DNA from: Mobula hypostoma | Taxonomy: Eukaryota | NCBI RefSeq assembly: GCF_963921235.1 | Contig: NC_086097.1 | Coordinates: 69,814,001-69,878,000 of the forward strand | Length of the DNA stretch: 64,000 nt | Reading direction: 5' to 3' | Shown here: piece by piece, positions 1 through 64,000 of the stretch | How the letters are laid out: each line of letters opens with the position of its first letter | Position numbering within the stretch: the first letter of the stretch is position 1 | Made by a program: the position numbers and the translations under genes | Notes under the pieces: generated by a model | Told to the model about the DNA's origin: nothing | Database searches by the model: none | What the model saw: only the letters and a program-made list of their open reading frames with translations

Positions 1-254
1 TTTTTTTAAAATTGTACATGCTGTATTTCTATAATGTGATGTAAAGATTATTGGGTAAAATTGTTTAATGATGTCTGAGAATGGATTCATATATGAGCCA
101 TTATCTAGACTGGACTGCTTTCGCAAGTTAGAATGAATGAATCTGTGTTTAATTTGACCACCTGAACAAAGAGAGATGTAGTCATCGTACCTATTTTACA
201 CAAACGGGAATGTAAATATGTGACTGAACAGTTTGTGATGGCTTTCATTTACAG

Positions 255-395
255 GGGTAAACAGGTCAAAACTTCAGGATATGATTGCAGATCTTAGAGA
301 TGATGAGCTGCCTCACATGCCATCTGGAACCATGATTCAGTCTAGACCAATCCCTTCCAGACTGGCTGATCATGACAGCTCAAGAGCAGAAGAAG
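255..395 (+). CDS. STRN3: Striatin-3 internal exon (141 bp, phase 1-1): (R)VNRSKLQDMIADLRDDELPHMPSG...SRAEE
   Basis: tttacAG acceptor at 253-254 and GT donor at 396. The peptide matches the striatin-family linker and joins in frame with the 9169 exon. Confidence 0.9.
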
Positions 396-1629
396 GTATA
401 ACTAAAATTGTTACTGTATCTCCCTGTTCAGCTGTCAGTATTTTCTGTTGGTATCTTCTTTTCATCCCAACATAATTGTGTTGGCAAGCATATCCATCAG
501 TTCTAATGTAATACAGATAAACAACACATTTTCATTGAGAATCTGAAAAATAGGTATGTTACCCGCATCAGTTTCCTGATCTTGTAAACCTGTTTATTGC
601 ACTGACAGACATGGCTGCTTCTAACTACATTACAAAATAGAATCATAAATTTAATTCATGCTCCCCAAAGATTTTCTCAAATTTCAACCTGTTCTAATGT
701 GGAGTGGAATCAATGTTTTCACTTCATAATACAATAAGTCAGTGATGAAATCCTGTAAGAAATTGCTATTATAGAAGTGAATTTTTGTCTGGATTGTTGT
801 TAAATACAGTAGATGAATACTTTTCAAGTCTTAATTTTTTATTGTGATTTTACATTTTGAGTTTGGTAGTATGGATTTTACACCTTAATCCAGTATTTCA
901 GATAATACTTGTTGGAATGTACTCAAGTGAGTGTGGGAGCTACAATACCACTATTAAGCATCTGTTTCTTGACGTGTTGATTGAAAGATAAATATATCCT
1001 TTTACGCCATTTAGGGAACATTCCTGTAATGAAGGGGTTTGTTTATCGTAATTTACCACTTAACAATGGCTTTAACTGCCATAATAAAGAGTAAAGAATA
1101 CATTTATATGCTATCTTTCTAACGTTCTATAGTTCTATGTCAACAGTTACATTCAAGTTTTTTTGATCGCGTTAATGGAATAGAATCTTTGGTAGTTGCA
1201 GTGTATTTAAAATTAAAAATACAAGACCCTTCCCCCTTCCATCTGGCAAAAATGGTTATTAGATGAATGACTTTTAAGGTTCAGATTTTATACTTGATCT
1301 GTTTTTTGCATACTTAGTGGGAGGAGACTGACCATTTTTTGACTTCTTTCCTTCATGTTTACAGCAACTGTTCCTCCCACAATTAATTTTTGCACAATAA
1401 AGGGTTCTTTGCAAGCTTGACTCATTTGTTAATTGCGAGAAACCTGGTCTGGAAGATTTCCCTGTGCAAATCATGGAATCTTATTTCCACATGAGAGCAA
1501 ACTACCAGATTTTCATTCAAAAATTGTATTTGACCTTGTATTCACCAGTCAGCCCTTTGTAAATCCATTTGCCTTCCCAAGTATTGTTAGTAGCTAGCTC
1601 CTTGAAGAAATAAAGTCATAAACACCAGC

Positions 1630-2020
1630 TAGGACACGACCCACCCAGCCAACAGACTTTTCGTCCCTCTTCCCTCCGGGAGAAGGTTCAGGAGCTTGAA
1701 GACTCGTATGGCCAGATTTGGGAACAGCTCCTTTCCAACTGTGATAAGACTGCTGAACGGATCTTGACCTAGATCTGGGCCGTACCCTCCAAATATCCGG
1801 ACCTGCCTCTCGGATTTTTTGCACTACCTTACTTCCCATTTTTCTATTTTCTATTTATGATTTATAATTTAAATTTTTAATATTTACTAATTTTAACTAT
1901 TTTTAATATCTTTAATATTTAATATTGTAATCCAGGGAGTGTGAAGCTCAGAATCAAATATCGCTGTGATGATTGTACGTTCTAGTACCAATTGTTTGGC
2001 GACAATAAAGTATGAAGTAT
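1630..2020 (+). mobile_element. Rex1/Babar-like LINE 3' fragment
   Basis: Near-identical to about 27107-27470 (HPAN..FVPLPSGRR motif); ends in AATAAAGTATGAAGTA. Confidence 0.7.
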
Positions 2021-4449
2021 ATTGGCAACACCTCTATATTAAGTAGTATAGCTACAGAGCAGTTCTAGAAGTTAGGAATCAATAAAACTCCTTGAGGCAT
2101 TAATATTGAATTCATCCAGAAACTAAAGCTTGATACCATGGCCTATCACTCTCTTCTTTGATCATCACCATGAAATTGAAGTGTAGGGATTAATTTTGTT
2201 TCAGATATGAATGTAAAAAGACATGTCAGGAGCTGCATGCACCAACACTTGCTGTAAATGGAGCTATGAATTCCTGGATCAGGTTGAACTTATTTAGCTT
2301 GCCATCTCCTGTTGTGAATGTTGGTGGCTATTTATACAATACTAGCAAGAGCAGAAATTTTGAAAACATGACATATGATAGTGGAAAAGATAAAACTGAT
2401 GAAATTGAAACCATTTTCAGACAGCAGTGGTTTGTGCATGACCCACCTGTCTCCTCTGAATATCCATCATAAAAAAAGGTTGTGGTCCAAGAAAGAGGCT
2501 TGCCATCACTTTTGTAAGGACAATGATAGAAAATGCTTAAATCACTTAAGTAAATTGAAAATAGTCATTTACATCCTGCAGTGAGACTTGAGTCATTAAG
2601 TTTTCAAATATAAGAGTTGTGCAGCCATGACTTAAACTTTATATTTTATTCACATGTTCTTTTTTACCTTGGAAATTTTAATAGTACTTTGTTACAAATG
2701 TCCCTATACCATTTAATTAAATAGCCATACAGCTTCCAGTAAATTTTAACAGAATGTAAAAAGGAAGTTATTAATCTATGGGCAAAAATTCCAGGACTGG
2801 CTTTTAAATATGCTTATGTATTTTAGTCATTGTTTGTGATCTGATCTGACGAACCACCTACTTTTTCGGATTATTGTTCTTGTAGTAAAGAAATGATATT
2901 AATTTTCAAGGTAGCGATTTAATTAGATTTCCACCATATGCGTTGCTTTTTCTATTTCTGGAAGAGCTCTCTTTATATATCAGTTACACTTAGGCAGTAC
3001 TATTATGCAGATTATGCAGTACTTTCATAAGTCCATTAATAAGTATGTTCATTACTACATTAATAACTATTCATTTGTACTGCATAATCTCAACATGTGT
3101 GATGGAGACACAATCAAAAATTTTGTGTCTCAATCATGCAAATTATTCATTATAATATCCTTGAGAACATAGTATATGTCTTATGGGACTTAATTCGGAA
3201 GCTTTTGTATATTTTAATAATGTTCTTGTTGGAATTTGTTTTAAGCAATATATTCTTCTGGTCAATAGCTTACTGGAAGCTGAACTAAGTATAACTGATT
3301 TCATTGTGGATACAATTTTAATTGAGTACTTACATTTTTACTGATTGTGAAATTTGATTGAACTATCATATTACATACTGAATAATGGGGAAAAAAACAA
3401 CATACACAAAATACATGAAATAAGTGGCATTTCTATAATATAATATTTCATAACTTTCAATAGTTCTTGCTTTGACACTTCGACACTATTGCTATATAGA
3501 CAGTTCAGAAGCCAATATTTCTCTAATAAAATTGTGACTTTCTTGTTAATTCTAAGTTTGTAAGACCTATCTTAAGGTTGAGGTTCACAGCCACTGGGAT
3601 TTTTAAATTAATACTCCAGATTGTAAGACCATTTAAGGTGTACCAAGCAGGCTCAATTGTGCATATTTCTCTGTCAGTGCTTTACTCAAGCTGAAATTCA
3701 GGTACTTATTTATAATTTTTAACATGTCTTGCATTTTGCCTATAAAGGTTAATTCTTTTTTTTGGAATATGGTCCTGTGTAGATTTCTGGAAAATTAATC
3801 AACACTAGCTAGTTTTAATTTTGAGTTTTACAATCCCTCTTCTAATTTTTCCATGTAAACTTTTCTTTTCCAATTTTCTCTTTTCATGTCCAGATCTCTT
3901 TTTGTTGGCGTTGGTAAAATATCAAGAATCTGACCCAAGTGGTCATTGTTTTGTGCATTTTCAGATATCATAAATTTTAGATGCCATTTTGAAAACACCC
4001 TTTTCTCTGGGTTGGTATTATTGATTGCTCCCGTGCATTGACCTTATGTCACTTCGGATTAATATTTCTCAACTAATCATGCCAATGTGTTACACAGGAA
4101 GTACTGTATAACAATAAAGCATCTTGTGTGCATTGAAGACTGTAATCTTGCTTGTGTATTTGTCCTAGGTTCTAGAAGATGGACTGAAACTGCAATAAGT
4201 TGAGGATAATTGAAAGCCAAGAAACTAACTAATTTTGTATTTTAAAGGACTGAATGGAATACAGTTATTATAATTCAGTGTGATTATTATAAAATGGAGA
4301 ATAAAAGGAAACTCAACCTTTCACGTGGTCAAATTTCAATTGTAATTTACTGTTTGCAGAATACTTTATACTTTTAAAGAGGGAGATTTCTTTTGTGTTT
4401 ACTATAGGTTTCATAGTTCAAAGTAAATTTATTATTAGAGTTCTTGTAT

Positions 4450-4830
4450 GTCACCATATAGATCTGAGATTCATTTTCATGCGGGCATACTCAAATCCGG
4501 AATAGAATAATAACCATAATAGAATCGAAGAAAGATTGTACCAATCTAAGTGTTCAACCACTGTCCAAAAGAGAACAAGCTGTGCAAATCCAAAAAGAAA
4601 GAAATAATAATAATAAATATGCCATAAATATTGAGAACATAAGATGAAGCGTCCTTGAAAGTGAGTCCAAAAGTTGTGGGAAAATTTCAATGATGGGGCA
4701 AGTGAAGTTGAGTGTAATTATCCCCTTTGGTTCAAGAGCCTGATGGTTGAGGAGGAATAACTGTTCATGAACCTGTTGATATGAATCCTGAGACCCTGTA
4801 CATTATTCCTGAGCAGCTAGAAGAGAGCAT
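4450..4830 (-). mobile_element. Old Rex/Babar-like LINE 3' remnant
   Basis: Reverse complement resembles the Rex-type 3' region at about 41760-42090 (aacagttatt..ccatcaggc, aacttcacttgccc). Confidence 0.5.
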
Positions 4831-6779
4831 GTTCCAATGTGAAAGAAAACCAAAACAACTTGGCATTGTGACATTGAGGATTAGCTTGTTGAATTCAATG
4901 AGCAGATTTTCTGGAGCCCTACTTGGCATAGGCCATTAGGCTAAACTGAATGATGCCACTTTAACTTTGTGTGAATGAACAAACTCTTTATAGACAAGTT
5001 AAAACTCTATAAAGCACTAGTTAGCCAACTCGTAGAGCAGTCTGGACAATTGTTTTCATTGTATTGTAGGGTGATTAATTACACTGGAGAGAGAACAAGA
5101 AATTTTGAACAATGTTGCCAAGACTGAAGTACTTTTGCTGAAAGGAGTCAGTGATTGGTGTTATTTCCTTCTGAACAGAAAGGCTGAGGAGAGATTTGAT
5201 TCTATGTAAAGTAATGAATAAAAAGAACCTAGTAGTAATAGGGAATAGGTGTATGATTATTGATTGGATGAGAAGAGAGCTGAGAAATCTGTTCAAAAGA
5301 TGATGGTGTGATCTCCCGAAAGGAACACTAGAGGCAGCAAACAGCACTGCCTATTAAAAACTATTGCTTTGCTTTTGAAGTGCCAAAACTTAATGAATTA
5401 GATTGTTGGATTAGTCTGAATAGCTCTTTTTTAGCCACCAAGACAAGATAAGCCAAGGGGCCTTTTATACTACTTTGAACAGCCGCTTGTTCTAGTTTCA
5501 ATCAATGTACCTACTTCCAGTTAATGTTTCACTTGTTTTATAAGGTACCTTGCATGTTTTGTGGATTTAATCCCTTGTTTGTTATTTTTACAAAATATGT
5601 AATGGCAATTGTTTGATATAATTTTTTATTGAATAAATATTCAAAAAATTTGAAAAATGATTATTTGTCTGCAAGAACTTGATGGTATTCTTGTCAATCA
5701 CTTTCATTTACTTTCCAGTAGGCATCATTTGAAAATTATTAGACGATAAGTAAATAAAAGCTATCTAATTAGAAGAATTCTCTGTCATTTTTGCTGAGTT
5801 TAATTGCTCATGTAGCTGACATCCACAGAAGTTAAGATTCAATCCGGGACTTTTGTAGTTCTGCATGTTAATGTGGCTGTGAGAATTGCTTTCACATTCA
5901 AGATCATAGCAGAATCATTAAAGGTTTTACGAAAGAACATCAAGCATTTCTGAGAGGTCACAAATTGTATTGTTATATCTTGTTAAGTTGCCACACTGCA
6001 AAGATTTTACAACTGTCCTTCATATGCTTGAGCAGATCAGCTCCTCATTGCATTCTATACTTGAGTTATTGGGACTGACTGAATTTTGATTTTCTGCTTG
6101 ACTAAATTGAAAAAATGAACTATCAGTATGTATATATTGAAACAGTTACTAAGTTTGAGTGCATTTGGAAATTGCTGATTTTAAAAGCAAACTTTGTATC
6201 GGCATGAGCCTTATGCGTGATTCTTTCTATTAAGCTGCCCTTTAAGCTTTGAGCATATTTATTGAGCTTTAAAGAGACTGACACTAGATCAAAACCTAAG
6301 CAAAAAATAAATAATGCTTGTTGGATCATAATTCTGAATTGTCCTCCAAACTTGGCCAACCTTTGAATTTAACAAATAGGTTTTACCAAACATGTTGGAC
6401 ATCTCACGTCATAATATTTGTAGTGGAAGCAAGAAAAGAAATGTATATCCTGGTATCTCCATGCCTAGAATATAAACTTCATTTGCATTGGCCTTGCTGT
6501 CACTGAAGTGAATATCACATTTTTTTTGGTTTTGAAGAATGTGGTTAATGAGTGGGCATGGTGCTCACATCTAAGTATAATGTTAAAACTTTTTCCTTCA
6601 AGTTATGAATAGAATCAGTGGACTGCAAAATGTTTGTATTTCCAAGTCCATATTCTACTTTAAGTATGTAACCTTGAAACTATAAGCCTATTGCTTTGAA
6701 CTGGAAATTCTGGAAATTGCTTTACAGATGTGGCAGGAAAGATTGATTAGAATTGCTCCCAAAAAAATGGATTTCATTT

Positions 6780-7160
6780 GCAATGTAAGGCTCGTAAAGA
6801 AGAGTTGTTTTCCTTGGAATAAAGAAAGTTGAGAAGAGATTTGATAGAGGTGCTTAAAATCATGACAGGTTTAGATAGGTTAGATAGAGAGAAGCTGTTC
6901 CCATTAGTAGATGGTTCCAGATCCAGGAGCCCATGTGCCAAACATACAATGAGGTAAACTGATGAGGAGAGTGATTATGTTCTGGAGCTTGCGGCCTTTT
7001 AGGTTGGTGGAAATTATGATATCAGAGCTGTCAAGATAAATTGGATGAGCACTTGAGGGAAAATAGCAAGAGGGGAGGAATGGGACTGAAATGTACACTA
7101 AACAACTGATGCGGGCTGGATTAACTAAATAGCTTACTCCTTTGCCACACCAATTCACTA
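6780..7160 (+). mobile_element. Degenerate CR1 3' remnant
   Basis: 'agagatttgatagaggtgcttaaaatcatgacaggtttagatagg' matches the CR1 RT C-terminus (DLIEVxKIMxGxDR). Confidence 0.5.
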
Positions 7161-8908
7161 ATTGTATTCTGTTTACCAAATAACAAAATCAAGCTAATCA
7201 ATTTGCTGCTTGGTTTTGTACGTTTATCTGAAGTAGACTTTTAAAGGCCACTTGCAAATGCTGCTAATTTTAAGATTTGTAGTAAAAATATTTTTTGTGA
7301 CATTCAAAGCACTGTACTCTACTGGGTGGAACTACCAAAATCAATAAAGCAATTTAAGAGTGGAAAATTAAGATTATGGAGGAGCATGATATAATTTGTT
7401 ACTTACAATTAATGATACAAATGATGCACTGTATATCCCATTAAAAATTGTTTGAATATGTTAAAATTGTTTTCCAAACCTGTGAAACCTGTGTAATCGT
7501 GGAGACTACTTCCAGACCATATTTTGCTTCTGAATTTGATACTCTACCTTTGTGTATGTATCCCCATTGTTAATTCTTAAAAAAATGGTATTTCTCTGAT
7601 ACGCAAGTATGAATCTCTCCAGTGTTTTGAGCAGCAAATCACTGTAATTGAAAACGACATTTAATGTATTTTGCATTGTTGGCGATGCCTCTTATATAGA
7701 GCAGAGAACATAGAATATTTGGGAAAGACATCTGAGCAAAAGTTGCTCTGGAGCAACAGAAGAACTGAAACATTTTTTGTATGATTGAGTTAATCTCTTA
7801 TCTTTGTAAAATTTAAGGAGTTAAGAATGCTCATGGTATTTACTCAAATAACCTCTTCTAGAAGGATGTTTCTTGGCTTCTGACTTGCTTCATAACTGAT
7901 ATTTAGAATGTGATGAAAATGATCTTGGTTTATTTGTTTTTTGATTTGTTTTACTTTGTTTTCTCCTGTCAGATGGAGTATGTATTTTCTGCTAAGAAAT
8001 CCTTTCTGTTGCTCCCTATTTCACTTACCTACTTTAGTCCACAGACAACATAACAGCAATAATTATGAAGAAATGGTGAAACTCAGACATTCACTTTGGT
8101 AGATATTGTACTGTGTCCTGGCTGTTCAATATAATAATTACTTGTCAAACTGAAGAGCATGGTTACATTTAATATGTATTCAGCTATGTCAAACATAGAA
8201 ATAGATAACCTGATAGCACCTGAGAAGGCAAGGATGTTCCTAAAGACTGCACTTTCCTTATTTGCGTTTGAGGATATGTTTCACAGTAGATTACCAGTGT
8301 TTCTTCACTCACTTGATTTTAAGCATTGCCCCAGTCATTGTGTGTGTTGAATGGCTGGTTTTTCAAAGTGAATACATTTGCTGCATGCAAGGTCTGCATG
8401 AGTAGTAGTGTTTCAATTAAAATTTCAGGCTTTTGTGCTTTTTCATAGTTTCACATTTGATTTCATCATTAGTTTTGCCTTGGTTTCTGGTTTTCTTAAA
8501 CTTGGACATTTTCATTTCACTCTATTGGTTTTATGTTTGAGTTAAATTAAAAATTAAGCATGGAGTGGCTTCATGTATGATAATCATGAGAAGCAGCAAC
8601 ATTTTTGGAACCAGTAGCATCCTTGAGTGCAACAGTGTATTCTCAGAGAAGCAAGAGAGAATGCTTAAGTCTAGTCTTTTTTAAAAAAAAACAGGAAGCC
8701 AGGATAAAAACACATAATTTGAATGATTTTTTTTCTACTTTACTATCTTGTATACAATAATGTACAAGTAGAATACAACTTTTTGTCTTATTTGCTGTCC
8801 AAGTTAGTTCCTCCCAGCAGTATTTAAAATCTTGGAGTTTTTTTGATGTAATGACTCATTTTGTGAATTTTTTTCCCAATTTTTCTTTTCTTGTTTCCCC
8901 TCTCCAAG

Positions 8909-8947
8909 ATAAGAATAGGATACTATACTTCTACAAACTTGGCTCTG
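8909..8947 (+). CDS. Candidate alternative 39-nt cassette exon of STRN3 (DKNRILYFYKLGS)
   Basis: Long polypyrimidine tract plus AG at 8907-8908; CTG|GTATGT donor; phase 1-1; stop-free in the STRN3 frame; TGCATG at 8988. Confidence 0.5.
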
Positions 8948-9168
8948 GTATGTGTACTAGATAGATCATTGTGAAGTATCTGGACTTTGCATGGCAAGCT
9001 TAAAATAATGATACTTCGCAGGTGTATTTCGAAGACCGTTTGACCATTGAGAAATTACGGTTATTAAAACAGACTAGTTTTTAAAAAAATAAAAAAACAT
9101 GATAATATTGTAATCTTTTTACTTTTCTAATTTACTTATTTGACATGAAATATTTTTTCCCAAAACAG

Positions 9169-9302
9169 CTGAGCCACTTACATTTCCATCTGGAACTGGA
9201 AAATCATTTATTATGGGTCCAGATGATGTGCTGGAAAGTTTTTTGGGCCTTGGTGACCTTGCAGACTTGACAGTAGCAAATGATGCAGACTTCAGTTATG
9301 AT
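9169..9302 (+). CDS. STRN3: Striatin-3 exon (134 bp): (A)EPLTFPSGTGKSFIMGPDDVLESFLGLGDLADLTVANDADFSYD
   Basis: aaacAG acceptor and GTAAGT donor; missed by the ORF track; peptide is typical of STRN3. Confidence 0.93.
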
Positions 9303-10324
9303 GTAAGTATATTGGTTATAGTTCTTTTAAAGTGGTAAGTTTATTTGCAGTTGAATAAATGAATGTTGTAGAGCAATAAGCTGAAGGACAGTTCATTTCC
9401 AGACTGATAGAAAAAGCATTATTATACTTAACATTTATGATCTAATTCTGACAGTCAATGCTAATATAGGTGCTGTTTCTGAAAGTTCATCAAAAGATCT
9501 GGCAGTTTTCCTATTTTGACTTTTGTCCATAGTCAGTTCAATGCGATTCTTGGAAATCATCAATGGCAAGGCCACTGGGTGTCCTATCACCAGTCATACA
9601 GAAAATCTCTGAGCAAACAAGGAAAATAAAAAATGTTTGATTTTAAATTTTTTAAGAGTACATAATGAAGATAAAAATGGCATGCAAAATTAAGTAGCTG
9701 AAATATTGAATGTTTGGAATCTACTTCTAAATGCATTGTATTTTGAAACATTTTTGAGTTAATTTATTCTGCATAGCTAAAATTTGGATTTTAGGGCCAG
9801 GTGGTTGTTGTACAGTAATTGTGGCAGATTTGCAGTTTTAAGAATTTGATTAACTCATGTAGATGGGCATTGGGAACATACATGAATTAGAACTAGGAGC
9901 AGGATATTTGCGTGTGAGCCTGTTCTAATATTTATTCCAATCATGGCTGATCATCTTTTGTCTGCATTTCTGCACCCCCTTGACCATTATCTCTGCCTTA
10001 AACCTGTTCCAAACCCAGTACAAACAGATACATTTGCCTCAGTGTACATATACATAGCAGGTGTGTCTAAGACAGACGTTGGCAAGTTTTTTTGTATTTC
10101 ATTCTGCACTGCTTCCAAATTGGGTAAATACTAAGTTAGGGTCATGTGTAATTCTACCCATGTAATACCTTCCATTTATCAACATTAAATATGTTGTGAA
10201 AGGTTTTTTGAGCAATATTATGTGATAAATACACATGCCATTCCTGTTATAAAGTTTTTCCCTCAGTCATTTTAGTTTGCTTAAGAAAATTATTATATGG
10301 CTAAATATAATATCCTATTGGTAC

Positions 10325-10600
10325 CATGGTGGTGTATTGATTAACGCAACGCTATTCCAGCTGGGAGTTCAATTCAGGCTTCATTCTTTAAGGAGTCTCT
10401 GTACATCCTTCCTGTGGAATGCCTGGGTTTTCTCTAGGTCGTTCGGTTTCTTCCCACAGTTCAAAGACATACTGGGTAGGTTAATTAGTCATTGTAAATT
10501 GTCCCATGATTAGGTTAGGGTTTATCGAGCATCGCTGGAGAGTCACAGCTCAAAAGGCCGGAAGGACCTACTCTGCTGTATCACTAAGTAAATAAAAATG
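10325..10600 (+). mobile_element. tRNA-derived V-SINE-like element
   Basis: B-box-like GAGTTCAATTC, then a V-domain-like 'tgggttttctct..gtttcttcccacagttcaaagacat..ggttaatt..tgtaaattgtccc'. Confidence 0.6.
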
Positions 10601-11036
10601 TAAATCAAATATTATATCCAGTTTACCACCTGGATGTTCTGAGGGCAGATGACTGTATTGTAAGTGAAATTGAATTCAATAAATGTATTACTTTTTGCGT
10701 TTTCAGAAGGCGTACCAATGAAATTTGTCAGATAGTTGAAAAAACTTCCAAGTGTTTCACTCAGGTTCTTTGTGTATTACAAACTACTATCCCTACTCAA
10801 TGTGGTTACACCTGATATCATCCAACAATATATATAGCTTACTCTTCATGTTCTTTGAAATTTTAAGTAAGTTAAGTGGTTGTGAAAGCAAACAAAAACC
10901 TAATCAACTGCTCGGGCAATACTGAAAAGGTGGTAATTAACTGTAGTGAATGCATGATAAAAGCAAATTAAGAAGATAAAGTTCCATTATGTGGCAGTCG
11001 GGAAATCTGCACGTCTTGTAAATCAGATGTTACAAC

Positions 11037-11298
11037 CAACACACATCAAAGTTGCTGGTGAATGCAGCAGGCCAGGCAGCATCTCTAGGAAGAGGTGCAG
11101 TCGACGTTTCGGGCCGAGACCCTTCGTCAGGACTAACTGAAGGAAGAGCTAGTAAGAGATAGTCCTGACAAAGGGTCTCGGCCCGAAACGTCGACTGTCC
11201 CTCTTCCTAGAGATGCTGCCTGGCCGGCTGCGTTCACCAGCAACTTTGATGTGTGTTGCTTGAATTTCCAGCATCTGCAGAATTCCTCATGTTCGCGC
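11037..11298 (+). mobile_element. Short Penelope-like fold-back insertion
   Basis: 99-bp inverted arms (11037-11135 / 11160-11258), 40-nt one-sided tail, TSD ATGTTACAAC (11027-11036 / 11299-11308); homologous to the ends of 38308-40623. Confidence 0.88.
11098..11135 (-). ncRNA. Minimal type I hammerhead ribozyme motif
   Basis: UAGUC-CUGACGA-A-GGGUCUCGGCCC-GAAAC-GUC^GACUG; stems I and II pair. Confidence 0.75.
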
Positions 11299-12299
11299 AT
11301 GTTACAACTGTGTGTTTTGTCTTACTGATTCAAGTAGACAAGAGAAAATCATTGCTATCCTTTAAGCAAATGCTGATTAATCCTTTGCAGCCAATATTTA
11401 TTCTATTCTACCATGGCTGAGTAGTTCAATTTGCTTTTGAAATCAATGCTGTTTGTGTGGTTTTATTGCACACCAAAGATTTAATATCTACCAGTGACTA
11501 TAATTCAGGATAGTCTATTGGCATTGAATTGCTTTGGGCTGTCCTAAAGTTATGAATATTGCTTTGGATACAAATTATATCTGGTATTCATTTGCTGCTG
11601 AATCTCCACGTTGTATGGGGATTATCTGCAAAATCGACACTTCAGTACATCATAGAATAAAAGGATTAATTTTTGTGTCAACTGTTAATCTTTCATTCTC
11701 TTCCATCCCTTTCGACAATAAAATCTGTCTGAGGATACAGTTGATAATGCGTTTATCAACATGTGTTCATTTAGAAGATTTTACTATAGCAGTTGAAAGT
11801 ATAAAATTCATAATTTGGTGATTGATGGATTAATAACTAGGTCTTTAATTTGAAATGAGTGGAATTTATTTGCATGAAGATATTAGGAATGCACTTATCC
11901 TTTATAATGGCATTTTGATTTGTATTTCAGCAAAGTTATCAGTGAATACCAAAAATTGTAAAAGTTTTAATAACTTGTTTTGCAAAATCTATTATCAGAT
12001 GGTGAAATATACATCAATGATTGATGCTGAACCTTTGATTTTTATTTTCTTGTATTGCAAGAGTATGGTAAAGTCATACCTGCAAGTCCTGGGTATGTAA
12101 AATTGAAGTACTTAGAAGATATCAGAACTGTTCATACTTTGTGTAGATAAATAAGATTAACATAGATGGTATCATGTTGTGTTGAAAAGAACCATTTTGG
12201 TTCTGTGTGATTCTTTGCTGCCAAGGACTGTTTGTGTTTCAGATGCTCCAATGTGACATGGGGCTGGATTGTATAAGACAAGGAAATTAAGATCTTAGG

Positions 12300-12520
12300 A
12301 TCACAAAACTACTAACTCTCAAGCCCCCACTGAAACTAATCCTAAACTTAATCCCATCAATTTCTCCAGATTCTGCCACTCACTGAGGCAGATCATAGTG
12401 GCGAATTAGCTTACATCGTGCATTTTTAGAAAGTGGCCGGAAAGTAGAGGAAACCCATTTAGCCACAAGAAGATTGTACCAACTCCACACAGCATGGTAG
12501 ATTATAATTGAGCCTGAGTC
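12300..12520 (-). mobile_element. Degenerate V-SINE-like remnant
   Basis: 'gtggccggaaagtagaggaaacccat...acaagaagattgtaccaactccacacag' resembles the reverse V-SINE body. Confidence 0.4.
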
Positions 12521-12974
12521 ACTGGAGCTGGTAGCTGTAAAAATGAAATATAGAATCAAGGATGAAATCACAGTTAATTTTTTTCACGTTTTTCCAGTGG
12601 GTGCTGACTGCTTCTTTGTCCTTGATAATTTTTCCTTTTGGCTTTGACTGGGTGTACCCTTGGCTCCTTAAGTTGTTAGTTGTCGTGACAGTGCTGAATA
12701 ATCTTTGCATGCAATGGACCTCATCGCTCTTTCCACCCACCATCAGTTCTAGGGGTCACAGTTTGAGACATCAAAGACAAGAACCATTGCATTTGTGGTC
12801 AGTAAGCTTCTGGCTCTCATGGAGATTTGTCTCAGCCCAATCTTGACGTTTTCTAGTAGAGAAGTAAGAGTCTCTACAATGGACATCAAGCAATCTATAT
12901 GTCCATTCTGTGGCTCTTCTAGATTGTGGGTTGTCATATTGCATGTGAGGTGGCATTTGAGAAGACATTTCTTT

Positions 12975-15900
12975 CTTTCTTTTTCAATTTTTTTATTAGT
13001 TTCATAAAATATAAACATAACATAGCAATAATACAAAATTGTTGGAGATACATCGTTATACTTAAAATGAGTAATTATAAAACCAAATAGTATAAATTGA
13101 CAAAACTCCCAATCATGTAGGATAACAATGAATAATACAGGACAAAAAAAAAACTGGAGAAAAAACATGAAAAAGAAAAAAAAATAGGAAAAAAACAAAA
13201 CCCACCCCCCCAAAAAAAGTAAACTAAACAGAATTAGTCAACTAAACTAAAAAGACTTGGGCAATTCTGACAACTTAAAAATGGAAAAGAAGAAAACCTT
13301 AGTGTTGACGACTCCATTCCTCTCAACCAACAGTACAGCGAAGTAAAATAAGTTTGGAAATGGTCAAATTACATAATATGAAAATGCTGAATAAATGGCC
13401 TCCAAGTTTTTTCAAATTTAATGGCAGGGTCATAAACCCACACCTCTAATTTTTTCCAAATTCAAATACAACATAGTTTGTGAAAACCAGTGAAATACAG
13501 TAGGAGGGTTAATCTCTTTCCAATTCAGCAAAATAGATCTTCTAGCCATTAAAGTAAGAAATGCAATCATCCAGCATGCTGAAGAAGTTAAATGATTTGA
13601 GTCTATCATTGGTAATCCAAAAATAGCAGTAATTGGGTGAGGTTGTAAGTCTATTCAAAACCATTGAAATAATATCAAAAATATCTTTCCAATATTTTTC
13701 CAACAAAGGACATGACCAAAACATGTGAGTTAAAGAAGCTATCTCGCAATGACATCTGTCACATATTGGATTAATATAAGAATAATAACAAGATAGTTTA
13801 TCTTTGGACATATGAGCCCTGTGCACTACTTTAAACTGTATCAACACATGTTTAGCACATAAAGAGGATGAATTAATCAATTGAAGGATTTTTTCCCATT
13901 TTTCAATCGGTATAATAATCTTAAGTTCTCTTTCCCAACCATTTTTAATTTTATTAGAAACATCAGGACATAAATTCATAATTATGTTATAAATAATTGC
14001 TACAACACTTTTCTGAGAGAGATTTAGATCTAAAATTTTTTCCAAAGTATCCATTGGATATGAGTGTGGAAAATTAGGAGAAGCAGTAATTAAAAAGTTT
14101 CTAATCTGTAGGTATCTAAAAAAGTGAGATCTGGGTAAATTATATTTATTAGAAAGTTGATCAAAAGACATGAAACAATTATCCAAAAATAAATCACGAA
14201 AACGTACTATACCTTTGGTTTTCCAATCAAAGTAAGCTTGATCTACAGTGGAAGGTTGAAAAAGGAAATTAGATATAATAGGACTTGCTAAAATAAATTG
14301 ATTGAACCCAAAAAATCTTCGGAATTGAAACCATATACGTAAAGTATGCTTAACTATTGGATTATTCATTTGTTTATACAATTTAGAAGAAATAAAAGGA
14401 AGCGAAGTTCCTAAAACCGAACCCAAAAAAGACCCTTGTAATGAATTACATTCAAGATTTACCCAATGTGGATTTAAAGATACATCCAGATCTCGTAACC
14501 AAAATTTTAAGTGTTGAATATTAATTGCCCAATAATAAAATCTAAAATTCGGGAGGGTGAGCCCCCCCTCCCTCTTTTTTAGGTTTCTGTAAATACCTTT
14601 TACCTAGCCTAGGATTTTTGTTCTGCCATATTTATGAGGAAATTTTTGAATCAACATTATCGAAAAAAGATTTTGGGATAAAAATTGGAACCGATTGAAA
14701 TACATATAGAAATTTAGGCAAAATAATCATCTTAATAGCATTAATCTGATCAATCAAAGACAAAGAAATTGGTGACCATTTAGTAAACAAAAGTTTAATC
14801 TGATCAATTAAAGGTAAAAAATTAGCTTTAAATAAGTCTTTATACTTTTTCGTAATTATTATCCCTAAATATATAAATGAGTCAGTAACCAATTTAAATG
14901 GTAAACATCCATAAATAGATACCTGCTTACTTAGGGGAAATAATTCACTCTTATTAAGATCCAATTTGTAGCCAGAAAAATTACTAAATTGAGCCAACAA
15001 AGCTCGAATAGCAGGAATTGACTTCTCCGGATTAGAGATATATAATAACAAATCATTTGCATATAGTGATAATTTATGTATTTCGTTTCCGCGAGTAATA
15101 CCAAAAATATTGGGCGAGTCACGGATAGCAGTTGCTAAAGGTTCAAGGGCGATATTAAATAGTAAAGGACTAAGAGGGTATCCTTGCCTAGTACCACGAA
15201 AAAGACGAAAAAAGGGAGATCTTTGATTATTAGTACAAACCGAAGCTACTGGGGAATAATATAACAATTTAATCCAAGATATAAATGTCAAACTAAAATT
15301 AAATTTCTCAAGCACACTAAATAAATAAGGCCATTCAACTCTGTCAAAGGCTTTCTCAGCATCTAATGAGATAATACATTCCAGGGTAATAAGTGAAGGA
15401 GTATAAACAATATTCATTAACCTCCTAATATTAAAGGATGAATAACAATTTTTAATAAATTCAGTTTGGTCCGTAGATATAATTTGAGGTATTACCTTCT
15501 CTAACCCAGTTGCTAAAATTTTTGAAAAAATTCTTGAATCTACATTCAAAAGAGATATCGGTCTGTATGATGCATAATCAGTAGAATCTTTATTCTTTTT
15601 AAGAATTAAGGAAATAGAGGCTTCATAAAATGATTGTGGTAATTTACCTAAACTGATTGCTTCTTTGAATATTCTAGACAACCACGGAGAGAGAATAGAG
15701 GAAAAGGATTTTAAAAAATTCCACTGTAAACCCGTCCGGACCGGGTGCTTTACCAGAATTCAATGATGAGATTGCAGTTATTATTTCTTCCTCTGTAATA
15801 GGAGTTTCTAATGATAAGCAATCTTCGGGTGATAATTTCGGAAAATTCAGTTTACTTAAAAAATCATGGTGTTAAAATCATGAGGAAACTCAGAGTGATA

Positions 15901-18900
15901 TAAAGAGGTATAAAATTCTTGAAAGGTTTTGTTTATCCCATCATGATCAACTGTCAAAGTATCATCGTGTTTGCGAATCTTAGTAATTTGATGTTTAACT
16001 GAAGCAAATTTCAATTGATTAGCCAATAATTTACCTGATTTACCACTATGAATATAAAAATCACTTCTAGTTCTCATTAACTGATTTTCAATCGAGGATG
16101 TTAATAGTAAGCTATGTTCCAATTGAAGTTCAACTCTGTGTTTGTACAGCTCCTTACTGGGAGAAATAGCGTATTTTTTTTTTATCAATTTCTTTTATCA
16201 AGCAACAAGAGTATTTCATTCTTAGCACGTTTTTTCAAACCAGCCGAATAGGAAATAATCTGACCACAGATATAAGCTTTAAAAACGTCCCAAACTGTTC
16301 GATTGGAAACTTCTTCCGTAGTATTAATTGAAAAGAAGAAATCAATCTGTCCGTTTTTTAACTTGAGAAAGTCCAAGTCTTGAAGCCAAATAGGGTTAAA
16401 TCGCCATTGTCTATTACGACAAGAAGTATCCATTAACTTGATACATTGGAGCATGATCTGAAATGGTGATAATGTCATAATTACAATCAATTACAGGTGG
16501 GATTAATCGAGAGTCAATAAAAAAATAGTCAATTCGAGAATAAGAACGATGAACATGTGAAAAGAACGAGAATTCTTTATCCTCTGGGTGTAGAAATCTC
16601 CAAATTTCTGAAATCCCAGAATCAAACATAAAAGAGTTAATAAGAGTAGCCGACTTATTCGGTAAAGCCGGACTACCTATGGATCTGTCCAACATGGGAT
16701 TCAAACATAAATTACAGTCACCGCCCATTATCAACATATACTCGTTTAAGTTAGGAAAGGAAGTGAATATGTGTTTAAAAAATTCAGGATAATCCACATT
16801 CGGAGCATAAACATTAACCATAGCAACCTTTTTATTAAAAAGTAACCCAGTGATTAACAAAAATCTGCCATTAGGATCTGAGGTAATGTCTTGATGAATA
16901 AATGTAATTGAGGGATCGATAAAAATTGAAACGCCATTAATTTTGGCTTGGGAATTTGAGTGGTATTGATGGTCTTTCCAGAACTTAAAGAAGCGTTGAT
17001 TATCCTCTTTCCTTACATGAGTTTCTTGTGCAAAAATAATATGAGTATTCGGTCTTTGGAATACTTTGAAGATCTTTTTCCGTTTTATTGGATGGTTTAA
17101 ACCATTTGTATTCCAAGAGACAAAATTAAAGATGTGAGCCATAATTTAAGATGAACCCTTTGATGAGTGAAGGGTTAACCATAATGTGAACCCATGAAAC
17201 CGGAAGAGGAATACATTATCAGAGAGGAACCGGAAACCCCGACACTGCAGACATCTTTGTAGTACTAAATCAGCCCAATAGAAAAAATTAAAAAAGAAAG
17301 AGTCCCCCACCCACCATCCCCAAGAACCCCGAACTAAGCCAGAAAAGGCTGAAGAAAGAACTAACTAATACTAAATCTAACCCCATTTCTGCAGGAGGCA
17401 ACTCCAAAGATGTATGTTATATAGATGACCCCCTGAAAACTGATATGTATTAAAAAAAATTAAACACTATACTAAAATAATCTACATAGTATAATTACTG
17501 ATACATAAATAAGAAAAAGTTAGTATCAATATGTATGATTAGTTAATTATAAATGAGAGTAAATAAAATATCGCTTCCAAAATAAAAGGGGATTATGGGA
17601 AGAAGAAACATAAGAACATGACGTCCCAAAAAGAACACAGGAGATTATGCAAAAAGAAAAACAAATCGCCATTTTAATTGTACAGAAACAAAAATAAAGA
17701 ACATATAACTGAAAATGATCGTCAGATCAAATTGTTAGTAATAATATCAGAAAACAAAAAGTTAAGGAAAAATTAACTCAAAGAAAGTAACGTTATTCGC
17801 AAGAAATAACTATTATATAAGTTGTAAAGTAATAACTATAGTAGTAAGCGCAAAACAAAAATCTTGAGCTTATAAAAAATCTTCATCGTACGGTAGTAGA
17901 AGGTTTATTTTTTTTAAAAAAAAACACCAGAAAAAAAAGCTGATACTGAGAGCACAGAACATTAATTAAAGGGTGGTGTCTGCATCACATGGGTAGTTAT
18001 CATCCAAAGAGCTTCAAGCGGCAGTTATGGAATGGAAGACGCGAGGAGATCCATCAGGAAGAGAAATTCTTAGACGTGCAGGATACAATAATGCCGGTTT
18101 GAGATTTTTTTGATAACATTCTGACATCAGAGGTTTAAAAGTCAGTCGCTCCTTCTTCACTTCGGGACTGTAATCTTGAACTATCCTGAAGGAATGCTGG
18201 CGATACTTGATCATCCCTTGCCGACGAGCAGTCTGGAGAAGCCTTTAACATTAACATAATGGAAACAAAGAATAATTGGTCTCAGTTTGGATACAGCCGA
18301 TGTTTACTTTGGCCCCGGTATACGGTGGGCACGGTCAAGTAATGGAGGCTCGTTGGGAAAAACTGAACTGAACGTATCCTTTAAAAGTTGAGCAAAGAAT
18401 ATTGAAGGGTCTCCATCCTCAACATCCTCAGGTAGACCAATTATATGTAAGTTTTGTCTTCTCGGTCGATTTTCAAGAGCGATGACTTTGGATTTAAAAT
18501 GTTGCAGTTGTTTAATAGTCGAAGCTAAATTCTGCTCTAAGTTCTCAACTTTTGAATCCATCTTCTGAGATTTAATATCCAGTTCAGAGATTTTACTTCG
18601 GTGTTTTTGAACTTCACAATCCAGGGATTTCAGAGATTCCGTGATTGATTTTAAATCTTCATTAAGGCTTTGACGTTGTTGTTCCAATTTATCAGATAAA
18701 CTTTCAGATAGATTTTGACGTTGTTCCTCGAACTTTTCCTCTAGAAACTTCATCATAACCTCATAAGATAGCTCCGTTTGTTTAGAGTCACCTTTTCTTT
18801 TTCCTCCGTTCCCGTCAGAATCTTTCCCATCTTTGGCTTTGGATCTTGTACTCATTTCTTTAAATTCCAGAGTTGCAATTTAAGAAAAAATCAGTAAGAT

Positions 18901-19024
18901 AGAATAAATCTTCTGGTGTGGATAAAAATTGATTAGATCAAGGAGATCATAGGTTAAAAAAGATAACGGGAGTGGAGCGAAGCCAGAAGCGACTTCACTC
19001 CATGAGCGCTCCCTGCAGAATCCA
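12975..19024 (-). mobile_element. Full-length, inactivated L1-clade LINE (L1-a)
   Basis: ORF1 18855 to about 18014 (LENRPRRQNL coiled-coil/RRM type, disrupted). ORF2 17142 to about 13400 in frameshifted pieces: APE domain SWNTNGLN..YSRID, RT with QGYPLSP and YAND, CDRC..H..C knuckle. TSD ACATTTCTTT at 12965-12974 / 19025-19034. Confidence 0.92.
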
Positions 19025-19029
19025 ACATT

Positions 19030-19750
19030 TCTTTTTCAATATTTTTATTAATCACTTGCATAGACGAGTACAAAATACATTATGATATTATGGAAATAGA
19101 AACAAGATCGAAATGCCCCATAACTATGTATAGTAAATTAACCATAATATTGAAAAGGTATATTTTATTCTAATCTAAAGCAAAATCAAAACCCCATAAC
19201 AAAACAAAAAAAAGAGGAAAGAAACAGCTGTTTGGTTAAAAGAAAAGAAAAAAATCTGACCTCTAGTCGTAAATTCAACATATAATAACCATCATCATTG
19301 CTGAACAAGTCAAATTGTGAAAGTAGTTCCAAAAAGGTCCCCATAATGTGAAAAAATCTTGTCTAGGTATAGAAATAGAACACCTAATGTTCTCTAGATT
19401 TAAACATGACATAACATCAATCAACCAATGAGCATGAGTAGGCGGAGCGGCATCTTTCCATTTAAGCAACAGAACTCTTCTGGCAAAAAGAGAAATCAAA
19501 GCCAAAATATGCAAATTATTCGGCTTAAGAATAAAATCATTTCCACCAACAATGCCAAACAAGGCAGTCAGAAGATTGGGTTTAAAGTTTACTTTAGAAA
19601 GCTCTGAGAAAATTTGAAATACTTCTTTCCAAACTTTATCAAGCCGCAGGCAGGACCAAAGGATATGAATTAGAGAGGCCTCTTCGACATTACACCTATT
19701 ACAGTATAGAGAAAAATCTGAGTAAAAATGAGAGAGCTTATCTTTAGTGA
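19030..19750 (-). mobile_element. 5'-truncated L1 3' fragment (a third subfamily)
   Basis: ORF 19275-19562 is an L1 ORF2 C-terminus (LLKWK..PP..W..LE..R); A-rich 3' UTR and AATAAA on the minus strand. Confidence 0.8.
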
Positions 19751-19920
19751 ATCTCTTGAGTTTCTGTTGTTACTCTTGTGTTGGTCTTGGGTGACAGAAG
19801 TAGTAGATTAGGCACTTGGTCAGTTCAACAAACATTAGTACCTATCAGTCAATGTCGAGGTATGTAAAAAGAGCTACAGGATGGCAATTGAGACTTTAAG
19901 GGAGGAATTTTGTGGCATTC

Positions 19921-20170
19921 TCTCTGAGTTGAGGAGCAACTAATCAGCAAGAGGCGACAGGTAAAAGGAGCTACCTTTCAGTCTGGTCTGTGTTCAAGAT
20001 GTAAAAAGCAGAGCTCTGAGTTGGACAATCAACGTCAGGGGTGCGTAAGAGGAGCTGCCTTTCAGTCAGGTCGGTGTTCAAGTTTAAAAAGCAGAGCTTT
20101 GTGGCAGGATTCTCTGAGTTGAACAATCAACGTCAGGGGTGCATAAAAAGAACCACTTTTTAATCAGGAC
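19921..20170 (+). repeat. About 3 imperfect tandem units (about 80-95 bp) in the putative CR1 5' UTR
   Basis: Recurring 'ctctgagttg..caatcaacgtcaggggtgc' and 'ggagct.cctttcagtc.ggtc.gtgttcaag'. Confidence 0.65.
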
Positions 20171-20384
20171 TGCGATAGAGATTTTGTAAGGCCGACTCTA
20201 CCGGGGGGTGGGGGGGGGGAGCCATAATGTTCGGGTCTCTAATACTGAGTGCTGTGGCCCAGAAAGCAGGCTCATCGGGCTTGGGTGATGTAAAATATCT
20301 CGTAAGTTACTCTCTCTCTGTTCTTATTTGTTCATTCCTCATCTGTTAAGGCACAGTAGTTTAGTGAACATTGCTCTAGGGGCA

Positions 20385-20623
20385 AACAACAGGAATTCTG
20401 CAGATGCTGGAAATTCAAGCAACATACATCAAAGTTGCTGGTGAACGCAGCAGGCCAAGCAGCATCTATAGGAAGAGGCGCAGTCGACGTTTCAGGCCGA
20501 GACCCTTCGTCAGGACTAACTGAAGGAAGTCTCCTGAGGAAGGGTCTCGGCCTGAAACGTCGACTGCGCCTCTTCCTATAGATGCTGCTTGACCTGCTGC
20601 ATTCACCAGCAACTTTGATGTAT
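20385..20623 (-). mobile_element. Short Penelope-like fold-back insertion
   Basis: 98-bp arms (20418-20515 / 20532-20629), tail on the left, TSD ATTGCTC(T/C)AGGGGCA (20370-20384 / 20624-20638). Confidence 0.87.
20481..20518 (-). ncRNA. Minimal type I hammerhead ribozyme motif
   Basis: UAGUC-CUGACGA-AGGGUCUCGGCCU-GAAAC-GUC^GACUG, intact. Confidence 0.75.
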
Positions 20624-21817
20624 ATTGCTCCAGGGGCAGTGTTTTATACTGTATATGGGATGTGAGAAGTCTGGGAGTTGCAGCTCATGAGAGAATGTAT
20701 TAGGAACTGGAATTGCAGCTCCATGACCTTCGACTAATACGGGAGAGTGAGGAAATGATAGACAGGAGCTATAGGGAGGTAGTTACCCCTAGATTGCAGG
20801 AGCCAGATAACTGGGTGACCGTCAGGAGAAGCAGGGGAAATGCACCATCAGTGCAGAGTATATTTGTGGCCGTTCCCCTCAATAATAACAATTATGCAAC
20901 TTTAGGTACTGTTGAGAGGCACAACCTACTCGGGTGAGCCACAGCGACCAGGTCTCTGGCACTGACTCAGGCGCTGTGGCCCAGAAGAGCAGAGGTGAAG
21001 AGGACTAGTGCTGATAGCATATTCCTTAGAGGAACAGAGACAAGGTTCTGTGGGTGCGATCGAGACACCCCGATGGTATGTTGTCTTCCTGGTGCCAGGA
21101 TCAGGGATGTCTTGGATCGAGTCCATGGCATTCTCAAGGATAAGAGTGGGCAGCCAGAAATCTTGGTACATATTGGCACCAACGACATAGGTAGACAAGG
21201 TGAGGAGGTCTTGAAGAGAGATTTTAGGAAGCTAGGTAGAAAGCTGAGAAACAGAACCTCCAGGGTATTAATCTCTGGATTGCTGTGTGTGCCGTGTGCC
21301 ATGTGCCAGTGAGGTTAAGAATAGGATGATTTGGTAGGTGACTGCATGACTGAGGAACTGGTGCAAGGGGCAGGGGCTCAAATTTATGGATCAATGAGAT
21401 CTCTTCTTGGGAAGGTATGACTTGCGCAGAAGAAATGGGTTACACATGAACCAGAGGGGTCCAATATCCTTGCTGGCGGGTTCGCTGGAGTTATTCAGGT
21501 GGGTTTAAACTAATTTGACAATGTGATGGGAACCGGAGTGATAGTGCAGAAGATGAGGAAGTTGGTTGACAAACAAAAGCAATATGTGGTGAGATTCATA
21601 GCAAGGAGAGGTTGGTGATAGGGCAAAACAGGATGAGTTGTGACGTAAAAGGCGGACAAAATCAAAAAGGGTGAATACAGAACTGAAGGTGTTATATTTG
21701 AATGCATGCAGTATATGGAATAAGGTAGATGAACTTGTGGCACAGTAATAGGTTGGCATGTATGATGATGTAGGCATCAGTGAATCATGGTTGAAAAAAT
21801 ATCATAGCTGGGAGCTT

Positions 21818-22107
21818 GGGGCCGGCTGGTGACATCTATGACATCAGCGCTGGACTCCGGAACGAAGGTTCCCAGGTTCAAACCCAGTCAGGGCCGCTCC
21901 CGAGTACGCTTTCCATCCGTGCCAGGTTGAGTGTCGAGATCGCAACTCGACCTCGTAAAATAAAGGGGAAAATACTGCGAAATGTCTGTTTGAGGAGTGG
22001 CACGCCACCAATCTCTCTCTTGCTCCGTGCCTTGTAAAGGCATGAAAAAAGACATCGTCCCGCCAACATCACACATGCATGCGCATGCCAAACAAAAAGG
22101 AAAAAAA
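21818..22107 (+). mobile_element. tRNA-derived SINE with A-rich tail
   Basis: B-box GGTTCAAACCC; 14-bp TSD ATAGCTGGGAGCTT (21804-21817 / 22108-22121). Confidence 0.85.
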
Positions 22108-22559
22108 ATAGCTGGGAGCTTAATCTCCAAAGATGCACATTATATCAAATGGACGGGCAGGTATGCACAGGGAGTGGCGTTGCTCTGTTGGTAAAAAAAA
22201 ATTAAATCATTAAATTTTGCCAAGGAACTGCAAGGGTAAAAAGACCCTGATGGGAGTTGTATGCAGACCCCCAAGCAGTGGTAAAAATGTGGTGTACAAA
22301 TTACAACAGGAGGTAGAAAATGCATGCCAAAAGGGCAATATTACAATAGTCGTGGGGTATTTCAATATACAGGTAGATTGGGAAATTGAGGTTGGCGCTG
22401 GATTCCAAGAGGGGGAATTTCTAGAGTGCCTCTGAGGTAGCTTTTTAGAGCAGCTTGTCATTGAGCCCACAAGGGGATCAGCTATTCTCAATTTGGTGTT
22501 GTGCAATAAACTGGACTTGATTAGAGAGCTTAAGGTAAAAGAAACCTTAGAGACAAGTA

Positions 22560-24071
22560 CAGGTGTCCCCCGCTTTTTGAACGTTCGCTTTATGAAACCT
22601 CACTGTTATGAAAGACCTACATTAGTTACCTGTTTTTGCTAACAGAAGGTGTTTTCACTGTTACGAAAAAAGGCAGCGCGTGAAAAGAAAAACAACGCGC
22701 GCCCCGAGCAGCCGCTCTCCCCCCGGATTCGGAACGGCATTCTAGCCGGCATTGCTTAAACACGTGCCTATGAGCATCTGTGCTTTATGTCGATTTATTT
22801 TGAGCATCCGTTTGCAAGATGAGTTCTAAGGTATCGGAAAAGCCTAAAAGAGCTTGTAAGGGTGTTACACTTAGCTTAAAACTAGACATAATTAAGCGTT
22901 TCGATCGTGGTGAACGAAGTAAGGACAAAGTGAGTTTGGCTTGTGGAAGTTGATGAAGATGATGTTGAAGAGGTTTTGGCATCCCATGAACAAGAACTGA
23001 CAGATGAAGAGCTGATGCAATTGGAAAAGGAAAGGATAACAATTGAAACCGAATGCTGTAGCGAACAGATCGAAAGTGAAGTCGTCCAGGAACTGAACGT
23101 GAAGCAACTGCGTGTGATTTTTGCTGCAATGATAAAGTACGACTTTAATTCTGAAAGGGTACGTTGGTTTAGGGCATATTTGCAGGATGATTTGAGTGCT
23201 TACAAAGAACTGTATGTTAGAAAAATGTGCAAGGCTAGCAGTCAAGCATACTGTCGTTTTTCAAGCCTTCCACATCAGCCACAGCAGACGACGAACCTCG
23301 ATCTTCGACATCAAGGCAGGCAGACATAGAAGAAGACGACCTGCCTGCCCTGATCGACGATGAGATGACACCCCGCCCGGCACGTAAATGTCAGCCCAGA
23401 TTAGAGGTGATGCAATCGGCTCTGATCTGGGCCGACGTTTACGTGCCAAGCGGCACCTAATTAATTAGCTTGTTTATTTTGACTTTTTTCTTAAAGATGT
23501 GCTGGGTGCGTCCCGGCAGTCGCTGTACCCCTGCGTGCTTCGCGGATCAGTATCAGTTCGCTGTCCGGAGGGTGGGGACCACTGCACCACCCCAACCTCC
23601 GACGACGCAGCCTAACACACCATCATCAGTGTGCTCTGCGCTGTCTTCCTGATTTCTGTAAGTGATACTACACTGTATATACATTATTTCTACTTTATAT
23701 CGGCTGTGTATTTTTATGCATTATTTGGTATGATTTGGCAGCTACAGAGTTTAATGATTACTGGAGAGTGTTTTTGCCGAGAGCGCTTGCCTGAGATTTT
23801 CTGCCGAGAGTGCTTGCACTGTGTTTCTGTCAAGAGCGCTTGAGTGAGATTTTCGCTACAGAGATTGTATCATTCCTGCTTTTACTATATTTTACTGTTA
23901 TTTTAGGTTTTATGTGTTATTTGGCATGATTTGGTAGGTTATTTTTGGGTCTGCGAATGCTCACAGATTTCTCCCATGTAAGTAAATGGTAATTGCTTCT
24001 TTGCTTTACAACATTCCAGCTTACGAACTGTTTCATAGGAACTCTCTACCTTTGGATGGTGGGGAAACCTG
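22560..24071 (+). mobile_element. Tigger/pogo-type DNA transposon, internally deleted
   Basis: TA-flanked CAGGTGTCCCC...GGGGAAACCTG termini. Transposase N-terminus (MSSKVSEKPKRA..TLSLKLDIIKRFDRGE) is fused to a C-terminal piece (EEVLASHEQELTDEELMQLE); no DDE core. Confidence 0.88.
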
Positions 24072-24628
24072 TAATTATAATATGATCAAATTCACTCTGA
24101 AATTTGAGAAGGAGCAGCTAAAGTCAGATGTATCAGTATTACAGGGAATTACAGAGGCATGGGAGAGGAGTTGACTAGAATTGATTAGAAAGGAACACTG
24201 ATGGCAGATCAGCAGTGGATGAATTTTCTAGAAGCAATTTGGAAGGCACTGGATATATACATCCCAAAGAGGAAGAAGTATTCTAAAGACACGATGATTA
24301 ATCGTGGCTAAAACATAGAACATAGAATAGTACAGCACAGTACAGGTCCTTCGGCCCACATTGTTGTGCCGACCCTCAAACCCTGCCTGCCATATAACCC
24401 CCCACCTTAAATTCCTCCATATACCTGTCTAGTAGTCTCTTAAATTTCACTAGTGTATCTGCCTCCACCACTGACTCAGGCAGTGCATTCCACGCACTAA
24501 CCACTCTCTGAGTAAAAAACCTTCCTCTAATATCCCCCTTGAACTTCCCACCCCTTACCTTAAAGCCATGTCCCCTTGTATTGAGCAGTGGTGCCCTGGG
24601 AAAGAGGCACTGGCTATCCACTCTATCT

Positions 24629-24940
24629 GTAATGTAGGCATCCATTAGTCTTGCGAGACCATGGATCTGCGCCTGGAAAGTCTTCACTATCCAGGGCGCA
24701 GGCCTGGGCAAGGTTGTATGGAAGACCAGCAGTTGCCCATGCTGCAAGTCTCCCCTCTCCGCGACACCGATGATGTCCAAGGGAAGGGCATTAGGACCCA
24801 TACAGCTTGGTACCAGTGTCACCACAGAGCACTGTGTGATTAAGTGCCTTGCTTAGGGACATAGCACGCTGCCTCGGCTGGGGCTTGAACTCACAACCTT
24901 CAGATCACTAGTCGAATGCCTTAACCACTTGTCCACGTGC
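24629..24940 (-). mobile_element. tRNA-derived SINE
   Basis: A-box TGGACAAGTGG and B-box GAGTTCAAGCC on the minus strand; 11-bp TSD CCACTCTATCT (24618-24628 / 24941-24951). Confidence 0.85.
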
Positions 24941-26935
24941 CCACTCTATCTATTCCTCTTAATATCTTGTATACCTCTATCATGTCTCCTCTCATCCTCC
25001 TCCTCTCCAAAGAGTAAAGACCAAGCTCTCTAAATCTCTGATCATAATCCATACTCTCTAAACCAGGCAGCAAACTGGTATATTTCTGCTGTACCCTTTT
25101 CAATGCTTCCACATCCTTCTTATAGTGAAGCGACCAGAACTGGACACAGTATTCCAAGTGTGGCCTAACCAGAGTTTTATAGAGTTGCATCATTACCTCA
25201 CAACTCTTAAACTCTATCCCTCGACTTATGAAAGCTAACACCCCATAAGCTTTCTTAACTACCCTATCCACCTGTGAGGCAACTTTCAGGGATCTGTGGA
25301 CATGTACCCCCAGATCCCTCTGCTCCTCCACACTACCAAGTATCCTGCCATTTACTTTGTACTCTGCCTTGGAGTTTGTCCTTCCAAAGTGAAGCTCCTC
25401 ACACTTCTCCGGGTTGAACTGCATCTACCACTTCTCAGCCCACTTCTGCATCCTATCAATGTCTCTCTGCAATCTTCGACAATCCTCTACACTATCTACA
25501 ACACCACAACCTTTGTGTCGTCTGCAAACTTGCCAACCCACCCTTCTACCCCCACATCCAGGTCGTTAATAAAAATCACGAAAAGTAAAGGTCCCAGAAC
25601 CGATCCTTGTGGGACACCACTAGTCACAATCCTCCAATCTGAATGTACTCCCTCCACCATGACCCTCTGCCTTCTGCAGGCAAGCCAATTCTGAATCCAC
25701 CTGGCCAAACTTCCCTGGATCCCATGCCTTCTGACTTTCTGAATAAGCCTACCATGTGGAACCTTGTCAAATGCCTTACTAAAATCCATGTAGATCACAT
25801 CCACTGCACTACCCTCATCTATATGCCTGGTCACCTCCTCAAAGAACTCTATCAGGCTTGTTAGACACAATCTGCCCTTCACAAAACCATGCTGATTGTC
25901 CCTGATCAGACCATGATTCTCTAAATGCCCAGAGATCCTATCTCTAAGAATCTTTTCCAATAGCTTTCCCACCATAGATGTAAGGCTTACTGGTCTATAA
26001 TTACCCACACTATCCCTACTACCTCTTTTGAACAAGGGGACAACATTCACCTCCCTCCAATCCTCTGGTACCATTCCCGTAGACAATGAGGACATAAAGA
26101 TCCTAGCCAGAGGCTCAGCAATCTCTTCCCTCGCCTCGTGGAGCAGCCTGGGGAATATTTCGTCAGGCCCCGGGGACTTATCCATCCTAATGTATTTTAA
26201 TAACTCCAACACCTCCTGTCCCATAATATCAACATACTCCAGGGCATCAACCTCACTCATATTGTCCTCACTGTCATCAAGTTCCCTCTCCTTGGTGAAC
26301 ACCGAAGAGAAGTATTCATTGAAGACCTTGCTCACTTCCACAGCCTCCAGGCACATCTTCCCACCTTTATCTCTAATCGGTCCTACTTTCACTCCTGTCA
26401 TCCTTTTGTTCTTCACATAATTGAAGAATGCCTTGGGGTTTTCTTTTACCTTACTCGCCAAGGCCTTCTCATGCCCCCTTCTTGCTCTTCTCAGCCCCCT
26501 CTTAAGCACCTTTCTTGCTACCCTATATTCCTCAATAAACCCATCTGATCCTTGCTTCCTAAACCTTGCTGCCTTCTTCCACCTGACTAGATTTTCCACC
26601 TCACTTGTCACCCGTGGTTCCTTTACCCTACCATTCTTTATCTTCCTCACCGGGACAAATGTATCCTGCATCCTGCAAGAGATCTCTAAACATTGACCAC
26701 ATGTCCATAGTACATTTCCCTGCAAAAACATCATCCCAATTTACACCCGCAAGTTCTAGCCTTATAGCCTCATAATTTGCTCTTCCCCAATTAAAAATTT
26801 TCCTGTCTTCTCTGATTCTATCGTTTTCCATGATAATGCTGGAGGCCAGGGAGTGGTGGTCACTGTCCCCCAGAAGCTCACCCACTGAGAGATCTGTGAC
26901 CTGATCTGGTTCGTAACCTAATACTAGATCTAGTA

Positions 26936-27472
26936 GAAAGCATTGTTCTAGGGTGCATCACAACCTGGTATGGAAGTTGTCCTGTCCAAGACCGGAAGAA
27001 GCTGCAGAAGATCGTGAACACAGCGCAGCACATCACACAAGCCAATGTTCCGTCCTTGGACTCACTTTACACCGCACGCTGTTGGAGCAGTGCTGCCAGG
27101 ATAATCAAGGACACGACCCACCCAGCCAACACACTTTTCGTCCCTCTTCCCTCCGGGAGAAGGCTCAGGAGCTTGAAGACTCGTACGGCCAGATTTGGGA
27201 ACAGCTTCTTTCCAACTGTGATAAGACTGCTGAACGGATCCTGACCCGGATCTGGGCCGTACCCTCCAAATATCCGGACCTGCATCTCGGGTTTTTTTGT
27301 ACTACCTTACTTTCAATTTTTCTAATTTTTCTATTTATGATTTATAATTTAGATTTTTAATATTTACTATCAATTTGTAATCCAGGGAGCGGGAAACGCA
27401 GAATCAAATATCGCTATGATGATTGTACGTTATAGTTTCAATTATTTGGCGACAATAAAGTATAAAGTAAAG
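26936..27472 (+). mobile_element. Rex1/Babar-like LINE 3' fragment inserted in CR1
   Basis: GCITTWYG..HPAN.LFVPLPSGRRLRS..NSFFP motif; AATAAA plus short-repeat tail; TAGTA duplicated at the flanks. Confidence 0.82.
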
Positions 27473-27795
27473 TAGTATGGCATTTCCCATAGTCGGCCTG
27501 TCAACATGCTGTGACAGGAATCCATCCTGGACATACTTAACAAACTCTGCCCCGTCCAAACCCTTGGAACTAATCAGGTGCCAATCAATGTTAGGGAAGT
27601 TAAAGTCACCCATGATAAACAACCCTGTTATTTTTGTACCTTTCCAAACTCTGCCTCCCAATCTGCTCTCCTGTATCTCTGCTGCTACCTAGGGGCCTAT
27701 AGTATACTCTCAATAGAGTAACTGCTCCCTTCCTGTTCCTGACTTCCACCCATACTGACTCAAAAGAGGATCCTGCTACATTACCCACCCTTTCT

Positions 27796-30700
27796 TTTTA
27801 AATCCTTTTATTGAATAAGTATACAAAAGGTAAGCCATATAGGCACTAATACACTCTTAGAATATAATAAAATTACAGGAGATATTAAAACAGAAAAGAA
27901 ATGATACAATGTAATTTAAACATAAAATAATAAGGTAACATAATAGTATACTAATTTTTATATATATATATATATCAATAGAAAAAGGAAAAAAAAAACC
28001 CAAACCCCCCCCAAAAAAAAAACCACCGTGCAACTAAACTGAAAGCAAAGCAAAGCAATGGGCTAACTTGGAAACAAGTTGAGTTAAAAGACTTAAAATC
28101 ACGTCCTCAAACTCGACCTCCATTAAAAACAGTAGAAAAAAACAAGAAGGGAATATAAATATGGAGCAAAAAGGGGAAGAAAAAAAATTACATTACATGA
28201 AAATATTGAATAAAAGATCTCCAGGTCTGTTCAAATTTAAGTGAGGAATCATAAAGATTGCTTCTAATTTTCTCCAAATTCAAGCATAATATCGTCTGAG
28301 AAAACCAAAAAAAGGTAGATGGAGCATTAAGCTCTTTCCAATGTTGTAAGATACATCTTTTCGCCATTAAAGTAAGAAATGCAATCATTCTACGGGCTGA
28401 AGGAGAAAGATTACTGGAAATTTTAGGTAATCCAAAGATAGCAGTAATAGGGTGAGGAGAGATATCTATATTCAATACCTTTGAGATAATATTAAAAATG
28501 TCTCTCCAAAAAGTTTCCAGAGTAGGACAAGACCAAAACATATGAGTTAAAGAGGCTATCTGCCCCGGACATCTATCACAAAAAGGATTAATATGAGAAT
28601 AAAAACGAGCTAATTTATCTTTGGACATATGTGCTCCATGAACAACTTTAAATTGAATTAGGGAATGTTTAGCACAGATAGAGGAAGTATTGACTAATTG
28701 TAAAATCTGCCCCCAGTCATCCACGGAAATGATAGAGCCCAATTCCTGTTCCCAATCTACCCTAATCTTATCAAATGGAGCTTTCCTAAGTTTCATAATA
28801 ATATTATAAATCATAGCCGATGCACCTGTCTGACATGGATTAAGGTAAATTATAGTATCTAAAATATATGTAGGAGGAAGCATTGGAAAGGAAGAAAGTA
28901 TAGTACTTAGGAAATTTCTAACTTGTAGATATCTAAAAAAATGTATTCTTGATAAATTATATTTATTAGATAATTGTTCAAAAGACATAAGGGAACCATC
29001 TAAAAATAAATCCAAAAACCGTGAAATACCCTTAGTCTTCCAAATTTGAAAAGCACAATCCGTGAAAGAGGGTGGAAAAAATATGTTACCTAAAATAGGA
29101 ATGCTAGCCGAAATTGGTTAAGATCAAAAAATTTTCCGAATTGAAACTAAATACGTAAGGTATATTTAACTATCGGGTTAGAGACCTGTTTGAGGCGTTT
29201 CAAATCAAAAGGAAGAGAGGAACCTAAAATAGAGCCAAGTGTATAGCCCTGAGCAGATTGTAATTCCAATACTACCCATTTAGGAATGGATAGTATATCC
29301 TGGTCAAGTAACCAAAATTTCATATGTCGAATATTAATTGCCCAATAATAGAATCTAAAGTTAGGTAATGCTAAACCTCCATCTCTCTTAGCTTTCTGTA
29401 AATGTATTTTACCCAGTCTCGGGTTTTTATTTTGCCAAATAAATGAAGAAATTTTTGAGTCAACTTTATCAAAAAAAGATTTTGGAACAAAAATCGGTAA
29501 TGCCTGAAATATATATAAAAATTATGGCAGAAAAAACATCTTAACTGCATTAATACGACCAATCAAAGTTAAATATAATGGAAACCATTTAGATGAAAGT
29601 TGAGTAATATGGTCAATTAAGGGTAAAAAGTTAATCTTAAATAAATCTTTGTGTTTACAAGTAATTTTAATCCCAAGATATGAAAAATAATTATTAATCA
29701 ATTTAAACGGAAAGTTGTAATATAAGGGAAGTTGTTTATTAATCGGGAAAAGTTCACTCTTACTGAGATTTAATTTATAACCTGAAAAAAGACTAAATTG
29801 TGCTAATAAATCTAAAACAGCAGGGATGGATTTTTGAGGATTAGAAATATTTAAAAGTAAGTCATCAGCATAAAGTGATATTTTATGGGACTTTAAGCCC
29901 CGAGTTATCCCAGTAATATTTGGAAATTCTCGAATGGCAATTGTAAGAGGTTCTAATGCAATATCAAATAATGAAGGACTAAGAGGACAGCCTTGTCGAA
30001 TACCTCGAAAAAGAGGGAGAAATGGTGAGCTTAAAGAGTTAGTACGGACCGAGGCTACAGGAGAATGATATAACAGTTTGATCCAGGATATAAATTTTGA
30101 GCTAAATTTAAACATTTCAACCACCTTAAATAAGTAAGGCCATTCTACTCTATCAAAAGCTTTCTCAGCATCTAAAGAGATAACACACTCAGGAACATTT
30201 TGTGAGGGGGTATAAACAATATTTAACAGTGTACGTGTGTTATAGAAAGAGTAACGACCTTTAATAAAACCCGTTTGATCTTCCAAAATAATAAAAGGAA
30301 GTACTTTTTCTAATCTGTTTGCTAATAATTTAGAAAAAAAATTTAGAATCAACATTTAATAAAGATGTTGGTCTATAAGATGCACATTGAGCAGGATCTT
30401 TATCCTTCTTTAATATTAGAGAGATTGACGCTCTATTGAAAGATTCGGGAAGTTTACCCAATTTTAATGAAGCCTCGAAAACCCTACAGAACCACGGGAT
30501 TAATGAAGATGCAAAACATTTATTAAATTCTGTGGTAAACCCATCAGGGCCAGGAGCTTTCCCCAGGTTCATAGAGGAAATAACGTTCTTAATCTCATCA
30601 GTGGTAATGGGAGTATCTAGCATAGAAGACATATCCCGTGAAATCTCAGGGAATTCTAGGTTATCTAAAAAATCATTCATATATTTAGAGTCTCAAGAGG

Positions 30701-33677
30701 ACTCTGATTGATATAAGGAAGAATAAAAATCAAAAAAGGTTTGATTAATCCCCGCATGATCAAGTATCAGTCGATCATTTTGATTATAAATCTGATTAAT
30801 TTGAGACTTAGTATAATTAGTTAGCCAACAGTTTGCCAATTTTATCACTGTGTACATAAAATTCACTTCTTGTTTTCTTTAATTGGTTTACAATCGAGGA
30901 CAAAAGTAATAAACTGTGTTCCATTTGAAGTTCAGTTCTTTGTTTATATAACTCCTCAGAGGGAGCTATAACATATTTCTTATCAATTTCCTTAATCTTG
31001 TCCACAATTACCAACTCCTCCTGCTTCAACTTCTTCCTCAAAGCAGCAGAATACGAGATAATCTGACCACGAATATAAGCTTTAAAAGTATCCCAAAGAA
31101 TGTTCACAGAAATATCCTCTGTATAGTTGATTGTAAAAAAAAGATCAATCTGTTCATTCATAAAGTTAACAAAGTCCGAGTCCTGAAGCAGCAGCGAATT
31201 AAAATGCCATTGTCTATTATTTTGTGTATTGGCCTGAATTTTAATAGAAAGCTTAAGTGGAGCATGATCCGAAATGGTTATAGAGTCATAATCACATTTA
31301 ATCACTGAAGAAATAAGACGAGAGTCAATAAAGAAATAATCAATTCTTGAATAAGAATGGTGAACATGTTGAAAAAAAGTAAAATCTTTTTCCTGAGGAT
31401 GCAAAAAACGCCAAATGTCCGTCGACCCAGAATCAGAGAGGAATGAATTAATCAAAGTTGCAGATTTATTAGGTAAGGTCCGTAGAGGAGCCGAACGGTC
31501 CAAAGCTGGAGATAAACAGGTATTAAGATCTCCGCCCCAGATCAATGAAAACTCATTCAAATTCGGGAACTGGTTGAATAATGATTTATAAAATTCCGGA
31601 CAGTCCATATTGGGAGCATAAACATTAACCAAAACTACCTTTTTATTAAATAGTAGACCACTAACCAGTAGAAATCTACCATTCGGATCAGAGATAATAT
31701 CATGTTGTATAAAAGTAACTGAGGAGTCTATAAAAATAGAGATGCCTCGAATCTTAGCGTTAGAGTTCGAATGAAACTGTTGTTCCTTCCAGAATTTAAA
31801 AAAGTGTAGTCTGTCCCCCCTCTGCACATGGGTCTCTTGTAAAAATAGAATTTGTGCTTTAAGTCTCTGGAACACTTTAAAAACTTTTTTGCTTTTAATA
31901 GGATGGTTAAGACCATTAGTATTCCAGGAGCCAAAATTAATAATAGACTCCATAAACCCTAAAGTCAACCCGCAAAAAGGAGGATTGACGATAGGCTCGA
32001 CCCACGAACCCGGAAAGGGAACAGAACAAGCAAGAGATACCGGGAAGGAGAACGTAACCAATACTTCAATAGTGTAAATAGCCCAAGAAGAAAAAAACTA
32101 AAATGTGAAGCCCCTCCCACCACCTCCCACCCTATGACCTCAAGGCTAAATCTAATACAGACCAGCCGAAAAGAAGCAAGCACTAAAACTACCCCCATGA
32201 CTTCCGATAGACGCTCACTAAAAAAAAGTGTAAATATAAAAAAGATCAGCAAATTATAAAACAGTAAAAGAATAAAATAAAGTAAATCAATTAAAACAAA
32301 CACTTAATATAACAGAGAAAAAGCCAGAAAATATAAAAAAATCAGCAACAAACCCCAGACCCTATGAATAAACAAAAAAAAAGAAATGAAATTATTAACA
32401 TAAACTAGTTATAAAGACCTACAAAAAAAGTAGATTTAAAAACTACAAAATTTAAGGCCTCAAAGGAAATACGTAGAATGACGCTGAGGAAATAACCACC
32501 CAAAATCCCCTGGGAAAAAGAAAGGAATGCCGCAGATAGAAGGAAAGTTTAGCAACCATATTAATTAATCAAAAATAAACTTTTCTGCCCATATAAGGCA
32601 AAAATAATTAAGGCTGACAGATTCACAACCTCCGATCAAATGGAGATAGTTAAAAATTACAATTAGATGTTGAAGGTGAAAATTGATCCAGATAACTCTG
32701 GGCATCCGATGGAGATTCAAAAAAACGGAGGGCTCCGTCAGGCGTACGAATCCTTAGACGTGCTGGGTAAAGCAGCGCTGGTTTTAAATCCATCTTGTAG
32801 AGTTCCGACATCACAGATCTGTAATGAACCCGTTGATCCCGAATTGGTTTACTGAAATCCTCCACGAATCGGAAATTAAGATCTGAAAAATCAATGTAAC
32901 CTTTAGATCGAACGAATCGAAACAGTTTCTCCTTGTCTTGAAAGTAATGAAAACATAAGATGACATGTCGAGGTTTATCTGACTTAGACGAGTATGATGG
33001 AACTCTGTGAACACGATCCAATAACGGTGGTTGGTCAGGAAATACAGTAGGAAATGCATCTTTTAAAAGTTGAGAAAAAAACTTCACAGGGTTGTCAGAT
33101 TCCACAGCTTCACGCACACCAATCATTCGAAGATTCTGCCGTCGCATTCTGGATTCTAAGTCAGAGTTTTTAAAGGTCAGAAAGTCAAATTTTTTCTTCA
33201 TTATAGTAATTGTTTCTTCAATTTTCGCCATCTTGAGTTCATTTTGTTGCGTGGATTTTTGAAGATTAGATATAGCCGACTGATGTTCCGTAATAGATAA
33301 TTGTATTTTATCGATTGAATTGGCAATTTGCTGGAAATTAATTGAAATTTCTGAACGAATCAGTTCCGTAATAGAGGTTGAAATTTCCCTTTGAATTAGA
33401 TCCGATATAGCTTTCAAAGTCACCGGTGGTTCAGTCGGAGGAAGATCGGTACCTTTCGGTCTAACCGGAGGTTTGCCGTCTTTCCCATTTTTTCCATTCT
33501 TAGACATGGCAGACCTTAAAAACATCCGATTATCGAAGGGCCCAATTTGTTTAAAGTATTGTAAAAGTCGATGCCTTAATGGTTAGTTAAAATATAGCTG
33601 ATCATCAGAAAAAAAACTCAGAGGTAATGCAGCGAGTCAAGAACACAACTTCACTCCATGAGCTCTACTGGAAGTCC
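27796..33677 (-). mobile_element. Full-length L1-clade LINE (L1-b) inserted in the CR1 endonuclease domain
   Basis: Open ORF1 at 33507-32650. ORF2 31953-28188 has stops and frameshifts (APE, YADD RT, CCHC knuckle). 17-bp TSD CATTACCCACCCTTTCT at 27779-27795 / 33678-33694. Confidence 0.94.
32650..33507 (-). CDS. L1 ORF1p-like RNA-binding protein (open reading frame)
   Basis: Uninterrupted ORF with coiled coil, LESRMRRQNLR, DRVHR and LLYPARLRI motifs. Confidence 0.8.
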   Translation of the reverse strand: MSKNGKNGKDGKPPVRPKGTDLPPTEPPVTLKAISDLIQREISTSITELIRSEISINFQQIANSIDKIQLSITEHQSAISNLQKSTQQNELKMAKIEETITIMKKKFDFLTFKNSDLESRMRRQNLRMIGVREAVESDNPVKFFSQLLKDAFPTVFPDQPPLLDRVHRVPSYSSKSDKPRHVILCFHYFQDKEKLFRFVRSKGYIDFSDLNFRFVEDFSKPIRDQRVHYRSVMSELYKMDLKPALLYPARLRIRTPDGALRFFESPSDAQSYLDQFSPSTSNCNF

Positions 33678-35529
33678 CATTACCCACCCTTTCTGTGTCT
33701 GTAATATTATCCCTGACCAGTAATGCCACCCCTTTTCCCCCCTCTCTATCCTTTTTAAAGCACTGAATTCCAGGAATATTGAGAATCCATTCCTGCCCTG
33801 GTGCCAGCCAAGTCTCTGTAATGGCCACTACATCATAATTCCGTGTCTGTATCCAAGCTCTCAGTTCATCACCTTTGTTCCTGATGCTTTTTACATTAAG
33901 GTACATGCACTTCAGCCCTTCTACCTTCCTACCTTTACGCCCCTTTATTCTGCTTCTCTTTCCTCAACGCCTCTCTATATGTTAGATCTGGCTTTACTCC
34001 ATGCACTTCTTTCACTGCTCTATCGCTCCAGATCCCATCCGCCTTGCAAATTAGTTTAGACCCTCCCGAACCACGCTAGCAAACCTACCTGCAAGGATAT
34101 TGCTCTCTCTCGAGTTTAGGTGCAACCCATCCAATCTGCACAGGTCCCACCTTCCCCAGAAGAGATCCCAATGATCCAAAAATCTAAAACCCTGCCCCCT
34201 GCACCAACTCCTCAGCCACACATTCAACTGCCATCTCCTCCAATTCTTACCATCACTATCACGCAGCACTGGCAGCAATGCTGAGAACGCCACCCTTGAG
34301 GTCCTGTTCTTCAGCCTTCTGCCTAGTTCCCGAAACTCACACTTCAGTACCTCATCCCTCTTCCTGCCTATGTCGTTGGTGCCAACACGTATCACGACTT
34401 CTGGTTGCTTTTCCTCTCATACCAGGATGTCGTGCACACGGTCAGAGAAATCCCGGACCCTGGCACCTGGGAGGCAACAAGCCATGCGGGTGTCCTTCTC
34501 ACATCCACAAACTCTTCTGTCTGCTCCCCTGACTGTAGAGTCTCCAATGACAACAGCTCTCCTCTTCTCCGTCCCTTCATTCTGCACCACAGGGTCAGAC
34601 TCAGTGCCAGAGGCCCTGCCACCGTGGCTCACACCTGGTCGGTTGTCCCCGCCAACAGTATCCAGGATGGTAAACTTATTATTCAGGGGAATGGCTACAG
34701 TGGTGCACTGCACTACCTGTCTACTCACCTTCGCTTTCCCCCCTCTGACTGTCACCCAACGACCTGCTTCTGGCAGCCTAGGTGTGACTACCTCCCTGTA
34801 ACTCTCATCTATGACTGCCTCATTCTCCCTTACGAGTTGAAGGTCATCCAGCTGCTGCTCCAGATTCCTTACATGGTCTTCCAGATCGCCCAGCCACATG
34901 CACTTCTGGCAGATGTAACTGTGCAGGAGAGGAGAGTTCCCCCAAGACTGCCACATCTCACATGAGAGGCACATCACCATCTCAGGAGGCATTGTAAAGC
35001 CTAACTGGGAACAAGTTCGTCCTCTGCCTCTTTTTGTCAAAGTCTCTCGGGTCAAAAGAAGTGAAAGCCTACATAAAAGCCAAAGAGAGGGCGTATAATA
35101 GAACAAAATTTAGTGGGATGTTAGAGAATTAGGAAGCTTTTAAAAACCAACAGAAGGCAACTAGATTTCGGAATGGTTCCAGGAGACTAGAAAATCACTA
35201 ATGTCACTTCATTCTTCAGGAAGGGAGAGAGACAGAAGAAAGGAAACCATAGACCTGTTAGTCTGACCTCAGTGTTTTGGAAGATTACTGAGGACGTGGT
35301 TTTGAGGTACTCAGAGGCACATGATAAAATAAGCCACGGTCAGCATTGTTTCTCAAGGGAAAATCTTGCGTGATAAATCTGTTCGAATTCTTTGAAGAAA
35401 TAGCAAGTCAGATAAACGAAGGAGAAACGGTTGACCTGAGGGTTTAAACACAGAGTGTGCCTCCTCTACCAGGATAAGAAAGGTGAAGACAGGTTTCATT
35501 GGGGCTCCCAAAGAAACATCTTTCCTTTG

Positions 35530-36420
35530 GGGAAAAAAAAGATAGGTCGGGCAGTCAGTGAGGATCAGAAATAACATCTCCTCCTTGACATTCAGCACAG
35601 GGTGCACCTCAAGGATCTAGACTTAGCCCACTGCTCTACTCTGTCTAAACACATGACTGTATGGCTATACACAACTCAATTGCCATCTGTAAATTCGACA
35701 ATGACACCTCTGTTTTTGGCAGAATCTCAGATGTTGACAAAGACGTGCATGAGAGTGAGAGGGATCTGCTGATTGAGTGGTGTCACAACAACCTTGCACT
35801 CAATGTTAGTAAGAACAAGGAAATTATTGTGAACTTCTGGATGGAGAAGTTGGGAGAACACACACCAGTTCTCATTGAGGGGTTACCAATGGAAAGGGTG
35901 AGCAAGTTCCTGGGCATCAACATCTCGGCAGGTCTATGCTGGGCCCAACATATTGATGCAGTTATGAAGAAGGCATGCCTGGTATTTCGCCAAAGACTAA
36001 CAGATTTCTACAGAGTATTCTAACTAGTTGCATCACTCTCTGGTGTGATCCTGCACAGGATCAGAAAAAGCTGCAGAGGTTTGCAAACTCAGCCAGCTCC
36101 ATCATGGACACGAGCCTCCCCAGCATTGAGGGCATCTTCAAAAGGTGGTGCCTTTAAGAAGGCGACATCCATCATTGAAGGCCATCACCATCCAGGACAT
36201 GCCCTCTTCTCTCAACTACCATTAGGAAGCGGGTACCGGAGCTTAAAGAAGCGCACTCAGTGTTTCAAGAGCACCTTCTTTCCCTCTGTCATCAGATTTC
36301 TGACCAGTCCATGAATCCATGAAGATGGTCTCACTACTTAGCTCTCTTTTTGCATTATTTTATATTTCTTATTGTAACTGCTGTTAGCTTTTATATATTG
36401 CACTGTACCTTGCAGTTAAA
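35530..36420 (+). mobile_element. Degenerate Rex1/Babar-like LINE (RT C-terminal half and 3' UTR)
   Basis: KFDNDT, WCHNNLALNVSKNKE, KFLGINI and HPGHALFSQLP motifs. Confidence 0.75.
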
Positions 36421-36849
36421 GAACAGGATAGACTTGAAGCACATTTGCTGTCATACTGAATGCTGAGGTAAATTTTTGAAACACATTTGTATTCTGAAAC
36501 ACCCTACAACCACTAGGATCCTAAACTAGCATGGATAATTTCACTGCACAACTCTTGAACTGATTCTACCGACTTTCAAAGGCTCTTGTAGTAATGTTCT
36601 CTGTTTTTTTTTTCATTTGCTCAGTTTGTCTTTTGTATATTGGTTGTTCAATAACTGTTTATGTATAGCTTTTTGTAAATTCTATTGTGTTTATGTTTCC
36701 TGTAAATATCTGCAAGAAGATGAATCTTGGGGTCCCACTATAACAGACTCCACATTCCAGGGATTGTGCATATGTACTTTGATAACAAGTTTACTTCGAA
36801 CTTTGATATTTGAGTATTGTTGTTTTTGTGTTTTCTCTTGCTAGATGGA

Positions 36850-38180
36850 AACAGAATGAAACACATGTTATAACCAATCAAATCTGTTGTTTTGCTTGGG
36901 AGGAAAAGGTTGAGCACACAAATGTGGGAAAGGAAACAGATGCATTTGAGAGCGTTGTCTTCATTTCCTCCTGCCCCACTTCCCCAAGTTTGCCATGCCA
37001 TTCTCTTAGTTTCTCCATATTAGTCGCATCTGTTCTGGTAAGGCCACCTTCCTGGTGTGCTTATGATACATTTTCCTTTTTCTTCAGCTGTATTCCCCCT
37101 ACGTCATAACTGATAGGTCTCAACCATTTCCTGCACTTCAATTATTACTACTTTCCATATATGGGTAGGATTACCCTTGTTCTCAGCTCCCACTATTACA
37201 GATTCCACATCCCACATCCCAGGGATTGTATTCCATGATTTCTACATCCTTTCGTGTGAAAATGCAAGCAGATGCATCTTCCCTCTTCTCTCTTTTATGT
37301 ATTCCAAAAGTAGTGCTCTGGTCACCTTTTCCACTAAAGAGACCAACGTTGTCCAAACGATGTTACTGTTTTCAGTACTGTCTGAGAGAACAAATTAATG
37401 TGCTAATCATGCTTGGTCGATCTGGAAGTGTACAAATGGAGGGAAATGAATGAGGGCAAAAGTGAATGAAGAAATAGAGGATGCCAGCTGGCGGCTGTGA
37501 AGAGAGAAAAGCCTAAGAAATATTTTGGTAGATGTCCTTGCATCAGAAGTAGCTAATCCTGTCACAAGCAGACTCTTTATTGAAATTATATAATTCATTA
37601 TTGAGTCCTGTAAGCTGCACTGTACCTAGATGGAAGATGTGGTACTGTTTTATAAGTTTATGTTGGACTTCATTAAACATTGTAGAAGGACAAGGTCAGA
37701 GTGTGATGGAGAATTAGAGTGGCAGGAGGCTGGAAGCTCATGGTAACTTTTGCAGACTTCAATCGAGTTGCATTGTTGAGGTGTTACTCAATCTGCATTT
37801 GGTTTCTTCATACTAGAGGAAACCATATCATGAAATCCCAATGCAAGGTATTGGGGAAAAAGTGCAAAATGAATTACTGTTCACCTGGAAGGGCCATTAG
37901 TTTTTCTTGAGATGGGACAGGATAAAATATAATGTTAAGTGTTACATCTCTTGTAGTTCTCTGCATCTCCAGATCTTCACCTTGCTATAAATCTTGCCTT
38001 CTACTCCTGACTTTCTCTGCAATTTAGAACTTCTCTCATTCCATTTTATTCCAGTTCTGATGAAAGTACAGTGACCTGAAGCTTTCAATCTCTTTCTATC
38101 CTCACTGATGATACTTGATTGTTAATTATTTCCAGCACTTTTTGTTTAATTTAGGACTTAAGATGTGCAGTATTTTGCCA
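36850..38180. mobile_element. Highly decayed Penelope-like remnants with a degenerate hammerhead end
   Basis: Weak similarity to the PLE body ('gggtaggattacccttgttctc'). 38052-38170 reads 'cagtt-ctgatga-aagtacagtgacct-gaagc...tttccagcac'. Confidence 0.35.
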
Positions 38181-38399
38181 TTTCTCTGGGAGTGTGGCTA
38201 GTTTTGAAGCACTAGCAATACATATGGGATGTTGCTTTGCTCTGTCACCTTTTCTGTATTCTGTATAGTTTGCTGTTTCTTGATAAAAATGTAAAATGAA
38301 GCAAATTACAGGAATTCTGCAGATGCTGGAATTTCAAGCAACACACATAAAAGTTGCTGGTGAACGCAGCAGGCCAGGCAGCATCTCTAGGAAGAGGTG

Positions 38400-38437
38400 C
38401 AGTCGACGTTTCAGGCCGAGACCCTTCGTCAGGACTA
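38400..38437 (-). ncRNA. Minimal type I hammerhead ribozyme motif in the PLE 3' pLTR
   Basis: Intact CUGACGA / GAAAC / GUC core with stems I and II. Confidence 0.78.
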
Positions 38438-40525
38438 ACTGAAGGAAGAGTGAGTAAGGGATTTGAAAGTTGGAGGGGGAAGGGGGAGATCCAAAATGAT
38501 AGGAGAAGACAGGAGGGGGGAGGGATGGAGCCAAGAGCTGGACAGGTGATAGACAAAAGGGATACGAGAGGATCATGGGACAGGAGGTCCGGGAAGAAAG
38601 ACGGGGGGGGGGGTGGACCCAGAGGATGGGCAAGGGGTATATTCAGAGGGACAGGGGGAGAAAAAGGAGAGTGAGAGAAAGAATGTGTGAATAAAAATAA
38701 GTAACAGATGGGGTACCAGGGGGAGGTGGGGCATTAGCGGAAGTTAGAGAAGTCGATGTTCATGCCATTAGGTTGGAGGCTACCCGGACGGAATATAAGG
38801 TGTTGTTCCTCCAACCTGAGTGTGGCTTCATCTTTACAGTAGAGGAGGCCGTGGATAGACATGTCAGAATGGGAATGGGATGTGGAATTAAAATGTGTGG
38901 CCACTGGGAGATCCTGCCTTCCCCGGCGGACAGAGCGCAGGTGTTCAACAAAGTGGTCTCCCAGTCTGCGTCGGGTCTCGCCAATATATAAAAGGCCACA
39001 TCGGAAGCACCGGACGCAGTATATCACCCCAGTCGACTCACAGTTGAAGTGTTGCCTCATCTGGAAGGACTGTTTGGGGCCCTGAATGGTGGTAAGGGAG
39101 GAAGTGTAAGGGCATGTGTAGCACTTGTTCCACTTACACGGATAAGTGCCAGGAGGGTGATCAGTGGGGAGGGATGGGGGGGACGAATGGACAAGGGAGT
39201 CACGTAGGGACCGATCCCTGCGGAATGCGGGGGGGGGGGGCGGGAGGGAAAGATGTGCTTAGTGGTGGGATCCCGTTGGAGGTGGCGGAAGTTACGGAGA
39301 ATAATATGTTGGACCCAGAGGTTGGTGGGGTGGTAGGTGAGGACCAGGGGAACCCTATTCCTAGTGGGGTGGCGGGAGGATGGAGTGAGAGCAGATGTAC
39401 GTGAAATGGGGGAGATGCGTTTAAGAGTAGAGTTGATAGTGGAGGAAGGGAAGCCCCTTTCTTTAAAAAAGGAAGACATCTCCCTCGTCCTAGAATGAAA
39501 AGCCTCATCCTGAGAGCAGATGCGGCGGAGACGGAGGAATTGCGAGAAGGGGATGGCATTTTTGCAAGAGACAGGGTGAGAAGAGGAATAGTCCAGATAG
39601 CTGTGAGAGTCAGTAGGCTTATAGTAGACATCAGTGGATAAGCTGTCTCCAGAGACAGAAAGATCTAGAAAGGGGAGGGAGGTGTCGGAAATGGACCAGG
39701 TAAACTTGAGGGCAGGGTGAAAGTTGGAGGCAAAGTTAATAAAGTCAACGAGCTCTGCATGCGTGCAGGAAGCAGTGCCAATGCAGTCGTCGATGTAGCG
39801 AAGGAAAAGTGGGGGACATACCAGAATAAGATACCGGAACAAGTGCTACACATGCCCTTACACTTCCTCCCTTACCACCATTCAGGGCCCCAAACAGTCC
39901 TTCCAGGTGAGGCAACACTTCGCCTGTGAGTTGGCTGGGGTGATATACTGCGTCCAGTGCTCCCGATGTGGCCTCTTATATATTGGCGAGACCTGACGCA
40001 GACTGGGAGACGGCTTTGCTGGACGCCTACGCTCTGTCCGCCAGAGAAAGCAGGATCTCCCAGTTGCCACACATTTTAATTCCACATCCCATTCCCATTC
40101 TGACATGTCTATCCACGGCCTCCTCTACTGTAAAGATGAAGCCACACTCAGGTTGGAGGAACAACACCTTATATTCCGTCTGGGTAGCCTCCAACCTGAT
40201 GGCATGAACATCAACTTCTCTAACTTCCGCTAATGCCCCACCACCCCCTCGTACCCCATCTGTTACTTATTTTTATACACACATTCTTTCTCTCACTCTC
40301 CTTTTTCTCCCTCTGTCCCTCTGAATATACCCCTTGCCCATCCTCTGGGTTCCCCCCCCCCCGTCTTTCTTCCCGGACCTCCTGTCCCATGATCCTCTCG
40401 TATCCCTTTTGCCTATCACCTGTCCAGTTCTTGGCTCCATCCCTCCCCCTCCTGTCTTCTCCTATCATTTTGGATCTCCCCCTCCCCCTCCAACTTTCAA
40501 ATCCCTTACTCACTCTTCCTTCAGT

Positions 40526-40563
40526 TAGTCCTGACGAAGGGTCTCGGCCTGAAACGTCGACTG
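40526..40563 (+). ncRNA. Minimal type I hammerhead ribozyme motif, sense to STRN3 pre-mRNA
   Basis: TAGTC CTGACGA AGGGTCTCGGCCT GAAAC GTC^GACTG; predicted cut after 40558. Confidence 0.78.
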
Positions 40564-40746
40564 CACCTCTTCCTAGAGATGCTGCCTGGCCTGCTGCGTT
40601 CACCAGCAACTTTTATGTGTGTTAAATGAAGCAAATTGTCATCCTTGATGGTGAAAATGTAATTCTACTTAGCGCTTGTACTTTTCTCCAATTGTTGTGT
40701 GACTGTTCCAGTTTTCTTTCTTATTTGCCAGTTTTACCCTTTCACA

Positions 40747-41097
40747 AATGTGTAAGATGGTGAGAGGCATTGATCATGTGGATAGGCAGAGGCTTTTTCC
40801 CAAAGCTAGAATGGCTAACACGAGAGGGCACAGTTTTAAGGTGCTTAGAAGCAGGTACAGAGGAGATGTCAGGGGTAAGTTTTTTACGCAGAGAGTGGTG
40901 AATGTGTGGAATGGACTGCCGGTGACAGTGGTGGACGCGGATACAATAGGGTCTTTTAAGAGACTCTTGGATAGGTACATGGAGCTTAGAAAAATAGAGG
41001 GCTGCGGGTAACCCTAGGTAATTAAACTACGTATATATTCGACACAGCATTGTGGGCCGAAGGTCCTGTATTGTGCTGCAGGTTTTCTATGCTTCTA
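40747..41097 (+). mobile_element. CR1 3' fragment
   Basis: TRGH..FFTQRVV..WN.LP..FK..LD motif followed by a CR1-type 3' UTR and tail. Confidence 0.85.
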
Positions 41098-41149
41098 AAT
41101 CCTGAAACTCTTATAATCTAGTAGTCTTGCTGTGCTCTCCTAGAATTTA

Positions 41150-42160
41150 AGCTCTGCTCCAATTCCACATTCAAGTTTTCTGACGACACCACTGTTATTG
41201 GCCAAGTCAAAGCTGGTGACAATCAGCACATAGGAGGGAGATTGAAAATCTGACTGAGTGGTACCCACAACCTTTCACTCAATGTCAGAAAGACCAGGAA
41301 GATGATTATTGGTTGCAGGAGGAGGTAACCAGAGGTCCATGAGCCATTCCTCATCAGGGATCAGAGGTGGAGAGGCTCAGCATCTTTAAAATTCCTCGGT
41401 ATTATCGTTTCAGAGGATCTGCTGTGGTCCCAGCACACAAGTGCCATTAAAAGAAAGCATGGCATCACCTCTACTTTCTTAGGAGATGCGTAGACCCAGC
41501 ATGTCCTTTAAAACTTAGACTAATTTGTATGGATGTGTAATAGAGAATATATTGACTGGTTGCATCTTGGCCTGGTATGGCAACGTGAATGTTTTTGAAT
41601 GGAGAAGTCCACAAAAAGTCATGGATACAGTCTAGTCCATCATGAGTAAAGCCCTCGCCAACACTGAGCACACCTACAACGAGCAGTGTTGCAGGAAAGC
41701 GACATCCATCAGAGAGGACCCCCACCGTCCTGGTCAAGCTCTCTTCTCACTGCTGCTATTATGATCTCCGGACTCGTACCACCACATTCTGGAACAGTTA
41801 TTACACCTAAACCATCAGGCCCCTGAACCAACGAAGATAACTTCACTTGCCCAACACTGAACTGTTCCACAGCCTATGGCCTCACTTTCAAGGACTCTTC
41901 ATCTCATGTTCTTGATATTTACTGCTTATTTATTTATTTGTTATTATCATTTTGGTGTCTTTTGCATTTGCAGTTTGTTGTCTTTTGCACATTTGTTTGT
42001 CAATCGTGTGCTGTTTATTTTTGACAATGCTTCTTTGTATTTACTGTGAATACCTGCAAGAAATTTAATTCTGGGTTGTATATGGTGAAATATATATATA
42101 CTGAACCAATTTCCCCCGGGATCAATAAAGTATGACTATGATAATTAATTTACTTTGAAC
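41150..42160 (+). mobile_element. Degenerate Rex1/Babar-like LINE
   Basis: KFSDDTT, KFLG and GCILAWYG remnants; ends in 'tactttgaac'. Confidence 0.7.
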
Positions 42161-42479
42161 GTTTGTCCGTCTTATTTTTAAAAGTTTGATTAAAGCACCA
42201 CCTGGTGGCACAGAAGGGAAATATCAACTAGAATGTTGCACATCCATTGAAGTTGCTATGTACTGGCCTCAAATAGTCCTTTGGTCATTTTTTGGTGTTG
42301 CTTGTAAGCTATGAAAGTATTTACTGTTCCCTTTTGCTGGTGCTCTTTTGTAGTGGATGTCAGATTTGTTTTCTACTTATTTAAGAGCAAGTATAGTTCG
42401 AGCAGATAATGAATGGTGGAGCAGGCTTGAGGGGCTCAATAAGCAAATACTGTTTCTGTTGTTTAAGTTTTATTAAGAT

Positions 42480-42945
42480 ACACATTGATGCAGTCACAAC
42501 GAAGGCACAACAGTGGCTACATTTCATCAGAAGTTTGAGGAGATTTGGCATGCCACAAATTTCTACAGATGTACCGTGGAGAGCATTCTAACAGGCTGCA
42601 TCACAGTTTGTTATGGGGGGGGGGGGGGACTGCAGAGGATTGAAGTAAACTGCAGAGTGTTGTAAACTCCGGCAGCTGCATCATGGGCACTAACTTCCCC
42701 AGCATCCAGGACATCTTCAAGGAGCAGTGTCTCAAAAAGGTTAAGGATTCACGTCACCCAGAACATACCCTCTTCTCATTGCTACCATCAGGGAGGAGGT
42801 ACAGGAGCCTGAAGACACACACTCAGTGGTTCAGGAGTGGCTTCTTTCCCTCTCCCATCAGATTTCTGAATGAACGTTGAACCCATGAACACTTAATTGC
42901 TTTTTTTTTCTCTCTTTGCACTACTTAATTAATGGGAAAAAATAT
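42480..42945 (+). mobile_element. Rex1/Babar-like 3' fragment, continued at about 49883-50001 after the Gypsy insertion
   Basis: HP..LFSLLPSGRRYRS..FFP motif; the 3' UTR resumes after the 3' LTR and ends 'attaaacctaattctgattctg'. Confidence 0.72.
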
Positions 42946-42985
42946 ATGTGTGTGTGTGTGTGTGTGTGTATATATAGAGAGAGAG
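42942..42985. repeat. Compound (TA)/(TG)n/(TA)/(GA) microsatellite
   Basis: Seen directly. Confidence 0.9.
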
Positions 42986-45900
42986 CAAGGTTTCACTGCT
43001 AATGTAATGGCCTCTGTTATGTTTCACTGCAAAGGTAATAGTTTCTCTGTAGCAGCAATGTTTGGGTTATGACTAGAGGTAAGGGGGGCTTTGGAATGTA
43101 TGCTACCCAATTAGCGGGATGTTGTTCTTTCTGGTGGGTCTAGGAGCAGGGAATTGGCAGTCTTTTGCCAGGGAGAGATGAGGAGAGAATACATGAATGG
43201 AGGGAGTTGGTAGACTGCTGGATGGAGTGGGTTCCGAGGGTCGGCTACACTCGAGGTCGATGGGGAGCAAATGAACAGACCATGAGCTCCAACGTTGCGC
43301 ATTAGACTGTTTCATGAGAATGGGCCCTTTTTTTTGTTTCCTTACTAACCATACAGTCAAATTAAGAGTTATAAAGCTCAGTCGTTTAATCGCATATTGT
43401 GTACTGTTTGTTATTTCATGGTACTGATTTATAACAGGGGACACATCACACAGCATCCACCCAAACAAAATTTCTTAAGTTTGGCCGGGTCGAGGGCTGT
43501 CTTCCCCTAGATTAAGCCGCTAGCTGAAGCGAGAGTTACAATTGTGGGGGTATCGTTCAGGATTGATTTCGTTGGATGCTGTGTGATTACCCTGAGTATT
43601 GTACCAGTGGGGTAGATATTCGTACTCCGGATGAATTGTTAATTCACCCGTTAAGTACTGTTAAAGTTGCGATTGCGGGGCGGAGGTTTGATAAGATGGC
43701 AGGCGCAGCTCTCATTTTAATGCAGACCAGTGCTAACGTAGTGGTAGCTGGGGGCGGAGATTTCAAAGACAGGGTTCTATCGTTTCTGAGGAGGTAGGGG
43801 AAGGAGTGGTCAGATTTGGAATGTCTAATTAGTCCCCGTCCCCCAGTGAAGAGTGAGAATTCTGAGTTAATATCTGCCCTTACCTCGCTGGCAAATAAAT
43901 GGAAAAATGCTCAGGTTCAAAGTCCCTGCTCTGGTAGGCTCCGCCTATTCTCTGATATAATGCCCACCCCTAAAGGGGAAGAGTGCTGTGATGATATAAA
44001 GCAACAGAGATTGGTTGAGAGTTTGCGTAGGCGGGCTGCTGACGCTGTGAGAGCCGTCACGTTGCGGTATCCCGTAGCGACTGCTGTCAATTACATGCAA
44101 GTACTGGACAAGCTTTTGGCCCGACGGGAAGCCCAATGGAGCTCATGGAGGGGTTTCAGAACATGCGTCAGGAGAAAGGGGAGAAGCTTTTTGCTTATCT
44201 TTTTTGGCAAGAGAGACAACTAAATTGCTTGCAGCGCAGAGGGGTCATTCAAGCAGCTGAGGTGGATCAGTTAAGAATGGACCAGATAGCCAGGGGCGCC
44301 CAGTCCCAGGAACTGATTGCTTGGGGTCTCTGACAATCTCATAAGACGCTCCCCCTCCATTTTTTGTTGAGCTGATCAGAGAGGTACAGGAAGAGGTGAA
44401 CATATTGGAGGCGTGGGAGGCCTCCGTCAGCAGGGTACAGTCTTCGGTAGTGGTCCCCTGCGGTGGTGACCACAGATAGCCTACCCCGGGGAGCAGTAGA
44501 GGAGATTGTGGCAGAATTGAGTATGGAGATGTTTCGGCTGTTATCAGTAGGTGTGACCCCCCACCACCCAAAATATGATGGAGCTTGTGTGGGGGAGGTT
44601 GCTGGCAGCAGGTGTCCTGTGAGAAGGAGAATGAGACCCCGGGCACCTAAGCAGAGAGAGACATTGGGAAAACTTAGAGGAGACCCAGTGAGGAAACGGC
44701 CTGGTGTCTCTGGGGGAACACATTATCAGCAATGTACCAAGGAACCCCTGAAAGCGAAATACCTTATTCCTGAAGGCTTAGTGGGACCATGCTCCAGTGT
44801 GTCGCTATGGCTAGAGGGTATTCATGCTTAAGCCATACTCGACAGCAGGTCATAGGTCACAATATTGTACTGTTCATTTTACACCCGATACCTGAAGCAT
44901 TAATATTGACCCCATTCAGGGCACTGGAGATCTGGGGACTTGGTGCTAGTGATTATCCATACAACGGTTATTTGTCAGTGAAGTTGGAGTTCTTGGAGGC
45001 CAATGTAGGAGTGTCTGAGATCCTTGATACATTGCTGCTGGTTTGTCCGGACCCTGTTGAGAAGAGCGGCGTTTCAATTCTGGTGGGGACCAATACCCCT
45101 CTTGTGAGGAGGTTCATGGGGGCCTGCAAGGAGAAGGCTGGTGAGAGCTTTCTGGGAACATTGTCCGTGCACCCGGTGTTTCGAGCTGCTTTTGAGGAAG
45201 TGCGTGGCAGCATTGGGCCGGATACTGAATTTAGATGAGGGACTGTGTGGTTCACCCAGTCGAAGCCAGTGGTGGTACGGCCCGGGGAAGTAGCAAGAGT
45301 GATGGGGACCCCCACATTTCCTGGAGTGCCTGAGGGCGAAGCTCTCTTAGTGGACGCTCTGGAAGACCACGAGAGGGAGTCGGGATTTCCTGTTGAGGTA
45401 CTGGTGAGGCCTGAATTGCAGAGGCCCTCAGTTGTGCAGGCGAGCAGGATGGCAGTAATTGTTAGGAATGCTACGAAGAGGGAGATCACCTTCAAGCGGA
45501 GGATGCCCCTAGCGCATCTGTTCCCGGTGACGGTAATGTCTAGTGTTCCCATGAGACAAGCTGGGGAGAAACTATTGGAAAAGGGGGGGAAAGTTGACCA
45601 CTGAGTTACTCAACTTCAGGGACTCCCTGGTTGGAAGAGGAGGTTGGTAGAGAAGATGTTGATGCTGGAAGGTGTCTTTTCCACTGATGGGTTTGATATG
45701 GGTTGTTCCAAGAGCACTTGTCACACTATCCGGGTGACCAAGGACACCCCGTTTAGAGAACGATCATGGAGGCTGGCCCCTGCAGACATGGAGGATGTCC
45801 GGCAGCATTTGTGTAAGTTGAAGGAAGCTGGGGTCATCACTGAGTCCCGAAGCCCCTATGTGTCCCTAATAGTAGTAGCCCAAGAGAAGAATGGGAAGGT

Positions 45901-47560
45901 ATGGATGTGTGTGGACTATAGGACTCTGAACGGGCGCACCGTTCCTGACCAGTATACGGTCCCGAGGATTGAAGATGTGCTGGCCTGCCTGAGTGGTGCG
46001 AAGTGGTTCAGAGTGCTGGACTTCAGAAGTGGATGTTACCAGATACCCATGAGGGAGACTGACAAAGGGAAGATGGCATTTATCTGTTCCCTGAGATTTT
46101 TCCAGTTTGAAAGGATGCCCCAGGGCATATCTGGAGCCCCTGCTACCATCCAGTGGGTCATGGAGAAGATGGTGGGGGAATATGAATTTGCTTGAGGTAT
46201 TGGTGTATTGGGATGACCTCATAGTGTTTGTATCCATCTTGGTAGAACATGAAGCGAGGCTGCTGAAGGTGCTGGGCTGCCTGAAAGCTGAAGGGTTAAA
46301 ACTTTCCCTGGACAAATGCCAGTTCTGCCAAATGTCTGTTAGCTATGTTGGGCACATAATCTCATGGGATGAAGTAGCTGCAGATCCAGCTAAGATAGAG
46401 GCGGTGACCACTTGGCCAAGACCTCAGACTTTGAGCGCACTGCGCTCGTTCCTCAGTTTCTGTGGTTACTATCGAAAGTTTGTGAAAGGCTATGCGAAAG
46501 TGAGTTACCCATTGAATCAGCTTCTGTGCGGTTACCCTCCCTTGAAGAAGAAAGGGAGGGGGAAAAAAGGACAGGAGGGTGGAGAGTATCTTAGCCCATT
46601 AGATCCCTTTGGACCGAGGCGGGATACAAATTGTGAGGAGGCCTTTCAGTTGCTGAAGGAACTGCTGACCAAGGCGCCGGTACTGGCTTTTGCAGACCCC
46701 CGATTGCTGTATGTACTGAACACGGATGCCAACTGAGAAGGCTTAAGGGGCGTCCTGTATCAGAACTGAGGCACCAGGTTGAGACCTGTTGAGTTTGTCA
46801 GCCGGAGTCTGTCGCCCTCTGAGAAAAGCTATCCCATGCACAAGTTGGAATTTCTGGTGCTGAAATGGGCAGTGGTGGATAAGCTGAGTGCCTACCTCTA
46901 TGGGGCCAAGTTTGAGGTGAGGATGGACAACAACCCCCTAACTCATATCCTGACCTTGGTGAAACTGGATGCCACAAGCCATTGGTGGTTGGCGGTGTTG
47001 TCTGCCTATGATTTCAACCTGAAGTACCGGCTGGGAAGCAGGACCATTGATGCTGATGCTTTGTCCCGACGGGCCCATGAGGGGACAGGTCAGGGACGAG
47101 AAGTGGGAGAGCATTCCTGCCCTGGGGATGAATGCCATGTGTCAGTTTGCCTTCACCGTGAAGGCAGAGAGACAGGAGGGGCAGGATCGAGCAGTGGATC
47201 AATTGGGGGCTTCTGATGATACTATTCCCCAAGTTCACTGTAACCTGACTGCTCTGAAGACAAATCAGCTGCCGGAATTGAGTTCTGGGGAAGTGGCAGC
47301 TGCTCAGCGAGACAACCTGGACAGCAGTATCATTTGGTCAGCGGTCGAAAAGGGAGACATGGCTCAGGCTGAGAAGACGAAATGCGGTAGTGTCTCCATT
47401 ACTGAGAGAATGGCCATGGTTGGGGTTGCCAGAGGTTAGGCAACTCCCCGGTTCCTGTGGATTGGAAGAGGAGGTTGATAGAGAAGATGTTGAAGCTGGA
47501 AAGTTAGGTCGGCCCCCACCCCTGAGAGGGATACTGATTCCGAGGACGAGGACCTGGATG

Positions 47561-48856
47561 TTCAAAGGTTCAATTTAATGTCAAAAAAATGTATACAATA
47601 TACATCCTGAAATGCTATTTCTTTGCAAACATCTACAAAAACAGAACGAAAGAATGAACGAAAAATAAACATAACCCCAAAGTCACCCCAGTTCCCCTCC
47701 CTCCTGCGTGTAAGTGGCAGCAAGCAACAATCCCCCTCCCACCACCAACAAAAAAAAAAGCAAGCATCGGTATCACCACCGAGTCTTCAGCTTGAGCAAA
47801 GCAATAGCAAAGACACAGACTTGCAGTGACCCCAAAGACTTTGCGTTACACCCAGCATTCGACAACCGCAGATTCTCTCTCTCTCTCATAAGGGAGGTGT
47901 CTCCATTTTTTTTCCCCCAGCGAGTGGGGAGACATAACAAACAACTCGCTGGTTTACGATGTTAAAAGTCCGCCAAGTCACTTTTTTTGAGCTCTGTGCC
48001 TGAAAACCGCAAAGATTCTGGGTCTTCGGGCCCACCGCAGATATCCCGACTCTGCTGATGACTCACGGGTCTCCTGCCGTGACACCGACCCTCAATCCAC
48101 CCATCTGCAGAACCCCGAGATCTTAGGCATCCGAATTGGAGCTGAATTCTCAGGCCAAATCCTTGGTGTGCCGAACAACGGCCAGTCCTGAAACCCCGAG
48201 AATGGGTCCCATTCCCGCAAAAAACCAAAATCAGCGTGTATCTCCAGGTCAGGGTCTTCAAAAGAACCCTGAAAGGGAAAAATAAAGATACGAGGGGTGG
48301 TTGATAAGTTCATGGCCTAAGGTAGAAGGAGTCAATTTTAGAAAACCTAGCACATTTATTTTTCGACATAGTCCCTTCCTACATTTATACACTTAGTCCA
48401 GCGGTCGTGGAGCATACGGATCTAGGACCTCCAGAAAATGTCCACAGCAGGGGTGATTGATAGGTTTGTGGCCTAAGGTAGAAGGAGATGAGTTATTAAC
48501 TTCAAACTTTCTGCATAATCACTCAAAGAGTTGAGCTGCATGTGCATGTAAAGAGAGCCGTATAACTCATCTCCTTCTACCTTAGACCACAAACTTATCA
48601 ATCACCCCTGCTATGGGCACTTTCTGGAGATCCAAGATCCGTATGCTCCACGACCACTGGACTAAGTGTGTAAATGTAGGAGGGGACCATATTGAAAAAT
48701 AATGTGTTAGGCTTTCTAAAATTGACTCCTCCTACCCTCAGCCACGAACTTATCAATCACCCCTTGTATTAAAGATGAAAGTAGAACTGTTTCCGAAGAT
48801 GCAAGCAAAGGAGTGGCTGTTTAGCGCCATCTTAACTTCGCTCTACCTCCCGATTG
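47561..48856 (-). mobile_element. Non-coding, non-autonomous retroposon inserted in the Gypsy element
   Basis: AAGATGGCGC near the 5' end; ATTAAA plus a TTGAAC-type tail like the Rex tails in this window; no protein motif. Confidence 0.55.
48291..48766. mobile_element. Palindromic mariner-type MITE
   Basis: TA-flanked CGAGGGGTG..GATAAGTT termini; about 206-bp inverted arms; internal second TIR pair. Confidence 0.88.
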
Positions 48857-50204
48857 GTCATATATGCTGCTTTTTGCTAACTCCCCATTAATGGAGGAAA
48901 AGACTTCCAGCCCTTCTCCCACTGAGTCAGGTGAAGTGGCGGGCGGGGTGCTATCTGTGGACAGCCTGGTTTGTAGCGGGGCTTGGCCACAGGACGGAGG
49001 GGTGCGAGTTGCAGGTGGCACGAGTGATAGGTCAGGGGAGGCCGCGCCAGGTAGACCGGAAGTATCCCCAGTAGTGTCTGAACCTGAAGGGTTAGGTGAG
49101 GGGGTTTCAGAGAGTTAGAAGACCACCAGATAGGATGGCCTGCGTAGCACCGGCGGAACAGAGTGTGACCCCTACTGTTTTGGGGAGCTGTGTCACTGCC
49201 TGTTACACCTGGATTGGCCTTTGTGTTTTGCAGGGAGGGTTGGCAAATTATCTCAACGTCATGAAGACTTGACTAAATTTGGTGGGGGGAAGAGTGTAAT
49301 GCGCTTTAAGGTTTCACTGCTAATGTAATGGGCTCCCTGTAATGTTTCATTGCTAAGGTAATGGTTTCTCTGTAGCAGCAATATTTGGGTTATGACTAGA
49401 GATAACAGGGCTTTGGAATGTATGCTAGCCAATGAGCAGGATGATGTTCTTTCTTGTGGGCCTGAGAGCAGGGATTTGGCGGTCTTTTGCCAGGGAGAGA
49501 TGAAGAGAAGAAGACTTGAACAGAGATAGCTGGTAGACCACCGGACGGAGTGAGCTTGGACCAAGGGTCCGAGGGTCGGCTACGCTCAGAAGAAGTCAAC
49601 AGGAAACCAGTGGACTGAACCGTGAGCTCCAAAGTTGCGCATTAGACTGTTTCATGAGAATGGGCCCTTTTTTTTTTGTTTCTTTACTAACCATATAGTC
49701 AAATTAAGAATTATAAAGCTCAATTGTTTAATCACATATTGTGTACTGTTTGTTATTTCATGGTACTGATTTGTAAAAGGGAACACATTGTGCAGCATCC
49801 ACCCAAACAAGATTTCTTAAGTTTGGCCGGGCCGAGCGCTGTCCTCCCTTAGGTTAAGCTGCTAGCTGAACCAAGAGTTACATTACATATAGTATATATA
49901 TTTACTGCAATTTACAGTTTTTATTTTGTATTGCAACGTACTGCTGCCATACAACAATTTTCACAATGTATGCCAGTGAAATTAAACCTAATTCTGATTC
50001 TGTTTCTAACTTTTTTTCTCTTCCATTATCCTTCTAATATCTGTTGTTTCCTTCAAGAAGCATTTATTTATTTAGCATTCTGTTATCAGGACTGCCTTCC
50101 TATATCCTGGTGTCTTTCCTTGTTCTTTCATTATATCTCCGTAACCCACTTATTCATTAATGTCTTTTCTTTAGCAATATTGCCTCTGTCATATTCGATC
50201 AAAA

Positions 50205-50470
50205 ATAATCAACCTGAGACATGAACTCTGTTTTTCCTTCTCCATAGTTGCTGTCCATCCTGCTGAGTATTTCCAGCATCTTAATTCTTTTTGAAATGTC
50301 TAAGATCTGCTGTTTTATGTTTCAAGTTATTGCCAATTTAATCCAGATGAAGGATCTCAAACCAAATGATCGACTGTCCGTTTCCCTCCACAGATAATGC
50401 CTGGCCTACTGAGTTCCTCCAGCAGATTGTTCTTCGCTCTAGATTCCAGCATCTGCAATTTCATGTGTCT
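50205..50470 (+). mobile_element. Two decayed PLE-type 3' end remnants
   Basis: '..ctgctgagtatttccagcatc' and 'gatgaaggatctc..tcgactgtcc..gcctggcctactgagttcctccagca..ttccagcatctgca' resemble the pLTR and tail. Confidence 0.5.
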
Positions 50471-50784
50471 ACTTCTCCAATTCTTTCCTTCCCATTTGCT
50501 TTCCTAGTTACCTGATTTTGTCTCCCTAACATCATCTTCGGTGAATAGTTTTTCTGTTATCTGCTTATGCATTCTAAGTGTCACTCTTTTAATAATATCC
50601 TAACTCCTAACTTAGCCCTCCTCTTACCTGGTAAAACCTATTCTCCCTCACTTCTTTGCACCTCCTCCTCATTCACTCTGCTTTGCTCTTTGATATGCAG
50701 TTCCAAAAAGTGGCAAAGTGGAGTCCATGCAATGAAAACAACGAAGACTGAGACTCATACTGAAAAGTTGCTGAACTAACTATC

Positions 50785-51520
50785 CTCAGACCCCGCTTAA
50801 CGCTGAGGATGTGTTCCTTGGTGGAGCGCTATGTGAATCAGTGCTATGAGGGCCCATTGTAACATTACCTAACTCAGGCATGTGTGCCTGATCTTTTAAA
50901 AAATCGAATTTGAGATATAGGATGTATTATTTTATGTAAACACTGTAATTCATGGAGTAACAAACACACAAATAGGCCTAACCTGTACATGAGTGGAGCA
51001 GCAACACATCACAGCAGCAGCAGAGGGAAGCGGGTGGGAGAGACCGGGCTGTGGGTCCTCCTCTAACTTCGGCTTCTTTTTCAAGTAGGCATCGAGATTT
51101 GACTGCCTTTTCTTAAGTTTCCTCTAATGAAGCAGTTCTTGGTAGTAGGAAATCATGTTGAGAACACCTCTCTTTGCCTTATTGCTTTGGTCCCAGTCAG
51201 GGTCATTATTGATGAACTAGTCCATGATTTGTGTGATTGTGGTGATGCTAGTACTGAGGAATTAATGGTGAGATTCCTTGCTGATGTTTCCTCTTCTCTA
51301 TCCGTGTCCTCAAATTCGCCCAGGATACGTTGCTCTGCCAGTTCTCAAAGCTCTTAGTTATTAAAGCTCTCACCATGAGAATGGAGTAACTCTTCAACTT
51401 TGCCACCATTAACATCCTCACACCATATCACTTGCAGTTTCACATCCATGCTAATGCTTTTCCTAGACACCCTCATCACTGGAAGTTGCAGCCCATTTCC
51501 CAGACATTATAGGTGAAAAA
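50785..51520 (-). mobile_element. Possible old Tigger-like transposon remnant
   Basis: Minus-strand EELLHSHGE.. and KRQSNLDAYLKK fragments resemble a Tigger transposase C-terminus. Confidence 0.4.
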
Positions 51521-51940
51521 AAATGGAATGAATTGGCGAGGGAGCAAAAATGTTTACGGACGTGTGGGAGGCAGAGCGTGAACTAATATGTCAGTGGCTC
51601 AGAGTATATGTAAGGTGCTCTCATTGGCTGACTGAATATTTACTGTAATGGCGACTGTTCTTTAGCATTTTTAAGTGTTGGTTAGAATTAATTTTTGTCA
51701 TTTAGAAAAATTTCAATAAAGAATTGAATAACCACGTTATAATCAATTGGGTAACATTATGCATGGTAGGAGGGTATGGGTGAAGTCATTATGAATTAAC
51801 TGCAGACAGGTGACAAACATAGAGTGTGAGCCAATAAATTGGATATCAGGAGGTTTATAAATATCCAAAACTGGACAGTGCTATCAGAGCAATTATCCTT
51901 CTTAGGATACTTTTGTTCCTTAAGGCTAACTGGTCTTATA

Positions 51941-52462
51941 CAGGTTTCCCCCGCTATCCAAAAGTAGAGTGTTTCTATGAAACTGTTTGTAAGCTGAAGT
52001 GGCGTAAAGTGAAGAAGCAGTTACCATTAATTTATATCAGAAAAATTTTTGAGCGTTCCCAGACGCAAAAAATAACCTACCAAATCATACCAAATAGCAC
52101 ATAAAACCTAAAATAACACTAACATATAGTAAAAGCAGGAATCATATCATGAATACACAGCCTATATAAAGTAGAAATAATGTATGTACAGTGTAGTTTC
52201 ACTTACCAGAATTGGGAAGATTTAGCCAAAACCGATTTGTAGAAAAAAATCGGCACGTACACGCATGTGCACACACCTGCCCACGCAAGGCTTTACGGTC
52301 ATGGTAGTCTTGGGGTAAACACAAGTTTAAAGTGGGCGCCTTTTTTCGTAAAAGTGAAAATCCTCTTTGGATTTCTTTCGGTTAGCGAAAACAGGTTCTA
52401 ATGTAGGTCTTTCATAAAAGTGAAGTGGCGAAAGCGAACTTTCGTAAAGCGGGGGACACCTG
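51941..52462 (-). mobile_element. Tigger-derived MITE related to 22560-24071
   Basis: Same termini (CAGGTTTCCCC / GGGGACACCTG) and shared subterminal sequence; TA on the left. Confidence 0.85.
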
Positions 52463-54443
52463 CATTGGTATGTAAATCTTCAAAATAGGTCAATAACATC
52501 TTAGCTGAAAATACTTAGTAATAGAACATTGAATGTGGTGCTACCACTGGTGAGGTAGCATCTATCTGCTTCAAGCCAATTGTACTCAGAAAATTAGAGT
52601 TCTCTTGTGTAAGTAAAATAACTATTGCAAGTTTCAACCAACTTTATCAGTGTTCCTTAAAGAAATTACAGATGGTCATTCAACAGCTCCTGTAATTTTT
52701 ACTTGTAAGATGCACTTCTCTGTGAGATTATTGCTTTTCACTTCCAGGATGAATGTTGGAAGAACTAGGCAAAAAGCATTAATTTAGAACAGTTCTGCTT
52801 ATTATGAACTAGATATGTCATCTTTGCATATTTAGATTCCATTTTTCTAAAAATATATCTGCACCAGTAGGATTGCTGTGGCATTTGGCACAGTGTGTAA
52901 TTTAAGGCTGAAATAGTATGCATGCATTGCACAAATATTGACTCTGTCGTGCTCTGGTGGGGTTAGTTGGAATTGAAGAGCTAACAGTTCTGCATCTTGA
53001 ACTTCAAACCCCATAGATGAAGCCCAGAAGTAGGAGGAGGAAGTGGCAGGTTACACAACTCCAGTTGGAGGCAAGTAAGGCTGTTTAGAATCTGGTCCTT
53101 GATATAAGCCTGACACTGCTTATGTCAATGGCAGTATCAGAGGGGCCAGTGTGGAGGGAGGTACAATAAAGTATGGGGCTTGACAGGGAATATAGAATCA
53201 AGGCAAGGGCTGAATGGGAGGAGACCAAGGTCTCATAGCTGAGTAGCTAACTCTGTTATGCTCATGAACTAGAGTATAATGTTAGCTGTGATTCATCCTA
53301 TTTGCTAACATAGTAGTTTTGGCTTAGAATTTCTCAGCTACATATCCTTCTTAATTAAATGATATGAAGTGAACGATCATATGTTTATGAATTTATTTTA
53401 CTGCCATCCTCCACCCCCCCCGAATTTGAGATCCGCTTGCTCTACTTTTTTAAAAAAACAGTTTTTGTTTTTATTCCCATCTGACATTTTGTTTGCTTTG
53501 TAATTATTTATTTCGTATAGTACATCTGGAAACCGCTTTCTCTTTTATTATTCATATATTATTCCTCTTAGTTTAGCCTAGAGGATTTGTTCTATCTTAA
53601 CCATTTATTCTGTTCTGTCACATTTCCCTCGTCTAATTGTGAAGAGGCAGATCTAATGTGTGCTTTGTGTTGTATTATATAAACCTTGCCTCTGCATCAT
53701 TTAATTCCATTCGTTGACCCTGGGTGGCTGACTTCACTGTCACCCTCAGACTGATTTGCTGGTGCCATTGTTGACTGGCTGATTTGGCAAAGTGCTTAAG
53801 GATATTGTTACCAGATTTAGTACTTATCCATTAGCCAAATATTAGAGATTTGTGAACAATTGAAAACCAACAGCGGATGCAAATTTGTATGCAGCTGTAA
53901 TTGATAATGTTGTACTCCACTGCATTTTCTATTTCATTGTAATTATTTTTCTGGGTACTACCTCTCATCACAAAGTAGAGACCTACATATGAGGAAGAGT
54001 ACCCAATATTACCTTAAAGTAATAAGGGAAGCTATCACATGCATCCCTGAGACATGGCTAAAGGATGCATGTCTGTGGGAGCTGAATGTCCAAGGATACA
54101 CGGTGTATCGGAAGGATAGGCAGTTAGGCAGAGGGGGTGGCGTGGCTTTATTGGTAAGAAATGATACTGAATCATTAGAAGGAGGTGACATAGGATCGGA
54201 AGGTACAGAATCTTTATGGGTTGAGCTAAGAAATTGCAGGGGTAAAAGGACCCTGATAGCAGTTATATGCAGGCCTCCTAACAGCTGCAGTGATGTGGAC
54301 TACAAATTACAACAGGAAATAGAAAAGGCTTGTCAAGAAGGCCAGTGTTAGGATAATTGTAGGGGATTTTAACATGCGAGTGGATTGGGAAAATCAGGTT
54401 GGTACTGGGTCTCAAGAGAGAGAATTGGTAGAAAGTCTACGAG

Positions 54444-54615
54444 CAACACACATAAAAGTTGCTGGTGAACGTAGCAGGCCAGGCAGCATCTCTAGGAAGA
54501 AACGTCGACTGCACCTCTTCCTAGAGATGCTGCCTGGCCTGCTGCATTCACCAGCAACTTTTATGTGTGTTGCTTGAATTTCCAGCATCTGCAGAATTCC
54601 TGTTGTTTGCGTTTT
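54444..54615 (+). mobile_element. Short Penelope-like fold-back insertion, hammerhead truncated to GAAACGTC
   Basis: 59-bp arms (54442-54500 / 54516-54574), tail on the right, 15-bp TSD TAGAAAGTCTACGAG (54429-54443 / 54616-54630). Confidence 0.88.
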
Positions 54616-55124
54616 TAGAAAGTCTACGAGATGGCTTTTTAGAACAGCTTGTTGTTGAGCCCACAAGGAGATCGCCTGTACTGGATTGGGTATTGTGTAA
54701 TGAACCAGAGATGATTAGAGAGATTGAGGTGAAGGAACCCTGAGGAGGCAGTGATGATATCATGTTTGAGTTCACTGTGAAATTTGAGAAAGAGAAGCCG
54801 AAATCCGATGTGTCGGTGTTTCTGTGGAGTAAAGGAAATTACAGTGGCATGAGAGAGGAACTGGCCAAAGTTGACTGGAAAGGGACACTAGCGGGAAGGA
54901 CGGCAGAGCAGCAGTGGCTGGAGTTTATGCGAGAAGCGAGGAAGGTGCAAGACAGATATATTCCAAAAAAAGAAGAAATTTTCAGATGGAAAGAGGATGC
55001 AACTGTGACTGGCAAGAGAAGTCAAAGCCAAATTTAAAGCAAAGGAGAGCGCATACAAGGAAGCAAAAAATAGTGGGAAGACAGAGGATTGGGAAGTTTT
55101 TAAAAGCTTACAAAAGGAAACTAA

Positions 55125-55300
55125 AGCAACATACATCAAAGTTGCTGGTGAACGCAGCAGGCCAAGCAGCATCTATAGGAAGAGGCGCAGTCGACTGCGC
55201 CTCTTCCTATAGATGCTGCTTGGCCTGCTGCGTTCACCAGCAATTTTGATGTATGTTGCTTGAATTTCCAGCATCTGCAGAATTCCTGTTGTTTGCGTTT
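55125..55300 (+). mobile_element. Short Penelope-like fold-back insertion (spacerless palindrome)
   Basis: 69-bp arms (55124-55192 / 55193-55261, one mismatch), tail on the right, 13-bp TSD AAAAGGAAACTAA (55112-55124 / 55301-55313). Confidence 0.9.
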
Positions 55301-57098
55301 AAAAGGAAACTAAGAAGGTCATTAAGTGGGAAAAGATGAACTATGTAAGGAAGCTAGCAAATAATATCAAAGAGGATACTAAAAGCTTTTTCAAGTATAT
55401 AAAGAGTAAAAGACAGGTGAGAGTAGATATAGGACCAATAGAAAATGATGCTGGAGAAATTGTAATGGGAGATAAGGAGATGGCAGAGGAACTGAATGAG
55501 TATTTTGCATCACTCTTCACTGAGGAAGACATCAGCAGTATACTGGCCACTCGGGGGTGTCAGGGAAGAGAAGTGTGCGCAGTCACAATTACGACAGAGG
55601 AAGTACTCAGGAAGCTGAGTAGTCTTAAAGGTAGATAAATCTCCCGGACCAGATGGAATGCACCCTCATGTTCTGAAGGAAGTAGCTGTGGAGATCGTGG
55701 AGGCGTTAGCGATGATCTTTCAAAAGTCAATAGATTCTGGCATGGTTCCGGAGGACTGGAAGATTGCAAATGTCACTCCGCTATTTAGGAAGGGGGCAAG
55801 GAAGCAAAAAGGAAATTATAGACCTGTTAGCTTGACATCGGTGGTTGAGAAGTTGTTGGAGTCGATTGTCAGGATGAGGTTATGGAGTACCTGGAGGCAT
55901 ATGACAAGGTAGGCAGAACTCAGCATGGTTTCCTTAAAGGAAAATCCTGCCTGACAAACCTATTACAATTTTTTGAGGAAATTACAAGTAGGCTAGACAA
56001 GGGCGATGCAGTGGATGTTGTGTATTTGGATTTTCAGAAGGCCTTTGACAAGGTGCCGCACATGAGGCTGCTAAACAAGATAAGAGCCCATGGAATTACG
56101 GGAAAGTTACATAACGTGGATCGAGCGTTGTCTGATTGGCAGGAAGCAGAGAGTGGGAATAAAGGGATCCTATTCTGGTTGGCTGCCAGTCACCAGTGGT
56201 GTTCCACAGGGGTCCGTGTTGGAGCCACTTCTTTTTACATTGTACATCAACAATTTGGATTATGGAATAGATGGCTTTGTGGCTAAGTTTGCTGATGATA
56301 CAAAGATAGGTGGAGGGGCTGGTAGTGCTGAGGAAACAGAGAGTCTGCAGACTTGGATAGATTGGAAGAATGGGTAAAGAAGTAGCAAATGAAATACAGT
56401 GTTGGAAAGTGTATGGTTATGCACTTTGGTAGAAGAAATAAACGGCAGACTATTATTTAAATGTGGAAAGAATTCAAAGTTCTGAGATGCAATGGGACTT
56501 GGGAGTCCTCATGCAGGATACTCTTAAGGTTAACCTCCAAGTTGAGTTGATGGTGAAGGCGGCGAATGAAATGTTGGCATTCATTTCTAGAGGAATAGAG
56601 TATAGGAGCAGGGATGTGATGTTGAGCTCTATGAGGCACTGGTAAGAGCTCGCTTGGAGTACTGTGTGCAGTTTTGGGCTCCTTATTTAAGAAAGGATGT
56701 GCTGATGTTGGAGAGGGTTCAGAGAAGATTCACTGGAATGAGAGGGTTAACATATGAGGAACGTTTGACTGCTACTGGACTGTACTTGTCCTCCCAGGGG
56801 GGACCTCACAGGAACATTTTGAATGTTGAAAGGCATGGACAGAGTGGATGTGGCAAATTTGTTTCACATGGTGGAGGAGTCTAGTACGAGAGGGCATGAC
56901 TTAAGATTGAAGGGCGCCCATTCAGAACAGAGATGCAAAGAAATTTTTTTTAGCCAGAGGGTGGTGAACATGTGGAATTTGTTGCCACGGGCAGCAGTGG
57001 GGGTCAGGTCATTGGGTGTATTTAAGGCAGAGATTGATAGGTATCTGAGTAGCCAGGGCATCAAAGGTTATGGTGAGAAGGCAGGGGAGTGGGACTAG

Positions 57099-57540
57099 CA
57101 GACACCAACAGAATCAACAAACTCATTTGTAAGGCCAGTGATGTTGTGGGGATGGAACTGGACTCTCTCACGGTGGTGTCTGAAAAGAGGATGCTGTCTA
57201 AGTTGCATGCCATCTTGGTCAATGTCACCCATCCACTACATAATGTACTGGGTGGGCACAGGAGTACATTCAGCCAGAGACCCATTCCACCGAGATGCAA
57301 CACAGAGCGTCATAGGAAGTCGTTCCTGCCTGTGGCCATCAAACTTTACAACTCTTCCCTTGGAGGGTCAGACATCCTGAGCCAATAGGCTGGTCCCGGA
57401 CTTATTTCATAATTTACTGGCATAATTTACATATTACTATTTAACTATTTATGGTTCTATTACTATTTATTATTTATGGTGCAACTGTAATGAAAACCAA
57501 TTTCCCCCTGGGATCAATAAAGTATGACTATGACTATGAT
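57099..57540 (+). mobile_element. Rex1-like LINE 3' fragment
   Basis: NKLI.KA..HPLH..CNTERHRKSFLPVAIKLYN; AATAAA(GTATGA/CTATGA)n tail. Confidence 0.8.
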
Positions 57541-58530
57541 TTTGCTCGTCTGTTGCCATTATCACTTACATTTTTAAATCCAGCGGTTAAAGTTTTTTTC
57601 TCCCTGCTCTGATTTCCCAAGCTTGGTTCCTCACTATATACTTCATAATTAGTCTTTTCTGGTTTTGATGGAAGATCCCAAGCTGAGAAAAAACATTTTT
57701 CTTTCACTACTGGTGTTGCCTAACATTTTTAAAAACTTGAATACCTTTGTAATTCAGCACCATTAGTTCATGTTTTACTATTTTACTAAAAAATGTGGCA
57801 GCCTTATCTGACTGTTGTGATAATTTTGGGTTTTAAGTTTTCACAGGAAAAAAATAAATCTTATAAAAATCCAATGTTACAAAAAACTAATTTCAGTCAT
57901 TTGAAAATATAGTCTTGGCCAGCAGTCAGTATTCAGAGCTGTTTTTCAGTTATATGATTTTTATTCAGTTATCAAGCCATCAGAAATGCTATTATGTTGT
58001 TTGTTATTGTTTGCAAGGATGATATATCTCAGCTTTTCTTTCTTTACTGCACGTCATTTGTGGTCCAGTATTAAGCTTTGCTGAGATTTTGTATTTGGAC
58101 CTTGAAGAAAGAGACATTGTAAAAATGTTTTTTTTGTGGCTTATGGATTATCTGAGTGCACTTATATTCTTTAAGCAAAACTCAATTTGTTCAACATCCC
58201 TTTAATCTGATGTACTTGAAGTTTTAACATTTTTCTTCCGTATATGTGTCATGTTAACTTTCTGTCAATGCCTAAAGCACAATTGTGTTCTAATTTCCAC
58301 TGAGAGCTTTGGAATGCAGAGATTTTAATTTATTATTGAAATCAAGCCCACTTGACAGTATTTTGGATATAGTCTGCTTTTCGATTTTGCTTTCAGAACA
58401 TTTGGTAGATGTTCTTCATGTGGCTTTGGTGATAACTTGTGAAGATTACTTCCTTCTTTCATATTAACATCTTTATTCTGGATACGTATTCAGTAACATT
58501 CTATATCTTTTACCTTATGTTCATTTTTAG

Positions 58531-58706
58531 TTGCCGGCTAATAAGGATGCATTTAGGAAGACATGGAATCCCAAATACACACTACGGAGTCACTTTGATG
58601 GAGTACGTGCATTAGCTTTCCATCCTGTAGAGCCTGTGCTGGTTACAGCCTCTGAAGACCACACCCTTAAGCTCTGGAATCTACAGAAAACTGTCCCTGC
58701 CAAAAA
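58531..58706 (+). CDS. STRN3: Striatin-3 exon (176 bp) with the first WD40 repeat: LPANKDAFRKTWNPKYTLRSHFDGVRALAFHPVEPVLVTASEDHTLKLWNLQKTVPAK
   Basis: tttttAG acceptor and GTATGT donor; residues match STRN3 rather than STRN or STRN4 (from recall). Confidence 0.96.
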
Positions 58707-58913
58707 GTATGTTTTTTATTTTGAAAATCATTCCATATTTATGTTAGATGGAGATGGTATATGCTAAGCATATGCATATTTTCTGGGTCCAAATAGACAC
58801 AGCCAAGCATAATTTTGTGTTCGAGAAGCAGTCTTTTTAGTGGCATCTCTCTCTTGGTTTGGCCACTTAGTCGTCAGAACTACAGCCATTTGAAACAACT
58901 GCACATGTTAATA

Positions 58914-59350
58914 CGTAGAAACATAGAAAACCTACAGCACAATACAGGCCCTTCAGCTCACAGTGCTGTGCCAAACATGTACTTACTTTAAAATTACCCA
59001 TAGCCCTCTATTTTTCTAAGCTCCATGTACTTATCCAGGAGCCTCTTAAAAAGACTCTATGGTATCTGCCTCCACCACAGTCACCGGCAGCCCATTCCAC
59101 GTACTCACCACTCCCTTTGTAAAAAACTTGCCCCTGACATCCCCTCAGTACCTACTTCCAAGCACCTTAAAACTGTGTCCTCTTGTTATAGCCATTTCAG
59201 CCCTGGGAAAAACTACCCCTCAATCAATGTCTCTCATCATTCTATACATGTCTATCAGGTCACCTCTCATTCATTCTCTGTTGCTCCAAGGAGAAAAGGC
59301 CAAGTTCACTCAGCGTATTCTCAGAAGGCATGCTCCCCAATCCAGGCAGC
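58914..59350 (-). mobile_element. CR1 3' fragment
   Basis: Reverse-complement homolog of 40747-41097, with a (TAGAAACA)-like tail. Confidence 0.82.
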
Positions 59351-61239
59351 AAGCTACTAAACAGGATTCTCTACCTTAGTCAGGACACTTTAGTGAAATT
59401 TGTTCCCAGATACCCCTAAACCTTTCATCAAATCATGAAGGGTTCAGCTTTTGCTAATGCTTTTTAAAACAATTCCGACTTCCATCTATAACAGAAAATA
59501 TTGGATAATCTCAGCTGATCAGGAAGCATTTGGGGAGAGAACAAAACATCTTTTGGGGCTAATGACTTGTTTAAACATTATTGACCTGAAATGTTAGCTT
59601 TGAATCCCTCCATAAATTCTGACTGATCTATTTATTTCTAGTAATTTGTTTTTATTTTAGATTTCCGTTAATAGAGTGAAGTGTGTGGGTAAGAGATGAT
59701 TCAAATGATTTGCTTCACATACTAGGAATGCTGTAGGGTTTGCCATTGAAGCTTACATATAATGTGAAGCAACAGAAAGGAAGGTAGCAAGCACTTATAA
59801 TGGCTTCAACAGTGTGTCATATTAGTATTCTGAAGCAAAGCACTGTATTTAAGATAGAAGACAATCATTTATTAAAGTTCCCTGATGGAGTGAACTTTGA
59901 ACCAATGCAGGCCATGCCTGTGATTTAGGGTCATTTTGTCCCTCTAGCTTCTCTGCATCTCTTCTGATGATTTTAACAACAATATTTCACTTGTTACATG
60001 TTTATCCAGTAGATCACTGAGGAACTGATTGCATATGTAGCAATTTACTACCTTTTCTCATGGAAGGTGTTGCCAACAAATGAGAGCCACCATTTACAAG
60101 CTGGCATGTGACTCTGAGTTAGAACCCTGGGAAAGTTGTTGGGCATCACAATTATAATAAAGAGCCCTAACTTAGCAGTCCGATGTCATCTTGAAATAAC
60201 AGATCCCTTGTCTGGGCAGTTTGGAAGAAATCCTTCAGTGTTACTTCCCAAGTAACTATCAAGATTCCAAATCAGTTGCTATGGAGATGTGCTGCAAGAA
60301 AATGAAGGTATCAATGTACTGTATGTAAAGAAAGACCATGCCCCCCAGTGTAGCCAAATGCTAATATTACTAGATTTCAATTTATTGATGAGAAATTCTC
60401 CTGGATCATCTTATCCATACCCAGTATCTCTCCTTCTATCTAGCTCAAATCTGATCTTCACCAAATTAATCTGAAGCAATGTTTCACTTCATTAGAAGCA
60501 TATGAAGACCAATAGTTAAAGCAAAACATTTCACTTTATACTTCAAATTCACTTCACTGGTTACATGATTGGTGTCCATTTATAAAATACATTCCGCAAA
60601 ACTTTATTTCCTCTATAATCTTGATTTATATACTATCCAGTGAGGTCTTTATTTTTAAGTGTATACAATTTCTGCCTTAACTTTCTATGGAACATTTCAA
60701 TTAGACAGTGGTGCCATCAGTAAGGAGCTATCAACCTACCTGTTACTAAATCTACAATACAGTATCCGAGTTTAGGCCTGAATCTCATTAAGTTATATAA
60801 TGCATCCCCCCCCCCCCCATTGTAACTCTATTCTGTCTTTGAAGTATGTGAAGCTTTAGGAGCTGAAATAGAAGGGATAGTATTTCCTTGTGACATGGCT
60901 GGCCAGGGACCTCTGAATTACTTCCAAAGCAAACTATAACAGTAAGATTTATATGGATGGGAATATTAAATAAAATGCTGCAGTAACACTTGTCCGTCAT
61001 TATCAACAGATGCAAGTTCCCAAATGTGTCTTCTTTCCATGATATCAGTTTAATGGTTCTTCCTGATGGAGGAAATGGCTGATGCATGATCTTCTCTCTC
61101 AGTTGCCAACTTCTCATTGTATGCAAGCTGATCTGTTGGAAAGGAGAAATTTTGACAGTATTTGAACAATGTGAAGTTTGAAGTCGCACTTGTCAAGATA
61201 GAATGATGTTGATGGTGTATGTACAAATGCAGGTGGTTG

Positions 61240-61640
61240 AACTATTATAAGGACATTGCCAGAATAAAGAAATAGGCTCTCGAGCTCTTCATGCCTGCTC
61301 TGCTATTCAGTAAGATCGTGGCTAATCTTTTACCTCAGTACAATTTTGCTACAGACATCCCCTTTTCCTTGATTCATTTTATTTAAAAAATCAATCAGTT
61401 TGTCTGGTACATACTCAGTGAATGAAATTCTGTGACCCTCCTGGGTAGAGAGATCCAAAGATTTGCTCACCTCTGGGTGAAGATATTTCTCCTTGTTACA
61501 TCTGAATATTCAGTCTCCAATTTTTCAGACTGTGACCCCTAATTCTAATCACCCCTGCCATGTGAAGCATTGACTTAACATATTTTGTCAAGCCTCTTAA
61601 GAAATCTGTGCATTTCATTGAGGCCACCTCATTTTTTTTT
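61240..61640 (-). mobile_element. Degenerate CR1 3' remnant
   Basis: 'gggtagagagatccaaagatt..cacctctgggtgaaga..tttctcct' and 'tgtgacccct'. Confidence 0.5.
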
Positions 61641-63726
61641 AAACTCTAGGGAATAAGGGCCCCATCTGTGTAATCTGTTGGTACTTAGAGTACTGGAAGT
61701 GCAGTGGGAAGTGCACTGGGTTGATGAGGGAGCATTGGTGTTCAGGTAAGAGTTGAGAATTCTGGACGAATGTATGGTGAAGGTGAAAACAAAAGACAAT
61801 GACAGATATGTTAGGTGTCATAGCTTAACTATCCTGGACTTAATTAAATGAACTCTAGTAGTGCTGCTGTGTATTCAGGATTATATTGTTTGCATTAACA
61901 TATTCTGCCGCTTGAGTTTAATCTTGATGGGCAGTTCATTTTGATGTATTGCCATTGCTGCCAGAGAGAAAATCTCTTGCTCTCCATCACCATCTTCACC
62001 AGTACCTTCAGAGTAACATTAGTAAAATGAGATATTCTTGTAGGCTTGCAATTAACCTTCATTATAGTACCCTGTAGTTAAAAGACACCTTTTGAAGAGT
62101 GCAGGCTGCTTTTATATAGTAGCAACAATGCATTATTTTGATGCTGCTTTTTTTCCCACCTTTTAATTAGGCAGATTGTCGGTGAATGCATGCATAGAAC
62201 TGAAGCCCCGTTGATGTTATTTGAATAATCAGGTTCAATAATTTTTATTCAACAGTTTACAGTCACGTATCTGTTGTAGGACCAATTTCCTGTACATGTG
62301 GTACAGGTTCACAATGTATATAAAGATAGGGTGGAATGTGAGAAGGTTTTCCCTTTCTTTGGCATGGAAATTAGTGGAAGTGTTTTCCTCAAAAGCAAAC
62401 ATAGAAAGTGAAATTGTGAGAGTAGGCCGGTGTGAATGGCAAGCAAAGTAAATTAATGATTGCATCATTGATTGCAACTATGAAAAGGAGAGGCTGTATA
62501 TGGTGTGACCTATTTGGGAAGATTGTAGTTATAAAGAATTTTGAAATCCATGTCAGGGTCTTTGAGGCAGCATTTGTCTCAGAGCTTCCAGATGGATAAT
62601 TTGCATACGTTCGTGGTAACCAGCTCCAGATCAATGACTGATAGTCGAGAAACCCAAATTGTAACATGGCTGATGGTGGTGACTTCCCAGGTGAAATGAG
62701 TTTGATTTGGATTTACTCAGTAATGACCCAGCAATTGAGGGCTGTAATTTGTCATAGCATTTACACCTTGGAGAATAGATTACATGTGACACCTCACAAA
62801 CCTTTTCAACAACAACTTGAATTCAACCATGTGGCAGAATTAATTAAGGCAATGTAGTTATTTTGAAGGAATATGTTATCACTTTTTTAAAATATATGAT
62901 TAGATGTGAAGGGCAGACAGATGCGGCCACCAGCAGTGTGCCAAACTAGAAGCTTCCATGTTACTTTCTGTGTTTCACAACATTAAATAAGTGCACATGG
63001 TCAGGTGTCATTGTATGTACAGTATATCCCTTTTAAAGATGTGGCCACAGAAGATACCAAAGTTGATTGTTATTATAGGTATATAGTAGTTTGGACATGA
63101 CAGGAGGGTAGTGATTTCAAAGTGGATCAAGTGGTGCTAAAAAAGATATCAAAATCACTGGCAATGTGAAGTTTCTCTATGGTCAGAGCTGAAGGTAGGA
63201 AGAGATTTAAGAAAAATTGGCTGCTTTTAATGGAGAGAATTCTTGCAGGTATATGGGTTTATAAATGACTAATGTGTTTTATACCAGTTGCTCTAATACT
63301 CCGTTATCTGAGCAAAGTGGAATGAAGCTGAGAATCACATTACATAGAATGTATTGTTCTAAGGATCATTTACTTATTGCTACATGACTTGTTTAGTGTG
63401 TGATGTTCTGCTTCATCTGTAACTTTAGAAATTTTGCACTTAGCACTCATAGGCATTATTTTAAATTATCAATTGTTTTAACCTGTTTTGTACTTCAAAC
63501 AGTTAAAACATGTGAAAGTTCTGAAATCCAGTGTTTAGTTTGTGTTGCATGCACTTTAATTGTAATTTTAAGGATTAGCTGAGATTTTGTTAAGTTTTTA
63601 ATTGGCAGCTCTCCATTGTTCTGCAGATCTATATGGGTCAATTAATGGTTTGAAAAATAATTTCTGCAATCTTTAGCTGTAGTTGCGTAGCAGTGATATT
63701 AAGCTGTATTATTTCTTTTCTTTTAG

Positions 63727-63774
63727 GAGTACCTCATTAGATGTGGAGCCAATATATACATTTAGAGCCCATAT
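63727..63774 (+). CDS. STRN3: Striatin-3 exon (48 bp): (K)STSLDVEPIYTFRAH(I)
   Basis: Polypyrimidine tract plus AG; GTAAGT donor; phase 2 matches the upstream exon. Confidence 0.94.
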
Positions 63775-64000
63775 GTAAGTAATGTCAGACACATCACTTG
63801 TATGCTTCATGATATTGATGAGTATATTCGACAATGTACAATAGAGTACACTTACAGACGTTTTCATGAAAATAAATGTTTATTTTGGATAAAATGAAAC
63901 CGTTGTAAGCAAAGTGCCAATGAAATGTTTTTGTGCTTGTTTGAAGTATGGTATGATTTAATTGTTCGGTCAGTTGTTGCAGTGATGTTGATAATTCTAT

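Follow-up and report, generated by a model that had tools for sequence, protein, structure and literature searches.

Five insertions in the window, a stretch of 64,000 nt from Mobula hypostoma, are separate insertions of a Penelope-like retrotransposon (PLE) with a reverse transcriptase (RT), a cysteine linker and a GIY-YIG endonuclease. All five share one layout: a target site duplication (TSD), an inverted arm without a tail, a 5′-truncated copy, a tail of 32-43 nt and the second TSD. The layout was probably formed by reverse transcription primed from both nicked target strands, with two start sites lying 32-43 nt apart on the RNA.

The ten related arms, in five clusters, were located by comparing the window with itself, and the TSDs by a search for flanking repeats. 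The sample is five copies in one window. Element positions are counted from where the hammerhead is predicted to cut, with +1 as the first base after GTC. Insertion 1 (11027..11308, plus strand) lies between TSDs at 11027-11036 and 11299-11308; its tail-less inverted arm (11037-11160) spans -58 to +66 and its tailed arm (11160-11298, tail at 11259-11298) spans -33 to +106. Insertion 2 (20370..20638), which lies within a LINE-like frame, and insertion 3 (38294..40637) show the shared layout on the minus strand. In the former, the tailed arm (20385-20529, minus; tail at 20385-20423) and the tail-less arm (20532-20623, plus) are separated by 2 bases, and the TSDs are at 20370-20384 and 20624-20638; they differ by one mismatch and were completed by eye from the two exact 7-nt halves that the repeat search gave. 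In the latter, the TSDs are at 38294-38307 and 40624-40637, the tailed, 5′-truncated copy runs from 38308 to about 39835 (minus; tail at 38308-38339) and the tail-less arm from 39836 to 40623 (plus). Insertion 4 (54429..54630, plus), also within a LINE-like frame, has TSDs at 54429-54443 and 54616-54630, a tail-less arm at 54444-54500 (+10 to +66) and a tailed arm at 54499-54615 (-8 to +109), with a 2-nt overlap at the junction. Insertion 5 (55112..55313, plus) has TSDs at 55112-55124 and 55301-55313, and its tail-less (55125-55195) and tailed (55190-55300) arms meet in a palindrome (GTCGAC) whose midpoint is the cut predicted for the hammerhead.

The outer ends of the arms fall in two tight clusters, at +66, +62, +65, +66 and +68 for the tail-less arms of insertions 1 to 5, and at +106, +101, +97, +109 and +108 for the tailed arms. 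Each of the five insertions has exactly one tail (40, 39, 32, 43 and 40 nt, in the same order), and the TSDs measure 10, 15, 14, 15 and 13 bp. The initial annotation had described this architecture for all five copies, with an inverted arm that stops near one point and lacks a tail of 30-45 nt, and with TSDs of 10-15 bp; the arms, tails and TSDs read in the sequence agree with it in all five copies. The inner ends vary. They are at -58/-33 (tail-less/tailed) in the 11 kb copy, -30/-44 at 20 kb, +10/-8 at 54 kb and -3/-3 at 55 kb, and the 38 kb copy extends inward about 790/1530 bp. The overlaps at the junctions are 1, 0, 2 and 6 nt at 11, 20, 54 and 55 kb. Tail-less arms of 57, 71, 92, 124 and 788 bp are found across the five copies, and the inserts measure 172-2316 bp, three of them below 250 bp. 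When an insertion and one TSD are excised at 54, 55 or 20 kb, the LINE-like host sequence is restored with its reading frame open across the site, and at 54 kb the excised site aligns without gaps to a paralogue. Older related pieces at 50.2-50.5 kb are arranged as a direct tandem without an inverted arm.

The coding content comes from the long copy at 38 kb, whose reading frame, broken once (near 39237-39240), specifies the end of a Penelope-type RT, then a CX4CX2C linker and finally a GIY-YIG endonuclease. The C-terminal part of the RT, with the YIDD motif, and the thumb occupy 39237..39815 (minus), and the linker and the endonuclease, which has an internal CxxC, occupy 38734..39237 (minus). 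The mirrored linker and GIY-YIG region at 39836-40233 on the plus strand bears a premature stop. The best protein matches are with proteins of rays and sharks, from Hypanus (about 74-75%, also over the RT segment), Rhincodon (71%) and Chiloscyllium (64%), followed by many RT plus GIY-YIG proteins of invertebrate type and 800-930 aa; the RT segment gives 55% with such proteins of 800 aa. The copy in the window is truncated and frame-broken, and its own Pfam match to GIY-YIG is weak (E 0.047), so the PLE arrangement of an RT followed by a C-terminal GIY-YIG in one ORF is read through alignment to the homologues of 800-930 aa. One of these (P0017; E to the window 1e-89) has Pfam matches to both RVT_1 (just under the cut-off) and GIY-YIG. 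Two cysteines are present between GIY and YIG, as in the CCHH motif (motif match VIYCVRCFRCGLLYIG), with histidines visible downstream. The linker, CKWNKCYTC, fits the pattern CX2-5CxxC that is also found in 31/39 long homologues; the Penelope/Poseidon clade is marked by having no cysteine linker. A full-length ORF in a partial tandem with direct pLTRs is absent from the window, and a search of the pLTR for the start of the ORF gave one 8-residue match among 39 N-termini (E 0.049). The RT end, the linker and the GIY-YIG support the PLE identity (RT plus GIY-YIG) given earlier to the family.

A scan with a minimal-hammerhead descriptor found four motifs, all of them in arms, against a mean of 0.02 per shuffle (100 shuffles). 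They are at 11099..11134 (minus, tail-less arm of insertion 1), 20482..20517 (minus, tailed arm of insertion 2), 38401..38436 (minus) and 40527..40562 (plus, tail-less arm of insertion 3). The motif at 38401..38436, of type I, consists of stem I (AGTC/GACT), CTGACGA, stem II and GAAA-CG-TC; it fits the consensus of PMC4209133, from which a cut is predicted between 38405 and 38404. Rfam gave nothing at gathering score in the window, and around one hammerhead it gave two unrelated matches at chance level. Free-energy folding found no significant structure and did not recover the hammerhead fold (z -0.16 to -1.21). The initial annotation had called the family hammerhead-associated. Intact minimal motifs in four arms bear this out for the family; the label does not suit the 54 kb and 55 kb insertions, which start inside the motif or at its end, and the whole motif is present in three of the five insertions.

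How would such insertions arise? The endonuclease would nick the two target strands 10-15 bp apart. One target 3′ end would then prime at the distal site (+97 to +109) to give the tailed arm, and the other at the inner site (+62 to +68) to give the tail-less arm. Where precisely in a site synthesis begins would probably depend on partial base pairing between the RNA and the target end. The two cDNAs would stop at variable points and be joined head-to-head, often through an overlap of 1-6 nt, and the second strands would be filled in by repair. Cleavage by the ribozyme is probably not required. Priming from both strands accounts for outer ends that are fixed, inner ends that vary and overlaps that are short; it is the likeliest mechanism. 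It also agrees with the in vitro behaviour of an Anolis PLE (PMC11167929).

Fold-back has to be weighed against it: a cDNA primed at the tail end would stop, fold on itself, copy back to a fixed point before the tail and join the other target end. The geometry of four of the five copies is compatible with this as well, the tail-less arm starting within the tailed arm; the junctions at 54 and 55 kb have self-complementary overlaps of 2 and 6 nt, and the two arms share subfamily marks. The 11 kb copy speaks against it, its tail-less arm carrying 25 nt that are absent from the tailed arm. Since the tail-less arm there reaches -58 and the tailed arm only -33, neither could have been copied from the other. 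Nor does fold-back account for copying that ends at a fixed point, 32-43 nt before the primer is reached; two RT start sites do (PMC11167929). We consider it unlikely. Of the two-priming or fold-back mechanisms offered in the initial annotation, then, two-priming fits all five copies and simple fold-back fails at 11 kb.

Further evidence comes from the target. Over its first 8 bases, the target was compared with the template sequence past the priming point at each scorable end (seven of ten), and 32/56 positions matched. A simulated null gave 16.7 ± 3.6, and none of 20000 simulations reached 32; against a null that takes the best of seven registers (27.6 ± 2.8), the observed 32 is close to expectation (P 0.085). 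The tail-less ends by themselves match at 23/40 against 12.0 expected (P 0.00035), which suggests that they too were primed. The test was devised after the sequences had been viewed, and its seven ends leave aside three tailed ends without a known continuation. The short homology at the tail-less end could alternatively come from repair joining.

The matches bear on a mechanism put forward for rotifer Penelopes, in which self-priming takes place on antisense or double-stranded RNA. PMC3846280 so interprets palindromes at inverted junctions, and the 55 kb junction is palindromic. That paper itself describes the mechanism as untested, and such palindromes are also expected when two cDNAs are joined head-to-head. 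The 20 kb junction has no overlap, and at both ends the target matches the continuation of the sense strand, which fits a sense template. This reading appears as improbable to us as fold-back.

That whole hairpins were copied from pre-existing hairpin sources, or are MITE-like DNA transposons, is the least credible reading and very improbable. The short palindromic shape with TSDs would suit it, but the lengths of all five differ, the TSDs range from 10 to 15 bp, and the long copy encodes an RT and a GIY-YIG with no transposase. The junctions were not inherited from one hairpin source, because no two of the five inner junctions are alike, even between copies of one subfamily. A MITE-like DNA transposon would be of uniform length, with symmetric TIRs and a fixed TSD, in contrast to the inserts of 172-2316 bp, asymmetric ends and TSDs of 10-15 bp seen here.

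Priming from both strands leaves the question of whether the two arms were copied from one RNA. Within copies the arms differ at 5/94, 4/94, 2/56 and 1/56 sites, and in the long copy by 29 substitutions in about 790. The initial annotation had taken the family to be recently active; arms that differ by up to about 5% do not bear this out, and the copies are not clearly young. The differences are decay after insertion and look unselected (15 non-synonymous and 3 synonymous in the coding part of the long copy); one CpG site has decayed in 3/10 arms. Variants mirrored in the two arms had been regarded as copy-specific. For the 11 kb copy this stands, its variant set, the third, being confined to one copy of the five. 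It does not stand at 55 kb: over +10 to +65 there are 0/56 differences between the tail-less arm of this copy and the tailed arm at 20 kb. The 55 kb variants occur in the 20 kb copy too and therefore mark a subfamily rather than a single copy. The 38 and 54 kb copies carry the second set of variants. Subfamily marks agree between both arms in 5/5 copies, and over 56 nt the mean number of differences is 1.6 within copies and 3.85 between copies, yet the pairing test is weak: 8/120 pairings of arms do as well as the true one. In the long copy no private variant is shared between arms at 13 testable sites (alignable sites where at least 85% of the aligned contigs disagree with the tailed arm); each time the other arm agrees with the majority, as judged from 26 listed rows in or next to the arm, with 601 further rows outside the listing. 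The earlier claim that both arms came from one template thus holds at the level of the subfamily and goes no further. One template for both arms is plausible.

The alternative is dual priming in which each subunit uses an RNA molecule of its own, or gene conversion at a later time; the marks that the arms have in common would then be those of the source subfamily rather than of one template. In its favour are the 0/13 shared private variants of the long copy and the patchy divergence of its arms: the outer 197 nt have no substitution (P 0.00015; 140 nt and P 0.0015 when three indels are counted), and 19 of the 29 substitutions lie in one 159-nt block (P below 0.001). Because of this patchiness, one template with even decay is insufficient; gene conversion could produce such a pattern, as could a second template or mutations that cluster. 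A-to-I editing of the template, as a source of the A-to-G cluster (about 7/29 substitutions, direction partly inferred), is unproven. Against two RNAs or conversion are the agreement of the subfamily marks in all five copies, the one tail per insertion, which is simpler with one RNA, and the unselected look of the differences, as decay after insertion predicts. We regard this alternative as unlikely, if marginally less so than fold-back.

A more specific form of priming from both strands may be entertained tentatively. A PLE dimer on one RNA may obligately prime both target strands, with one subunit per fixed site and the register set by pairing of the DNA end with the RNA, and the template may sometimes be ribozyme-cleaved RNA, both cDNAs then running off at the cut as at 55 kb. 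The predicted cut lies at the midpoint of the 55 kb junction, as though both cDNAs had run off a cleaved RNA. The site is also a 6-nt palindrome, and annealing accounts for the junction equally well.

This is a very abundant family. Four of 24 listed runs were aligned to the long arm: the contig sets gave 259,670 records in one run and 19,500 in the other, and the two raw-read runs, which are no test, gave 0 reads. Contig depth on the long arm is highest over the last 150 bp, and the contig joints there are all skips among the 15 of 712 listed (with 12 of 2877 loose ends listed), which speaks neither for nor against frequent inversion. The ratio of summed depth at a tail position to that at a core position is 0.62 in run X1 and 0.93 in run X11, depth being no copy number and edge loss lowering the tail, and the ratio is therefore set aside. 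The family motif had no match in viral contigs. Its 96 matches in metagenome contigs were rejected as chance, 1/96 aligning over at least 30 bp (35 bp, E 0.002). In the part of the literature covered, no paper dealt with this family in elasmobranchs, and dual priming or a match between target and template was not stated for PLEs in any.

The layout has been published before as a PLE signature, with the TSD and the one-sided tail (PMC3846280, PMC8557442). In PMC3846280, which proposes self-priming on an antisense template, a typical insert ends in an inverted pLTR, with a 9-bp TSD, a 31-bp tail on one inverted pLTR and palindromes at junctions. PMC8557442 depicts the same layout for PLEs generally but calls the cycle, and so its formation, undefined. 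The present copies offer measures that discriminate between mechanisms, namely which arm is longer, the target-template match and a pile-up of junctions at the ribozyme cut, and the family, with about 260,000 matching contigs in one run, could supply enough cases to decide between dual priming and fold-back. If obligate priming by a dimer holds, this abundant ray and shark family would be a large natural record of PLE integration; if cleaved RNA served as template, the 55 kb junction would be the first indication from a genome that the hammerhead cleaves within the PLE cycle.

In LINE-1 twin priming, the second target strand primes on the RNA, and the products are joined head-to-head through short homology with the TSD kept; there is no overlap between the two parts, and the second site is variable. 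In the present copies, in contrast, the arms do overlap and that site is fixed. Among PLEs, the endonuclease-bearing (EN+) elements of PMC3846280 and PMC8557442 resemble the present family in the 5′-truncated copy with an adjacent inverted copy, the 30-40 bp tail at one end, the short overlaps or palindromes at the inverted junction and the hammerhead in the pLTR. They differ in their TSDs (8-10 bp vs. 10-15 bp here), and none of our five copies has a tandem upstream pLTR or a full ORF, three being below 250 bp. The linker and the GIY-YIG cysteines are marks of Neptune and Nematis PLEs, which likewise have a C-terminal GIY-YIG, a CX2-5CxxC linker and a pair of cysteines within the GIY-YIG (PMC8557442); the likeness is one of motifs. 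The predicted ribozyme resembles minimal PLE hammerheads in its helix I of 4-5 bp, the unpaired base before helix II and the palindromic minimal helix III, the differences being at the level of sequence only, and pairs of hammerheads 100-700 bp apart on opposite strands have already been reported in Schistosoma (PMC4209133).

The closest experimental counterpart is Poseidon from Anolis carolinensis, PAc (PMC11167929). This PLE, predicted to be dimeric, cuts each of the two strands in vitro and extends them, with two start sites delimiting the tail; its hammerhead mutants insert normally, and the steps after priming are unvalidated there. As here, two ends lie a tail apart downstream of the hammerhead and both strands are used. 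Poseidon is without the cysteine linker that is present in our family. PAc reportedly starts at a site non-homologous to the cut DNA, whereas the targets here partly match the template, and in this match the present copies go beyond PMC11167929.

The two arms of the long copy of the Penelope-like element (PLE), that is, the inverted copies of its 3′ part within the insertion at 38294..40637 (minus strand), differ unevenly along their length. The outer 197 nt carry no inter-arm substitutions, and 19 of the 29 substitutions are clustered in 38902-39060 vs. 39907-40065, several of them being A-to-G in the sense strand.

The window holds further PLE-related pieces. At 50200-50470 (plus) lie two older fragments in direct tandem that resemble the pLTR, the hammerhead-bearing terminal-repeat region; the longer is about 69% identical to the family of five insertions, and no inverted arm was found for the pair. 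A weak pLTR-like alignment is present in the 52600 region (plus; score 44 vs. a shuffle maximum of 31).

Other repeats surround them. At 44300-47500 (minus), broken-up reading frames whose translations resemble RT and RNase H are presumably those of a Gypsy-type LTR retrotransposon. Two long, broken elements (13366-19300 and 28185-33600, minus), about 70% alike, we take to be LINE-1-like. Elsewhere there are many fragments that we take to be CR1/L2-like; three of these carry PLE insertions. A near-perfect 480 bp palindrome at 48288-48769 (arm identity 84%) did not match the PLE and is unrelated; we presume from its appearance a DNA-transposon MITE.

Immediately ahead of hammerhead helix I, the long copy has a pyrimidine tract followed by CAG (38440-38450, minus; 40513-40523, plus), which by its sequence looks like a 3′ splice site. 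A similar tract is seen at 38436 in loose ends of other contigs (among the 12 of 2877 listed). Donor-like motifs occur in the long copy at 39137 and 39041; no spliced form of the PLE was seen. A 3′ splice site of this kind is reported for the Penelope intron of D. virilis (PMC4209133), which the tract in the long copy resembles.
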